Positions 1 to 51,153 of a stretch of DNA of 51,153 nucleotides are shown in pieces. The translations under genes were made by a program, and so were the position numbers. Positions within the stretch are counted from its first letter, which is position 1, and each line of letters starts with the position of its first letter. The notes under the pieces were generated by a model. It was not told the origin of the DNA. It saw only the letters and a program-made list of their open reading frames with translations, and ran no database searches. This DNA comes from Bacillota bacterium (GTDB lineage: Bacteria > Bacillota > Bacilli > Alicyclobacillales > Alicyclobacillaceae), in NCBI GenBank assembly GCA_027336365.1, contig DAHWFY010000002.1:1-51153 (forward strand). Direction: 5' to 3'.

Positions 1-79
1 GTGTAAATACCAAAGATTCGCCTGACGGCGAGCGCCTTATATCCCTATAGCTAAAGCAAGGGGTTTTACGGCGCGTTGG
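1..79 (-). mobile_element. Probable left end of an IS200/IS605-family element extending out of the window
   Basis: Minus strand reads TTTAT|CCAACGCGCCGTAAAACCCCTTGCTTTAGCTATAGGGATATAAGGCG: an AT-rich target-like motif followed by an imperfect subterminal hairpin, resembling Firmicutes IS200/IS605 ends as recalled. No transposase is in the window. Confidence 0.6.
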
Positions 80-111
80 ATAAATAAAACCGCCACACAA
101 AGGCGACGGTT
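80..111 (-). terminator. Intrinsic terminator downstream of the DEAD-box helicase gene
   Basis: Minus strand AACCGTCGC-ctttgt-GTGGCGGTT stem (G-U pairs allowed) followed by TTATTTAT. Confidence 0.6.
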
Positions 112-127
112 AAACATCCTTATCCCC

Positions 128-269
128 CTATCCCAGTAAATACAATAACGTGGATTTACCTTCCCTGCTGGTGCCGCTAACAGCGGCATGAGGGTCTATC
201 CCAGTAAATACAAGTTTGTGGATTTACCTTCCCTGCTGGTGCCGCTATCAGCGGCATGACGGTCTATCC
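128..269 (+). repeat. Family A repeat, head-to-tail dimer (128-195, 196-263) closed by CTATCC
   Basis: Two 68-bp units, 62/68 identical: CTATCCCA-GTAAATACA-N6-TGGATTTAC-CTTCCCTGCTGG-TGCCGCT-AWC-AGCGGCA-TGASGGT. Confidence 0.95.
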
Positions 270-325
270 TGAACATGTAACTCTGCTCTCAGTTGTTCTC
301 AGTGGTAAACTTGCTCTGACATCAC

Positions 326-1924
326 TCAGCGCGTGCGGTTGCGCGCCTGCGGTTGTGAGCGTGGTTTGGCCGGTTCCATATTTAAGCGCGCCCCGTTGAA
401 ACGGCTTTGTCGCAAGGCTTCGTAAACAAAAGGTGCCGATTCTTGTTCTATTTCAACAAAAGTAAAACGGTCGAAGATGTCGATTTTCCCCACAGCCTGT
501 CCGGGAATTCCAGCCTCCTCAGCAATCATTCGGACCACATCCGCAGGACCAATTTTTGCGCTGCGCCCAATGTTCACAAAAAACCGAACCATGCCGGGAG
601 TCGCGCCTGTGTCCCCAAAATCATAGTCTTTCTCGTCTTTATCCTCCAGTTCACCGGCAGATGAAAGCTTCAATGCCGCACAAGCCACATCAATGGGGTC
701 ATATTCATCCACAATGCTGCCTAAAATTGCTCGATAGTGACCTAACCCACCCTCTTGAATGGTTGCAATCAAACGATCTCGCCAAATCTCTGCCTGCCTT
801 TCTGCGACATCAGCCAGAGACGGAACTTCTTTTCCCTCCATCCTTGTTTTGGTTTCCCGTTCTATTTGCTTGAGTAACTTAAATTCCCGCGGGGTAACCA
901 AGGTAATGGCCAATCCTCGCTTGCCCGCCCGACCTGTGCGGCCAATTCGATGCACATAGGACTCCGGGTCTTGGGGAATGTCATAGTTAATGACGTGGGT
1001 TATATTTTCCACATCAAGACCTCTGGCTGCCACGTCCGTTGCCACCAGCAGTTCCACTTCCCCTGTACGGAATTTCTTCATCACTCGGTCTCGCTGGGCC
1101 TGGCTCAAGTCTCCGTGCAAGCCATCCACAAGATATCCCCGAGCCAAAAGAGCCTCCACTAATTCATCCACCCCACGTTTGGTCCGGCAAAAAATGATAC
1201 CCAGTTGTACCTCTTCACTGTCTACTACTCGGCATAGACTGTCTAATTTGTTTCGTTCCAAAACCTTGTAGTACACCTGATCCGTCAGTGGAACCGTAAG
1301 TTCACCCCGATTGACCGTGACATGCTGCGGATTATGCAAGTAACGGGTGGCCAAGCGACGGACCTCGTCGGGAAAAGTTGCCGAAAACAGCATCGTCTGC
1401 CGTTCACTGGGTGTGTGACTGAGAATAGACTCAATGTCCTCGATAAATCCCATATCCAGCATCTCGTCCGCCTCATCCAAGACCACTGCCCGCACTGCAC
1501 CCAGTTTCAGTGTTCCTCGCCGAATATGGTCCAACACTCGCCCAGGTGTTCCAATGACAATCTGCACGCCTTGTTGTAACGCCCGGATCTGATGTCCGAT
1601 GGACTGTCCTCCGTAAATCGGCAAGGTATGCACCCGTTTGTATTTACCTATTTTCCTAAATTCACCAGCCACCTGAATTGCCAATTCTCGCGTAGGAGCC
1701 AACACCAATGCCTGTACTTTGTGGTCTGAAGACACCTGTTCTGCCAACGGAAGACCAAAGGCCGCCGTTTTTCCTGTACCTGTCTGGGCCTGCCCAATCA
1801 CATCTTTACCTTCTAAGATGAGTGGAATACATGCTGCTTGAATTGGCGACGGTTCCTCGTATCCCATATCATCGATAGCCTGTTGAATCCGTCTACTTAA
1901 CTGAAAATCTTCAAAAGTACTCAT
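326..1924 (-). CDS. DEAD-box ATP-dependent RNA helicase with C-terminal DbpA-type RNA-binding domain (CshA/DeaD-like)
   Basis: Q motif, AQTGTGKT, PTRELA, DEAD, SAT and HRIGRTGR motifs; ATG at 1924 preceded by AAAGGTGAG. Confidence 0.93.
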   Translation of the reverse strand: MSTFEDFQLSRRIQQAIDDMGYEEPSPIQAACIPLILEGKDVIGQAQTGTGKTAAFGLPLAEQVSSDHKVQALVLAPTRELAIQVAGEFRKIGKYKRVHTLPIYGGQSIGHQIRALQQGVQIVIGTPGRVLDHIRRGTLKLGAVRAVVLDEADEMLDMGFIEDIESILSHTPSERQTMLFSATFPDEVRRLATRYLHNPQHVTVNRGELTVPLTDQVYYKVLERNKLDSLCRVVDSEEVQLGIIFCRTKRGVDELVEALLARGYLVDGLHGDLSQAQRDRVMKKFRTGEVELLVATDVAARGLDVENITHVINYDIPQDPESYVHRIGRTGRAGKRGLAITLVTPREFKLLKQIERETKTRMEGKEVPSLADVAERQAEIWRDRLIATIQEGGLGHYRAILGSIVDEYDPIDVACAALKLSSAGELEDKDEKDYDFGDTGATPGMVRFFVNIGRSAKIGPADVVRMIAEEAGIPGQAVGKIDIFDRFTFVEIEQESAPFVYEALRQSRFNGARLNMEPAKPRSQPQARNRTR

Positions 1925-1959
1925 AATCTCACCTTTCTCATTGTGGAACCCACACACAC

Positions 1960-3222
1960 TCAGGTCCCGCTGGTTTCCATTTCAAGTCGTGACCACAGTT
2001 GCCACAATAAATACTTAGCCGCCCGAATCCGGACTTGCTCCCGGGAGCCGCTCCAAATTCCCGAAAATGATAAGTCTCCAGCGGAGCTACTGATGGCAAA
2101 CCAAACCAACCCCACCGGTTTATCCGCAGTTCCCCCACCCGGTCCGGCAATCCCTGTGATGGAAATACCATAGCTGGCCCCCAAGAGTTTACGCACACCT
2201 CGCGCCATTTCCAGAGCCACCTGCTCTGAGACGGCCCCCCACCGTTCCAAGCTATCTTGAGAAACTTGCAAAGCTATGGCCTTTGCGGCATTCGCATAAG
2301 AAACAACGCCTCCCAAGAAATAGGCAGAACTTCCAGGAACAGAGGTAATCATAGAGGAAACAAGCCCGCCGGTGCAACTCTCAGCAATGGCTAAGCTGGC
2401 CCCTTGCCTCAACAGACGGCGACCGACCACAGAAGCGAGGGTATCTTCATCCGTGCCATAAATGTACTTGCTAAACAAAGAACGCAAGTATGTTTCAATG
2501 GGTTGAATGAGTCTATGCGCCTCCCTGGCATCCCGGCCATTCGCCGTTATCCGCAACAACATCTCTCCCTCGCCAGCCAGGGGAGCAACCGTCGGATTAC
2601 TGCTGGCCAGCAATTCAGGAATCTGTGCATCCACATCAGATTCACCAATGCCACAGAAATGCAATACACGGGACTCCAGGGAAACATCTAAAGGAAACAA
2701 CTTTTGCAACCTGGGAATGACCTCATTCTTCAACATCGGGGTCATCTCCAGAGGCGGTCCTGGTAGCAGAAAATAGTGTACCCCATCTACACTCACATAC
2801 TGCCCAGGTGCAGTTCCATTTGGATTTTCAATCCATTCACCGCCCTCAATGACCATGGCCTGCCGACGATTGCGTTCAGGAATGGCGCGGCGACGACGGT
2901 GAAAATACCTCTCCACGGTAGCCCAAGCATCCTCCCGAAAGGTCAGTTTCCGCTGCACGAACTGAGCCACAGCATCACGAGTCAAGTCATCCTGAGTCGG
3001 CCCCAATCCTCCGGTTAATATCACCAGATTGGAGCGAACAACAGCATTTTGCAATGCCCCGACAATGCGTTCCAAGTTGTCCCCCACAGCAGTGTGGTAG
3101 TATACATAAAATCCATGGGCAGCCAACTCTTGGGAAATCGTTCTCGCATGCGTGTTGGCAATTTGCCCGAGAAGAATTTCCGTCCCTACGCCAATATGCT
3201 CCGCTTGACAAATCGAGCTCAA
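1960..3222 (-). CDS. cinA: Competence/damage-inducible protein CinA (MoCF-like plus NMN deamidase domain)
   Basis: GTEILLGQIANT, GGLGPTQDDLT, AESCTGG, GAVS and SITGIAGPGGG motifs; follows pgsA. Confidence 0.95.
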   Translation of the reverse strand: MSSICQAEHIGVGTEILLGQIANTHARTISQELAAHGFYVYYHTAVGDNLERIVGALQNAVVRSNLVILTGGLGPTQDDLTRDAVAQFVQRKLTFREDAWATVERYFHRRRRAIPERNRRQAMVIEGGEWIENPNGTAPGQYVSVDGVHYFLLPGPPLEMTPMLKNEVIPRLQKLFPLDVSLESRVLHFCGIGESDVDAQIPELLASSNPTVAPLAGEGEMLLRITANGRDAREAHRLIQPIETYLRSLFSKYIYGTDEDTLASVVGRRLLRQGASLAIAESCTGGLVSSMITSVPGSSAYFLGGVVSYANAAKAIALQVSQDSLERWGAVSEQVALEMARGVRKLLGASYGISITGIAGPGGGTADKPVGLVWFAISSSAGDLSFSGIWSGSREQVRIRAAKYLLWQLWSRLEMETSGT

Positions 3223-3267
3223 TCCATCCCCCTCAATTCATCCCGACGATTCCCCAATTCTCCCATA

Positions 3268-3849
3268 TCATTCCTGAATCACTTCTTTATTCTTAACGAA
3301 ATAGTCGATTCCCGACCATACGGTAATCACCACCATCACATATACAGCTAACTGGTCGAGAGGAAAGTGAATCAGAGAAAAGGGAAAATTGTTCAGCATC
3401 AGCGCCACCATGGTCACAATTTGCACGGCGGTCTTCCACTTCGCCATGCGGCTGGCCGCAATGACCAGACCTTCCACGGCAGCCACCAAACGCAATCCGG
3501 TCACGGCAAACTCCCGACTGATAATGAGAATTGCAACCCAAGCGGAAAGACGTTGCATTTCCACAAGACTAATCAGGACTGCAGAAATAAGCAATTTATC
3601 GGCAATGGGATCCAAAAACTTGCCAAAGTTGGTGACCAGTTGTCGTTTTCGAGCAATGTATCCATCCAGTCCGTCTGTGCTCGCGGCCAAAATGAACACC
3701 AGAGCAGCAATCATTTCACTGCCAGTTGTGGTACGGTGATTGATGGTCACTGTCCAAAAATCGTAGCGAATCAACAACAAAAAGGTCACAACGGGCACCA
3801 AAAAGATTCTGGCTAGCGTAATCCGGTTAGCCAGATTCACCCATTCCAC
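3268..3849 (-). CDS. pgsA: CDP-diacylglycerol--glycerol-3-phosphate 3-phosphatidyltransferase
   Basis: NxITLARI and DGLDGYIARK...GKFLDPIADK CDP-alcohol phosphotransferase motif. Start could be the GTG at 3840. Confidence 0.95.
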   Translation of the reverse strand: MEWVNLANRITLARIFLVPVVTFLLLIRYDFWTVTINHRTTTGSEMIAALVFILAASTDGLDGYIARKRQLVTNFGKFLDPIADKLLISAVLISLVEMQRLSAWVAILIISREFAVTGLRLVAAVEGLVIAASRMAKWKTAVQIVTMVALMLNNFPFSLIHFPLDQLAVYVMVVITVWSGIDYFVKNKEVIQE

Positions 3850-3976
3850 TCCCCATTCCCAACAAATTGCAGTGATTGTTCATCCCAGACCGCACGCCAC
3901 CTGTGGGTTCTACTAGTATAATCGTTTCAGTAAAAGCCTGTAAAGGCGCTGGCAAATATCGAATCTCCACGCGAAC

Positions 3977-4471
3977 CTACGATCGATAATTAGCAAATTG
4001 CAAAGGAATAGGCAAATCCATTTGCTCAAGTAACTGAATGACAGCTTGTAAGTCGTCTTTGCTCTTCCCGCTGACTCGCACCTGGTCTCCTTGAATGGAA
4101 GCCTGTACCTTCAACTTGGAATCTCTTACGGCTTTGGTAATCACCCTGGCCGTCTCTTGGTCAATTCCTTGCTGCAGAGAAATTCGTTGTCGCACGGTAC
4201 CTCCCGTTGCCGATTCCGTTTTTCCTCTTTTCATGGCCTTGAGAGACACCCCGCGTTTAACAAGTTTCGATTCCAAAACATCCGTCAAGGCAGACAACTT
4301 GTAGTCGTCGTCTGCCCACAACACCAGTTCAGTGTCATCGAAATCTATTTTGCACTTCGTCCCTTTAAAGTCAAAACGAGTCTGGATCTCCTTACGTGCC
4401 TGCCCCACCGCATTGCTCACCTCTTGCATATCCACTTCCGAAATCACGTCGAAAGACGCCTCTTTAGCCAT
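3977..4471 (-). CDS. yajQ: YajQ family nucleotide/c-di-GMP-binding protein
   Basis: SFDVISEVDMQEV...RFDFKG...KVQASIQGDQVRVSGKSKDDLQ; ATG at 4471 with GAGGTG RBS (164 aa). Confidence 0.93.
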   Translation of the reverse strand: MAKEASFDVISEVDMQEVSNAVGQARKEIQTRFDFKGTKCKIDFDDTELVLWADDDYKLSALTDVLESKLVKRGVSLKAMKRGKTESATGGTVRQRISLQQGIDQETARVITKAVRDSKLKVQASIQGDQVRVSGKSKDDLQAVIQLLEQMDLPIPLQFANYRS

Positions 4472-4518
4472 GTGCAATCCCACCTCTTGTAACATCCCAG
4501 AAACTCCTGAAATCATTG

Positions 4519-5541
4519 TCAGGACTGAGTCTTTTGGAACACTACGGTCATCACTCCAGAACCCGTTTGAGGCAATTGCACCAATTGTCCGTTGACGCTC
4601 ATGGTCACCACAGGTGCATTGCCCATATACACTTGCAGGGACCGCTGTGCTGACCAAGTTCTCGACTGCCCTTGGGCCACCGTGTCATTCCCGTCGATGA
4701 CTTGACCATCTGCCGTTACTTTCAGCCAACACGTCCCTTTATCGGCGTTTAACACCACGGACAAAGGTTGACTGCTAGAAACATCAAATACCTGAGTTCC
4801 ATTCTGAAAGGGCAACGCTGTTACTTTAACCGCCGAGGCAAGGTTCCCCCCACTGGTATTGGCGGCGGAATTATTGACTGAGTTGGTGCCGTTGCCCACG
4901 ACATTGCCCGTTGGCCGAGTGGAAGAAAGGCCATTTCCAGAAGCTTTATTCGTCGTGGACACCCCTTGATTTCCCACAACTCCATTGGGCGGGCCAGAAA
5001 CCGCTCTGCTGTTTCCATGGTAACTCAGTAACCACCAAGCACCACCCAGCACGGCAAGGGCTAAAGCCACCGCTCCAGCTTGCCCTAACAGACCCCTACC
5101 TCCGCGTCTGGACCTAGTGGGTCGAGCCATGCTGGTTCCCCGTTTTGAACGAGCACCCAACGGATGGGTTGGCTCTCGCTGCTCTCGATTCCGAGAAACC
5201 ATGTCCACTCCAGGAAGTGTGGATGGCGAAGGGGATGGAGAGGATGAAGGGGATATTGGCGGTGCGCTGGACACCCCATGAAGCGGGTCTGCAGACGGCT
5301 CCAGCGAAACGGCCTTGTCAACGTACTCTGCAAGTAACCGTCCTCCATCCAGCCCCAGATACTCGGCGTAACTGCGTACAAAGCCCCGAGCATAAACCTC
5401 GCCCGGTAATACGGACCAGTTACCCATTTCCAGGGCCTCTAAATAGCGTTTACGAATCTTCGTTTGATTTTCAACGTCCTCCAAAGTCATTCCAAGACGT
5501 TCCCGCTGATTCTGCAATGCTTTCCCTAATTCATCCAACAT
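4519..5541 (-). CDS. rodZ: RodZ/YmfM-type membrane protein (HTH, TM helix, DUF4115-like C-terminal domain)
   Basis: TKIRKRYLEALEMG..LPGEVYARGFVRSYAEYLGLD HTH; one TM helix; CWLKVTADG...GNA C-terminal domain; synteny with pgsA. Confidence 0.88.
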   Translation of the reverse strand: MLDELGKALQNQRERLGMTLEDVENQTKIRKRYLEALEMGNWSVLPGEVYARGFVRSYAEYLGLDGGRLLAEYVDKAVSLEPSADPLHGVSSAPPISPSSSPSPSPSTLPGVDMVSRNREQREPTHPLGARSKRGTSMARPTRSRRGGRGLLGQAGAVALALAVLGGAWWLLSYHGNSRAVSGPPNGVVGNQGVSTTNKASGNGLSSTRPTGNVVGNGTNSVNNSAANTSGGNLASAVKVTALPFQNGTQVFDVSSSQPLSVVLNADKGTCWLKVTADGQVIDGNDTVAQGQSRTWSAQRSLQVYMGNAPVVTMSVNGQLVQLPQTGSGVMTVVFQKTQS

Positions 5542-5626
5542 TATATCCCCTCCGAGCTAGCGGCAACTTTCCGGTAAAGCCACAAAATCGCCAGGACTCT
5601 CGTAGGCTGATCCTTGCTCTTGAGCA

Positions 5627-6433
5627 TTATTCTCCATTCCAACGCGAAGCCTCTTGCTCATACACTTCATATTGGATGGCCTCACCCGGATTGCGGCGAA
5701 GCTCAATCAGCAGGTCAAAAGCAGACCATCCGTAATGTGAATGTCGCACAAAGATGTCCGGATGTTCAATGACGATGGGAGCCGGAAGAGCCATTACCTC
5801 ATCCAGCAGGCTGAGATGCCGCTCGTCTCCCCGCAGTGTGGACACTGCCCCATCTATGATATAGACAAAGTTATCCGAAGACAATTCGTCCTCCGGTAGT
5901 TCACGCATGATGGTTTGTTTGAGCAAGGTGGACGAAACAAATGTCCAGCGTTTGTTGGCATACACGCTGGCCGCGACAATGGACTCGGTCTTGCCAACCC
6001 TTGGCTGCCCTCTGACACCAATCACCTGATGACCTGGACGCTTTAACAACTCGCCCAAGAAATCCACCAGAATTCCAAGTTCGTCTCGAACAAACCGATA
6101 TGTACGGGTCTCTGTATCACTGCGTTCAATGAAGCGTCCATGGCGAACCGCAATTCGATCTCTCAGTGAGGGTTTGCGCAAAGCCGTCAGTTCTATCTCC
6201 GGCATGGCCTCAATCATCCGACGCAGCACTTGTACGCTGTCTGGGCGCTGAGTTAACAATAGGAAACCGCGGCCTTCCTCTGAAACCCCTCCCAGTTGCA
6301 TGATGTTCAGCCCGAGCATGCCCAGCAAAGAAGCCACGTCTCCCAACAGTCCTGGTCGGTCGCGAATAATTTTATACTGGAAATAGATTTCCACAGGTTC
6401 TCCCGCTTCACCTGCTGTCCATGATTCACTCAC
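5627..6433 (-). CDS. ymfK: YmfK-like ACT-domain protein (DUF3388)
   Basis: YKIIRDRPGLLGDVASLLGML, RDELGILVDF and GQPRVGKTESIVAASVYANKRW motifs; GTG start at 6433 inferred. Confidence 0.85.
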   Translation of the reverse strand: MSESWTAGEAGEPVEIYFQYKIIRDRPGLLGDVASLLGMLGLNIMQLGGVSEEGRGFLLLTQRPDSVQVLRRMIEAMPEIELTALRKPSLRDRIAVRHGRFIERSDTETRTYRFVRDELGILVDFLGELLKRPGHQVIGVRGQPRVGKTESIVAASVYANKRWTFVSSTLLKQTIMRELPEDELSSDNFVYIIDGAVSTLRGDERHLSLLDEVMALPAPIVIEHPDIFVRHSHYGWSAFDLLIELRRNPGEAIQYEVYEQEASRWNGE

Positions 6434-6476
6434 GCCATCACATCCATTTTGGTCAAATAGCCATCCTTGACTTGTT

Positions 6477-7766
6477 TTACGATGTCGGTGCATTGACCCA
6501 CAAAAACTGCCAAGCAGTGCGCTGGGCCGCAGGAACAGTCATCCATGCTACCGAGAAGTGAACAGGATGAGTTTGTAAATCTGTCTCTAAATGAGCTAAC
6601 TCAGTCTGTAGACTCTGACTCACCGCCGCACCATTCACTGCAATGGTAGGTTGCGAACTCTGATGAATGACTCCGCCCTGCCAACTGGATTGCGATTGAC
6701 CAAACTGCTGGAGGAACTGCAGAGCCGTCTGAGGTGAAGGCAACACAGGACCAGCCATCCAACCAGGCCCATGCACGGGTTGAGGACACAACGACACCAA
6801 CAGAGCCCCTGCAGCCTTGACTTGCGCCCATTCCGCAGGTGTCACTACCCTATCCACCACAATCACTCTTTGCGCTCCAGCACCCGTCTGCGGAGATACA
6901 GAAAGGCTCTGAAGCGATGCGAGTTGCACGGGCACTGGATGAACGACAGGTGTCGCAACCCAGCCCCCGACCAAAGCGGATTGAATATCGCCCACGGTCA
7001 CCTGAGGTATTCCTCCTCCTGCCCACCCCAGAAAAACTCCGGTCCCCGCACCGGTAGGTGAAACAGAGGTGGTACCGCCAGGCACCAAATTACCGCTTGC
7101 TTGCCCTGTTAATCCCCCCAGTGGGTTCCCTACTGCATTGGCCAAACCCGCCGATCCGGAGGCCAATCCGGAGGTTGTGTTGGCGCTGGCCAGTGCCCCA
7201 CTGACATTGTTCCCCATTGCAGTCCCTGGGAGTGCTCCAGAAGGCTGAGACCCCAATTGGAAATTTGCGGCGCTCGCCCCCGCCAACCAGCCCAACAAAT
7301 ATGCGGTCATTGTGGAATTAGGCACAACCACTTGGGCGTTTTGAGGTACCGTGCCTGCCTGCATCTGTGATCCTACAAAAAGAAATTTTCGTTGTGGGTA
7401 CTGCTGTGCCAACTGTAAATCCGCGGACGTTACCGGTCCATCTTGTACCAATATAAACAGGGGAGTTTGCGTATTTGCAACTTCTCCCTGTAGAGAACTC
7501 TGCCAATTCACATACGGAACTTGTTTTACCAGAGTTACCACCTGTTCAGCAGCGGCAATGCCCTCCACATGATTAGATGTCCAGCCAGGTATACTTCCCG
7601 CCAAATACACCAGAGCCGACGGTTTGCTGACTTGGGGCCGCATGGCGGATATATCCGGTACCCCACAACCAGAAACGGCTACAGTTACACAACACAGGCA
7701 AGCCAAGATAAACCGACGCCGAACCATCCGTCCAAACCGACTCCTTCCTCCCTGATATTGTACCAC
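6477..7766 (-). CDS. Putative lipoprotein, divergent BMP/periplasmic-binding-like, with a low-complexity insert
   Basis: Basic N-terminus, hydrophobic core and VSG-C lipobox; AQQYPQRKFLFV and AYLLGWLAG resemble BMP family segments. Alternative ATG start at 7727. Confidence 0.6.
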   Translation of the reverse strand: MVQYQGGRSRFGRMVRRRFILACLCCVTVAVSGCGVPDISAMRPQVSKPSALVYLAGSIPGWTSNHVEGIAAAEQVVTLVKQVPYVNWQSSLQGEVANTQTPLFILVQDGPVTSADLQLAQQYPQRKFLFVGSQMQAGTVPQNAQVVVPNSTMTAYLLGWLAGASAANFQLGSQPSGALPGTAMGNNVSGALASANTTSGLASGSAGLANAVGNPLGGLTGQASGNLVPGGTTSVSPTGAGTGVFLGWAGGGIPQVTVGDIQSALVGGWVATPVVHPVPVQLASLQSLSVSPQTGAGAQRVIVVDRVVTPAEWAQVKAAGALLVSLCPQPVHGPGWMAGPVLPSPQTALQFLQQFGQSQSSWQGGVIHQSSQPTIAVNGAAVSQSLQTELAHLETDLQTHPVHFSVAWMTVPAAQRTAWQFLWVNAPTS

Positions 7767-7834
7767 GGATTGACCCTAACTCTTGCGTTTCAGCAATCAA
7801 GTCCACATAATGAAAGGTGAAGAGGTGGATTAGC

Positions 7835-8170
7835 ATGCCAGACAATGATGAAAATCGCCTCTCTTTAGCGAAGGCGATTCATCAACTGAATTTTTATTTG
7901 CACACCTTGGGTGTTCCTTTCTCGGCTACTGATTTATACAAAAAGGCATATGCAAAGCGAGAGTCGGCGCTTGAGGACGTGTGGTTACAAGACATGAGCG
8001 AAATCCCGGAAGTGATGACAGCATTGGATGAACCTTTCACTACGGTAACCATCGTCGAAACGCTGATGCGAGCCGGATACTCCTCAGTCATTCGCGTCCT
8101 CATGCGGGAAATTCGTCATCAAAAAATCACCTATTCCCAAGCCTATATCATGGCAACTCCGCGACACTAA
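7835..8170 (+). CDS. Hypothetical protein (111 aa)
   Basis: Fills the gap between two minus-strand genes without overlap; ATG preceded by GAGGTG; helical protein-like composition. Confidence 0.72.
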   Translation: MPDNDENRLSLAKAIHQLNFYLHTLGVPFSATDLYKKAYAKRESALEDVWLQDMSEIPEVMTALDEPFTTVTIVETLMRAGYSSVIRVLMREIRHQKITYSQAYIMATPRH

Positions 8171-8192
8171 GATACGGGGGTTCTGTGTCCTG

Positions 8193-8789
8193 CTAGTTGG
8201 GACTGCCGCTGACAGCAAACCAGCGGTCTAAGGGGCCCTTTCCTGTCACTTGTGGCTCTGTCTGCAGCTGTGTTACCCACCGCCCTTGTCCAGTGGTGGC
8301 CCCAAGCGACAAGTGCTCAAAAACGTCTCGTCCCAGACCCGCTCCCCCCACAATCTGATTTCCGTTCATGAAGTATAATTGGGCACTTTGTACAGGCGGT
8401 GGGGCCGCATACACCGCGCGAAAAAACTCGCCCGCTAGCTGACGCATCTGGATTTCGTTGGAAGGACCTCCGGAATAATCCACGGCTATCGAGACAGACA
8501 CCGCATAACCGTTCCCGGACTCCGTTGAGGATACCACCAACTCATTGACTCCTTTCACCTTGCCCACAGCATTTGCGATTTCAGAGAGCGCCCTATTGGA
8601 AGGGGTGCCCGTGGTATGTCCATGAGCCAGTTTTGCTCCTCTGCCGCTCTGCACCTGACCAGCGGTGGTCAGAGTTCTTTGCACAGGTGTCAAGGGATGG
8701 AGTATCACCAACACAGCTACATACACCAGAACAAGTGCAGATACACTCCACCCCAGGGCAGAAAATTTCAATTCATTGAATCTCTCCAC
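8193..8789 (-). CDS. Hypothetical N-terminally membrane-anchored protein (~198 aa)
   Basis: GTG at 8789 with AGGAGG 9 nt upstream; hydrophobic segment ALGWSVSALVLVYVAVLVIL. Confidence 0.72.
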   Translation of the reverse strand: MERFNELKFSALGWSVSALVLVYVAVLVILHPLTPVQRTLTTAGQVQSGRGAKLAHGHTTGTPSNRALSEIANAVGKVKGVNELVVSSTESGNGYAVSVSIAVDYSGGPSNEIQMRQLAGEFFRAVYAAPPPVQSAQLYFMNGNQIVGGAGLGRDVFEHLSLGATTGQGRWVTQLQTEPQVTGKGPLDRWFAVSGSPN

Positions 8790-8882
8790 CCGGCATACCC
8801 TCCTGACTTGTCCACTCCTATCGTATGCCGGGAAAACGTCAACCATGCCGCAGGAGAACCATCGCCGCAAGGAAATCTCTGC

Positions 8883-11330
8883 TCACGAACCCACGTTCCC
8901 ATTCCAAACCTGTTTTAAAGCCTGCCATTGTTCCCGCGAGATCAGCACCTCTCTAGGCTTACTGCCTTCAAAAGGGCCCACCACTCCCCGCTGCTCCATT
9001 TGATCCACAATCCTAGCCGCCCGGGCATAGCCAACCCGGAAGCGGCGTTGAATCAAGGAAACAGAAGCTTGCCCCACATCTATCACTAAATCCACCGCGT
9101 CTATGAACAAGTCATCCAAGTTAGAAACCCCATTGTCTTCGGAGTGCTCATCCTCGCCATGGCTCAAGTCCACAGTATAAACCACCCTCTGTTGAGACTT
9201 GACGTATTCCACCAATTGTTCAATTTCCTGTTCAGATACAAAAGCTCCCTGCACTCGCACTGGTTTGGCTGCACCCACCGGCATATACAGCATATCTCCC
9301 CTACCCAACAATTTTTCAGCACCTCCACCATCCAAGATGGTGCGAGAATCAGCCATCGATGAAACAGCAAAAGCAATCCGGCTGGGAATATTCGCCTTAA
9401 TCACTCCGGTAATGACATCCACCGAAGGCCGCTGGGTTGCAAGGATGAGATGAATCCCCGCAGCACGGGCCATTTGAGCAATCCTACAGATGGCATCCTC
9501 CACCTCTCCGGGCGCTACCATCATAAGGTCAGCCAACTCGTCCACAATCACGACGATATACGGCAACAGTTCAGCTCCATCTTGCTTCAATAACTGATTG
9601 TATCGCTCCAGGTCTCGAGCACCCCGTTCTGCGAACAACTTGTAGCGGGCTTCCATTTCCTCAATCACACGCTTCAAAGCAAAAGCTGCCTTACGCGGGT
9701 CTGTCACAACTGGAGCGATGAGATGAGGAATTCCGTTGTACCCACTGAGTTCCACCATTTTCGGGTCAATCATTAAAAATTTCACTTCATGAGGTTTTGC
9801 TTTGACCAAGATGGAGGCAATAATGCTATTGATACATACACTTTTCCCAGATCCAGTGGCTCCAGCCACCAGTAGATGAGGCATTTTCTGCAAATTCCCC
9901 ACAATCGCCTGACCGGAGATGTCCCTGCCTAAGGAGATGGCCACTTTACTAGGCTCTCCTTGAAATTCACCAGAGTCCAACACCTCTCGCAGGGTTACCA
10001 CTGCAATGTTGTCATTGGGCACTTCAATGCCAATCACCGGTTTACCCGGTACCGGAGCCTCAATGCGGATGTCTCGAGCCGCCAAAGCCAAGGCAATGTC
10101 ATCCGTCAAATTGACAATTCGAGAAACTTTCACCCCTACTGCAGGTTGAATTTCGTAGCGGGTCACCGTCGGTCCCCGACTGATCTCTAGAACCTTTGCA
10201 TGCACACCGAAACTCTCCAGAGTGCTCTCCAATTTGCGTGCATTCTCCTGAGCGTTGCGATGATCAAACCCACCCTTGGTGGATTTAGGCAGTGCGAACA
10301 GACGCAAGGGAGGCAACTGATAGTTTTCGTCGTGAATCGGCGGTCCCACTGGATAAGTGTCGGAAATTGTTTCACTGACACCGCTCGAAGATTTGACCGT
10401 CGAGTTCACAGGTGGGGTCGTTCGTTCAGGAAAACGCATCACCAACTTACCGTCCACCTGTGCCAGCTTGAGTTCTCCCCCCTCTCCCTCGTGATGGGCC
10501 ATTGGCACAGAAGTGACAGGCTTGACTCGTGTGGAAAAGTCGTGAATTATCGGAGGAATGGGCCTTTCCTCTAAGACTTCTCCCTCAATCACCAACCCGT
10601 CCCCCGGTTCAGAGGGTCGACCTCCCTTGGCTCCGGTCAATCCGTTGTCCTCCTGACGCCGACGAGGACGCGAACGCTCCTGAGTTTTTGTTCCATCCGA
10701 GCCAAACAGAACATCGACGTACTGTTTACTCCCTCGCCAAACAGCCTCAAGACGTTTTTCCATCCACCTGGAACCCTTTTGCACCGTTACCACCAAAGAG
10801 CGTTGCAATATTAAAAGGAGACCAATCAAAGCACCGACTGTGAGAATGAGTAGCGCACCCAAAGTGGAAAACAAAGAATATAGAATAGAAAAGACGGCAT
10901 ACCCCACCAGTCCTCCCCCCGCTGGGGGAGAAGACGGCACCGTTGAACCCGACACCAAAACGTCCCTCAATACACCGATGGCACTTAAAGTGGCGGACCA
11001 CAAGGGAACCTGACCGTTTGGATAGTATTGGTGCATATATTGAAAAAAATCAAACTCCATAAACGTGAGCCACACAATCAACAGCACCAGCAACCCCATG
11101 TGCCGAGTGGTCCAAACAAAAGGTCCCCGCCGCACCATGACAAAGACAGCGGCATAGCCAAGAAATATTGGAATCAAAAAACTCCACGAGCCTGCCAAGT
11201 AAATAAAGGAAATGTCCAGGTAACGTCCAACTAAGCCCAGCTTTCCCAAGGCCAAGGCGCACAGTGTCAACATCGCCAGCCCAATCAGTTCGTACTGCAA
11301 AATAGGCTCCCTGTGCTGCTTTTTCCCCAT
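8883..11330 (-). CDS. spoIIIE: DNA translocase FtsK/SpoIIIE
   Basis: N-terminal TM domain, [31 protein letters not shown], gamma domain [13 protein letters not shown]; ATG at 11330 with GGAGG. Confidence 0.96.
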
Positions 11331-11390
11331 GCCACGCCTCCAGAGTTGGTCTTCACCCGGATGAACATCCGAGATCACCTCACTCCATTA

Positions 11391-11414
11391 TAGATGCGTG
11401 TCCGAAAAGGGTTC
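11391..11414 (+). repeat. Family B MITE left-end stub
   Basis: TAGATGCGTGTCCGAAAAGGGTTC versus TAGTGCGTGTCCGGAAAGGGGTC at 17390. Confidence 0.55.
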
Positions 11415-11443
11415 AAGCAAGCAAAACCATTCGGTCGCTGTGG

Positions 11444-11668
11444 TTATGGTTGCTTAGACAAATGGATAAGAGTTCCTGGCTGCCACTCGGGGCGCAGATA
11501 GTCCTGAGGATTCGGGCTGATGAGGCGCTCCACCTTGGCCGTCCCGTTTGTGCCAAGAGTCACCAGCATGGTCACGCCTCCCTGTTGCACTTCAACCCGT
11601 GTAGGTAAGGGTTCACTGAAATTTGCAAAGACCAGTTCCGTGGGCACAATGCTCCATAATAAGGTCAC
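11444..11668 (-). CDS. ylzJ: YlzJ-like protein
   Basis: [11 protein letters not shown]...[19 protein letters not shown] signature; lies between tepA and spoIIIE. Confidence 0.9.
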
Positions 11669-12426
11669 TGCAGAACCCTCCCTGTGTCAAGCCCCGACGG
11701 TTTCCGGTGCTGTGTAATCAACTCCTGCAGCTTCGCCATGGCCTCTCCCAGCCCGCCTACTTGATCCACCAAACCATAGTCTACCGCATCCCGCCCCACC
11801 ACGGTTGTGCCAATATCTCGCGCCATCTCTCCCGTATTGAGCATCAGGTTTCGAAATGCCCCCTCGTTAATTCGAGAATGGTTCACGACAAAGCGCGTCA
11901 CACGCTCCTGCATCCGCTCTAAGTACTCAAAAGACTGGGGTACCCCAATCACCATCCCCGTCAAACGAATTGGATGAATGGTCATGGAAGCAGTTTCCGT
12001 GATGAAACTGTAGTCGGAACTGACAGCAATGGGTACGCCGATGGAATGCCCGCCGCCCAGGACAAGGGACACAGTAGGTTTACTCAAGCTTGCCACCATT
12101 TCTGCGATGGCCAATCCTGCCTCCACGTCACCCCCCACGGTGTTGAGAATTAAGAGTAATCCTTCAATCTCATCATTCTGTTCTACCGCCACCAATTGGG
12201 GAATCACGTGTTCGTACTTGGTTGTCTTGTTTTGCGGGGGTAAAACAACGTGTCCCTCAATTTGACCGATAATAGACAAACAGTACAGGTTGGACTCTGT
12301 CGACTGAGTTGGAACAGTCGAGCCCAATTCTTTCACACTCTCCACAGTACTAATCTGCTCATTGGTTTCCTCTGAAAGTCCATCATTCTTCACAAAATCC
12401 CAAGGGCCCATGAACCTTTCTCTCAT
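11665..12426 (-). CDS. tepA: TepA, ClpP-family protease
   Basis: [38 protein letters not shown] and GGGHSIGVP; ATG at 12426 with AAGGAG. Confidence 0.93.
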
Positions 12427-12487
12427 CGTAGACACTCCTTGTCTTGCCAAAAAACCTTTCACAACTTCACACGACTCTTCTTTAGTA

Positions 12488-12581
12488 GTGCGTGTTCGGA
12501 TAGGAATGAGGTCAGCCCCAAGCAGTGCGATGAAGTCAGCCCAGAATGCGCACTGGGTCTGCTCCCTTTCCGGACAACCTC
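12488..12581 (+). mobile_element. Family B MITE, internally deleted copy flanked by TA
   Basis: First 66 nt are 54/66 identical to 17392-17457; ends in CCCTTTCCGGACAACCTC; TA at 12486-12487 and 12582-12583. Confidence 0.8.
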
Positions 12582-12671
12582 TAGTATGAAGTATGATGAT
12601 TCAACACATACATGAGTGATATCATTTGACCGCTCCATTCATCGCGTTTCCCCATCCGGAACATGCAAAGC

Positions 12672-12705
12672 AAAACCCGCTCCACAACTGCCGTGAAGCG
12701 GGTTC
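12672..12705 (-). terminator. Probable intrinsic terminator downstream of rnj
   Basis: Minus strand AACCCGCTTCAC...GTGGAGCGGGTT stem ending in a TTTT run. Confidence 0.55.
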
Positions 12706-12709
12706 ACAC

Positions 12710-12774
12710 TAAACCCCCATGCCCCGCAGGGGCACAAGATGATGGGAAAATAATCGGGCGCCTATTTCCCATCA
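12710..12774 (+). repeat. Double-hairpin element, possible distant family A relative in the opposite orientation
   Basis: TAAACCCCCATGCCCC-GCA-GGGGCACAAG resembles the family A minus strand TAGACCCTCATGCCGCT-GTT-AGCGGCACCAG; second 10-bp stem TGATGGGAAA/TTTCCCATCA. Confidence 0.45.
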
Positions 12775-12872
12775 AAAAAGTGTCAAAACATCCATGGAGT
12801 AATCATTTTGCGCCTTTCCGCTGCAATGCGTCAGGGAATTCTACTCACTTTTCGGCCAACCCCCTTGACGGA

Positions 12873-14531
12873 TTAAGCCTCCATAATAATGGGCAGAATC
12901 ATTGGCCGTCTGCGAGTCTGTTCGTACAAAAATCTACCGACAGATTCGCGCACAGCCGTTTTTAATGAAGACCACTCGCTGATGTTGTCAGCAACCATCC
13001 TCGTCAATGTCGTTTCCACAATCTTTGTTGCCTGGTCCAGCAAGGCCTCTGATTCACGGACATAGACAAAGCCTCGGGAGATAATATCCGGACCGGATAA
13101 CACCGCTCCCGTCTCTTTGGACAGAGTCACCACAACCACTAAAATCCCATCCTGAGACAATAGCTTGCGATCCCGTAAAACAATGTTGCCCACGTCTCCG
13201 ACGCCCAGTCCGTCAATCATAACGGTACCAGCCGTCACCTTGCCCGCCATCTGAGCCTGTCCGTTGTTGAACTCCAGCACATCTCCCAAGTCCAAAATGA
13301 AGATATCTTCCTCCGCCACGCCCATCGACTCCGCCAATCCAGCATGTACCCGCTGCATTCGATACTCCCCGTGAACAGGCACAAAGTATTTGGGACGTAC
13401 CAGGTTGAGCATGAGTTTAAGCTCTTCCTGACTCCCGTGACCCGAGACATGCACCCCTCGGTAGATGACATGAGCCCCCGCGCGAAACAATTGGTCAATA
13501 GTGCGGAAAACGTACTTTTCATTCCCTGGAATGGGAGAACTCGCTAGGACAACCGTATCCCCTGGCACAATTTCTACCTTCCGGTGCGCCCCCCGTGCCA
13601 TGCGTGTCAAAGCGGACATCGGCTCACCCTGACTTCCGGTGGACAAAATGACTACCCGTTCCGGCGACAACTTGCTGGCATCATCCACCTCAACGATGGT
13701 GGATGAAAGAGCGTTTAAATAACCAAGTTCTAAAGCAATCTGGATATTGTTCACCATACTCCGGCCAACCACCGCAACCTTGCGCCCATACCGCTCGGCA
13801 GATTCGATGACTTCCTGAACGCGATGAATATTGGATGCAAAAGTCGCCAGAATAACCCTTCCTGGCGCATGGCTGATAATGTCGTCAATTTTTTGCCCGA
13901 CAATCCGCTCAGAAGGGGTAAATCCTTCTCGTTCTGCATTCGTACTGTCGGCCACCAAAGCCAATACGCCTCGGTTCCCATATCCTGCCAACTTCGACAA
14001 CTCGGCAGGCCGACCATCTACGGGCGTTTGGTCAATCTTAAAATCTCCGGTATGCACTATCAATCCCTCGGGAGTATCAATGGCAAATCCCCCGGTGTCA
14101 GGAATACTGTGATTCATGTAGAAAAAAGACACCTGAAACACACCCGCCTGAAAAGAACTCTCTCCGTCAATCCGCACAAGTTTTACGGTATCCAGCAGGT
14201 TGTGTTCTCGCAACTTGTTCTCAATCAATCCCAGTGTGAGCCGCGTTCCATATACAGGAACATTCAATTCCCGCAAGACATAGGGCAGACCCCCAATGTG
14301 ATCCTCATGGCCGTGAGTCACAAAAATACCGCGAACCTTATCGCGGTTCTCCATTAAATAAGAAATATCCGGGATGACCGCGTCAATACCAAGCATCTCT
14401 TCTTCAGGGAACTTAATCCCGGCATCCACGACAATGATGTCATCCCCATAGCGATAAACGGTCATATTTTTCCCGATTTCTCCGACTCCCCCCAAAGGGA
14501 TGACGGACAGTTTAAAGTGTTTCTTAGCCAA
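12873..14531 (-). CDS. rnj: Ribonuclease J (metallo-beta-lactamase/beta-CASP)
   Basis: PLGGVGEIGKNM, THGHEDHIGG, HTGDFK, GSQGEPMSAL, HVSGH and PVHGEYR motifs; TTG start with GGAGG. Confidence 0.96.
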   Translation of the reverse strand: MAKKHFKLSVIPLGGVGEIGKNMTVYRYGDDIIVVDAGIKFPEEEMLGIDAVIPDISYLMENRDKVRGIFVTHGHEDHIGGLPYVLRELNVPVYGTRLTLGLIENKLREHNLLDTVKLVRIDGESSFQAGVFQVSFFYMNHSIPDTGGFAIDTPEGLIVHTGDFKIDQTPVDGRPAELSKLAGYGNRGVLALVADSTNAEREGFTPSERIVGQKIDDIISHAPGRVILATFASNIHRVQEVIESAERYGRKVAVVGRSMVNNIQIALELGYLNALSSTIVEVDDASKLSPERVVILSTGSQGEPMSALTRMARGAHRKVEIVPGDTVVLASSPIPGNEKYVFRTIDQLFRAGAHVIYRGVHVSGHGSQEELKLMLNLVRPKYFVPVHGEYRMQRVHAGLAESMGVAEEDIFILDLGDVLEFNNGQAQMAGKVTAGTVMIDGLGVGDVGNIVLRDRKLLSQDGILVVVVTLSKETGAVLSGPDIISRGFVYVRESEALLDQATKIVETTLTRMVADNISEWSSLKTAVRESVGRFLYEQTRRRPMILPIIMEA

Positions 14532-14602
14532 AGCCGCACCTCCATATCATTCATTCATTCAACGAATACATTTTTTTACACGCGAAAGCCCGTACAACCC
14601 AT

Positions 14603-14676
14603 TTATCCAGTAAATACAATAACGTGGATTTACCTTCCCTGTTGGTGCCGCTAACAGCGGCATGACGGTCTATCCC
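14603..14676 (+). repeat. Family A repeat copy in the rnj leader
   Basis: TATCCAGTAAATACAATAACGTGGATTTACCTTCCCTGTTGGTGCCGCTAACAGCGGCATGACGGTCTATCC; TATCC at both ends. Confidence 0.95.
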
Positions 14677-14910
14677 TTAGTGTCTTAAACCCAGACGAAT
14701 AGAAAGCCAGACATCCCTCATCCGTGTCCGACGGTGCTGTCGAAACCTGTCAACTTCCTGCCGTTGCGACAGCCATTTCTGTTTTCGCTTTTCAACCCGC
14801 CAAACCATCAGACTCATGGCCTGTTCAACCCGAGTACAGACCAATGACCTGCCGCTCTCGTCCTGTGGTTGTGATTTGGTTTTCAAAGCCGCACCAGTCA
14901 CTCGTGTTTT

Positions 14911-14939
14911 ATTATACTCACCCGTCAAGGTTCATACAA
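14911..14939 (-). promoter_or_regulatory. SigA-type promoter for rnj
   Basis: TTGTAT-17 nt-TATAAT on the minus strand. Confidence 0.65.
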
Positions 14940-14940
14940 C

Positions 14941-14983
14941 AACAAAACGCCCCTTATCCCTTGAACCAGGGATGAGGGGCGTT
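14941..14983 (-). terminator. Intrinsic terminator downstream of dapA
   Basis: Minus strand AACGCCCCTCATCCCT/AGGGATAAGGGGCGTT stem followed by TTGTT. Confidence 0.75.
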
Positions 14984-15003
14984 GAGCACACCCATTTTTC
15001 ACA

Positions 15004-15118
15004 AGAGACCTACACGCCGCTGATAGCGGTGCCTATCCAGTAAATACAATAACGTGGATTTACATTCCTGCTGGTGCCGCTAACAGCGGCATGAAGGCCT
15101 ACCAGAAATGTAAATACA
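15004..15118. repeat. Family A cluster: inverted half copy (15004-15033), full copy (15033-15105), stub of a further unit (to 15118)
   Basis: AGAGACCTACACGCCGCTGATAGCGGTGCC resembles the reverse complement of the GC-hairpin half; then CTATCCAGTAAATACAATAACGTGGATTTACATTCCTGCTGGTGCCGCTAACAGCGGCATGAAGGCCTA; then GTAAATACA at 15110-15118. Confidence 0.88.
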
Positions 15119-15154
15119 CCGGGAGGCAGTTACTGCTTAAACTGGAGAACTTAT

Positions 15155-16060
15155 TTACGCCAGCGGTCCACGAGGCAATTTTCCCAATATCTCCAACTGT
15201 TGGCGAACTTCCAATTGTACTGCCTCTGGGGCTTCCACCAGCGGCAGGCGCACCCCGCCTCCTGGTAAGCCTAAATCCCGCAGGGCCGATTTTAGTGGAG
15301 CCGGACTGGAGCTGTGAAAGAGAGCTTCAAATAAAGGCAGCAGACGAGCCGACCACTCTGCGGCCACGGCCACCTCTCCAGCCAGATGGGCATGAATTAA
15401 GCGAGTCATTTCCTGACCCACGAGGTGGGAAGCCACACTGACCACCCCATATCCCCCCACAGATAAAACCGGTAGGGTCAGTTTATCGTCACCGCTGTAA
15501 AGAAACACATCATCCGGCTTGAAGGCGGCAAGTTCCATAATCTGAGTCATGTTGCCACTGGCCTCTTTGATAGCGATGATGTTTGGCACTTGAACCAGGC
15601 GCAATAAAGTGTTCACCTCAATATTCACACCACAGCGACCGGGAATGTTGTAGATCATGATGGGCAGAGAAACTGCCTTTGCAACGGCAGAAAAATGAGC
15701 ATAGAGACCCTCTTGACTGGGTTTATTATAGTAAGGTGCTACCAACAATAATCCCTGAACCCCAAGTTGTGCCGCTTCCTTCGACAACTGGATACTGTCC
15801 CCTGTGCTGTTGGTTCCGGTTCCCGCGATGACGGGAACTCGACCGTCTGCAAAGTGCAGGGTCAACTCGAACAGCCGTAGCTTTTCTTCATGCGACAGAA
15901 CCGGCGATTCGCCGGTGGTCCCTGCGGCAACCAAGGCCGTGGTTCCCATTGCAATTAAGTGATCAACCAATTTCTGCAATCCCGTTTCATCCAACCGTCC
16001 ATCGTCCGTGAATGGCGTCACCATGGCTGTAATCAAACGTCCAAAATCCACTATTGCCAC
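15155..16060 (-). CDS. dapA: 4-hydroxy-tetrahydrodipicolinate synthase
   Basis: TAMVTPF, GTTGES, PYYNKP, YNIPGR, IKEASG and SGDD motifs. Confidence 0.97.
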   Translation of the reverse strand: MAIVDFGRLITAMVTPFTDDGRLDETGLQKLVDHLIAMGTTALVAAGTTGESPVLSHEEKLRLFELTLHFADGRVPVIAGTGTNSTGDSIQLSKEAAQLGVQGLLLVAPYYNKPSQEGLYAHFSAVAKAVSLPIMIYNIPGRCGVNIEVNTLLRLVQVPNIIAIKEASGNMTQIMELAAFKPDDVFLYSGDDKLTLPVLSVGGYGVVSVASHLVGQEMTRLIHAHLAGEVAVAAEWSARLLPLFEALFHSSSPAPLKSALRDLGLPGGGVRLPLVEAPEAVQLEVRQQLEILGKLPRGPLA

Positions 16061-16117
16061 CCCACTCGTGGTCCGCGCGCGCGTAAAGTCACTTTCCTTT
16101 GCCTCTTCATTCCTATC

Positions 16118-17326
16118 TTACACCGGGCTGTCTAGCTCGAAAGCCTGATGGAGTGCACGCACGGCCTTTTCCATTTGTTCTCCATGTACAAGACACCAAA
16201 TTGTCGTGTGAGAATCCGCAGATTGGAGAATCTCAATGTCTTCCTTCCGCAGAGAATCCACAATTTTCGCCATAATTCCGGGGACCCCGGCAATCCCCGC
16301 GCCCACCGCCGCCACCTTGGCACAATTCTCCACAACTTGAGGACCCGCACCCAATCCCCGAATGAGTTCGGCCGCTTTTTGGCCATCTTTGCCGGGCACA
16401 GTATACGTGACCCGGTCCGTCCCCACCGAAATGAAATCAACGCTAATGGCGTGTTCAGCCATTAAGGCAAACACGTTTTGACCCCTCAGTTCCTCCTGAT
16501 GCACAGAAATTTGTGTGACAGGAGCCGTCTGTGTGACTCCTGTCAGAAAACGATCAGCTACCGTGGCTGTCTCCAGCACTGCAGTGGCACTGGTGACAAG
16601 TGTGCCCTCATCCATCGACTGAGTGCTGCGCACCCGAATGGGAACATTCTTTTGCATGGCAATTTCCACCGCCCGGGGATGAATCACCTTCGCTCCTTGA
16701 TACGCCAAATTACAAATCTCTGTATAGGTCACCCGCTTTAGCTTACGAGCTTCATCGACAATCCTTGGATCTGCCGTCATGATGCCGTCTACATCCGTAA
16801 AAATATCCACTCTTTGAGCATTCAATGCAACGGCGAGGGCCGTGGCAGTCGTATCACTCCCCCCACGACCGAGGGTTGTGACATCTCCATCCTCGTTGAC
16901 ACCCTGAAACCCCATCACCACCACAATGCGCCCGTTTTCTAACTCGGAAAGAATCCGCTGTGGCCGGATCTCTAAGATGCGGGCATCGCCAAATCTGTCA
17001 CTTGTGGAAATCCCAGCCTGGCCCCCATTGAGAACCACCACATCGTGACCGCGCCCCCGCAGAGCAGCGGCAAAGACCACGGCGGAAATGGTTTCCCCAC
17101 AACTCATGAGAATATCCTTATCCCTGGGACTTCCCAAATCCACACCTTGTAAGAGGCTTAACAAGGTGTCTGTGGCATATGGATCTCCCTTACGTCCCAT
17201 GGCGGACACAACCACAACAACCTGGTACCCCTCACTGAGTGCAACTTCCACATGCCGAATTGCCGCCAAGCGCAATTCATGGCTGGCCACAGATGTGCCA
17301 CCAAACTTCTGCACAAGAATTTGCAT
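16118..17326 (-). CDS. dapG: Aspartate kinase I
   Basis: VQKFGGTSV, SAMGRKGDPYATD and TTLGRGGSDTTA motifs; ACT domains; asd-dapG-dapA order. Confidence 0.95.
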   Translation of the reverse strand: MQILVQKFGGTSVASHELRLAAIRHVEVALSEGYQVVVVVSAMGRKGDPYATDTLLSLLQGVDLGSPRDKDILMSCGETISAVVFAAALRGRGHDVVVLNGGQAGISTSDRFGDARILEIRPQRILSELENGRIVVVMGFQGVNEDGDVTTLGRGGSDTTATALAVALNAQRVDIFTDVDGIMTADPRIVDEARKLKRVTYTEICNLAYQGAKVIHPRAVEIAMQKNVPIRVRSTQSMDEGTLVTSATAVLETATVADRFLTGVTQTAPVTQISVHQEELRGQNVFALMAEHAISVDFISVGTDRVTYTVPGKDGQKAAELIRGLGAGPQVVENCAKVAAVGAGIAGVPGIMAKIVDSLRKEDIEILQSADSHTTIWCLVHGEQMEKAVRALHQAFELDSPV

Positions 17327-17391
17327 GATACCTTCTCCCAGCTCCCAAAACGCTTGTCTTTAAACTGTAGACTGTGCAGGATTGCCTTTTA

Positions 17392-17546
17392 GTGCGTGTC
17401 CGGAAAGGGGTCTGGTCAGACCCAAGCAGTGCCAGGAGGCCAGCCCAAAATGCGCACAGAGCGTACGTTTTCGGTACGTGAAGGAGCATTTTGGGCGACG
17501 ACGCAGCAATGCGCCGGGGAGTTCTGACCCCTTTCCGGACAACCCC
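17392..17546 (+). mobile_element. Family B MITE, most intact copy (~155 bp)
   Basis: Perfect 16-bp subterminal inverted repeat TGTCCGGAAAGGGGTC (17397-17412) / GACCCCTTTCCGGACA (17526-17541); internal stem GCCCAAAATGC/GCATTTTGGGC; ends 2 nt from the asd stop codon. Confidence 0.85.
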
Positions 17547-17548
17547 TT

Positions 17549-18577
17549 TTAGTCTCCTGCCTGGCCCACCAGCAACTCGGCAATCTGCACCGCGTTCCAA
17601 GCAGCGCCCTTCAGCAAATTGTCTGCCACAACAAACATGCAAACCGTTTGAGAATCAGTCAAGTCCGGACGAATTCGGCCCACATAGGTGTCTCCAGTTC
17701 CTTCGGCCATTTTCGGATGGGGGTACAAAGCACGCTTTGGATCATCTACAACCACCACACCTGGAGCTCCCTGTAATCGGGAGCGCACCTGTTGTGCCGT
17801 GATGGTTTGACCAAAACGAACAGAGACCACTTCAGAGTGTCCGTAAACGACTGGCACCCGTACCGCAGTTGGACTCACCCGCAATTTGGGTTGCCCCAAA
17901 ATTTTTTGCGACTCAAGCACCAATTTCATTTCTTCTTTGGTATATCCATTATCCAAAAACACGTCGCACTGAGGCAAAACGTTGAAGGCCATCGAATAAT
18001 GTACCTCGCTGTCCGCCACCGGAAACAGGGTTGTGTCCTCTCCCTGTTTCGCAATTTCATTTTGCAAGGCATTGATGGCCTTTTGCCCCATGCCACTGAC
18101 AGCCTGATAGGTCGCCACGGACACATGTTCGATACCAAACTCGGTCAAGGGTTTCAAGGCAACCACCAATTGAATCGTGGAGCAGTTGGGATTGGCAATG
18201 ATGCCCTTGTGTTCCGCCAAAGCCTCGGGGTTCACTTCCGGTACCACCAAAGGCACCTGTGGATCCATACGAAAGGCCGAACTGTTGTCAACCACGACAC
18301 ACCCCCTTGCGGCGGCCAAGGGTGCATACACCTGACTGGCGGACGCTCCCGCGCTGAACAGGGCCACATCCACTCCCTCAAAGTCCGACTCCTCAACTGC
18401 CTTCACCGGTATTTTCTGACCGCGGAACTCCAGCGTCTGACCGGCCGACTTGGGACTGGCCAAAAGGCGAAGTTCCCCAACCGGAAAACTTCTGCGTTCC
18501 AGCGTGGACAACATGGCTCGACCGACGGCACCCGTTGCACCTAAAACTGCGACAGTATAGTCATCCTTACGCTTCAT
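17549..18577 (-). CDS. asd: Aspartate-semialdehyde dehydrogenase
   Basis: GATGAVG, DNSSAFRM, IANPNCST, RVPVVYGHS and DNLLKGAAWNAVQIAE motifs. Confidence 0.97.
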   Translation of the reverse strand: MKRKDDYTVAVLGATGAVGRAMLSTLERRSFPVGELRLLASPKSAGQTLEFRGQKIPVKAVEESDFEGVDVALFSAGASASQVYAPLAAARGCVVVDNSSAFRMDPQVPLVVPEVNPEALAEHKGIIANPNCSTIQLVVALKPLTEFGIEHVSVATYQAVSGMGQKAINALQNEIAKQGEDTTLFPVADSEVHYSMAFNVLPQCDVFLDNGYTKEEMKLVLESQKILGQPKLRVSPTAVRVPVVYGHSEVVSVRFGQTITAQQVRSRLQGAPGVVVVDDPKRALYPHPKMAEGTGDTYVGRIRPDLTDSQTVCMFVVADNLLKGAAWNAVQIAELLVGQAGD

Positions 18578-18643
18578 TTCCGTTCTCCTTTGTGAAAAAT
18601 ACTTCTTCCTGCACTCTCCCAGTTTCTCCTACATTTGTTCAAT

Positions 18644-19246
18644 TCATGGTCTTCCCTCGCGCCAGCGCTCAATCAGAAGCGGTTGTAACTGCCATTTCTC
18701 TAATGCAGCCTCACACGTCTCTGGAATCAGCCGCATCAGGGACACTAACGAGTTCATTTTAACATGAGGTGAATCCTGCCCAAACGGCACAAAAAAAATA
18801 TTTTTCGTGTTCATTAACTTAGCAATATTATATAGGCTTAGTCCCAAACCGTCATTGGTCGAGACCGCCAAGACCACCGAGCGGTCATTGCGCAGGGTGG
18901 ACTTTGCCGCCATCAACACCGCCGAGTCTGTTGCCGCATTTGCCAAACGGCTCAGACTGTTGCCAGTGCAAGGGGCAATGACCAGACAATCCAGACGTTT
19001 TGAGGGGCCCAGTGGTTCAGCCTCAGGAATTGTGGTAATGGCCTGATGCCCCGTTGCAGTCTCGATTTTTTTTGCCCACTCACCGGGTTCTCCAAACCGG
19101 GTGGAAACGTCTAACATGGTGCGGGAAAAAATCGGCACCACATCTACTCCCTTTTTAACCAGGTTAACAACTTCAGGGTATACTTCCTCATAGGTGCAAT
19201 GGGAACCGGTGACAGCAAATCCAATCGTCTTCCCTTTTAAATCCAT
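18644..19246 (-). CDS. spoVFB: Dipicolinate synthase subunit B
   Basis: GFAVTGSHCT, AEPLGP, APCTGN, STNDGLG and FVPFGQD motifs. Confidence 0.95.
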   Translation of the reverse strand: MDLKGKTIGFAVTGSHCTYEEVYPEVVNLVKKGVDVVPIFSRTMLDVSTRFGEPGEWAKKIETATGHQAITTIPEAEPLGPSKRLDCLVIAPCTGNSLSRLANAATDSAVLMAAKSTLRNDRSVVLAVSTNDGLGLSLYNIAKLMNTKNIFFVPFGQDSPHVKMNSLVSLMRLIPETCEAALEKWQLQPLLIERWREGRP

Positions 19247-19293
19247 TCAACTCATCTCCCCTCTGAGCTTGGGCGGAATGACCCATCTTTCCA

Positions 19294-19380
19294 TTGAACA
19301 TCGAGACTTCGGTGGGGGAGTCTACCCCCACCGAAGCAGGGTACGGAGTTCCACTCCCACTTGTAGAAATAGGAGTCTCA
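19294..19380. mobile_element. IS200/IS605-derived non-autonomous palindromic element (PATE/MITE-like remnant)
   Basis: Perfect 12-bp stem CTTCGGTGGGGG/CCCCCACCGAAG (19307-19336) followed by a degenerate ACTCCCACTT-GTAG-AAATAGGAGT hairpin; resembles Firmicutes IS200/IS605-type end repeats as recalled. Confidence 0.5.
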
Positions 19381-19397
19381 CATGTGGATCAATGGCC

Positions 19398-19462
19398 AAT
19401 CCAGTAATTACAGTAGATTCACAATCCTTGCTGGTGCCGCAAACAGCGGCATGAGGGTCTAT
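19398..19462 (+). repeat. Degenerate family A copy overlapping the spoVFA stop codon
   Basis: ATCCAGTAATTACAGTAGATTCACAATCCTTGCTGGTGCCGCAAACAGCGGCATGAGGGTCTAT; CTA at 19459-19461 is the TAG stop. Confidence 0.88.
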
Positions 19463-20337
19463 TGTGACTCATTCAACAAACGAATCATCGTGGTAGCAAT
19501 AATCCTACCTGCCGTTTTGGGAGCCACCAGTCCTGGCAAACTCGGTGCTAACACAGCCTTGATACCTCGCCGTTCGGCAAACCGAAAGTCTGTTCCTCCG
19601 GGTTTTGACGCAATGTCGATAATCACACATTCGCGCGATATCCGAGACAAAACGTCCACGGTGAGAATGAGTTGGGGAATCGTGTTAAAAATGATTTCCA
19701 TACTTCCCAGGGAATTTTCTAACTCTTGCATAACAAGAGGTCGCAATCCCATGGCCACAATCCGTGCGATATCCGCTGGCCGTCTGGCGGCAACCGACAC
19801 CTCCGCCCCCATGTGTGCCAACAACCGAGCGAGAGTCATACCAGAACGACCAAATCCCAGCACTGCGGTTTTCGCTCCGTGAATGGTGATATCCGTGTGC
19901 TCCATCGCCATAGCCACCGCCCCTTCGGCGGTAGGAATGGAATTCAGAATAGCTACCTCATCCAAATCCATCAATTTAACCAAATGGAGATTGAACTCGC
20001 TGCACCACTGCTCCAATTGATTGCGTGCAATTCCGCTAAACACATGGGTTCCCGGCCGCAAGGCCGCAAAATGCTCTTTTTGCAACCAGACGTGCTGACC
20101 GCTAAACTTGCAGTCCACCCGACCATCGTCATCCATTCCGGCCACTGGCAAAATCACGGCATCCGCCAGACTCATGACCTCTACGGTGAGAGACACCTGG
20201 CGCGTGTCCGGAAAGTTACCGTAAAACTGGTCAAATCCAATTAAAACCGCGCTGGCATCGGCATCCGTCACCTCCGCAATCACTTCAATTTGCCTAGCGT
20301 CTCCGCCGATAAACACCAGTTTGCGCCCCGTCAGCAT
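19459..20337 (-). CDS. spoVFA: Dipicolinate synthase subunit A
   Basis: IGGDARQIEV, AILNSIPTAEGA, DIASKPGGTDF and PSLPGLVAPKTAG motifs; ATG at 20337. Confidence 0.95.
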   Translation of the reverse strand: MLTGRKLVFIGGDARQIEVIAEVTDADASAVLIGFDQFYGNFPDTRQVSLTVEVMSLADAVILPVAGMDDDGRVDCKFSGQHVWLQKEHFAALRPGTHVFSGIARNQLEQWCSEFNLHLVKLMDLDEVAILNSIPTAEGAVAMAMEHTDITIHGAKTAVLGFGRSGMTLARLLAHMGAEVSVAARRPADIARIVAMGLRPLVMQELENSLGSMEIIFNTIPQLILTVDVLSRISRECVIIDIASKPGGTDFRFAERRGIKAVLAPSLPGLVAPKTAGRIIATTMIRLLNESQ

Positions 20338-20401
20338 CGTATCTGACCCCTTTCCCGTGATATCAGAGGACCCCTGCCAGCGGCTGCGCCTCTCCGTGGT
20401 G

Positions 20402-20431
20402 TACCCTATGCCTCGCCTGGGCAATGCGTGA
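20402..20431 (-). promoter_or_regulatory. Probable SigK promoter of spoVFAB
   Basis: AC-17 nt-CATAGGGTA fits the SigK consensus (AC...CATAnnnTA); spoVF is SigK-dependent in B. subtilis. Confidence 0.5.
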
Positions 20432-20515
20432 TGGCTCCGCAAACAGCCCAAGAAACGCACAAAAAACCCGGATTTCACCGCAATCCGGGTTAAAACGCGA
20501 TATCTTATGGCCTCG

Positions 20516-20974
20516 TCAGCGTCCGGTGGAACCGAACCCACCCTCACCACGTTCTGTCGATGCAAAGTGGCTCACCAGAAGCCAACGAGCCGTGTACACA
20601 GGCATAAACACCATTTGGGCAATTCGGTCCTGGGGATGAATCAGGTAAGCATCATTCGAGAAATTCGTCAGCAAGACCTGAATTTCTCCTGTATAATCCG
20701 AGTCAATCACGCCAACCCCGTTTGGCAACCCGATGCCATGTTTCCAAGCTAGACCACTCCGAGCAAATACCAATCCCACCACCGCAGGAGGCATCTGCAC
20801 CGCAATACCGGTGGGGACGCGTATTCGCTCGCTCTTCTCCAAACGAATGGACTCGTACAAGCAGGCTCGCAGGTCTATCCCCGCGCTGCCCTCAGTGGCA
20901 TACTCTGGAGGATAAGCAGCCTGCTCGCACAATGGCGACAGAGCCATAATTTTTACGTCAATGTACGAATTCAT
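20516..20974 (-). CDS. dut: dUTP diphosphatase
   Basis: AGIDL, ARSGLA, GVIDSDYTGEI, RIAQ and RGEGGFGSTG motifs; ATG at 20974 with GGAGG. Confidence 0.95.
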   Translation of the reverse strand: MNSYIDVKIMALSPLCEQAAYPPEYATEGSAGIDLRACLYESIRLEKSERIRVPTGIAVQMPPAVVGLVFARSGLAWKHGIGLPNGVGVIDSDYTGEIQVLLTNFSNDAYLIHPQDRIAQMVFMPVYTARWLLVSHFASTERGEGGFGSTGR

Positions 20975-20998
20975 CTGCAACCCTCCATCGATTTTCAC

Positions 20999-22243
20999 TT
21001 AGACATCAAGGTTTAGTCCTGCCACTGGGCCCACCGCTGCCAATGACATGGGTCGTTCCAGAATTGCAGCGGCCACCCTCTTGACGTCCTCCACGTTGAC
21101 CTGTTCAATCCCCTGAATACTTTCATCCAACGAAACCTCACGCCCCAGCATCAATTCGTTTTTACCCAAACGACTCATGCGACTGCTGGTACTCTCCAAA
21201 CTGAGCATCATGGAACCCTTGACTTGTTCCTTCCCCTTGCGAATTTCTGCTTCGGTCAATCCGTTGACAGCCACATCCTCACAGATTTTCCGCACCAAAT
21301 CCAGGGTATCCGTGACGTGCTCGGGTGAAGTCGCCGCATACACACCAAACATGCCACAATCCCTGTAAGAGGAATGAAAAGAGAAAACAGAGTACGCCAT
21401 CCCCCGCTCCTCGCGGATTTCTTGAAATAACCTGGAACTGGACGAACTCCCCAAGGCATTATTCAGTAACACCAACGCGTATAACCGACTGTCTCCAGCT
21501 GCCAAACCCGGAGTTGCCAAACACAAGTGAACCTGCTCTGTCTCCTTCACTTTAACACTGGAACCGACAATAAATTGCGGAGCCACCACCTGCGGGTCCG
21601 CCGTTCTAGCAGGAAAAACTCGAGCGCCAAACTGTTCCTCCAACTTCTCCAGAACTTCGGCTACAGGAACATTTCCAGCGATAGAAATCACAACGTTCTG
21701 CGGAACATACCGCTGCTTAACATAGGATCCTAAATCCTGCCGAGAAAAAGACCGTAGATTCTCTTCCAACCCCAAAATGGTGTACCCCAGAGGATGAGAA
21801 CCATAAACTTGAGAAGCCAAAACATCCATCACCAGTTCATCCGGCGTATCCTCGTACATACGAATTTCCTCGATAACCACGTTCTTTTCCTTTTCAATTT
21901 CCTCCGGCGCAAAACTGGACCGCAACAGCATTTCCGCCAAGGTTTCTGCCGCAATGGCAAAATGCTGATCTAAGACCTTGGCATAAAAGCACGTATACTC
22001 CTTGGAGGTAAAGGCGTTCACCTGACCACCAATCCCGTCGAAAACCTCGGCTAACTCACGAGCAGAATAGCGCTGCGTACCCTTAAATAACATATGCTCC
22101 AAAAAATGGCTAATCCCGTTGCTGCGAACTGTTTCATTTCTTGAGCCGGTGTATACCCAAATGCCAAGACTCACCGACCTTACCGCGGATATTTCCTCTC
22201 CTACCACACGCACACCATTGGTCAGTGTCTGCCGATAGCTCAT
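20999..22243 (-). CDS. M16 family zinc peptidase (MlpA/YmxG-like)
   Basis: GISHFLEHMLFKGT (HXXEH) and SSRLFQEIREERGMAYSV; ATG at 22243 with GGGAGG. Confidence 0.93.
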   Translation of the reverse strand: MSYRQTLTNGVRVVGEEISAVRSVSLGIWVYTGSRNETVRSNGISHFLEHMLFKGTQRYSARELAEVFDGIGGQVNAFTSKEYTCFYAKVLDQHFAIAAETLAEMLLRSSFAPEEIEKEKNVVIEEIRMYEDTPDELVMDVLASQVYGSHPLGYTILGLEENLRSFSRQDLGSYVKQRYVPQNVVISIAGNVPVAEVLEKLEEQFGARVFPARTADPQVVAPQFIVGSSVKVKETEQVHLCLATPGLAAGDSRLYALVLLNNALGSSSSSRLFQEIREERGMAYSVFSFHSSYRDCGMFGVYAATSPEHVTDTLDLVRKICEDVAVNGLTEAEIRKGKEQVKGSMMLSLESTSSRMSRLGKNELMLGREVSLDESIQGIEQVNVEDVKRVAAAILERPMSLAAVGPVAGLNLDV

Positions 22244-22340
22244 CGCAACCTCCCAAATCGGGTTCGGATTTGCCCCTGCCGAATGCCCGATTGTTTCCGC
22301 CCCCCAAGGCAAAGTTCCAAGTGTAACTTACTATAACAAA

Positions 22341-23327
22341 TCAGGATAAGGCACTCAAGCGCATGGGTGGCCTTGCGGCTCGCTGTTCTAATACCACCTG
22401 TTCCACTGTTTTCAAATGATAACCCTTGTCTGCTAACTCCCGAATCAACCTAGGCAAAGCCTGAACCGTAGGACCTGTTGGATGCATTAAAATGAGGGCC
22501 CCCGGGTGAACCTGTTTTGTAATGCGCTGCACCACCTGTTCGGCAGGGGGACGACGCCAGTCTATACTGTCCACAGACCACAGAATCGTGTACATCCCTG
22601 CTGCTGCCGCTTGGTGCAAAGTTCTCTCGTCAAAAGACCCGGCAGGAGGAGCCAACAAGATGGGTCTGACACCTATGACATCCCGAATGACCTGGTTTGT
22701 ATCCATCACTTGCTGCCGCAATTGTGTCTCCCGTAATCGCCGGAAGTCTGGGTGTCCACTGCCATGACTGCCAATGGCATGACCCATCTGAGCCATCTCT
22801 CGAGCTAAGTCCGGATGTTTCTCCACCCAGCGGCCATCGACGAAAAAAGTTGCCTTGACTCCGGTTTCACGCAGGATGTGCAAAATTCCCGGGACGTACT
22901 CCTCCCCCCAGGAGACATTAAACATCAGTGCGGCTGACCGTTCTGCCTCCGGGCCGCGATAAATGGGCTCTTTGGGCAGTTGTGACAAGGGGACCGCTGG
23001 CATAACCTTGTTCCAGACCAAATGCAGGTAGCCATCTTGAGCCCGCTGTGTAGCCTGCTGACTTAAGGGGACATTCAGTTGCCAACCGTTGAGTCCGGGG
23101 ATTCCGTGCCACACCCGATCCACTCTGGCATTCACAGCCGGGAGGGCCAAGTCCTTGGCGAGGTGCTCCCATTGAATTTGTGGCTTTGTATCGGCTTGTG
23201 CGCAGACGTTTCCCTCATTTTGTGATGTCAAACCCCATTCGAAATTCATTCCTAGGAAAACCAGTCCTATCGTAACCAAAAATTTCTCCGTTCCAGTCCG
23301 ACACTTTTTCTCCCATATCCATGCCAT
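22341..23327 (-). CDS. ylxY: Polysaccharide deacetylase family sporulation protein (YlxY-like)
   Basis: EPIYRG, FNVSWGEEY, KATFF, IGSHGSGH, WSVDSIDW and LILMHPT motifs; follows pnp. Confidence 0.85.
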   Translation of the reverse strand: MAWIWEKKCRTGTEKFLVTIGLVFLGMNFEWGLTSQNEGNVCAQADTKPQIQWEHLAKDLALPAVNARVDRVWHGIPGLNGWQLNVPLSQQATQRAQDGYLHLVWNKVMPAVPLSQLPKEPIYRGPEAERSAALMFNVSWGEEYVPGILHILRETGVKATFFVDGRWVEKHPDLAREMAQMGHAIGSHGSGHPDFRRLRETQLRQQVMDTNQVIRDVIGVRPILLAPPAGSFDERTLHQAAAAGMYTILWSVDSIDWRRPPAEQVVQRITKQVHPGALILMHPTGPTVQALPRLIRELADKGYHLKTVEQVVLEQRAARPPMRLSALS

Positions 23328-23360
23328 AAAAAATCCCTCCTCATGTCATCAGGAAGGATT
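23328..23360 (-). terminator. pnp terminator overlapping the ylxY ribosome-binding site
   Basis: Minus strand AATCCTTCCT-gatgacatg-AGGAGGGATT-TTTT followed directly by the ylxY ATG. Confidence 0.6.
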
Positions 23361-23412
23361 CCTCGAGCCTGTCATCCCCATACCGTCAAGTCCCCCGAAC
23401 CTGCAGAGAACC

Positions 23413-25521
23413 TTATTCCACTCCACCGGTGCGAACGACGCTCCGCTGAGACTTAAGGACCTCTTTGCGCGATAAATTGATTCGTCCCTGATTGTCAATT
23501 TCAGTGACCTTCACCGAAATTTCATCCCCCACGTGACAGATATCCTCCACCTTATTCACACGACTGATGTCCAGTTGCGAAACGTGAACCAGTCCTTCCT
23601 TTCCGGGCAGGACCTCCACAAAAGCGCCATACTTCTCCACACGGGTAACCTTGCCCACATAAGTCTTCCCCACTTCCACATCCCGTGTGATGTTGAGAAT
23701 TTGTTCCTTGGCACGATAGGCTCCCTGAGCATCTGTTCCGGAAATGAATACTCGTCCGTCCTGTTCAATATCAATTTTGACTCCTGTTTCTTCGATAATT
23801 TTATTAATCACGCGCCCCCCAGGTCCAATAACCTCACGAATTTTGTCCGGAGCAATGGTCAACGCAATCACTCGTGGTGCGTAGTTGGACAACTCTTGCC
23901 TGGGTTGGGCGATAGCCATTGACATTTTGTCCAGAATAAACATTCGCCCATTGTGCGCTTGACGCAAGGCCCGTTCCAGAATCTCGCGGTCAATCCCCGA
24001 GATCTTAATATCCATCTGCAGAGCGGTGACTCCCTTGGCGGTCCCCGCCACTTTGAAATCCATATCCCCCAGATGATCTTCCAGGCCTTGAATATCTGTC
24101 AAAATCGCAACCCTGTCTCCTTCCTTCACCAACCCCATGGCAATCCCGGCCACCGGTGCCTTGATGGGTACACCGGCATCCATCAAAGCCAGGGTACTGC
24201 CACAAATGCTCGCCTGAGAAGAGGAGCCATTGGACTCCAAAACTTCGGAGACCACGCGGATGGCATAAGGGAATTCTGACGGGGACGGAATGACTGGATC
24301 AAGAGCGCGCTCTCCCAACGCGCCGTGGCCAATATCACGACGACTGGGAGCCCGTAAGGCTCGTGCCTCGCCCACACTGAAAGGAGGAAAGTTGTAGTGG
24401 TGCATATATCGATTGGACTCTTCCAGGCCCAGTCCATCGAGGATTTGCTCATCTCCTAAGGCTCCCAAGGTGCAAACCGACAATGCTTGAGTTTGACCGC
24501 GAGTAAACAGCCCAGATCCGTGCGCCCTGGGTAACAGACCGATTTCACAATGAATGGGTCGAATCTCATCCAATTTTCGTCCGTCGGCACGTATGCCATC
24601 TTCCAAGATGGCGCTACGCACTTGCTCTTTCAAAATGGTATGAATCACCTCGCCAATCTCTTGCGAATGCTCGGGAAAGGACTCAGCAAAGTGTGCCTGA
24701 ATTTCCTCTGCCACCGCTCCCATGGCCTCTTCTCTGGCCAACTTGTCGGAGTTTCGCACGGACTTGGCAATCATGTCTGTGCCATAGTCGCGCACCTGTA
24801 AGGCCAAGGCAGGGTCCGGTGCCTTTAACACCACCTCCCGCTTATTCCCACCGACCTTGGCAGAAAATTTTTCAATTTCAGTAATAATTTGGCGAATGGC
24901 CTCGTGACCAAAAAAGATGGCTTCAAGCATCTTTTCTTCCGAAATTTCATTCGCTCCCGCCTCCACCATGACAATGGCGTCCCTCGAACCAGCCACCGTC
25001 AGATGTAATTCACTTTGAGCAATCTGTCCCACCGTGGGATTGATGACCAACTCTCCGTCCACAAGACCCACAATCACTCCGGCAATGGGTCCATTAAAAG
25101 GAACATCCGAGATGGTCAGAGCCGCCGAGGTTCAAATCATAGCGGCCATTTCCGGCGCACAGTCTTGGTCTACCGACATGACAATATCCACTACCTGAAC
25201 ATCATTGCGGAAGCCCTCAGGAAACAAGGGACGAATGGGCCGATCAATGAGGCGCGACGCCAAAATGGCTTTTTCACTCGGCCTGCCCTCGCGTTTAATA
25301 AAACCTCCTGGAATTTTTCCCACCGCGTAAAACCGTTCCTCGTAATTGACCGTTAAAGGAAAAAAATCCAAGTCCTTGGGGTCCTTGGATGCGGTCACTG
25401 TAGCCAAAACCACCGTGTCTCCGTAGCGGACGTTCACCGCTGCAGTAGCCTGTTTGGCCAACTTTCCTGTTTCTAGAACCATTCGCCTGCCCGCCACAGT
25501 AAATTCATGGGACACTTCCAT
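23413..25521 (-). pseudogene. pnp: Polynucleotide phosphorylase with an in-frame TGA at codon 130 (nonsense lesion, readthrough or sequencing error)
   Basis: ORFs 25132-25521 and 23413-25077 share a frame; the junction reads [27 protein letters not shown]. Two RNase PH domains, KH and S1 are otherwise intact (702 codons plus stop). Confidence 0.9.
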
Positions 25522-25575
25522 ATTTGAACGTCAACCTCCCTGACAAGCGCTCTGAGCCTGTCCCCTGTATTCATG

Positions 25576-25601
25576 TAAAGAAAGCGGGCCCATGGCCCGC
25601 T
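25576..25601 (-). terminator. Terminator or attenuator between rpsO and pnp
   Basis: AGCGGGCC-atg-GGCCCGCT stem followed by TTCTTT on the minus strand. Confidence 0.7.
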
Positions 25602-25613
25602 CACTACACCACG

Positions 25614-25880
25614 CTACCTGCGTAACCCCAACGACTGAATCAGCTCACGGTAGCGATTCACGTCTCTTTTTCGAATATAGTTGAGCAAGTTTCGGCGATG
25701 ACCAATCATCTTGTAGAGCCCGCGACGAGAATGGTGATCCTTCTTGTGGACCTTAAAATGCTCGGTCAGTTGAGTAATCCGTTCGGTTAGAATCGCAACC
25801 TGCACCTCTGGAGAGCCAGTATCCGTCTCGTGCAGACGGTACTTTTCTACAATCTCCCGTTTCGCTTCTTGTGTTAACAA
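25614..25880 (-). CDS. rpsO: 30S ribosomal protein S15
   Basis: [13 protein letters not shown]...[11 protein letters not shown]; TTG start at 25880 with GGAGG. Confidence 0.97.
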
Positions 25881-26069
25881 AAGAAATCCTCCCTCAATAT
25901 CATTTTGGCCCAATGGAATCCGATTCAATCTCTCCGGACCCCTTGCTGCCGGAAGCTTAATCCCTGAAACGGAGACTGCGTTGGAGGAAACGTCCGTCCA
26001 CGAATCAGTTCTATCTCTGGTCTGCCCAGGACAACCTTTCCTGCGAGCTTCCATTACCAGGACTATATT

Positions 26070-26098
26070 ATTATATCGGTGAGCCAGACAACAATCAA
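26070..26098 (-). promoter_or_regulatory. SigA-type promoter for rpsO, giving a ~180-nt leader (possible S15 autoregulatory RNA)
   Basis: TTGATT-17 nt-TATAAT on the minus strand. Confidence 0.6.
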
Positions 26099-26108
26099 TG
26101 AATGCCCG

Positions 26109-27074
26109 TTATCCGTTCTTTGACCGGTCCAACCGACGCACTTCCTCAACATCTCGTTCTATTTGCCGCTTCAACTCGACAACCCCGGAAAACTTCTGTT
26201 CATCTCGGATGCGAGTCAGAAAAGAGACTCTCAGGTCATGTCCATACAAGTCCCCCGCAAAGTTCAATAAGTGCACCTCCGCCTGCAGCCCGTGGCCATG
26301 CACCGTGGGCCGACTACCCAGGTTAAACGCTCCCAACCAGCGTTCCTTACCACCGTCCACTTGTACCTCAACTCCATAAACACCCGCAACCGGCAACACA
26401 TAAGACCCGCTGTCCGCCAGATTCGCTGTGGGAAAACCCATCTGTCTACCCAAAGAACGGCCGGAAATAACCTGTCCCACAATCGTATAGGGTCGGCCTA
26501 AGAGTACAGCTGCCTCTTTCACCTGACCCTCCGCTAATAAATTGCGGATATGAGAACTGCTTACCTTCTCCCCGGCCATGGCAACAGGGGGTACAATCTG
26601 CACAGGAATACCAATTTTTTCGCACAATCCACGCAGGTCCTCGGGTCCAGCCTTACCCCCCCGTCCGAAACTGAAGTCCACCCCAACCACCACCTGCATC
26701 ACGCCCATACGCGGTAGGTGTGTAAAAACAAAGTCCTCCGCAGTGATGTTGGCATATTCCGGTGTGAAATGAACACGAAACAGGCGCTGAACTCCCATTT
26801 CATGCAAAACCCTGGTTTGTTCCAACGGAGGGGTAAGCATGCGCTCATACCCGGGTTTATGGAGCAAAGCCCACAAGGGATGAGGCCAAAAAGTCATCAC
26901 GGACAACTGCACAGATTCTCCCGATGAATTTTTAACCTCGCTCTGTCGTACCCCCCCTAAAGCGGCTCGCAATATCGCCTGATGCCCCAGGTGGAGTCCA
27001 TCAAACTTACCAATCGCCAATACCACCGGTTGCCGACTGGCGAGGGGAATTCCCTTGATTTCGATAACCTCCAA
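26109..27074 (-). CDS. ribF: Bifunctional riboflavin kinase/FAD synthetase
   Basis: GKFDGLHLGH, VSSSHIR, GRQMGFPTAN, EVHL and RIRDEQKF motifs. Confidence 0.96.
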   Translation of the reverse strand: MEVIEIKGIPLASRQPVVLAIGKFDGLHLGHQAILRAALGGVRQSEVKNSSGESVQLSVMTFWPHPLWALLHKPGYERMLTPPLEQTRVLHEMGVQRLFRVHFTPEYANITAEDFVFTHLPRMGVMQVVVGVDFSFGRGGKAGPEDLRGLCEKIGIPVQIVPPVAMAGEKVSSSHIRNLLAEGQVKEAAVLLGRPYTIVGQVISGRSLGRQMGFPTANLADSGSYVLPVAGVYGVEVQVDGGKERWLGAFNLGSRPTVHGHGLQAEVHLLNFAGDLYGHDLRVSFLTRIRDEQKFSGVVELKRQIERDVEEVRRLDRSKNG

Positions 27075-27077
27075 TGG

Positions 27078-27977
27078 TCATGGCTCCCCTTTCGAGAAAA
27101 CCTTCTGAGGCTGCAACCACCCATCACTCTCCTCGTCGGACAGAGGCAACACAATGGCCACCAACTCGCCATCGCACACCGCAGCCACGGGACCCTTAGA
27201 CGGTCCCGAAAAGCTCCGCACCCGTTGCCCCAATCGCAAGCAAGCAGCAGTGGTAGAAGAAACCTCCAACCAAGTCAAATCGCGCACCCCTTCCAGGGTG
27301 GAAAGTAAAAAACGCTCCGGTTGCAGATCTGTCAAAAATCTATCCAAAGTTACGGATTCGTCAATAGAAAAGCTGCCCGATTGCAACCGTCGCAATGATT
27401 TTAAGTGAGCGGGTAGGCTTAAAGCAGCGCCCCAATCCCGACATAGAGACCGAATGTATGTACCCTTAGAGCAAGTCACAGAAAACGTCGCCGTTGCCAA
27501 AGAACCGGGTTGAAATGCAGATACATTTAATTCCTCAATTTTAATCTTTTTACTTGGTAAATCCACCTCGGTTCCGGTACGAGCCCACTCGTACGCCCGT
27601 CGTCCCTCAATATGCACGGCGGAGTATGCAGGAACCTTTTGCCACTGCACGCCAATAAACGGGCGGGCTGCGGCAACAACCTGGTCCATGGTCAGAAATG
27701 TCGCATCGCCGACAGCCGTAACGTGGCCCATCGCATCGTCGGTGTCTGTGGCCTCACCAAAACAAACTTCCCCTACATACGCCTTATTGACTGCCGTCAT
27801 GTACTCCAGCAATCGGGTTGCCATCCCTACTCCCAGCACCAAGACGCCCGTCGCAGCCGGATCCAGCGTACCTGCATGGCCAATTTTCTTGATGCCCAGC
27901 CTCTTTCTGACTCTCATCACCACATCGTGGGATGTTAAGCCAGGAGGCTTGTCTATCACTAGGATTCCTGACGTCAA
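27078..27977 (-). CDS. truB: tRNA pseudouridine(55) synthase
   Basis: DKPPGLTSHDVV, GHAGTLDP and CSKGTYIRSL motifs. Confidence 0.97.
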   Translation of the reverse strand: MTSGILVIDKPPGLTSHDVVMRVRKRLGIKKIGHAGTLDPAATGVLVLGVGMATRLLEYMTAVNKAYVGEVCFGEATDTDDAMGHVTAVGDATFLTMDQVVAAARPFIGVQWQKVPAYSAVHIEGRRAYEWARTGTEVDLPSKKIKIEELNVSAFQPGSLATATFSVTCSKGTYIRSLCRDWGAALSLPAHLKSLRRLQSGSFSIDESVTLDRFLTDLQPERFLLSTLEGVRDLTWLEVSSTTAACLRLGQRVRSFSGPSKGPVAAVCDGELVAIVLPLSDEESDGWLQPQKVFSKGEP

Positions 27978-27980
27978 GCT

Positions 27981-28997
27981 TCACGCCTCCGGCAATGCCA
28001 ATTCAACTTGTTTGGTCACTCGTTCCATCACTTCTCGGAGTGACCCTGAAACGGTGCAACCCGCTGCCCGCGTGTGACCTCCACCGGCAAATATTTGAGA
28101 AATCTTGGCCACGTCAACCGTGCGTTTAGAACGAAGAGACACTTTAATCCGCTGATCTAAAGTTTCCCGGAACAATATCCCCACTTCTACCGTATCAATG
28201 CTACGAGCGAATCCCACCAACCCCTCTGCATCATCGTCGGTACAGCCGGTACTATCCAACATCTCCCGAGTCACAAACATGGTGGCGTAACGACCATCCG
28301 TCGACAGGGTGAGATGGGACAAAGCCAACTGCAACAACCTTATTTGCTCCCAGGTGCGGGACTCCAAGGCCGGTTCCGCCACATCGTAAGGTCGCACTCC
28401 CCCAGCCAAAAGTTCTGCGGCAATCTGATGAACTTCGCGAGTGGTGTTGGGTAGAGCAAATCCACCCGTATCTGTCAAGATGCCCGTATACAGGCACATG
28501 GCGATGTCCTCGTCCAACGTCACCTCCAATGCACGTACCACGTGATAAACCAGCTCACAGGTGGCAGCAGCTTGAGGATCCACCACAGAGACGGTGCCAT
28601 ATCCGGGATTGGTCTGATGGTGGTCAATGTTCACCAATACGGGGTTTTTCTCAATGTACCCATTGGCGTAGGCATAACGGTGAACATCTGCACAATCCAC
28701 CGCTATCACCTGCGTAAACTGACGGTCTGGCACGGTTTGCACTCGGCTCACCGCGTCATACCAGGGCAAAAACGAAAACCTTACAGGCAAAGGATCTTCA
28801 ACCAATACCCGCCATGTCTTCCCTAAAACTGAGAGCAGGGACGCGACAGCCAAGGCACTGCCAATGGCATCCCCGTCGGGTCTTTCGTGGGTGACAATCA
28901 ACCAATCATTCCCCGCCGCAATGGTGTCGGCCACTTGCTGAACCCGCTCCAACTGGCGGGGTATTGGTTGCCAACTTGCCCTGGTTGCTTGTACCAA
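27981..28997 (-). CDS. nrnA: DHH/DHHA1 phosphoesterase (NrnA-like oligoribonuclease/PAP phosphatase)
   Basis: THERPDGDAIGS, VDC, IDHH, TDTGGF, SLRS and GGGH motifs; TTG start at 28997 with GGAGG. Confidence 0.9.
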   Translation of the reverse strand: MVQATRASWQPIPRQLERVQQVADTIAAGNDWLIVTHERPDGDAIGSALAVASLLSVLGKTWRVLVEDPLPVRFSFLPWYDAVSRVQTVPDRQFTQVIAVDCADVHRYAYANGYIEKNPVLVNIDHHQTNPGYGTVSVVDPQAAATCELVYHVVRALEVTLDEDIAMCLYTGILTDTGGFALPNTTREVHQIAAELLAGGVRPYDVAEPALESRTWEQIRLLQLALSHLTLSTDGRYATMFVTREMLDSTGCTDDDAEGLVGFARSIDTVEVGILFRETLDQRIKVSLRSKRTVDVAKISQIFAGGGHTRAAGCTVSGSLREVMERVTKQVELALPEA

Positions 28998-29019
28998 ATC
29001 CCTTGCCTCCCCGGACAAT

Positions 29020-29409
29020 TTATGTCTTATCGGAACCATCCTGTGCCGTATCAGCAGCATCCCCCTCCCGTTGATGGAGAGACCGCAACACCGACTCAAT
29101 GTGAGCACTGTACTCCTCTGATTCATCCAGCCTCCAAGCCAATTCTGGGGCAACCCGCAAACGCAGACGACGCCCCACCTCACCCCGGATGTATCCTTTG
29201 GCCCGTTCCAATGCCGCCAGGCTTGCTCTTTTTGTTTCCTCGTCACCAAACACGCTGACATACACTTTGCCATACTGTAAATCATCACTCAGATCCACTT
29301 TGGTTACCGTAGCAAAGCCAATCCGCGGGTCTTTCAAGTCTGCGCCGAGAATCCCCGCAATTTCCTTCTTCATTTGTTCTGCGGCTCGTTGACTCCGAAT
29401 GCGCGTCAT
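29020..29409 (-). CDS. rbfA: Ribosome-binding factor A
   Basis: KDPRIGFATVTKVDLSDDL..KVYVS and RLRLRVAPEL motifs; ATG at 29409 with GGAGG. Confidence 0.96.
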   Translation of the reverse strand: MTRIRSQRAAEQMKKEIAGILGADLKDPRIGFATVTKVDLSDDLQYGKVYVSVFGDEETKRASLAALERAKGYIRGEVGRRLRLRVAPELAWRLDESEEYSAHIESVLRSLHQREGDAADTAQDGSDKT

Positions 29410-29442
29410 CAATGCAACCTCCCGGGATTCGTTCATGCCCCT

Positions 29443-32397
29443 TTATTGTGTCTTGACGGCCTCCATTTTAAAGACCTCCAGAACGTCTCCCACCTTAATA
29501 TCGTTAAACTTCTCCAAGGTAATACCGCACTCAAAACCAGTGGCCACCTCGCGAGCATCATCCTTAAACCGCTTGAGGGAGTCTAAGTTCCCTTCATACA
29601 CCACTACTCCGTCGCGAACAATGCGACATTCGGCATCCCGAGTTACCTTCCCGTCCGTTACATAGCAACCGGCAACCGTACCAATGCGGGAAATGTGAAA
29701 TGTTTGGCGCACCTCCGCGTGACCCAAAACAACCTCTTTTTCCTCGGGATCCAACATCCCCCGCATGGCCGCTTCAAGTTCCTCGGTGACATTGTAAATA
29801 ACCCGATACAAGCGGACATCCACCTGTTCAGCCTCGGCCGCTCTGCGTGCGTTCACGTCGGGTCTCACATGAAAGCCAATGATAATGGCGTTGGAAGCGC
29901 TGGCCAAAGATACATCCGATTCCGTAATGGCTCCCGCACCTTTGTGAATCACCTTCACGCGTACACCCTCAATTTCAATTTTTTCGATGGATTGCACCAA
30001 GGCTTCCACAGACCCCTGGACATCCGCCTTGACAATCACATTCAGTTCCTTGACATTGCCTTCTTTGATCTGTCGGTACAAGTCATCCAGAGTGACGCGA
30101 GAGGTTGTCTGCATCTGTTCAACCTTCTCCCGACTCAGTCGCTTATCCGCCAGATTCCGGGCTGGCCGCTCGTCATCATACACCACGAACAAGTCCCCCG
30201 CACTGGGTACCCCACCAAGTCCCTGAATTTCAACAGGTGTGGAGGGCCCAGCCTCTTTAATCCGCTTGCTCCGGTCATTAATCATAGCCCGAACATGCCC
30301 GTAGGTGGTTCCGGCCACCACCACGTCGCCAATTCGCAAAGTCCCATTCTGCACCAATACCGTGGCCACAGGTCCACGTCCCCGATCCAGTTTCGCCTCA
30401 ATCACGGTTCCCCGCGGACGCGCATGGGGATTGGCCTTCACCTCGCGCAAATCGGTCACCAACAACACCATTTCCAACAAGTTATCTAAGCCTTCCCGTT
30501 TCAAAGCGGAGATTTCTACAAAGACTGTATCGCCGCCCCACTCCTCGGCCACCAGCCCATGCTGAGTCAATTCCTGTTTGACTCGGTCCGGATTGGCCCC
30601 CGGTTTGTCAACCTTGTTGATGGCGACAATAATCGGCACATTAGCGGCATTGGCGTGATTGATGGCCTCGACAGTTTGTGGCATGACACCATCATCAGCC
30701 GCCACCACGAGAATGGTAATGTCCGTCACCTGAGCTCCGCGCGCTCTCATCGTGGTAAATGCCTCATGACCCGGCGTATCCAGAAATGTGATTTTCCGAC
30801 CATTCACTTCAACTTGGTAGGCACCAATGTGCTGGGTAATACCCCCAGACTCTGTGGCAGTCACATGACTGTCCCGAATGGCGTCCAACAAAGTCGTCTT
30901 GCCATGATCCACGTGCCCCATAATCGTGACCACCGGCGGACGTGGCTGTAAATCCTCTGGCTTGTCTTCTTGCATTAACATATCCAGAGCCTCTTCGTCC
31001 ACCGGCTCTACCACGTTTAATTTCACCTTATATTCGGAAGCAATCAGTTCCATGGCGTCCGTATCAATTTCCTGATTGATAGTTGCCATGACACCAAGAA
31101 ACAACAGCTTCTTGATGATATCCGATGGTTCACGTTTGATGAGCTTAGCGAAATCGGCCACGGTTTGCGGTCCCTCCACCGTTACCTCTTGGGGCAGCTC
31201 AACACGGGGAATGTTCCGGTTCACCCCGTTTTCTCCGCTCGGACGACGGCGACTCCGATTACGAACCAGTTTATCCTCATTAAATCCCTCTTTGCGATCC
31301 CGATAGTCCGTTTGCTTTCTCTCTCGTTCTTTCTCCTTTGCCTTCGCCGTCGCGCTCACTGGTTTCACCGAACCAGAACCCGTTCCAGAGCCTGCAACGC
31401 CCGCTGGACGAGATGCGCTGCTGAATCGGCTGCTGGCCCGATCCGACCCAACACCGGCCCGTCGACCCGACCGGTCACCACCACCGTTGTTCCCGCCACG
31501 CGCTGGACTACTGCGGTCACCACTGTAGCCGCCCGTCCGCGCTCCTCCGGTGCTGCCACTGCGCGCGCCGCCACTGCGGTCACCGCTGTAGCCGCCTGTC
31601 CGCGTGCCTCCGGTGTTTCCAGCCCCTGGAGTTCCACTTCCGGTTGTGGAACGTACGGGCCGAACTCGATGCTCACCCAAACTGTCTTGACTGGGACTTT
31701 CTGTTCCCCGATTGTCGCGAACCCCATCACTTGTGATACTCTGGCCTCTATTTTGTTCCCGCTCATTTGTGGAGCCTGTCACGGGGGTCAGCCCTTGATG
31801 CTGCTCCTGGGAACCGTTCGCCACACCGACGGATGTGTCCGTCTGAGGTTCTCCGTCAACCTCCACCCTTTCTATAGCACTTCCTGAAAGGGTTCGGGTC
31901 GCTTGCATTGCAGCGGCTACCGAACGACTATCGGCCCCGGCGGCTAAGGTCCCCGTGCCTGTCAAACCAGAACTCCGTTGCCCCTCTTGCCGTCGAACAC
32001 CGCTCATGCCATTCATCCCATCCGTCCTTCTTCCACCCCAATAATCCTTGTCATCAGTTTGAATGCGACTCGCGCCGGTGCCTCCACTGGTCCGACTCCC
32101 ATTTCCTGAGGAATGTTTGTTCTCCTGATTGTTTCTTTGCTCCGTCCCCGCAGACCGAGCATTACGCTCCCGTTGTCGCTGCTTCTCTCGGAGTTCTTTT
32201 TCCACCTCGGTCGCATGGCGCTGGGCGGCGCGTTGTTTCACCTCTGAAAAAAATCGTTCCACTTTCTCCACCATTTCCGGGTCCATGACACTCATATGGT
32301 TAGCGACCGGAACATCCAGTCGACTGAGAATTGTTAGGATCTCTTTTGAGGACATATTCAATTGTTTGGCGTACTCATACACCCGCAATTTCGTCAA
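29443..32397 (-). CDS. infB: Translation initiation factor IF-2 (984 aa, long disordered N-terminal region)
   Basis: RVYEYAK N-terminal domain, [28 protein letters not shown] and NKVD motifs. Confidence 0.98.
31510..31615 (-). repeat. Intragenic duplication in infB (43-bp core, 63-bp period) encoding [14 protein letters not shown] twice
   Basis: 31510-31552 and 31573-31615 are near-identical. Confidence 0.85.
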
Positions 32398-32725
32398 TCA
32401 CTTCACCCCCGCTTAAATCTCGCAAATCCGCCAATATCCTTTGGGCAAACCCGGGGTCTGTTATCGCGATTGTAACCACTTGGGACTTTCCACATGCAGT
32501 CCCCAGAGTCACCCGATCCACCCCCTTTGCCAACGGAACTCCGTAATAAGCGCACTTGTCCGCAACCTTTTTCGCCCCGTTCGCTCCCGTATCGGCCGCC
32601 ATGATAACCAGACTGGCCTTTCTTTCACGAATGGCCGCGAGAACAGCTTCCTGCCCTATTTTCCCTTGGCCCGCTCGGACGGCCATTCCCAGCCGTTGCA
32701 ACCATCGCTTACTCGGATCTGGCAA
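32375..32725 (-). CDS. ylxQ: L7Ae family RNA-binding protein YlxQ
   Basis: [23 protein letters not shown] and AITDPGFA motifs; lies between ylxR and infB. Confidence 0.9.
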
Positions 32726-32999
32726 TGCCCTTCCCCTCCTGCAGTTGGTTTGCCAAACTGTCCAACACCTCTGCCGGAATGCCGGTTTTTAAAGCCCGTT
32801 CCAAGGACTTGCGCTTGCGAGCCTGCTTCAAGCACTCTAGGTCTGGACACAAATAAGCGCCTCGCCCATTGCGCTTGCCAGTCTTGTCGATAACGACATC
32901 CCCTTCTGGGGTTAAGACCACACGAATCAGTTCCCGCTTGGGTCGCATCGTCTGGCAACCCACACACTTACGCAACGGCACTTTGCGCACCCGCTGCAT
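32709..32999 (-). CDS. ylxR: YlxR (DUF448) RNA-binding protein
   Basis: RKVPLRKCVGC, KRELIRVV and GRGAYLC motifs. Confidence 0.93.
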   Translation of the reverse strand: MQRVRKVPLRKCVGCQTMRPKRELIRVVLTPEGDVVIDKTGKRNGRGAYLCPDLECLKQARKRKSLERALKTGIPAEVLDSLANQLQEGKGIARSE

Positions 33000-33047
33000 C
33001 CGCAATCCCCCAATCAATCCTTACTGAGACTGGCGCATCGCCAGCGT

Positions 33048-34166
33048 TCAAGGTTCATGCAACCAATCGGACGACAGAGTACCCACGTCTTCTTCTTCCA
33101 TGTCAACTGTCAGACGCCCAAACATCCCCAACTCTGCGGCTTGAGTTTCACTTTTAATATCAATTTTCCAACCAGTTAGTTTCGCTGCCAAGCGGGCGTT
33201 TTGACCCTCTTTGCCGATGGCCAGAGACAACTGATAATCCGGAACAATGGCCCTGGCAACCTTGTTTGGTTCGAGGATTTGCACGTTCACCACTTTCGCC
33301 GGGGATAGACTATTCCCCACCCACTCTTGTGCATCATCGCTCCACTTGATGATATCGATTTTTTCTCCGCTGAGTTCATTCACAACCGCCTGAACTCGTA
33401 ACCCTCGTGCACCCACGCAGGCGCCGATGGGATCCACCTCCGGATTGCGCGAGTGAACGGCAATTTTTGAGCGGTAACCGGCCTCCCTGGCGACGGATTT
33501 GATTTCCACAACCCCGTCATAAATCTCCGGAACCTCCAGTTCAAACAACCGTTTTAAAAGCCCAGGGTGGGTGCGTGACACCACCACCTGCGGACCTTTG
33601 CTGGTCCGCTCAACTCTGGCAATGTACGCCTTGATCCGGTCTCCCGGTTTCAATCGGTCTGTAGGCATTTGTTCCGACAGTGGCAACACAGCCTCCGTTT
33701 CACCCACATCCACATAAGCGGCCCGACCGTCAACCCGTTGTACTACACCGTTGACGATATCCGACTCCCTGTCGACAAACTTGTGGTATATAATGGAGCG
33801 TTCAGCCTCACGAATTTTCTGCGTGACCACCTGTTTTGCCGTCTGAGCCGCGATGCGCCCAAAATCTCTGGGAGTCACCTCAATTTCCACAACATCTCCC
33901 AATTGGTAATGGGGGTCCATATCAAGAGCCGTGTCCAGAGAAATATCCAAATGGGGATTGTTGGGCTCCTCAACCACCGTCTTGCGGGCGAATACATGCA
34001 CCTCTCCCGACTCGCGACCAATCTCCACCCGTACGTTGGGTGCCGAATTAAAATTCCGCTTATAACCAGAAATCAAAGCTGCCTCTATGGCCTCTAAAAG
34101 TGTGTCTTTGTCAATTCCTTTTTCCTTTTGTAACTGCTCCAATGCTTCCATAAACTCGACGTTCAT
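33048..34166 (-). CDS. nusA: Transcription termination/antitermination factor NusA
   Basis: FGRIAAQTAKQV, S1 domain, AREAGYRSKIAV and LAIGKEGQNARLA motifs. Confidence 0.98.
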   Translation of the reverse strand: MNVEFMEALEQLQKEKGIDKDTLLEAIEAALISGYKRNFNSAPNVRVEIGRESGEVHVFARKTVVEEPNNPHLDISLDTALDMDPHYQLGDVVEIEVTPRDFGRIAAQTAKQVVTQKIREAERSIIYHKFVDRESDIVNGVVQRVDGRAAYVDVGETEAVLPLSEQMPTDRLKPGDRIKAYIARVERTSKGPQVVVSRTHPGLLKRLFELEVPEIYDGVVEIKSVAREAGYRSKIAVHSRNPEVDPIGACVGARGLRVQAVVNELSGEKIDIIKWSDDAQEWVGNSLSPAKVVNVQILEPNKVARAIVPDYQLSLAIGKEGQNARLAAKLTGWKIDIKSETQAAELGMFGRLTVDMEEEDVGTLSSDWLHEP

Positions 34167-34209
34167 GGAACGATTGCCCCCCCTCTCCCTTCCGCCCAGG
34201 GTCCTGCCC

Positions 34210-34683
34210 TTAAAATTGCACCGCTAAATGGGCAGAGGCGACCCTTGCAGATGGAATCACCACTTCAATAGTCTTGGTCATATGCTTGACCGCCAAGGTC
34301 AGGCCAGATTCGTCGTAGTGGACCAGCACTCCGGACAGAGTTTTCTGACCTTCCATAGGTTCGTACAAACCCACACTCACATAAGATCCGATGGCTCTTT
34401 GAAAATCCCGAGGTTTTTTCAGAGGTCGCTCAGCCCCAGGAGACGACACCTCGAAGAAATAGGCAGTAGGAATGGGATCCACCTCATCCAACCGATCCGA
34501 CAGAGCCTCACTGACTCTGCTGCAATCGTCCAGATCCACTCCCCCCGACTTGTCGATGAATACCCGTAGGTACCAATTGTCGCCTTCTTTTTTGTACTCA
34601 ACGTCCACAAGTTCTACCCCGGCCGTTGCTACAATGGGTTCCGCCAGCCTCTCCACGATGTCCGCCACTCGTTCCTTTGGCAC
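34210..34683 (-). CDS. rimP: Ribosome maturation factor RimP
   Basis: LRVFIDKSGGVDLDDC and EVSSPGAERPL motifs. Confidence 0.96.
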   Translation of the reverse strand: MPKERVADIVERLAEPIVATAGVELVDVEYKKEGDNWYLRVFIDKSGGVDLDDCSRVSEALSDRLDEVDPIPTAYFFEVSSPGAERPLKKPRDFQRAIGSYVSVGLYEPMEGQKTLSGVLVHYDESGLTLAVKHMTKTIEVVIPSARVASAHLAVQF

Positions 34684-34795
34684 AGAGCTACCTCCTTCAA
34701 ACCTCGTCTAAACCCATCTCACGTTCCATAACGGCGGTTTTTGGGCAGACGAGCAATGCGCAGATCTGCACTACCCAAACTTGCCACATCATAGA

Positions 34796-34826
34796 GCGAA
34801 GAGTGGGGAAAACCCCCACTCTTCGC
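34796..34826 (-). promoter_or_regulatory. rimP-nusA leader hairpin
   Basis: Perfect 13-bp stem GCGAAGAGTGGGG/CCCCACTCTTCGC; a similar AAGAGTGGG/CCCACTCTT hairpin precedes rimP in many Firmicutes. Confidence 0.65.
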
Positions 34827-34855
34827 GCACAACCTATACGAAGCCTAACGTTTCG

Positions 34856-34884
34856 AGTATAGCATTAACATCCACTGTGTGCAA
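34856..34884 (-). promoter_or_regulatory. SigA promoter of the rimP-nusA-infB operon
   Basis: TTGCAC-17 nt-TATACT with extended -10 TG. Confidence 0.7.
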
Positions 34885-34966
34885 ACTATGTTTGCCCACT
34901 CCATTGCATCTGTTTTGACTCCTGTGTTATGTTCAGTAACGCATATACCTAATGGAGGCCTTCAAT

Positions 34967-36814
34967 ATGGAAACCAGTGTCAATGAGCAGTTGCGCAATG
35001 TGGCGATTGTTGCTCACGTGGATCACGGGAAAACCAGTCTCGTGGACCAGTTGCTTCGCCAATCCGGCTTGTTTAGAAAGAATGAAACCCTCCAAGAACG
35101 GGCGATGGACTCGGATGACCTCGAACGGGAACGGGGGATAACCATTCTGGCAAAGACCACGTCGATTCCGTACCAGGGCATCAAAATTAATATTGTAGAC
35201 ACTCCCGGTCATGCAGACTTCAGTGGTGAAGTGGAACGAATTGTGAAAATGGTGGACGGAGTTCTGCTGGTTGTTGACGCCTTTGAGGGGGTGATGCCCC
35301 AGACGAAATTTGTGCTGCAAAAGGCCCTTGCCGAGGGTCTGACTCCCATTGTGGTGATTAACAAGATGGACCGGGACAATGCGCGCCCTGCGGAAGTTGT
35401 GGACGAAGTGCTGGACCTGTTCATCGAACTTGGGGCCAGAGAGGAACAATGTGAGTTCCCTGTAGTCTACACTTCTGCGGTAAAGGGAACAGCCAGCCTT
35501 GACCCCAACCAAACTGAGGGAAATATGGAGCCCCTGTTTGATGCCATTGTGCGTCACATCCCTGGCCCCACCGTTGAAGCCAATGGACCCCTGCAACTGC
35601 AGGTGGCCATTCTGGACTACAATGAATTTCTTGGACGCATTGGCATCGGAAGGGTTTTTCGCGGACAAGTCACTGCCGGCCAGAACGTGCAAGTGGTACG
35701 TCGGGATGGTTCCTTGCAACGAGGTCGGATTGCTAAACTGTACGGCTTCGAAGGACTGCGCCGCGTAGAAATTGACAGCGCCGAAGCGGGAGATATCGTG
35801 GCCATCACCGGTATTGAAGGTCTGACGGTTGGAGAAACCGTGTGTCACCCCGAAACCCCCGAGGCCCTACCTTTGGTGGGAATTGAGGAACCCACTTTGC
35901 AGATGGCCTTTCATGTCAACGATAGTCCTTTTGCTGGTCAAGAAGGGACCTATGTGACATCACGAAAATTACGAGAGCGTCTGTTTGCGGAATTAGAGTC
36001 CGATGTCAGCCTAAAAGTGGAAGAGACGGCAGACGCCGACACGTTTTTGGTCTCCAGCAGAGGAGAACTGCACTTATCCATCTTGATTGAAAAAATGCGT
36101 CGGGATGGCTACGAGATGCAAGTGGCCAAACCTCATGTCATTGTTAAAAAACTGCAGGGAACCACTCTGGAACCCTTAGAATGGTTGGTAGTGGAAACGC
36201 CCGGCGATGTGACTGGCAGTGTGATTGAGGCCTTGGGACTCCGCAAAGCCGAAATGCAGAAATTACAGCCCCTTGCAGATGGCTTGACGACACGCATGGA
36301 ATTCACCGCCCCCATGCGCGGTCTGATTGGCTTTCGAACGGAATTTTTAACGCTCACACGAGGTTATGGCATTATGCACCACAGTTTTCATGAATACGGA
36401 CCCTGGCGAGGAGAGGTCACCACACGGCGACAGGGAGTGCTAGTGGCCAGTGAGACAGGGGTGGCTACCGCGTATAGCCTACAAAATCTAGAAGACCGTG
36501 GTATCATGTTCATTCGGCCCGGCACACAAGTCTATGAGGGTATGATTGTCGGAGAGCATACTCGTGAGAACGACATTACCATCAATATTACTCGCCAAAA
36601 ACATATGACCAATGTGCGGTCTGCGACAAAAGAAGAGACTTCCCGTCTGAAGACTCCTCGTGAACTCACCCTGGAGTCCGCCATCACTTACATTGCAGAT
36701 GACGAATTTTGCGAAATCACACCCAAAAGTCTACGCCTGCGCAAACGGGTGCTAAACAAGAGTGAACGGGAAAAACAGTCGCGACGCAGCAAAACAGCCA
36801 CCATGGCGGAATAA
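34967..36814 (+). CDS. typA: Translational GTPase TypA/BipA
   Basis: [42 protein letters not shown] and [11 protein letters not shown] motifs; ATG at 34967 with GGAGG. Confidence 0.97.
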
Positions 36815-36828
36815 CAGAAAAACCTGAC

Positions 36829-36963
36829 GAGATTATCCGAGACGCATCCGGCCAACCCAAAAAGCCCCCAGTGGGGAGCTTTTTGGGTTGGTTCGCACTG
36901 CTCGGATTTGACCTCACCCCTTGTACTGTTTGGATTTGACCTCACCCCTTCCCGGGCACACAC
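36829..36963 (-). mobile_element. Degenerate inverted family B MITE with a 28-bp internal tandem duplication
   Basis: 36932-36963 matches the reverse complement of 17392-17423 at 25/32; GGATTTGACCTCACCCCTT occurs at 36904-36922 and 36932-36950. Confidence 0.65.
36852..36891. terminator. Probable bidirectional terminator hairpin between convergent typA and polC
   Basis: CCAACCCAAAAAGC-CCCCAGTGGGGA-GCTTTTTGGGTTGG. Confidence 0.75.
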
Positions 36964-36996
36964 CTTTAGGCGCTGATTTGGCTGTATGTCGTAGCT

Positions 36997-39900
36997 TTAG
37001 AACAACGAAAGTTGATTTGATTCGGGAAGACCGGTGAGACAACTCAGTCCCTCCAGGATATCTACGACGGCCCGAGAGACCTTGCTGCGAGATTGTAAGT
37101 CTTCCACCGAGAGAAAAGGACCTTCATCCCGAGATCTCTTCAAACTGCGGGCGGCGTTTTCGCCAATGCCAGGAACTGCGGCAAATGGAGGTAACAACGC
37201 CTGTTGCTCCATTTTGATGAGAAATCGTGTGGCATCGGAACGATACAGATCCAATGGCAGAAAGCGATACCCTCGCACAACCATTTCCAGGGTCAGTTCC
37301 AAGACCGTTTGTAGTCCCTTCTCTTTGGCAGAGGCAGTGTTGCCCTTGTCTTCAATTTCCTCGATTTTACGGACAATGGCTTCTTTACCTTGCACCATCA
37401 CCTCCATGTCAAAGTCGTCCGCCCGTACCGTAAAATAAGCGGCATAAAATGCCAGCGGATGATAGACCTTGAACCAGGCAATGCGCATTGCCATAAGCAC
37501 ATACGCGGAAGCGTGAGCCTTGGGAAACATGTACTTGATTTTTCTACCCGACTCTATGTACCACTCAGGGACCCCAAAGGAGCGCATGTATTGTGCGTCC
37601 TCCTCCTTGACGCCCTTGCCCTTGCGAATGGACTCCATGATTTTAAACGCCCGAGAGGGCTCAAGCCCCCGGTATATCAAATAAATCATGATATCATCAC
37701 GGGCACAGATGACCTCAGACAGCGTGGCTGTTTTACTGCGAATCAATTCCTGGGCATTGTTCAACCAAACGTCCGTACCGTGAGATAAACCGGAGATGCG
37801 CACCAACTCCGAAAAGGTGGTGGGACGAGTATCGTCCAACATTTGACGCACAAATTTCGTTCCAAACTCCGGGATACCATAGGTTCCTGTGGAAGAGCGA
37901 ATGTCTTCTGGGTTCACACCCAAGGTTTCTGTACCAGAAAACAGGCCCAGTACCGCCGGATCATTTAAGGGGATGGTCTTGGGGTCCACATCCGTCAGAT
38001 CTTGAAGCATGCGAATAACGGTTGGATCGTCATGGCCCAATATGTCAAGTTTCAATAGGCATTTTTCCAGGCCGGAATGATAGTCGAAATGGGTGGTCAA
38101 GGTACCTGTTGATTTGTCGTCAGCCGGATACTGCACTGGTGTAAAATCGTACACGCTCTTATGCCCAGGAACCACCACTTGTCCACCGGGGTGTTGTCCG
38201 GTGGTCCGCTTGACTCCGGTGCACCCTTGCACCAGCCGATCAATCTCGGCATTGCGCAGAGTCAAATTTCGCTCCTCGGCAAACTTTTTCACATATCCGT
38301 AAGCCGTTTTTTCTGCCACACCGGAAATGGTACCTGCACGAAACACGTGGTCTTTGCCAAATAACTCCTCCGTATAGCGGTGAGCTCGCGGCTGATACTC
38401 GCCAGAAAAATTCAAATCAATATCAGGCACCTTGTCCCCATGAAACCCCAAGAAGGTCTCAAAGGGAATGTCCTGCCCATCCCGAACCATGGATGTTTTG
38501 CACTGGGGACAGTCTTTCGGAGCAAGGTCGTACCCTGAGCCCACGGAGCCGTCCTCAATAAACTCGGTGTACTTGCACTGGGGACAGCGATAATGTGGAG
38601 GTAGCGGATTGACCTCGGTGATGTCCGTCATGGTGGCCACCAGGGAAGAGCCCACGGAACCCCGGCTGCCTACCAAGTACCCGTCCGACAGGGATTTCAC
38701 CACCAACTTGTGAGCAATCAAATAAATCACCGAGAATCCATGGTTGATGATGGAGTCCAGTTCTTTGCGCAGTCGTTTTTCAACAATCTCCGGCAAAGGA
38801 TCTCCGTACAGTTCGCGTGCCCTGATATAGGACATACTTTCCATTTCCACCTCGGCGCCCTCAATCACCGGTGTAAATAGTTCGTCCGGAATGGGTTTTA
38901 CTTCCTCAACTTGGTCCGCTATCGCCAGGGTATGAGTCACCACAACCGCCTCAGCATCTTCCCCTAAGTGTTGAAATTCGGTCAACATCTCGTCGGTGGT
39001 GCGCAGATGCATGTCTGGCTGCCATGCACTTCCGGCTCCGTGCTGAGATTGCAAAAACACCTCTCGATAGATTCCGTCCTGAGGGTTCAGGTAGTGCACA
39101 TCCCCGCTTGCAACCACCGGAATATTCAAATGTTTACCAACATCCACCAATTGCCGTTGGATTTCCATAACGCTTTCTCTACTCGCAATGGTTTTGTCTT
39201 GAATAAGATTTTCATAGTGACCCAGAGGTTGCAATTCCAAAAAGTCGTAAAATCGACATATTTGTTCAATCTCGTCTCTCCGTTTGCCCCTCAAGAAAGC
39301 CTGAAACACTTCTCCTTGCTGACACCCACTACCAATCAACAGTCCTTCTCGCAAGCGAACGAACTCACTGCGGGGAACCCGAGGCGTCCGGTATAGGTAA
39401 CGCGTCTGAGCCAAGGACACCAACTCATACAGGTTGCGCAGCCCAACCTGATTGCGAACTAGCACCGTGGCGTGAAAAGGACGCATGCGAGCGGTATCCA
39501 CCTCACCAGACAAGGCATTTAGAGCTGGCAAACTGTCAATTCCCCGTTCTTTTAAATCATTGAGCATATGCATGAATACCTTGGCAGTCGCTTCCGCATC
39601 CGCCAGAGCCCGGTGGTGATGAACCAACTGAACCTGAAACTTCTGGCTCAAGGTCTTTAGACGGTAGTTCTTTTCTCCTGGATACAGCAAGCGAGCCAGG
39701 GCCAAGGTATCCACCACCGGAGATTCCCAATCCGGCCAATTCAAACGAACAGCACACTGATTTAAGAATCCCACGTCAAATTCAGCATTGTGGGCCACCC
39801 AAACTGCCTCTGCCGCAAAGTTACGAAATCCCTCCAGAGCCTCAGCCAATTTTGGTTGACCTTCCACCATATTTTGTGTAATTCCTGTTAACTCTGAGAT

Positions 39901-41430
39901 TTTTGCTGATATCGAGCGTTCGGGATCAATCAGTGTGGAAAAGGTTCCGGTGATTTCTCCCTGTTCCACACGCACTGCAGCGATTTCAATTAAGGTGTCC
40001 TCACGGGCGTTTAATCCCGTTGTCTCCGTGTCAAACACCACATAAGCCGTTTCTTCCAACTGCCTGTTTTGCATACGGTAGATAATGGGCGTCCCATCAT
40101 CCACCATGTATGCCTCCACTCCCAGCAGAACTTTCACTCCGCGTTTACGGCCCGCCTCATAAGCGTCCGGAAAAGCCTGTACCCCCCCATGGTCTGTCAC
40201 AGCGATGGCCGAATGGCCCCACTCGGCCGCCTGTCGGATAAACTCCCCCACCGGGGTTACTCCGTCCAAAGTGGACATGGTGGTGTGCAGATGCAATTCC
40301 ACCCGTTTGCGCTCTGCCGTATCCAGGCGCAGAGGTGGATTCCCAGGTTGCATGTCCTGAACCATAAACACCAGTTCCCGAGTATAGGTGTCAAACTGCA
40401 CTTGTCCCTGCAAACGCACATATACACCGTTCTGCAAAGTCTCCATGGCCTGTTTCTGCCGTTCATCACGAACAAATAACTTGGCCGTAATGGAATCTGT
40501 ATCGTCCGTGATATTGAACTGTACCAGCACCCTACCGCTGGGCAAAACACGGGTGTCCAATTGAAATACCCGTCCCTCAATGACAGCGCTGCGCATCTCA
40601 TCCGCAATCTCGTGCACGCTCAAGGGAGGATTTCCAATCGCCCGACCCAACACCAACGGTTGTGCAGGTCCCTCATCCGTCCGCTCCCGTCGGTACTTGC
40701 GATAGGGACGTTCCTCGGCCGCTGGAATGCTTGTCTCTGGCGTTGGGGGATTGATGGTAGTCGCTGCTTGTACCCGATTGACCACACTGGCCACTTCTTG
40801 TCTCTCCTGTTGCTCCAATTGATTTCTAAGGGCTTCAACTTGCTCTCCGGTAGCCTGTACCTGCAAACGGCAAGATAGGGACAACCCCGCAGTCTCAACC
40901 GCGGTAGCAACAATCCAGTCGGGAAATCCTTTTTTTTGCAGTCTCCCTCGTTCCAGTTCGCTGCCCAAGAATATGCTTAACAAAAATTCAGCCCCATCAC
41001 TGGGGGCAGCAACCATTCCTTCGACCTCATGCGGACCGGACGTCAACCTGTCGGGTGGAGAAGTATCCGATACAACGGAGACCTGCCACTGTGCATGGCG
41101 TATGATTTGCCCAGCCACAGCCTCCTGAATGCTGTACAACTCCAACAGGGCCTGCACCACTGCTTCTATCTGCGCCTCATCCCATTCCACGGACCGTGTC
41201 TTGACCTGAATTGATGAGATATCGGCAAACTGTTCCCGATACTTGTCCGCCGCTGCTAAACGTTCTGCAAGCAACGACATCAGAACGCGGGCGTCAGAAA
41301 GTACGAGCGGAGCAAACTCAATCTCCAGTCTGCGAGTGCGCCGATGAACCACCACCTGGCGAATAAAATTTGGCACATGGGGCATTTCGTCCCCTGGTAA
41401 CGAATGGGATTGCTCGTCAAGCAAACTCAT
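36997..41430 (-). CDS. polC: DNA polymerase III PolC
   Basis: OB fold, PHP ELHLHT and TDHG, exonuclease VFDTETTG, GSRGSVGSS, Zn-finger CPQC, PDIDLNFSG and YMFPKAHA motifs. Confidence 0.98.
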   Translation of the reverse strand: MSLLDEQSHSLPGDEMPHVPNFIRQVVVHRRTRRLEIEFAPLVLSDARVLMSLLAERLAAADKYREQFADISSIQVKTRSVEWDEAQIEAVVQALLELYSIQEAVAGQIIRHAQWQVSVVSDTSPPDRLTSGPHEVEGMVAAPSDGAEFLLSIFLGSELERGRLQKKGFPDWIVATAVETAGLSLSCRLQVQATGEQVEALRNQLEQQERQEVASVVNRVQAATTINPPTPETSIPAAEERPYRKYRRERTDEGPAQPLVLGRAIGNPPLSVHEIADEMRSAVIEGRVFQLDTRVLPSGRVLVQFNITDDTDSITAKLFVRDERQKQAMETLQNGVYVRLQGQVQFDTYTRELVFMVQDMQPGNPPLRLDTAERKRVELHLHTTMSTLDGVTPVGEFIRQAAEWGHSAIAVTDHGGVQAFPDAYEAGRKRGVKVLLGVEAYMVDDGTPIIYRMQNRQLEETAYVVFDTETTGLNAREDTLIEIAAVRVEQGEITGTFSTLIDPERSISAKISELTGITQNMVEGQPKLAEALEGFRNFAAEAVWVAHNAEFDVGFLNQCAVRLNWPDWESPVVDTLALARLLYPGEKNYRLKTLSQKFQVQLVHHHRALADAEATAKVFMHMLNDLKERGIDSLPALNALSGEVDTARMRPFHATVLVRNQVGLRNLYELVSLAQTRYLYRTPRVPRSEFVRLREGLLIGSGCQQGEVFQAFLRGKRRDEIEQICRFYDFLELQPLGHYENLIQDKTIASRESVMEIQRQLVDVGKHLNIPVVASGDVHYLNPQDGIYREVFLQSQHGAGSAWQPDMHLRTTDEMLTEFQHLGEDAEAVVVTHTLAIADQVEEVKPIPDELFTPVIEGAEVEMESMSYIRARELYGDPLPEIVEKRLRKELDSIINHGFSVIYLIAHKLVVKSLSDGYLVGSRGSVGSSLVATMTDITEVNPLPPHYRCPQCKYTEFIEDGSVGSGYDLAPKDCPQCKTSMVRDGQDIPFETFLGFHGDKVPDIDLNFSGEYQPRAHRYTEELFGKDHVFRAGTISGVAEKTAYGYVKKFAEERNLTLRNAEIDRLVQGCTGVKRTTGQHPGGQVVVPGHKSVYDFTPVQYPADDKSTGTLTTHFDYHSGLEKCLLKLDILGHDDPTVIRMLQDLTDVDPKTIPLNDPAVLGLFSGTETLGVNPEDIRSSTGTYGIPEFGTKFVRQMLDDTRPTTFSELVRISGLSHGTDVWLNNAQELIRSKTATLSEVICARDDIMIYLIYRGLEPSRAFKIMESIRKGKGVKEEDAQYMRSFGVPEWYIESGRKIKYMFPKAHASAYVLMAMRIAWFKVYHPLAFYAAYFTVRADDFDMEVMVQGKEAIVRKIEEIEDKGNTASAKEKGLQTVLELTLEMVVRGYRFLPLDLYRSDATRFLIKMEQQALLPPFAAVPGIGENAARSLKRSRDEGPFLSVEDLQSRSKVSRAVVDILEGLSCLTGLPESNQLSLF

Positions 41431-41440
41431 GTTTCTTCTC

Positions 41441-41512
41441 CTATCTCAGTAAATACATTTATGTGGACTTACATCACTTGTTGGTGCCACCTTCAGCGGC
41501 ATGGATATCTCA
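41441..41512 (+). repeat. Degenerate family A copy abutting the polC RBS, flanked by TATCTCA direct repeats
   Basis: CTATCTCAGTAAATACATTTATGTGGACTTACATCACTTGTTGGTGCCACCTTCAGCGGCATGGATATCTCA. Confidence 0.85.
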
Positions 41513-41549
41513 CCTGCACATCCCCCTTACTTTCCTTTGCGAGCAATCG

Positions 41550-42821
41550 CTAGAACAGTCGCAATACGTCACGATACGTAATCACCACACCCACCAGCAT
41601 CAAGAGAGCAAACCCGATGACGTGCACAAACCCCTCTTTGCGAGGATCCAAAGCCCTCCCACGTACCAATTCCACCAGCATAAACAGTAACCGTCCTCCG
41701 TCCAAAGCAGGAATAGGCAACAGATTCATCAGTCCAAGGTTGAGACTGAGCAAACCACCAATCATCACCACGTTCCAAAATCCGGCCTGTGCCTCTTGGC
41801 CAATGACATAGGCAATCCCCACCGGACCCGACAAATCTTTAAACTGATGGTGGGCAATAACCTGATGATACAAAACGGACAGAGTTTGCACCGAGGCCTG
41901 ATAGACCGTGCTAAATCCGTTGGTCACACTCACCACCGGATTGTGATTGAGAGAAACACCTACCCCCAGTTCTGGTGTTTTTCCCTGACCCAGGGCGGGT
42001 GTGACTTGAATGGTCCGAGTTTGACCGTTACGCACCACCCGAATGGACAGAGGGCGCGGGGGCGAGACAAAGTCTCCTCTGATATCCTGTACCAAACCCA
42101 TCCAGGTAGACACCGGTCGTCCATCCACAGCCACCACCCGGTCCCCTGCCATCAAACCGGCATGAGCCGCCGGAGAGCCAGGAACAATGGACCCCAGAAT
42201 CGGTTGGTTGATGGGAATTCCATTGTGGAAAAAAACAAGAGAAAACAGTACCCCTGCTAAGAGAAAATTCATCATCGGTCCAGCCAAAATAATGGCCGCA
42301 CGCTTCCACAAGGGTTTTGCAATCATCTGTTCACTAGGTTCAACCAAAGGTAACGAGTTACGGCGACTGGTCATCAGTTTGGCATGTGGCCGCACGCGAT
42401 AAGTGCGCACACCCTCCGCCATTTCCAGCGTCATTTCCATCCGCCGAGTCAAGTCCAGTTGGCGCAAGGTGCAGACGGTTCCCTCAGGCAAGTCGGCAGG
42501 TTCCCCAACAACGGCAATGCAATCGTCCTCATCCCACTGCACGGAAACCTGCTCCCCCACTTGAAAAAAGGTTTCCTGAGGCACCTCTCCAGCCAGTTGA
42601 ACAAAGCCCCCAAATAAGTATGGACGAATGGAGTACTCTGTGCCTCCCCGCACCCATTTGACCAACTTGGGGCCAAATCCTACGGCAAACACCGGCACAG
42701 TGACGCCCGACCACTTGGCCACAATAAAATGACCGAACTCGTGCATGACGATAATCCCCAAAAACACGGCTATAATCGCAATCGCCCATTTCAAAGCGAC
42801 CCACAACGAGATCAGCAACAC
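41550..42821 (-). CDS. rseP: RIP metalloprotease RseP/RasP
   Basis: HEFGH, AGPMMNF, a PDZ domain and NLLPIPALDGGR. Confidence 0.96.
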   Translation of the reverse strand: MLLISLWVALKWAIAIIAVFLGIIVMHEFGHFIVAKWSGVTVPVFAVGFGPKLVKWVRGGTEYSIRPYLFGGFVQLAGEVPQETFFQVGEQVSVQWDEDDCIAVVGEPADLPEGTVCTLRQLDLTRRMEMTLEMAEGVRTYRVRPHAKLMTSRRNSLPLVEPSEQMIAKPLWKRAAIILAGPMMNFLLAGVLFSLVFFHNGIPINQPILGSIVPGSPAAHAGLMAGDRVVAVDGRPVSTWMGLVQDIRGDFVSPPRPLSIRVVRNGQTRTIQVTPALGQGKTPELGVGVSLNHNPVVSVTNGFSTVYQASVQTLSVLYHQVIAHHQFKDLSGPVGIAYVIGQEAQAGFWNVVMIGGLLSLNLGLMNLLPIPALDGGRLLFMLVELVRGRALDPRKEGFVHVIGFALLMLVGVVITYRDVLRLF

Positions 42822-42827
42822 CCGTGT

Positions 42828-44003
42828 TCACCCGCCCTTCTTCAGCAAGTCATACGCAACCCGGCGTGCCCAGCCATCCGCCTCCAGCACATCCTCCATC
42901 GTTTCCACAGACCCCGGCAACCTGAGTTGCAGAACTTCTTCCACTAGTCTGGCCACCTGCAAAAAGGAAATTCTGCCTTGCAGAAACCCATGGACAGCCA
43001 CCTCATTGGCGGCGTTCAGAACACAGGGTGCGATTCCCCCCGCTTTTCCCGCCTCATAGGCGACTCGCAAACTAGGGAAACGCTGAAAATCGGGAGTCTC
43101 AAAGGTCAGTTGCCCCAGTTGTGCCAGGTTTAAGCGAGGCCAACCACTTTCCTGACGTTGAGGATAAGTCAAGGCGTACTGAATTGGAATACGCATATCC
43201 GCACCCGCCAACTGAGCCAAAACGGACCCGTCCCGAAAGGCCACCAAAGAATGCACCGCACTCTGTGGGTGAACCAGTACTTCTATCTTATCATACGGAA
43301 CACCAAACAGATGATGTGCTTCAATCACTTCAAGACCTTTGTTCATCATGGTGGCAGAGTCCACCGTGATTTTCTGCCCCATGGTCCAATTGGGATGATG
43401 CAATGCCTCCTTCACCGTCACGTTAGCCTGTTTGCTCAGGCTCCACTGGCGAAAGGGTCCACCGGACGCCGTCAAAATGAGGCGTTCGACCGCGTTCACA
43501 TCGGCTGCCTGTAAACATTGAAACAAAGCAGAGTGTTCACTGTCTACCGGAATGATGGTACTCCCCGAGGTACGAGCCTTGGCCATCACGAGTTCACCAG
43601 CCGCAACCAAGGTTTCTTTATTGGCCAGAGCTATGGTAGCACCTCGTTGCAAGGCCACCCACGTCGGTAACAAACCGCGTGCCCCCACAATTGCAGAGAC
43701 CACCATTTGCGAGGGAAACTCCGCTGCTTGCAGCAATCCCTCTTCCCCAACACCAATTTCGGGTTGCCACCCCAAGGGTGCCAGGCGTTCCAACAATTGC
43801 TCCTTACCCTCACGGGTTGTCAAAGACACATACTGGGGTCGGAACCTTATCACCTGTTCCGCCAATTTCGTCACGTTCTGCCCTGCAGCCAACGCAGTGA
43901 CACGAAAAGACTCCCCAGGTAGCGCACCCAGCACCTCCAGTGTCAAGCTACCAACGACCCCTGTGGAGCCGAGAATGGTGATTGATTTTGTCACACCAGT
44001 CAC
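42828..44003 (-). CDS. dxr: 1-deoxy-D-xylulose-5-phosphate reductoisomerase
   Basis: LGSTG, LANKETLV, PVDSEHSA, LTASGGPF and NKGLEVIEA motifs. Confidence 0.97.
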   Translation of the reverse strand: MTGVTKSITILGSTGVVGSLTLEVLGALPGESFRVTALAAGQNVTKLAEQVIRFRPQYVSLTTREGKEQLLERLAPLGWQPEIGVGEEGLLQAAEFPSQMVVSAIVGARGLLPTWVALQRGATIALANKETLVAAGELVMAKARTSGSTIIPVDSEHSALFQCLQAADVNAVERLILTASGGPFRQWSLSKQANVTVKEALHHPNWTMGQKITVDSATMMNKGLEVIEAHHLFGVPYDKIEVLVHPQSAVHSLVAFRDGSVLAQLAGADMRIPIQYALTYPQRQESGWPRLNLAQLGQLTFETPDFQRFPSLRVAYEAGKAGGIAPCVLNAANEVAVHGFLQGRISFLQVARLVEEVLQLRLPGSVETMEDVLEADGWARRVAYDLLKKGG

Positions 44004-44043
44004 TCCCCGCTAAAAAACAACCTGGGTTACACATCGCACCCGC

Positions 44044-44826
44044 CTAAAGATGCAGGGCCTCAATCAGATACAAAGCAAAGGGCGCTGCAAAAAGCAGACT
44101 GTCCACCCTATCCAGCATGCCCCCATGACCCGGGAGCAGTTTTCCCGAGTCTTTCGTTCCTGTTGCTCGTTTATATGCAGACTCTACCAGGTCCCCCACC
44201 TGACCCGCAAAGGAAATCACCAGCCCCACCAGCAGCAACTGCGGCCAGGGTTCAGTGCCGTGAAACAGAAGGTCCCCCAGGACAAACGTCATGGCCGTGC
44301 CACCCAACAGCCCAACCAATGCTCCGCTCACCGTTTTATTGGGACTGATGGCAGGCCACAGTTTCGGTCCGCGTAGCCATGTCCCCCCAAAGTAAGCCGC
44401 TGTGTCGGTTGCCCAAATGGTCAACACATACACCATCAACCACGTCCAACCATTCCCGGGTTGACGGAAAGCACTTAGACTGGCTCCCCCAATACCCAGA
44501 TAAAGAGTGCCCACCAAGACGGCGCCCGTCTCCCGGAAGGACACCTGATTTTGTGCCAACACCGGAATCACCAAAGCACTGGCCACAATGGCATATATGA
44601 CCATGGGGGACGCCCATCCTGTCCACCAAATCATAACCGTCACCATGGCATAGGCCCACCAAGCCAAAAAACTGTGCCACCTAACCCCTGACATGGCAAC
44701 GAACTCAGCGACACCCACCAAGGAGCCGACATAAACAAATATCCGCCATGTAAAGGGCCCCAAGGCAGCCATTCCGACAATCACTGTTATCCCAACGAAG
44801 GCCGTGAGTACTCGTTGTCTAAGCAT
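44044..44826 (-). CDS. cdsA: Phosphatidate cytidylyltransferase
   Basis: DTAAYF, SPNKTVSG and GDLVESAYKR..KDSGKLLPGHGGMLDRVD motifs. Confidence 0.96.
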   Translation of the reverse strand: MLRQRVLTAFVGITVIVGMAALGPFTWRIFVYVGSLVGVAEFVAMSGVRWHSFLAWWAYAMVTVMIWWTGWASPMVIYAIVASALVIPVLAQNQVSFRETGAVLVGTLYLGIGGASLSAFRQPGNGWTWLMVYVLTIWATDTAAYFGGTWLRGPKLWPAISPNKTVSGALVGLLGGTAMTFVLGDLLFHGTEPWPQLLLVGLVISFAGQVGDLVESAYKRATGTKDSGKLLPGHGGMLDRVDSLLFAAPFALYLIEALHL

Positions 44827-44833
44827 CTGCCAC

Positions 44834-45601
44834 CTACTTCAGGCCGCCAAACCGCCGTTTTCGGCGCTGGTAGTCGCGAATTGCCTCATATAAAGTTGTG
44901 TTCGTAAAATCCGGCCACAATACCTCAGTAAACCACAGCTCCGAGTAGACAGATTGCCAGACCAAAAAATTACTTAAGCGTTGTTCACCGCTGGTTCGGA
45001 TGATAAGGTCTGGGTCTGGAGCCGGGAAAGTTGACAGATAGCGAGCAAGACTCTCTTCGGTGAGTTCCTCCCAGGTGGTCATTCCGGCTTCCACCTGTCC
45101 TGCGTAGTGGCGAATGGCCTGAAGCACCTCAGCACGGCCACCATAATTCAGAGCAAATGTCACCACCATGCCAGAATTGTCAGCGGTCAACCGCTGTGTT
45201 TGGGTTACCGTCTCGCGGGTGTACGTGGGCAGTTGAGTCACGTCCCCGATGAAGCGGACCTGTACTCCCCGCTCCACCAGTTCATTGATCTCCGTGCGAA
45301 AGAACTCTTCCGGCAAACGCATCAAGTAGTCCACTTCGGCTCGTGGGCGTTTCCAATTCTCTGTAGAAAACGCATACAGGGTCAAATATCTAACCCCCAA
45401 TTCATCACAGGCACGAATGACTTCCCGAACCTTGTTCATGCCCGCACGATGTCCGGCAATGCGCGGCATTCCCCGGCGCGTCGCCCACCGCCCGTTTCCA
45501 TCCATGATGATGGCGATATGGTTGGGAATGTTCTCTCGCAAGTCGCTGTCCCCAGCAGGTAGCTTTTTGCCGCGGCCAAACCACCCTTTCAAAGACCCCA
45601 A
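44834..45601 (-). CDS. uppS: Undecaprenyl diphosphate synthase
   Basis: HIAIIMDGNGRWA, FSTENWKRP and IRTSGEQRLSNFL motifs. Confidence 0.97.
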   Translation of the reverse strand: MGSLKGWFGRGKKLPAGDSDLRENIPNHIAIIMDGNGRWATRRGMPRIAGHRAGMNKVREVIRACDELGVRYLTLYAFSTENWKRPRAEVDYLMRLPEEFFRTEINELVERGVQVRFIGDVTQLPTYTRETVTQTQRLTADNSGMVVTFALNYGGRAEVLQAIRHYAGQVEAGMTTWEELTEESLARYLSTFPAPDPDLIIRTSGEQRLSNFLVWQSVYSELWFTEVLWPDFTNTTLYEAIRDYQRRKRRFGGLK

Positions 45602-45671
45602 CCCCTTCTACTTCCCACTCCCACCACTGTTCCCGGCTCATCTCGTTTGCCGTCATTATTTCAGAGCCACA

Positions 45672-47020
<1,349 letters not shown>

Positions 47021-47050
47021 TCAAAGCACGTCTCAAAATCCGCGGATTCA

Positions 47051-47081
47051 GCAAAGGGAACACCTGAGGTGTTCCCTTTGC
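47051..47081. terminator. Terminator-like hairpin after tsf
   Basis: Perfect inverted repeat GCAAAGGGAACACCT-G-AGGTGTTCCCTTTGC. Confidence 0.75.
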
Positions 47082-47088
47082 CCAGTGA

Positions 47089-47736
47089 TTAGCCACGTGC
47101 GATGGAGAAAACTTCTTCGGCAAAATTATTCTCCGATTTTTCAATGCCCTCACCTACGACAAAACGAGCAAAACGCCGAATGGAAAGATTCTCACCAATG
47201 TGCGCAATCTTTTCCTTGAGCAACAACTCAATCGTCAGATCTGGATTTTTCACAAAAGGTTGCTCCAACAAACAAACTTCTTTAAAAAACTTTTCTACAC
47301 GCCCATCCACAATCTTATCCACGATATTTTCCGGTTTACCCTCGTTTAAAGTTTGCGCCCTGAGAATTTCTCGCTCATGGGCAATCACGGCATCAGGCAC
47401 ATCCTCGCGCTTCACGTACTGAGGAGCCGCAGCAGCAATGTGCATGGCCACATCGTGCACAAAATTTCGAAAGTCCGCATTCTTTGCCACAAAGTCTGTC
47501 TCGGAGTTGACTTCCAGCAGTACGCCGATACGCCCCCCGTGAATGTAGGCCTCAACAATCCCTTCAGCGGCCACACGTCCCGCCTTCTTGGCTGCAGAAG
47601 CCAGCCCCTTTTCACGCAAAATTTCGGCCGCTCGTTGCAGATCTCCCTGAGCTTCCGTCAACGCCCGTTTGCAATCCATCATACCGGCATTCGTCTGTTC
47701 TCTCAGTTGTTTGACCATGGCTGCTGTAACTTCCAT
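47089..47736 (-). CDS. tsf: Elongation factor Ts (short 215-aa form)
   Basis: [19 protein letters not shown] and [10 protein letters not shown] motifs. Confidence 0.97.
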
Positions 47737-47810
47737 AGCAAAAGTCCTCCTTCAATCAGATGAACCACATTCTACCCGTGTCTGCACGGGTCAACCCTCA
47801 TTGCTGGCAT

Positions 47811-47843
47811 AAAAAAGGTGACGAGTCTACGCGCCCGCCACCT
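47811..47843 (-). terminator. Terminator or attenuator between rpsB and tsf
   Basis: Minus strand AGGTGGCGGG...CTCGTCACCT followed by TTTTT. Confidence 0.7.
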
Positions 47844-47865
47844 GGGTTACACGACGCGCAACAAG

Positions 47866-48594
47866 CTAGGCTGTGGTTGTCGGCTCTGGCTCTTCCACTT
47901 CGGCAGGTTCTTGAGACTGTATCCCTTCCACCACCGCGTCGGCCATTTTCATGGTCAACAGTTTTACCGCTCGAATCGCATCATCATTGCCTGGAATGAT
48001 GTAGTCAATTTCATCCGGATCACAATTGGTATCGACAATGGCCACAATCGGAATACCCAATTTTCGGCCCTCCGCAACCGCGATTCGTTCCTTACGGGGA
48101 TCAATGATGAACATGGCGCTAGGGATATCCTTCATTCCCTTAATACCGCCCAGGTATTTTTCTAGTTTTTCCATCTCTTTACGCAATAAAATCACTTCTT
48201 TTTTAGGCAACACTTGAAAAGTTCCGTCTTGTTCCATTCGCTCCAAGTCCATCAAACGAGCAATTCGTTTTTGGATGGTTGGCAAATTTGTCAAGGTACC
48301 CCCCAACCAACGCTGATTCACATAATACATGCCGCAGCGTTCAGCCTCTTCTTTGACGGCGTCTTGAGCTTGCTTTTTTGTACCGACAAAGAGAATTGTC
48401 TGTCCCGCAGCAGCCAAGTCGCGAACAAAATTGTAGGCCTCTTCCACCTTACGCACGGTCTTTTGCAGATCGATAATGTAGATACCGTTGCGTTCCGTAA
48501 AAATGTAACGGGCCATCTTTGGGTTCCAGCGTCGAGTTTGATGACCGAAGTGAACACCAGACTCCAACAATTGCTTCATGGAAATAATAGCCAT
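47866..48594 (-). CDS. rpsB: 30S ribosomal protein S2
   Basis: [19 protein letters not shown] and [10 protein letters not shown] motifs; ATG at 48594 with AGGAGG. Confidence 0.98.
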
Positions 48595-48609
48595 GTACTT
48601 TCCTCCTAT

Positions 48610-48778
48610 TTTGGGTTGTTTTCCACCGCATCCTTCATCTGACCTTGTGCTCGCTGAGCTTCCTTTTCGTGCCAAAACTCCCCGAGACCCACAACGCCAT
48701 CCGAATACGTGAGTGCTCCGCCTACAGCGGGCCGTTACACCGCATTTTAATATACCACAGTACAGGTTCACGAGGCAA
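48610..48778 (-). promoter_or_regulatory. rpsB promoter and probable S2 autoregulatory leader
   Basis: TTGCCT-18 nt-TATATT with extended -10 TG (48749-48778); ~145-nt leader in which CGTATTC can pair with GGATGCG. Confidence 0.55.
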
Positions 48779-48798
48779 CAAAACAGCGACTCGCGGCT

Positions 48799-49461
48799 TC
48801 ACTTGTGCAAGGGTTTCTCTGCCGTAATTTGGCCTGCCAGTAATAAATGTCTCACCAACTCTATTTCCGTCAAGGATACGGGATAGCGAACGGCAATCTC
48901 TTCATCTGTCATGCCCTCTTGCAGGGCGGTCAAAATCAACCACTGATTGTCTCGAGAATCCGCCGACGCGTCCGATTGTACATGAAGAAGGGGGGAAGGC
49001 TGAAAAGCGGGGTTCGCTGTTTCGGCGATAGACGACTCCGCCGCTTTTGTTTGCAGTTCCCTGACCTCTGTTTGCAATTTCCTGACCTCTGTTTGCAATT
49101 CCGCCACCTGCATGTTCAGCGAAGCCATTTCTGCCCGCAGTTCGTGATGTAAAGTTTCTAGGGCGGTGCTGAAATCCGCCCTTATCCCAGCACTGTCCTG
49201 TTGAAACTCTGCATATATATCTTGCAATACAGCCACTGCACTGTCCAGGTCCGACGTCTCAGATAGCGAGAAGTCCGTAACACCACTTGACGAGGATACA
49301 GGAGTGGATAATTGACTCTTGGTCAAAGCGGACATACCACGACTCAGCCAGCGGGAAAAAGAAGTTTGTTCTAGAGAAACGCCCCCCTTGCGATGACGTG
49401 TAAGCCAGAATAAAACCAAGGCTATCAGGAGTAAAACTCCATAGACAGCAGCGATTTGCAT
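48799..49461 (-). CDS. Membrane-anchored coiled-coil protein at the swrB/ylxL position
   Basis: N-terminal TM helix, heptad repeats and a C-terminal HTH-like segment (GMTDEEIAVRYPVSLTEIELV); last gene of the che cluster before rpsB. Confidence 0.75.
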   Translation of the reverse strand: MQIAAVYGVLLLIALVLFWLTRHRKGGVSLEQTSFSRWLSRGMSALTKSQLSTPVSSSSGVTDFSLSETSDLDSAVAVLQDIYAEFQQDSAGIRADFSTALETLHHELRAEMASLNMQVAELQTEVRKLQTEVRELQTKAAESSIAETANPAFQPSPLLHVQSDASADSRDNQWLILTALQEGMTDEEIAVRYPVSLTEIELVRHLLLAGQITAEKPLHK

Positions 49462-49521
49462 TCCATCTCCCCCTCACGTGAGATAAGAACTCAGGTACAT
49501 CCGCTCTGTATTGTCTGAACA

Positions 49522-50040
49522 TTAGATGGAGTATGGTGCCAGCAGGGCAGTGCGAACCCAAAGAGTCTGCGTTAAGACATCAAATTCAATCGTCCTGCCG
49601 GTTTTGCCTCCCACGTCTTGAGCCATGACCTGAATGCGCAAGTCCGCCAGTTCTTTTAAAACGGCCTCCACATTACGAGGACCAATACGCATGAGATCCG
49701 AGCCACCGGCATACACAAACATCTGCGCACCGCCAGCAATTTTGGCCACTAGCCCATGGGTGTCCGCTCCGGCCATGGATACCTGTTCAACAAGCCAAGG
49801 AACGGCCAAATCCGCATACTTGGCGGCCTGTGGATGCAATTCCCGGCAATGACGGGAGTTGGGTAGCATCACGTGCACCATCCCGGCCACGCAGGTTCCC
49901 GAGTCATACAAGACCACTCCTACGCAAGAACCCAAACCCGTTGTCCGCAAGCGATCCGGCCCCCGCGCCGTTCCACCCTCTGCAATGCCGATTTTTATCA
50001 CTCGAGCCGTTTCCAATTGTGAATCTCTTTCTCCGTTCAT
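49522..50040 (-). CDS. cheD: Chemoreceptor glutamine deamidase CheD
   Basis: TTGLGSCVGV, GMVHVMLP, AKIAGGAQMF, IGPRN and DVGGKTGR motifs. Confidence 0.95.
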   Translation of the reverse strand: MNGERDSQLETARVIKIGIAEGGTARGPDRLRTTGLGSCVGVVLYDSGTCVAGMVHVMLPNSRHCRELHPQAAKYADLAVPWLVEQVSMAGADTHGLVAKIAGGAQMFVYAGGSDLMRIGPRNVEAVLKELADLRIQVMAQDVGGKTGRTIEFDVLTQTLWVRTALLAPYSI

Positions 50041-50041
50041 C

Positions 50042-50653
50042 TCAAGCCCCCAGCGCTTTCAATAACAACTCTGTAGAATCAGGGTCTGGCAACAAGAACA
50101 GGTGACCCCCAAGTGTTGTCCCCCTCTGTGCAATGGAGGTATCAATGAGAATTACAAAGTTGGAAACCTCACCGATGGGTGACAGCGCCGTGTCCAGTAT
50201 CGCTCCAGCCATGTCCACGGAAACTCCCGGTACATCGGGGCGAATTCTGAGGCCTGTCCAGAGAGCCATCGCATTCAAATACGCTCCAGCCAAAATGTTC
50301 CCCACCTCCGCCAAGGTGGAGTGCTCCAGTTCATCCATGGTTAATAGGGCGACACTTCTGTCCAGCAGTTGGCTGAGCCATTGTTGGGCACTAGAAAGAG
50401 GCAAAAGTAACAACACGCTACCCTGAACCCCTCCCGAAAAACGGGTAAAAACTCCCGCCACCACCTGCTCTTCCCCGCCCACCGCCATCGCCACCTCGGT
50501 CAAAGGAACCACTCGAGCCGAGGTTACGGACACTCTCACTTCCGTCTGCAACAGCACCGACAGGGCTGTGGCCGCGTGACTGGCCCCAATATTCCCTATT
50601 TCCTTTAGCACATCTGCCGACTGATAATTCCACGGTCGCTCCTCTGTATTCAT
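50042..50653 (-). CDS. cheC: CheY-P phosphatase CheC
   Basis: DVLKEIGNIGASHAATALS, LAEVGNILAGAY and DMAGAIL motifs. Confidence 0.95.
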   Translation of the reverse strand: MNTEERPWNYQSADVLKEIGNIGASHAATALSVLLQTEVRVSVTSARVVPLTEVAMAVGGEEQVVAGVFTRFSGGVQGSVLLLLPLSSAQQWLSQLLDRSVALLTMDELEHSTLAEVGNILAGAYLNAMALWTGLRIRPDVPGVSVDMAGAILDTALSPIGEVSNFVILIDTSIAQRGTTLGGHLFLLPDPDSTELLLKALGA

Positions 50654-51131
50654 GGCGAAGGTTCCTTTTCTGCCACCATGTGTGCTGCTTCCAGTTGACT
50701 TTTTCAGCCTCGCTCAAAATATAGTCCAAATTCAGAAGCACCAAGGGCTCGTTCTGCCAGGTTGCAATTCCTCGCAAATAAACGGCCTGCAGCCCTCCCA
50801 CCATGGCGGGAGCAGGCAAAATATCTGTTTGCAGCAGAGAGACCACGTCTTCAGCCGCATCCACCAGGAACCCCACGTGGGTTTGTGCCATCTCCACCAC
50901 AACAACTCGCTGGAAGTGAAGGTCTCTATCGGCTGTTTTCAGTTCAAAGCGTTCTGCCAGATCCACGACTGGTACCACAGTGTTTCGCACCGTCACCACA
51001 CCCTTGATGAAATTCAGGGTGTGGGGCACCGCAACAAGGGTTGCAGGGCGCTCGATGGAGTCTATCTGCAAGGCGGAAACTCCATAGAGTTGCCCTGCCA
51101 GGCGAAATACTAAAAACTGTTCTTCCGTCAA
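50650..51131 (-). CDS. cheW: Chemotaxis protein CheW with an apparent one-base frameshift near the 3' end
   Basis: FLVFRL, FIKGVVTVRNTVVPVVDL and VGFLVDAAEDV motifs. As sequenced it runs to 50418, 236 nt into cheC; adding one A to the A5 run at 50700-50704 gives a stop at 50650-50652 overlapping the cheC ATG. Confidence 0.85.
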
Positions 51132-51153
51132 TCGATTCGACCTCCATGGTCTG

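What the first reader, a model, noticed from the sequence alone, without database searches (positions are those of the whole stretch)
128..41512. Dispersed, co-oriented ~68-bp two-palindrome repeat (family A) in spacers of core operons
Seen: copies at 128-195, 196-263, 14603-14676, 15033-15105, 19398-19462 and 41441-41512, all intergenic and in the same orientation relative to transcription. Each has an AT-rich palindrome (GTAAATACA-N6-TGGATTTAC), a short linker and a GC hairpin (TGCCGCT-N3-AGCGGCA), bounded by a TATCC-like motif. There are no terminal inverted repeats, so it is not a classical DDE MITE, and there are no unique spacers, so it is not CRISPR. Copies range from near-identical to decayed, which suggests spread over a long period. 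Inference: an unrecognised REP-like non-autonomous mobile element or structured RNA element mobilised in trans. This is the best candidate in the window for an undescribed system.
Basis: partly seen in the sequence, partly recalled or inferred. Interest (0 to 1): 0.8.

Follow-up and report, generated by a model that had tools for sequence, protein, structure and literature searches.

The report
Miniature IS110 hitch-hiker, 370 copies
The repeat is a 67-68-base stub made of the two ends of an RNA-guided (IS110-type) jumping gene with the gene and its guide RNA cut out; it sits at about 320 places in this genome and likely spread by borrowing the enzyme of a full-length relative, which makes it an unusually small and abundant example of a known kind of selfish DNA.

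Summary
The repeat is real: six window copies, 373 in the genome (none in a shuffled genome), 319 loci, almost all intergenic. It is not a REP/HUH element or a new RNA. Read on the minus strand, each copy is the first 44 bp and the last 14 bp of an IS110-family insertion sequence (1,572 bp, DEDD recombinase, bridge-RNA-like left end; 24 copies in relative G046), joined by a 12-bp loop and bounded by an AG core. A congener has a precise empty site for one copy. Uniform co-orientation is a window effect (genome-wide 119 with, 63 against). In the parent clade the predicted target guide matches each insertion site, so bridge-RNA-guided mobilisation in trans is the likely mechanism. No intact helper is in this 83%-complete assembly. 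IS110-derived mini-elements are known (MITEPpu9). What stands out here is the minimal size, the copy number, and landing sites that resemble the element's own right end (GGAT-AG) rather than any target guide found. That hints at donor-loop ('half-match') insertion, but a lost helper with a matching guide fits about as well.

The parts
128..197 (-). Copy 1, core to core (68-bp unit plus one shared core); second member of a head-to-tail dimer
196..265 (-). Copy 2; the chromosomal sequence just outside its left core is identical to the parent IS donor guide/right end over 8 bases
   Evidence: parent right end
154..197 (-). Left-end part of copy 1: AG core, right-donor bases, GC hairpin (172-188), left copy of the 6-bp sub-terminal inverted repeat (154-159); same 44-bp length and motifs as the IS110 left end
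   Evidence: side by side with L077, L085, L089, L090, L226, L236
142..153 (-).
128..141 (-). Right-end part of copy 1: right copy of the inverted repeat (136-141), left-donor bases, AG core (128-129)
14603..14671 (-). Copy 3 (67-bp unit) upstream of the rnj-like gene; precise 67-bp empty site with one core in congener G001
15006..15032 (+). Inverted, truncated left end (GC hairpin only) abutting copy 4
   Evidence: (I3)
15033..15100 (-). Copy 4 (1-bp deletion), at the 3' end of the dapA-like gene
19397..19460 (-). Copy 5, decayed (5-bp deletion in the AT half, right core mutated), next to a family C repeat
41441..41510 (-). Copy 6, most diverged, between the polC-like and rseP-like genes

Best explanation
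Family A is a gene-less miniature of an IS110-group insertion sequence, consisting of that element's first 44 and last 14 bases joined by a short loop between two AG cores, and it was likely copied around the genome by the bridge-RNA-guided recombinase of a full-length relative acting in trans. Shown: the end homology, the cores, empty sites, the parent's DEDD recombinase, and the match of the parent's predicted guides to its donor end and insertion sites. Inferred: the helper's donor-binding loop pairs with the stub's two ends and joins them into a roughly 68-nt circle, probably single-stranded (copy-out), which is then inserted at an AG preceded by an (R)RAT-like sequence. Many landing sites look like the element's own right end, so insertion was likely often steered by the donor guide ('half-match') and not by a target guide, which would also explain the head-to-tail dimers. 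Confidence is about 0.9 for the IS110 origin, about 0.8 for IS110-driven spread, and about 0.45 for the donor-guided targeting step.
For: (1) A pattern for the GC-hairpin end matched 11 of 64 genomes of the order. In G046, G044 and G003 it is the left end of a 1.57-kb element with a 404-405-aa ORF: PF01548 + PF02371, NF033542 at 300 bits vs cut-off 140, aligned to IS621 including the D/E/D/D and serine motifs. (2) That element's right end matches the stub's other end, and the IS-IS junction in L086 reads like the stub's dimer junction. (3) Core: of 202 parsed single copies the left core is AG in 173; the right core is AG in 136, AA in 38, unparsed in 28. The G001 orthologue of copy 3 lacks exactly 67 bp and keeps one core. 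93.8 kb of G001 synteny covering 14 G000 loci holds one family hit, about 0.9 kb from the nearest orthologous position. (4) Parent clade: for 13 distinct predicted target guides, one site each, 43 of 52 bases before the core match their own guide (shuffle 25.2 +/- 3.2, max 38 in 10,000). The donor guide equals the right end 8/8 in 7 of the 10 where an end was scored. G046 sites: 16 of 24 GATT (its guide), 0 of 24 GGAT (three pairs share flanks). (5) Stub sites: GGAT is the top 4-mer, 32 of 152 singles, 66-fold over background; 14 of 35 outer dimer junctions; 9 of 14 free copies in another family's genus g21. None of the 13 target guides ends in GGAT. (6) Dimer partners differ as much as random pairs (7.5 vs 8.4 of 56, 33 dimers), which points to a second insertion at a resident end and not to local duplication. 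(7) Literature: a 22-bp donor works with bridge RNA supplied in trans (PMC11208160, passages); single-strand copy-out and LD-only half-match insertion (10.64898/2026.08.31.748434, abstract and sections 8-9).
Against: No intact cognate helper in G000 or G001 (0 matches at E<=1e-40): only a decayed 64-aa piece at 48%, and no bridge-RNA region. G000 is 83% complete, G001 98%. The G000 stub carries a changed inverted repeat (GTAAAT/ATTTAC) not seen in any parsed autonomous element (33 of 60 GAAAAT/ATTTTC, 23 with an imperfect pair), nor in 400 other genomes of the phylum. Only 1 of 14 loci could be resolved to the base; elsewhere intergenic divergence was too high. For the targeting step: only 21% of singles have GGAT (GAAT 18, CAAT 9, GATT 7 of 152), and CGGAAT fits the profile as well as CGGGAT (3.21 vs 3.18 of 6), so one or more lost helpers with such target guides remain possible. 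The g21 count is biased because the search pattern fixed the base next to the core. About 30 copies sit at one position of repeat family B, whose majority sequence has no AG core there: unexplained. A weak left/right flank covariation remains (position -3: 65 vs 52.8 +/- 4.8). The RNAalifold consensus of 11 left ends has only 4 of 40 pairs with two-sided change. No mobility experiment was done.
Confidence: 0.85

Rival explanations
1. Same IS110 origin, but every insertion was canonical: one or several helpers, now lost or unassembled, carried target guides near CGG(A/G)AT-AG, and the likeness of landing sites to the element's own end is a consequence of those guides. (This is a sub-case of the best explanation that differs only in the targeting step.)
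For: CGGAAT fits the flank profile as well as the donor-like CGGGAT. Minor classes GAAT, CAAT and GATT equal target guides of known relatives. Autonomous elements obey their target guide. Target guides vary freely in this clade (13 distinct).
Against: None of the 13 parsed guides, nor those read by eye, ends in GGAT, yet GGAT tops the list in two host families. A single guide gave 16 of 24 exact 4-mers in G046, against 32 of 152 here.
Confidence: 0.4
2. A REP/BIME-like element spread by an HUH (RAYT or IS200/IS605 TnpA) transposase acting on single-stranded hairpins.
For: Two DNA hairpins (z = -3.2 on the plus strand), dimers, intergenic location. One dimer lies just downstream of a Y1 tnpA on C327. 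g21 copies have GNA triloops (stability of such DNA loops is recalled).
Against: G000 has 3 Y1 matches; the two full-length ones are IS200/IS605 TnpA (153-154 bits vs cut-off 55; RAYT 40-43 vs cut-off 80), with their own different hairpins. The C327 dimer interrupts a deleted tnpB, and the paralogous element on C318 has no copy. Both ends and the core match IS110.
Confidence: 0.03
3. A domesticated cis-acting RNA or DNA structure (mRNA stabiliser or regulator) kept by host selection, whatever its origin.
For: Orientation bias 119:63 (p = 4e-5). Stem columns vary less (2-3%) than other constant columns (7%). The GC stem is fully paired in 9 aligned copies from four genomes plus this one, with one two-sided change.
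Against: Absent from orthologous sites in the congener. No Rfam family. No promoter- or terminator-like match around copies 3 and 4. Stem conservation is equally expected from selection for mobility or from hairpin self-correction.
Confidence: 0.06
4. An IS110 end-junction relic that was amplified by something other than IS110 recombination (hitch-hiking in the family B MITE, gene conversion, slippage).
For: No helper in the assembly. About 30 copies sit inside family B at a position without a core, many sharing an AA right core.
Against: About 90% of copies are outside family B. Copies inside B are not one clade (7.7 vs 8.4 +/- 0.6). Dimer partners are unlike each other. Free copies keep core-precise ends and a target preference.
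Confidence: 0.06

Closest known systems
MITEPpu9 / ISPpu9 of Pseudomonas putida KT2440 (IS110 family; PMC12288879, abstract and passages read)
   Same: Gene-less element bounded by copies of the two ends of an IS110; AG core; a hairpin in the left end; found alone and in tandem; proposed to move with transposase in trans.
   Different: MITEPpu9 carries the ssr9 small-RNA gene, has 8 copies, inserts in REP sites, has its helper in the same genome, and its minicircles were detected. Family A is 67-68 bp with no cargo, has about 370 copies, lands at GGAT-AG-like sites, has no helper in the assembly, and has not been tested.
IS621 and the IS110 group of bridge-RNA recombinases (PMC11208160, passages; PDB 8wt6)
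   Same: The parent has DEDD and Tnp domains, a long left end (251 bp) and a short right end (about 107 bp), a 2-bp core, and target and donor guides in the left end that match insertion site and right end.
   Different: The core is AG, not CT. There is a 6-7-bp inverted repeat whose left copy lies about 40 bp inside the left end, behind a GC hairpin. The parent's similarity to IS621 is remote (76.7 bits). Family A itself encodes neither protein nor RNA guides.
Classical TIR MITEs (for example MITEPye1, IS1182-related; PMC11578231, passages)
   Same: Short, non-coding, intergenic, high-copy, derived from an IS and dependent on it.
   Different: No terminal inverted repeats and no target duplication; the apparent CTATCC duplication is the core plus a target that resembles the right end.
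REP/BIME with RAYT (features recalled; PMC2817692 seen as a search listing only)
   Same: Hundreds of intergenic palindromes, dimers.
   Different: No RAYT in the assembly; arrays are head-to-tail only (52 of 52); ends are IS110-derived.

Membership tests
IS110-derived non-autonomous element (MITEPpu9 type) | Both ends homologous to the ends of an autonomous IS110 | tested here: met
   44-bp left end and 14-bp right end; the inverted repeat carries one two-sided change
IS110-derived non-autonomous element (MITEPpu9 type) | No recombinase gene | tested here: met
   unit is 67 or 68 bp (58 and 51 strict matches)
IS110-derived non-autonomous element (MITEPpu9 type) | Short core at both junctions, one core at the empty site | tested here: met
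   (left AG 173 of 202; right AG 136, AA 38, unparsed 28); one base-precise empty site; the other 13 loci were not resolvable to the base
IS110-derived non-autonomous element (MITEPpu9 type) | Joined ends match the donor guide of the parent's bridge RNA | tested here: met
   right-end 8-mers of the two commonest forms match the parent's predicted donor guide at 6 and 7 of 8 positions (compared by eye); the guide assignment is a prediction
IS110-derived non-autonomous element (MITEPpu9 type) | Cognate helper present in the same genome | tested here: inconclusive
   none in the 83%-complete assembly or in G001; a decayed fragment on C169; multi-copy ISs are often unassembled
IS110-derived non-autonomous element (MITEPpu9 type) | Recombinase-dependent circles and insertion | not testable with these tools
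   needs junction PCR or an in vivo assay
IS110 group (parent element) | DEDD RuvC-like domain plus Tnp domain with catalytic serine | tested here: met
IS110 group (parent element) | Left end longer than right end and holding target and donor guides that covary with site and end | tested here: met
   251 vs about 107 bp; 43 of 52 vs 25.2 +/- 3.2
IS110 group (parent element) | Bridge RNA transcribed and folded into two guide loops | tested here: inconclusive
   target guide lies in an unpaired loop, 4 of 40 pairs with two-sided change; no Rfam match; no expression data
Classical TIR MITE | Terminal inverted repeats and target-site duplication | tested here: not met
REP/BIME-RAYT | RAYT gene flanked by the repeats | tested here: not met
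   (assembly incomplete)
Rfam RNA family | Score above a family's gathering threshold | tested here: not met

The most novel reading that the evidence does not exclude
Family A is a natural minimal donor for bridge recombination: a 67-68-nt unit, too short to circularise easily as double-stranded DNA, that reached about 370 copies by single-strand copy-out and by insertion steered mainly by the helper's donor-binding loop. It would thus be a parasite that bypasses the helper's target programme, lands at sites like its own right end, and creates new landing sites with each copy (half of the non-coding GGATAG sites in the genome, 175 of 351, are now its own ends). Stub lineages with different internal loops in two host families all measure 70 bp core to core, which would mark a size floor for the reaction.
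Probability: 0.3. Interest if true: 0.62.

Novelty: new member of a known kind. Interest (0 to 1): 0.4.

Why it matters
As a kind it is known, so the 'undescribed system' claim falls. It still has value as a natural experiment on IS110 bridge recombinases, whose mechanism (cut-out versus copy-out, full match versus half match) is under debate in 2025-2026 papers. Several hundred independent insertions of a cargo-free 68-bp donor give a large in vivo record of target tolerance and a bound on donor size. The parent clade (AG core, freely varying target guide, nearly fixed donor guide, members in Bacillota including thermophilic and acidophilic hosts) is a candidate editing system. It also shows that REP-looking repeats without terminal inverted repeats can be IS110 stubs, which TIR-based MITE finders would miss.

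Tried and rejected
HUH/RAYT lead: the Y1 gene beside a dimer on C327 is an IS605 whose tnpB was interrupted; a g21 copy beside a tnpA (L062) was not pursued. Target-site duplication: left and right flanks covary only weakly once tandem and family-B copies are removed. The genome's own six PF02371 matches: the three scored against the parent recombinase are about 25% identical, none has family A ends, and the nearest copies are 2.1 and 15.8 kb away or not on the contig. Search for the helper: no bridge-RNA region in G000; no GTAAAT-type left end in 400 other genomes of the phylum; 76 genome loci, 80 metagenome loci and 2 viral loci gave no helper with a GGAT target guide (my parsers read only part of them, 49 left ends). 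Run X2, which holds a near-identical strain, has a 1,546-nt contig about 83% like the parent at 7 times the host depth; its target guide differs at the two positions shown and does not fit the flank profile, and its host is unknown. Strain polymorphism: X2 keeps copy 3; no joint skipping a family A copy was among those listed (tables were cut). No RNA holder listed. One search returned nothing because my pattern had the wrong length. The alignment misplaced the inverted repeat, so only the GC stem was counted. Literature: six searches listed no description of this repeat; ISfinder and supplements were not available or not read, so a database entry cannot be excluded. Papers seen: PMC11208160, PMC12288879, PMC11578231 and 10.64898/2026.08.14.744561 as passages; 10.64898/2026.08.31.748434 abstract and sections 8-9; 10.1101/2025.10.25.684509 abstract and section 5; PMC13626964 abstract only.
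Full report
Observation. The six copies are present as described. An HMM of them finds 373 hits in the 3.14-Mb assembly (339 near full length, 154 of 366 contigs) and none in a locally shuffled genome. They form 319 loci: 267 singles, 50 dimers and 2 trimers, all 52 arrays head-to-tail. With a simple gene caller, 3 loci overlap a gene, 44 are at contig edges, 60 lie between divergent and 30 between convergent genes, and of 182 between co-oriented genes 119 lie as in the window and 63 the other way. Uniform co-orientation is therefore a window effect over a 65:35 bias. Of 254 copies with a 56-bp core, 239 are distinct and 27 have an identical twin, which fits spread over some time. Rfam has no match. 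The window genes (names recalled from the translations: rnj, dapA, asd, dpaA/B, pnp, infB, polC) indicate a spore-forming Bacillota host.

What it is. A pattern for the GC-hairpin end matched 11 of 64 genomes of the order. In G046, G044 and G003 that hairpin is the left end of a 1.57-kb element with a 404-405-aa ORF, an IS110-family recombinase by Pfam, NCBIfam NF033542 and alignment to IS621. Read in the direction of that gene, which is the window's minus strand, family A is the element's first 44 bp (AG core, ACNNNCATGCCGC-loop-GCGGCACCA.CAG, then a 6-bp motif), a 12-bp loop, and the element's last 14 bp (the inverted copy of the motif, donor bases, AG core). In G000 it reads GTAAAT/ATTTAC, whereas parents and the stubs of genus g21 and one G001 copy have GAAAAT/ATTTTC. 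The two-sided change may reflect a pairing requirement, or simply self-correction of a short hairpin; I cannot tell which. Named relatives of the recombinase include Alicyclobacillus herbarius (91%), uncultured Alicyclobacillaceae (88-94%), Desulfallas and Paenibacillus (about 80%).

Mobility. The left junction has AG in 173 of 202 parsed singles; the right has AG in 136, AA in 38, and 28 were unparsed. In the congener G001 the orthologue of copy 3 lacks exactly 67 bp and keeps one core. Over 93.8 kb of G001 synteny covering 14 G000 loci there is one family hit, and it is not at an orthologous position; only copy 3 could be resolved to the base. The apparent CTATCC duplication is not a target-site duplication: flank covariation nearly vanishes once tandem and family-B copies are dropped, leaving one position at p = 0.007 that I cannot explain.

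How it likely works. The parent's 251-bp left end holds two guide-like stretches. For 13 distinct target guides, 43 of 52 bases before the core match their own insertion site (shuffle 25.2 +/- 3.2), and the donor guide equals the right end in 7 of 10 scored cases. G046 inserts after GATT, its guide, in 16 of 24 junctions. This is the IS621 pattern, where a 22-bp donor suffices if the bridge RNA comes in trans (PMC11208160, passages). The stub keeps the donor arms and so is a plausible substrate. A 68-bp double-stranded circle would be strongly strained (general knowledge), so single-strand copy-out or direct strand transfer, reported for IS621 and CazIS110-1 in preprints, is the likelier route; this step is inference. 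The stub's landing sites differ from the parents': GGAT-AG, the sequence of its own right end, is the top class in G000 (32 of 152 singles, 66-fold enriched; 14 of 35 outer dimer junctions) and in g21 (9 of 14 free copies, with 12 of 26 in tandem, pattern-biased), against 0 of 24 in G046, and no parsed target guide ends in GGAT. Dimer partners are as unlike as random pairs, so dimers arise by a second insertion at a resident end, and half of all non-coding GGATAG sites are now such ends. This fits left-donor half-match insertion (also 10.64898/2026.08.14.744561, passages). Against it, GGAT is only 21% of singles and CGGAAT fits the profile equally well, so lost helpers with matching target guides are about as likely.

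What does not fit. No intact helper or bridge-RNA region is in G000 (83% complete) or G001; there is a decayed fragment on C169. About 30 copies sit at one position of a second repeat, family B, whose common form has no AG there: 4 of about 90 empty copies have the matching variant, and the variants needed for many filled copies were not seen empty. Those copies are not one clade. The predicted RNA fold has little covariation. Nothing was tested by experiment.

Rivals. REP/RAYT fails: the Y1 proteins are IS200/IS605 TnpA, and the nearby dimer is an insertion into a broken tnpB. A host-selected RNA structure has only the orientation bias and stem conservation in its favour and the absence from orthologous sites against it.

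Known relatives and verdict. MITEPpu9 of Pseudomonas putida is a described IS110-derived mini-element with an AG core (PMC12288879). Unchecked notes of this scan report similar stubs in other genomes; they are not evidence, but they suggest the kind is common. Six literature searches listed no description of this family; ISfinder was not available. It is a new member of a known kind, notable for minimal size, copy number and donor-like landing sites. Interest 0.4.

Noticed in passing
window 17391-17545 (decayed copy 12486-12582): Family B: a roughly 155-bp MITE with terminal inverted repeats and a 6-7-bp target duplication; 246 blastn pieces, 42 near full length. The window copy is precisely missing in contigs of runs X1, X2 and X3 and in G001. 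Its transposase was not identified.
   Followed up: partly
G000, about 30 loci (list): Family A copies sit at one fixed position inside family B, where the majority B sequence lacks the AG core; many share an AA right core, yet they are not one clade. Unexplained.
   Followed up: partly
window 19294-19392: Family C: a roughly 100-bp repeat with a hairpin, 26 blastn pieces in G000, replaced by a shorter sequence in run X2.
   Followed up: no
window 14708-14978: Intergenic stretch between the dapA-like and rnj-like genes is 88% identical in G001, above the flanking genes (78-81%); possible conserved leader; no Rfam family.
   Followed up: partly
window 23413-25521: The pnp-like gene is split into a 129-aa and a 554-aa ORF: frameshift, stop or assembly error.
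   Followed up: no
L325:1801-1831 and L326:1425-1455; also L082: Left ends of the parent clade with the target-binding part deleted and only the donor guide left, followed by a truncated recombinase; L082 lacks both guides but keeps the ORF.
   Followed up: no
G000 C10:9475, C166:13737, C248:362, C300:37087: Four symmetrical left-end/left-end palindromes of the GC hairpin, perhaps template-switch products.
   Followed up: no
L025, L030, L033, L062 (genus g21): Longer (about 150-bp) multi-hairpin elements with the same two ends, often in tandem with the short form.
   Followed up: no
L081, L214, L215, L225 (G046): The parent IS has inserted into the 3' end of its own recombinase gene (3 junctions) and into another copy's left end.
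   Followed up: no
G000 C327:7636-8333: An IS605 element with intact tnpA whose tnpB is deleted at the point where a family A dimer sits.
   Followed up: partly
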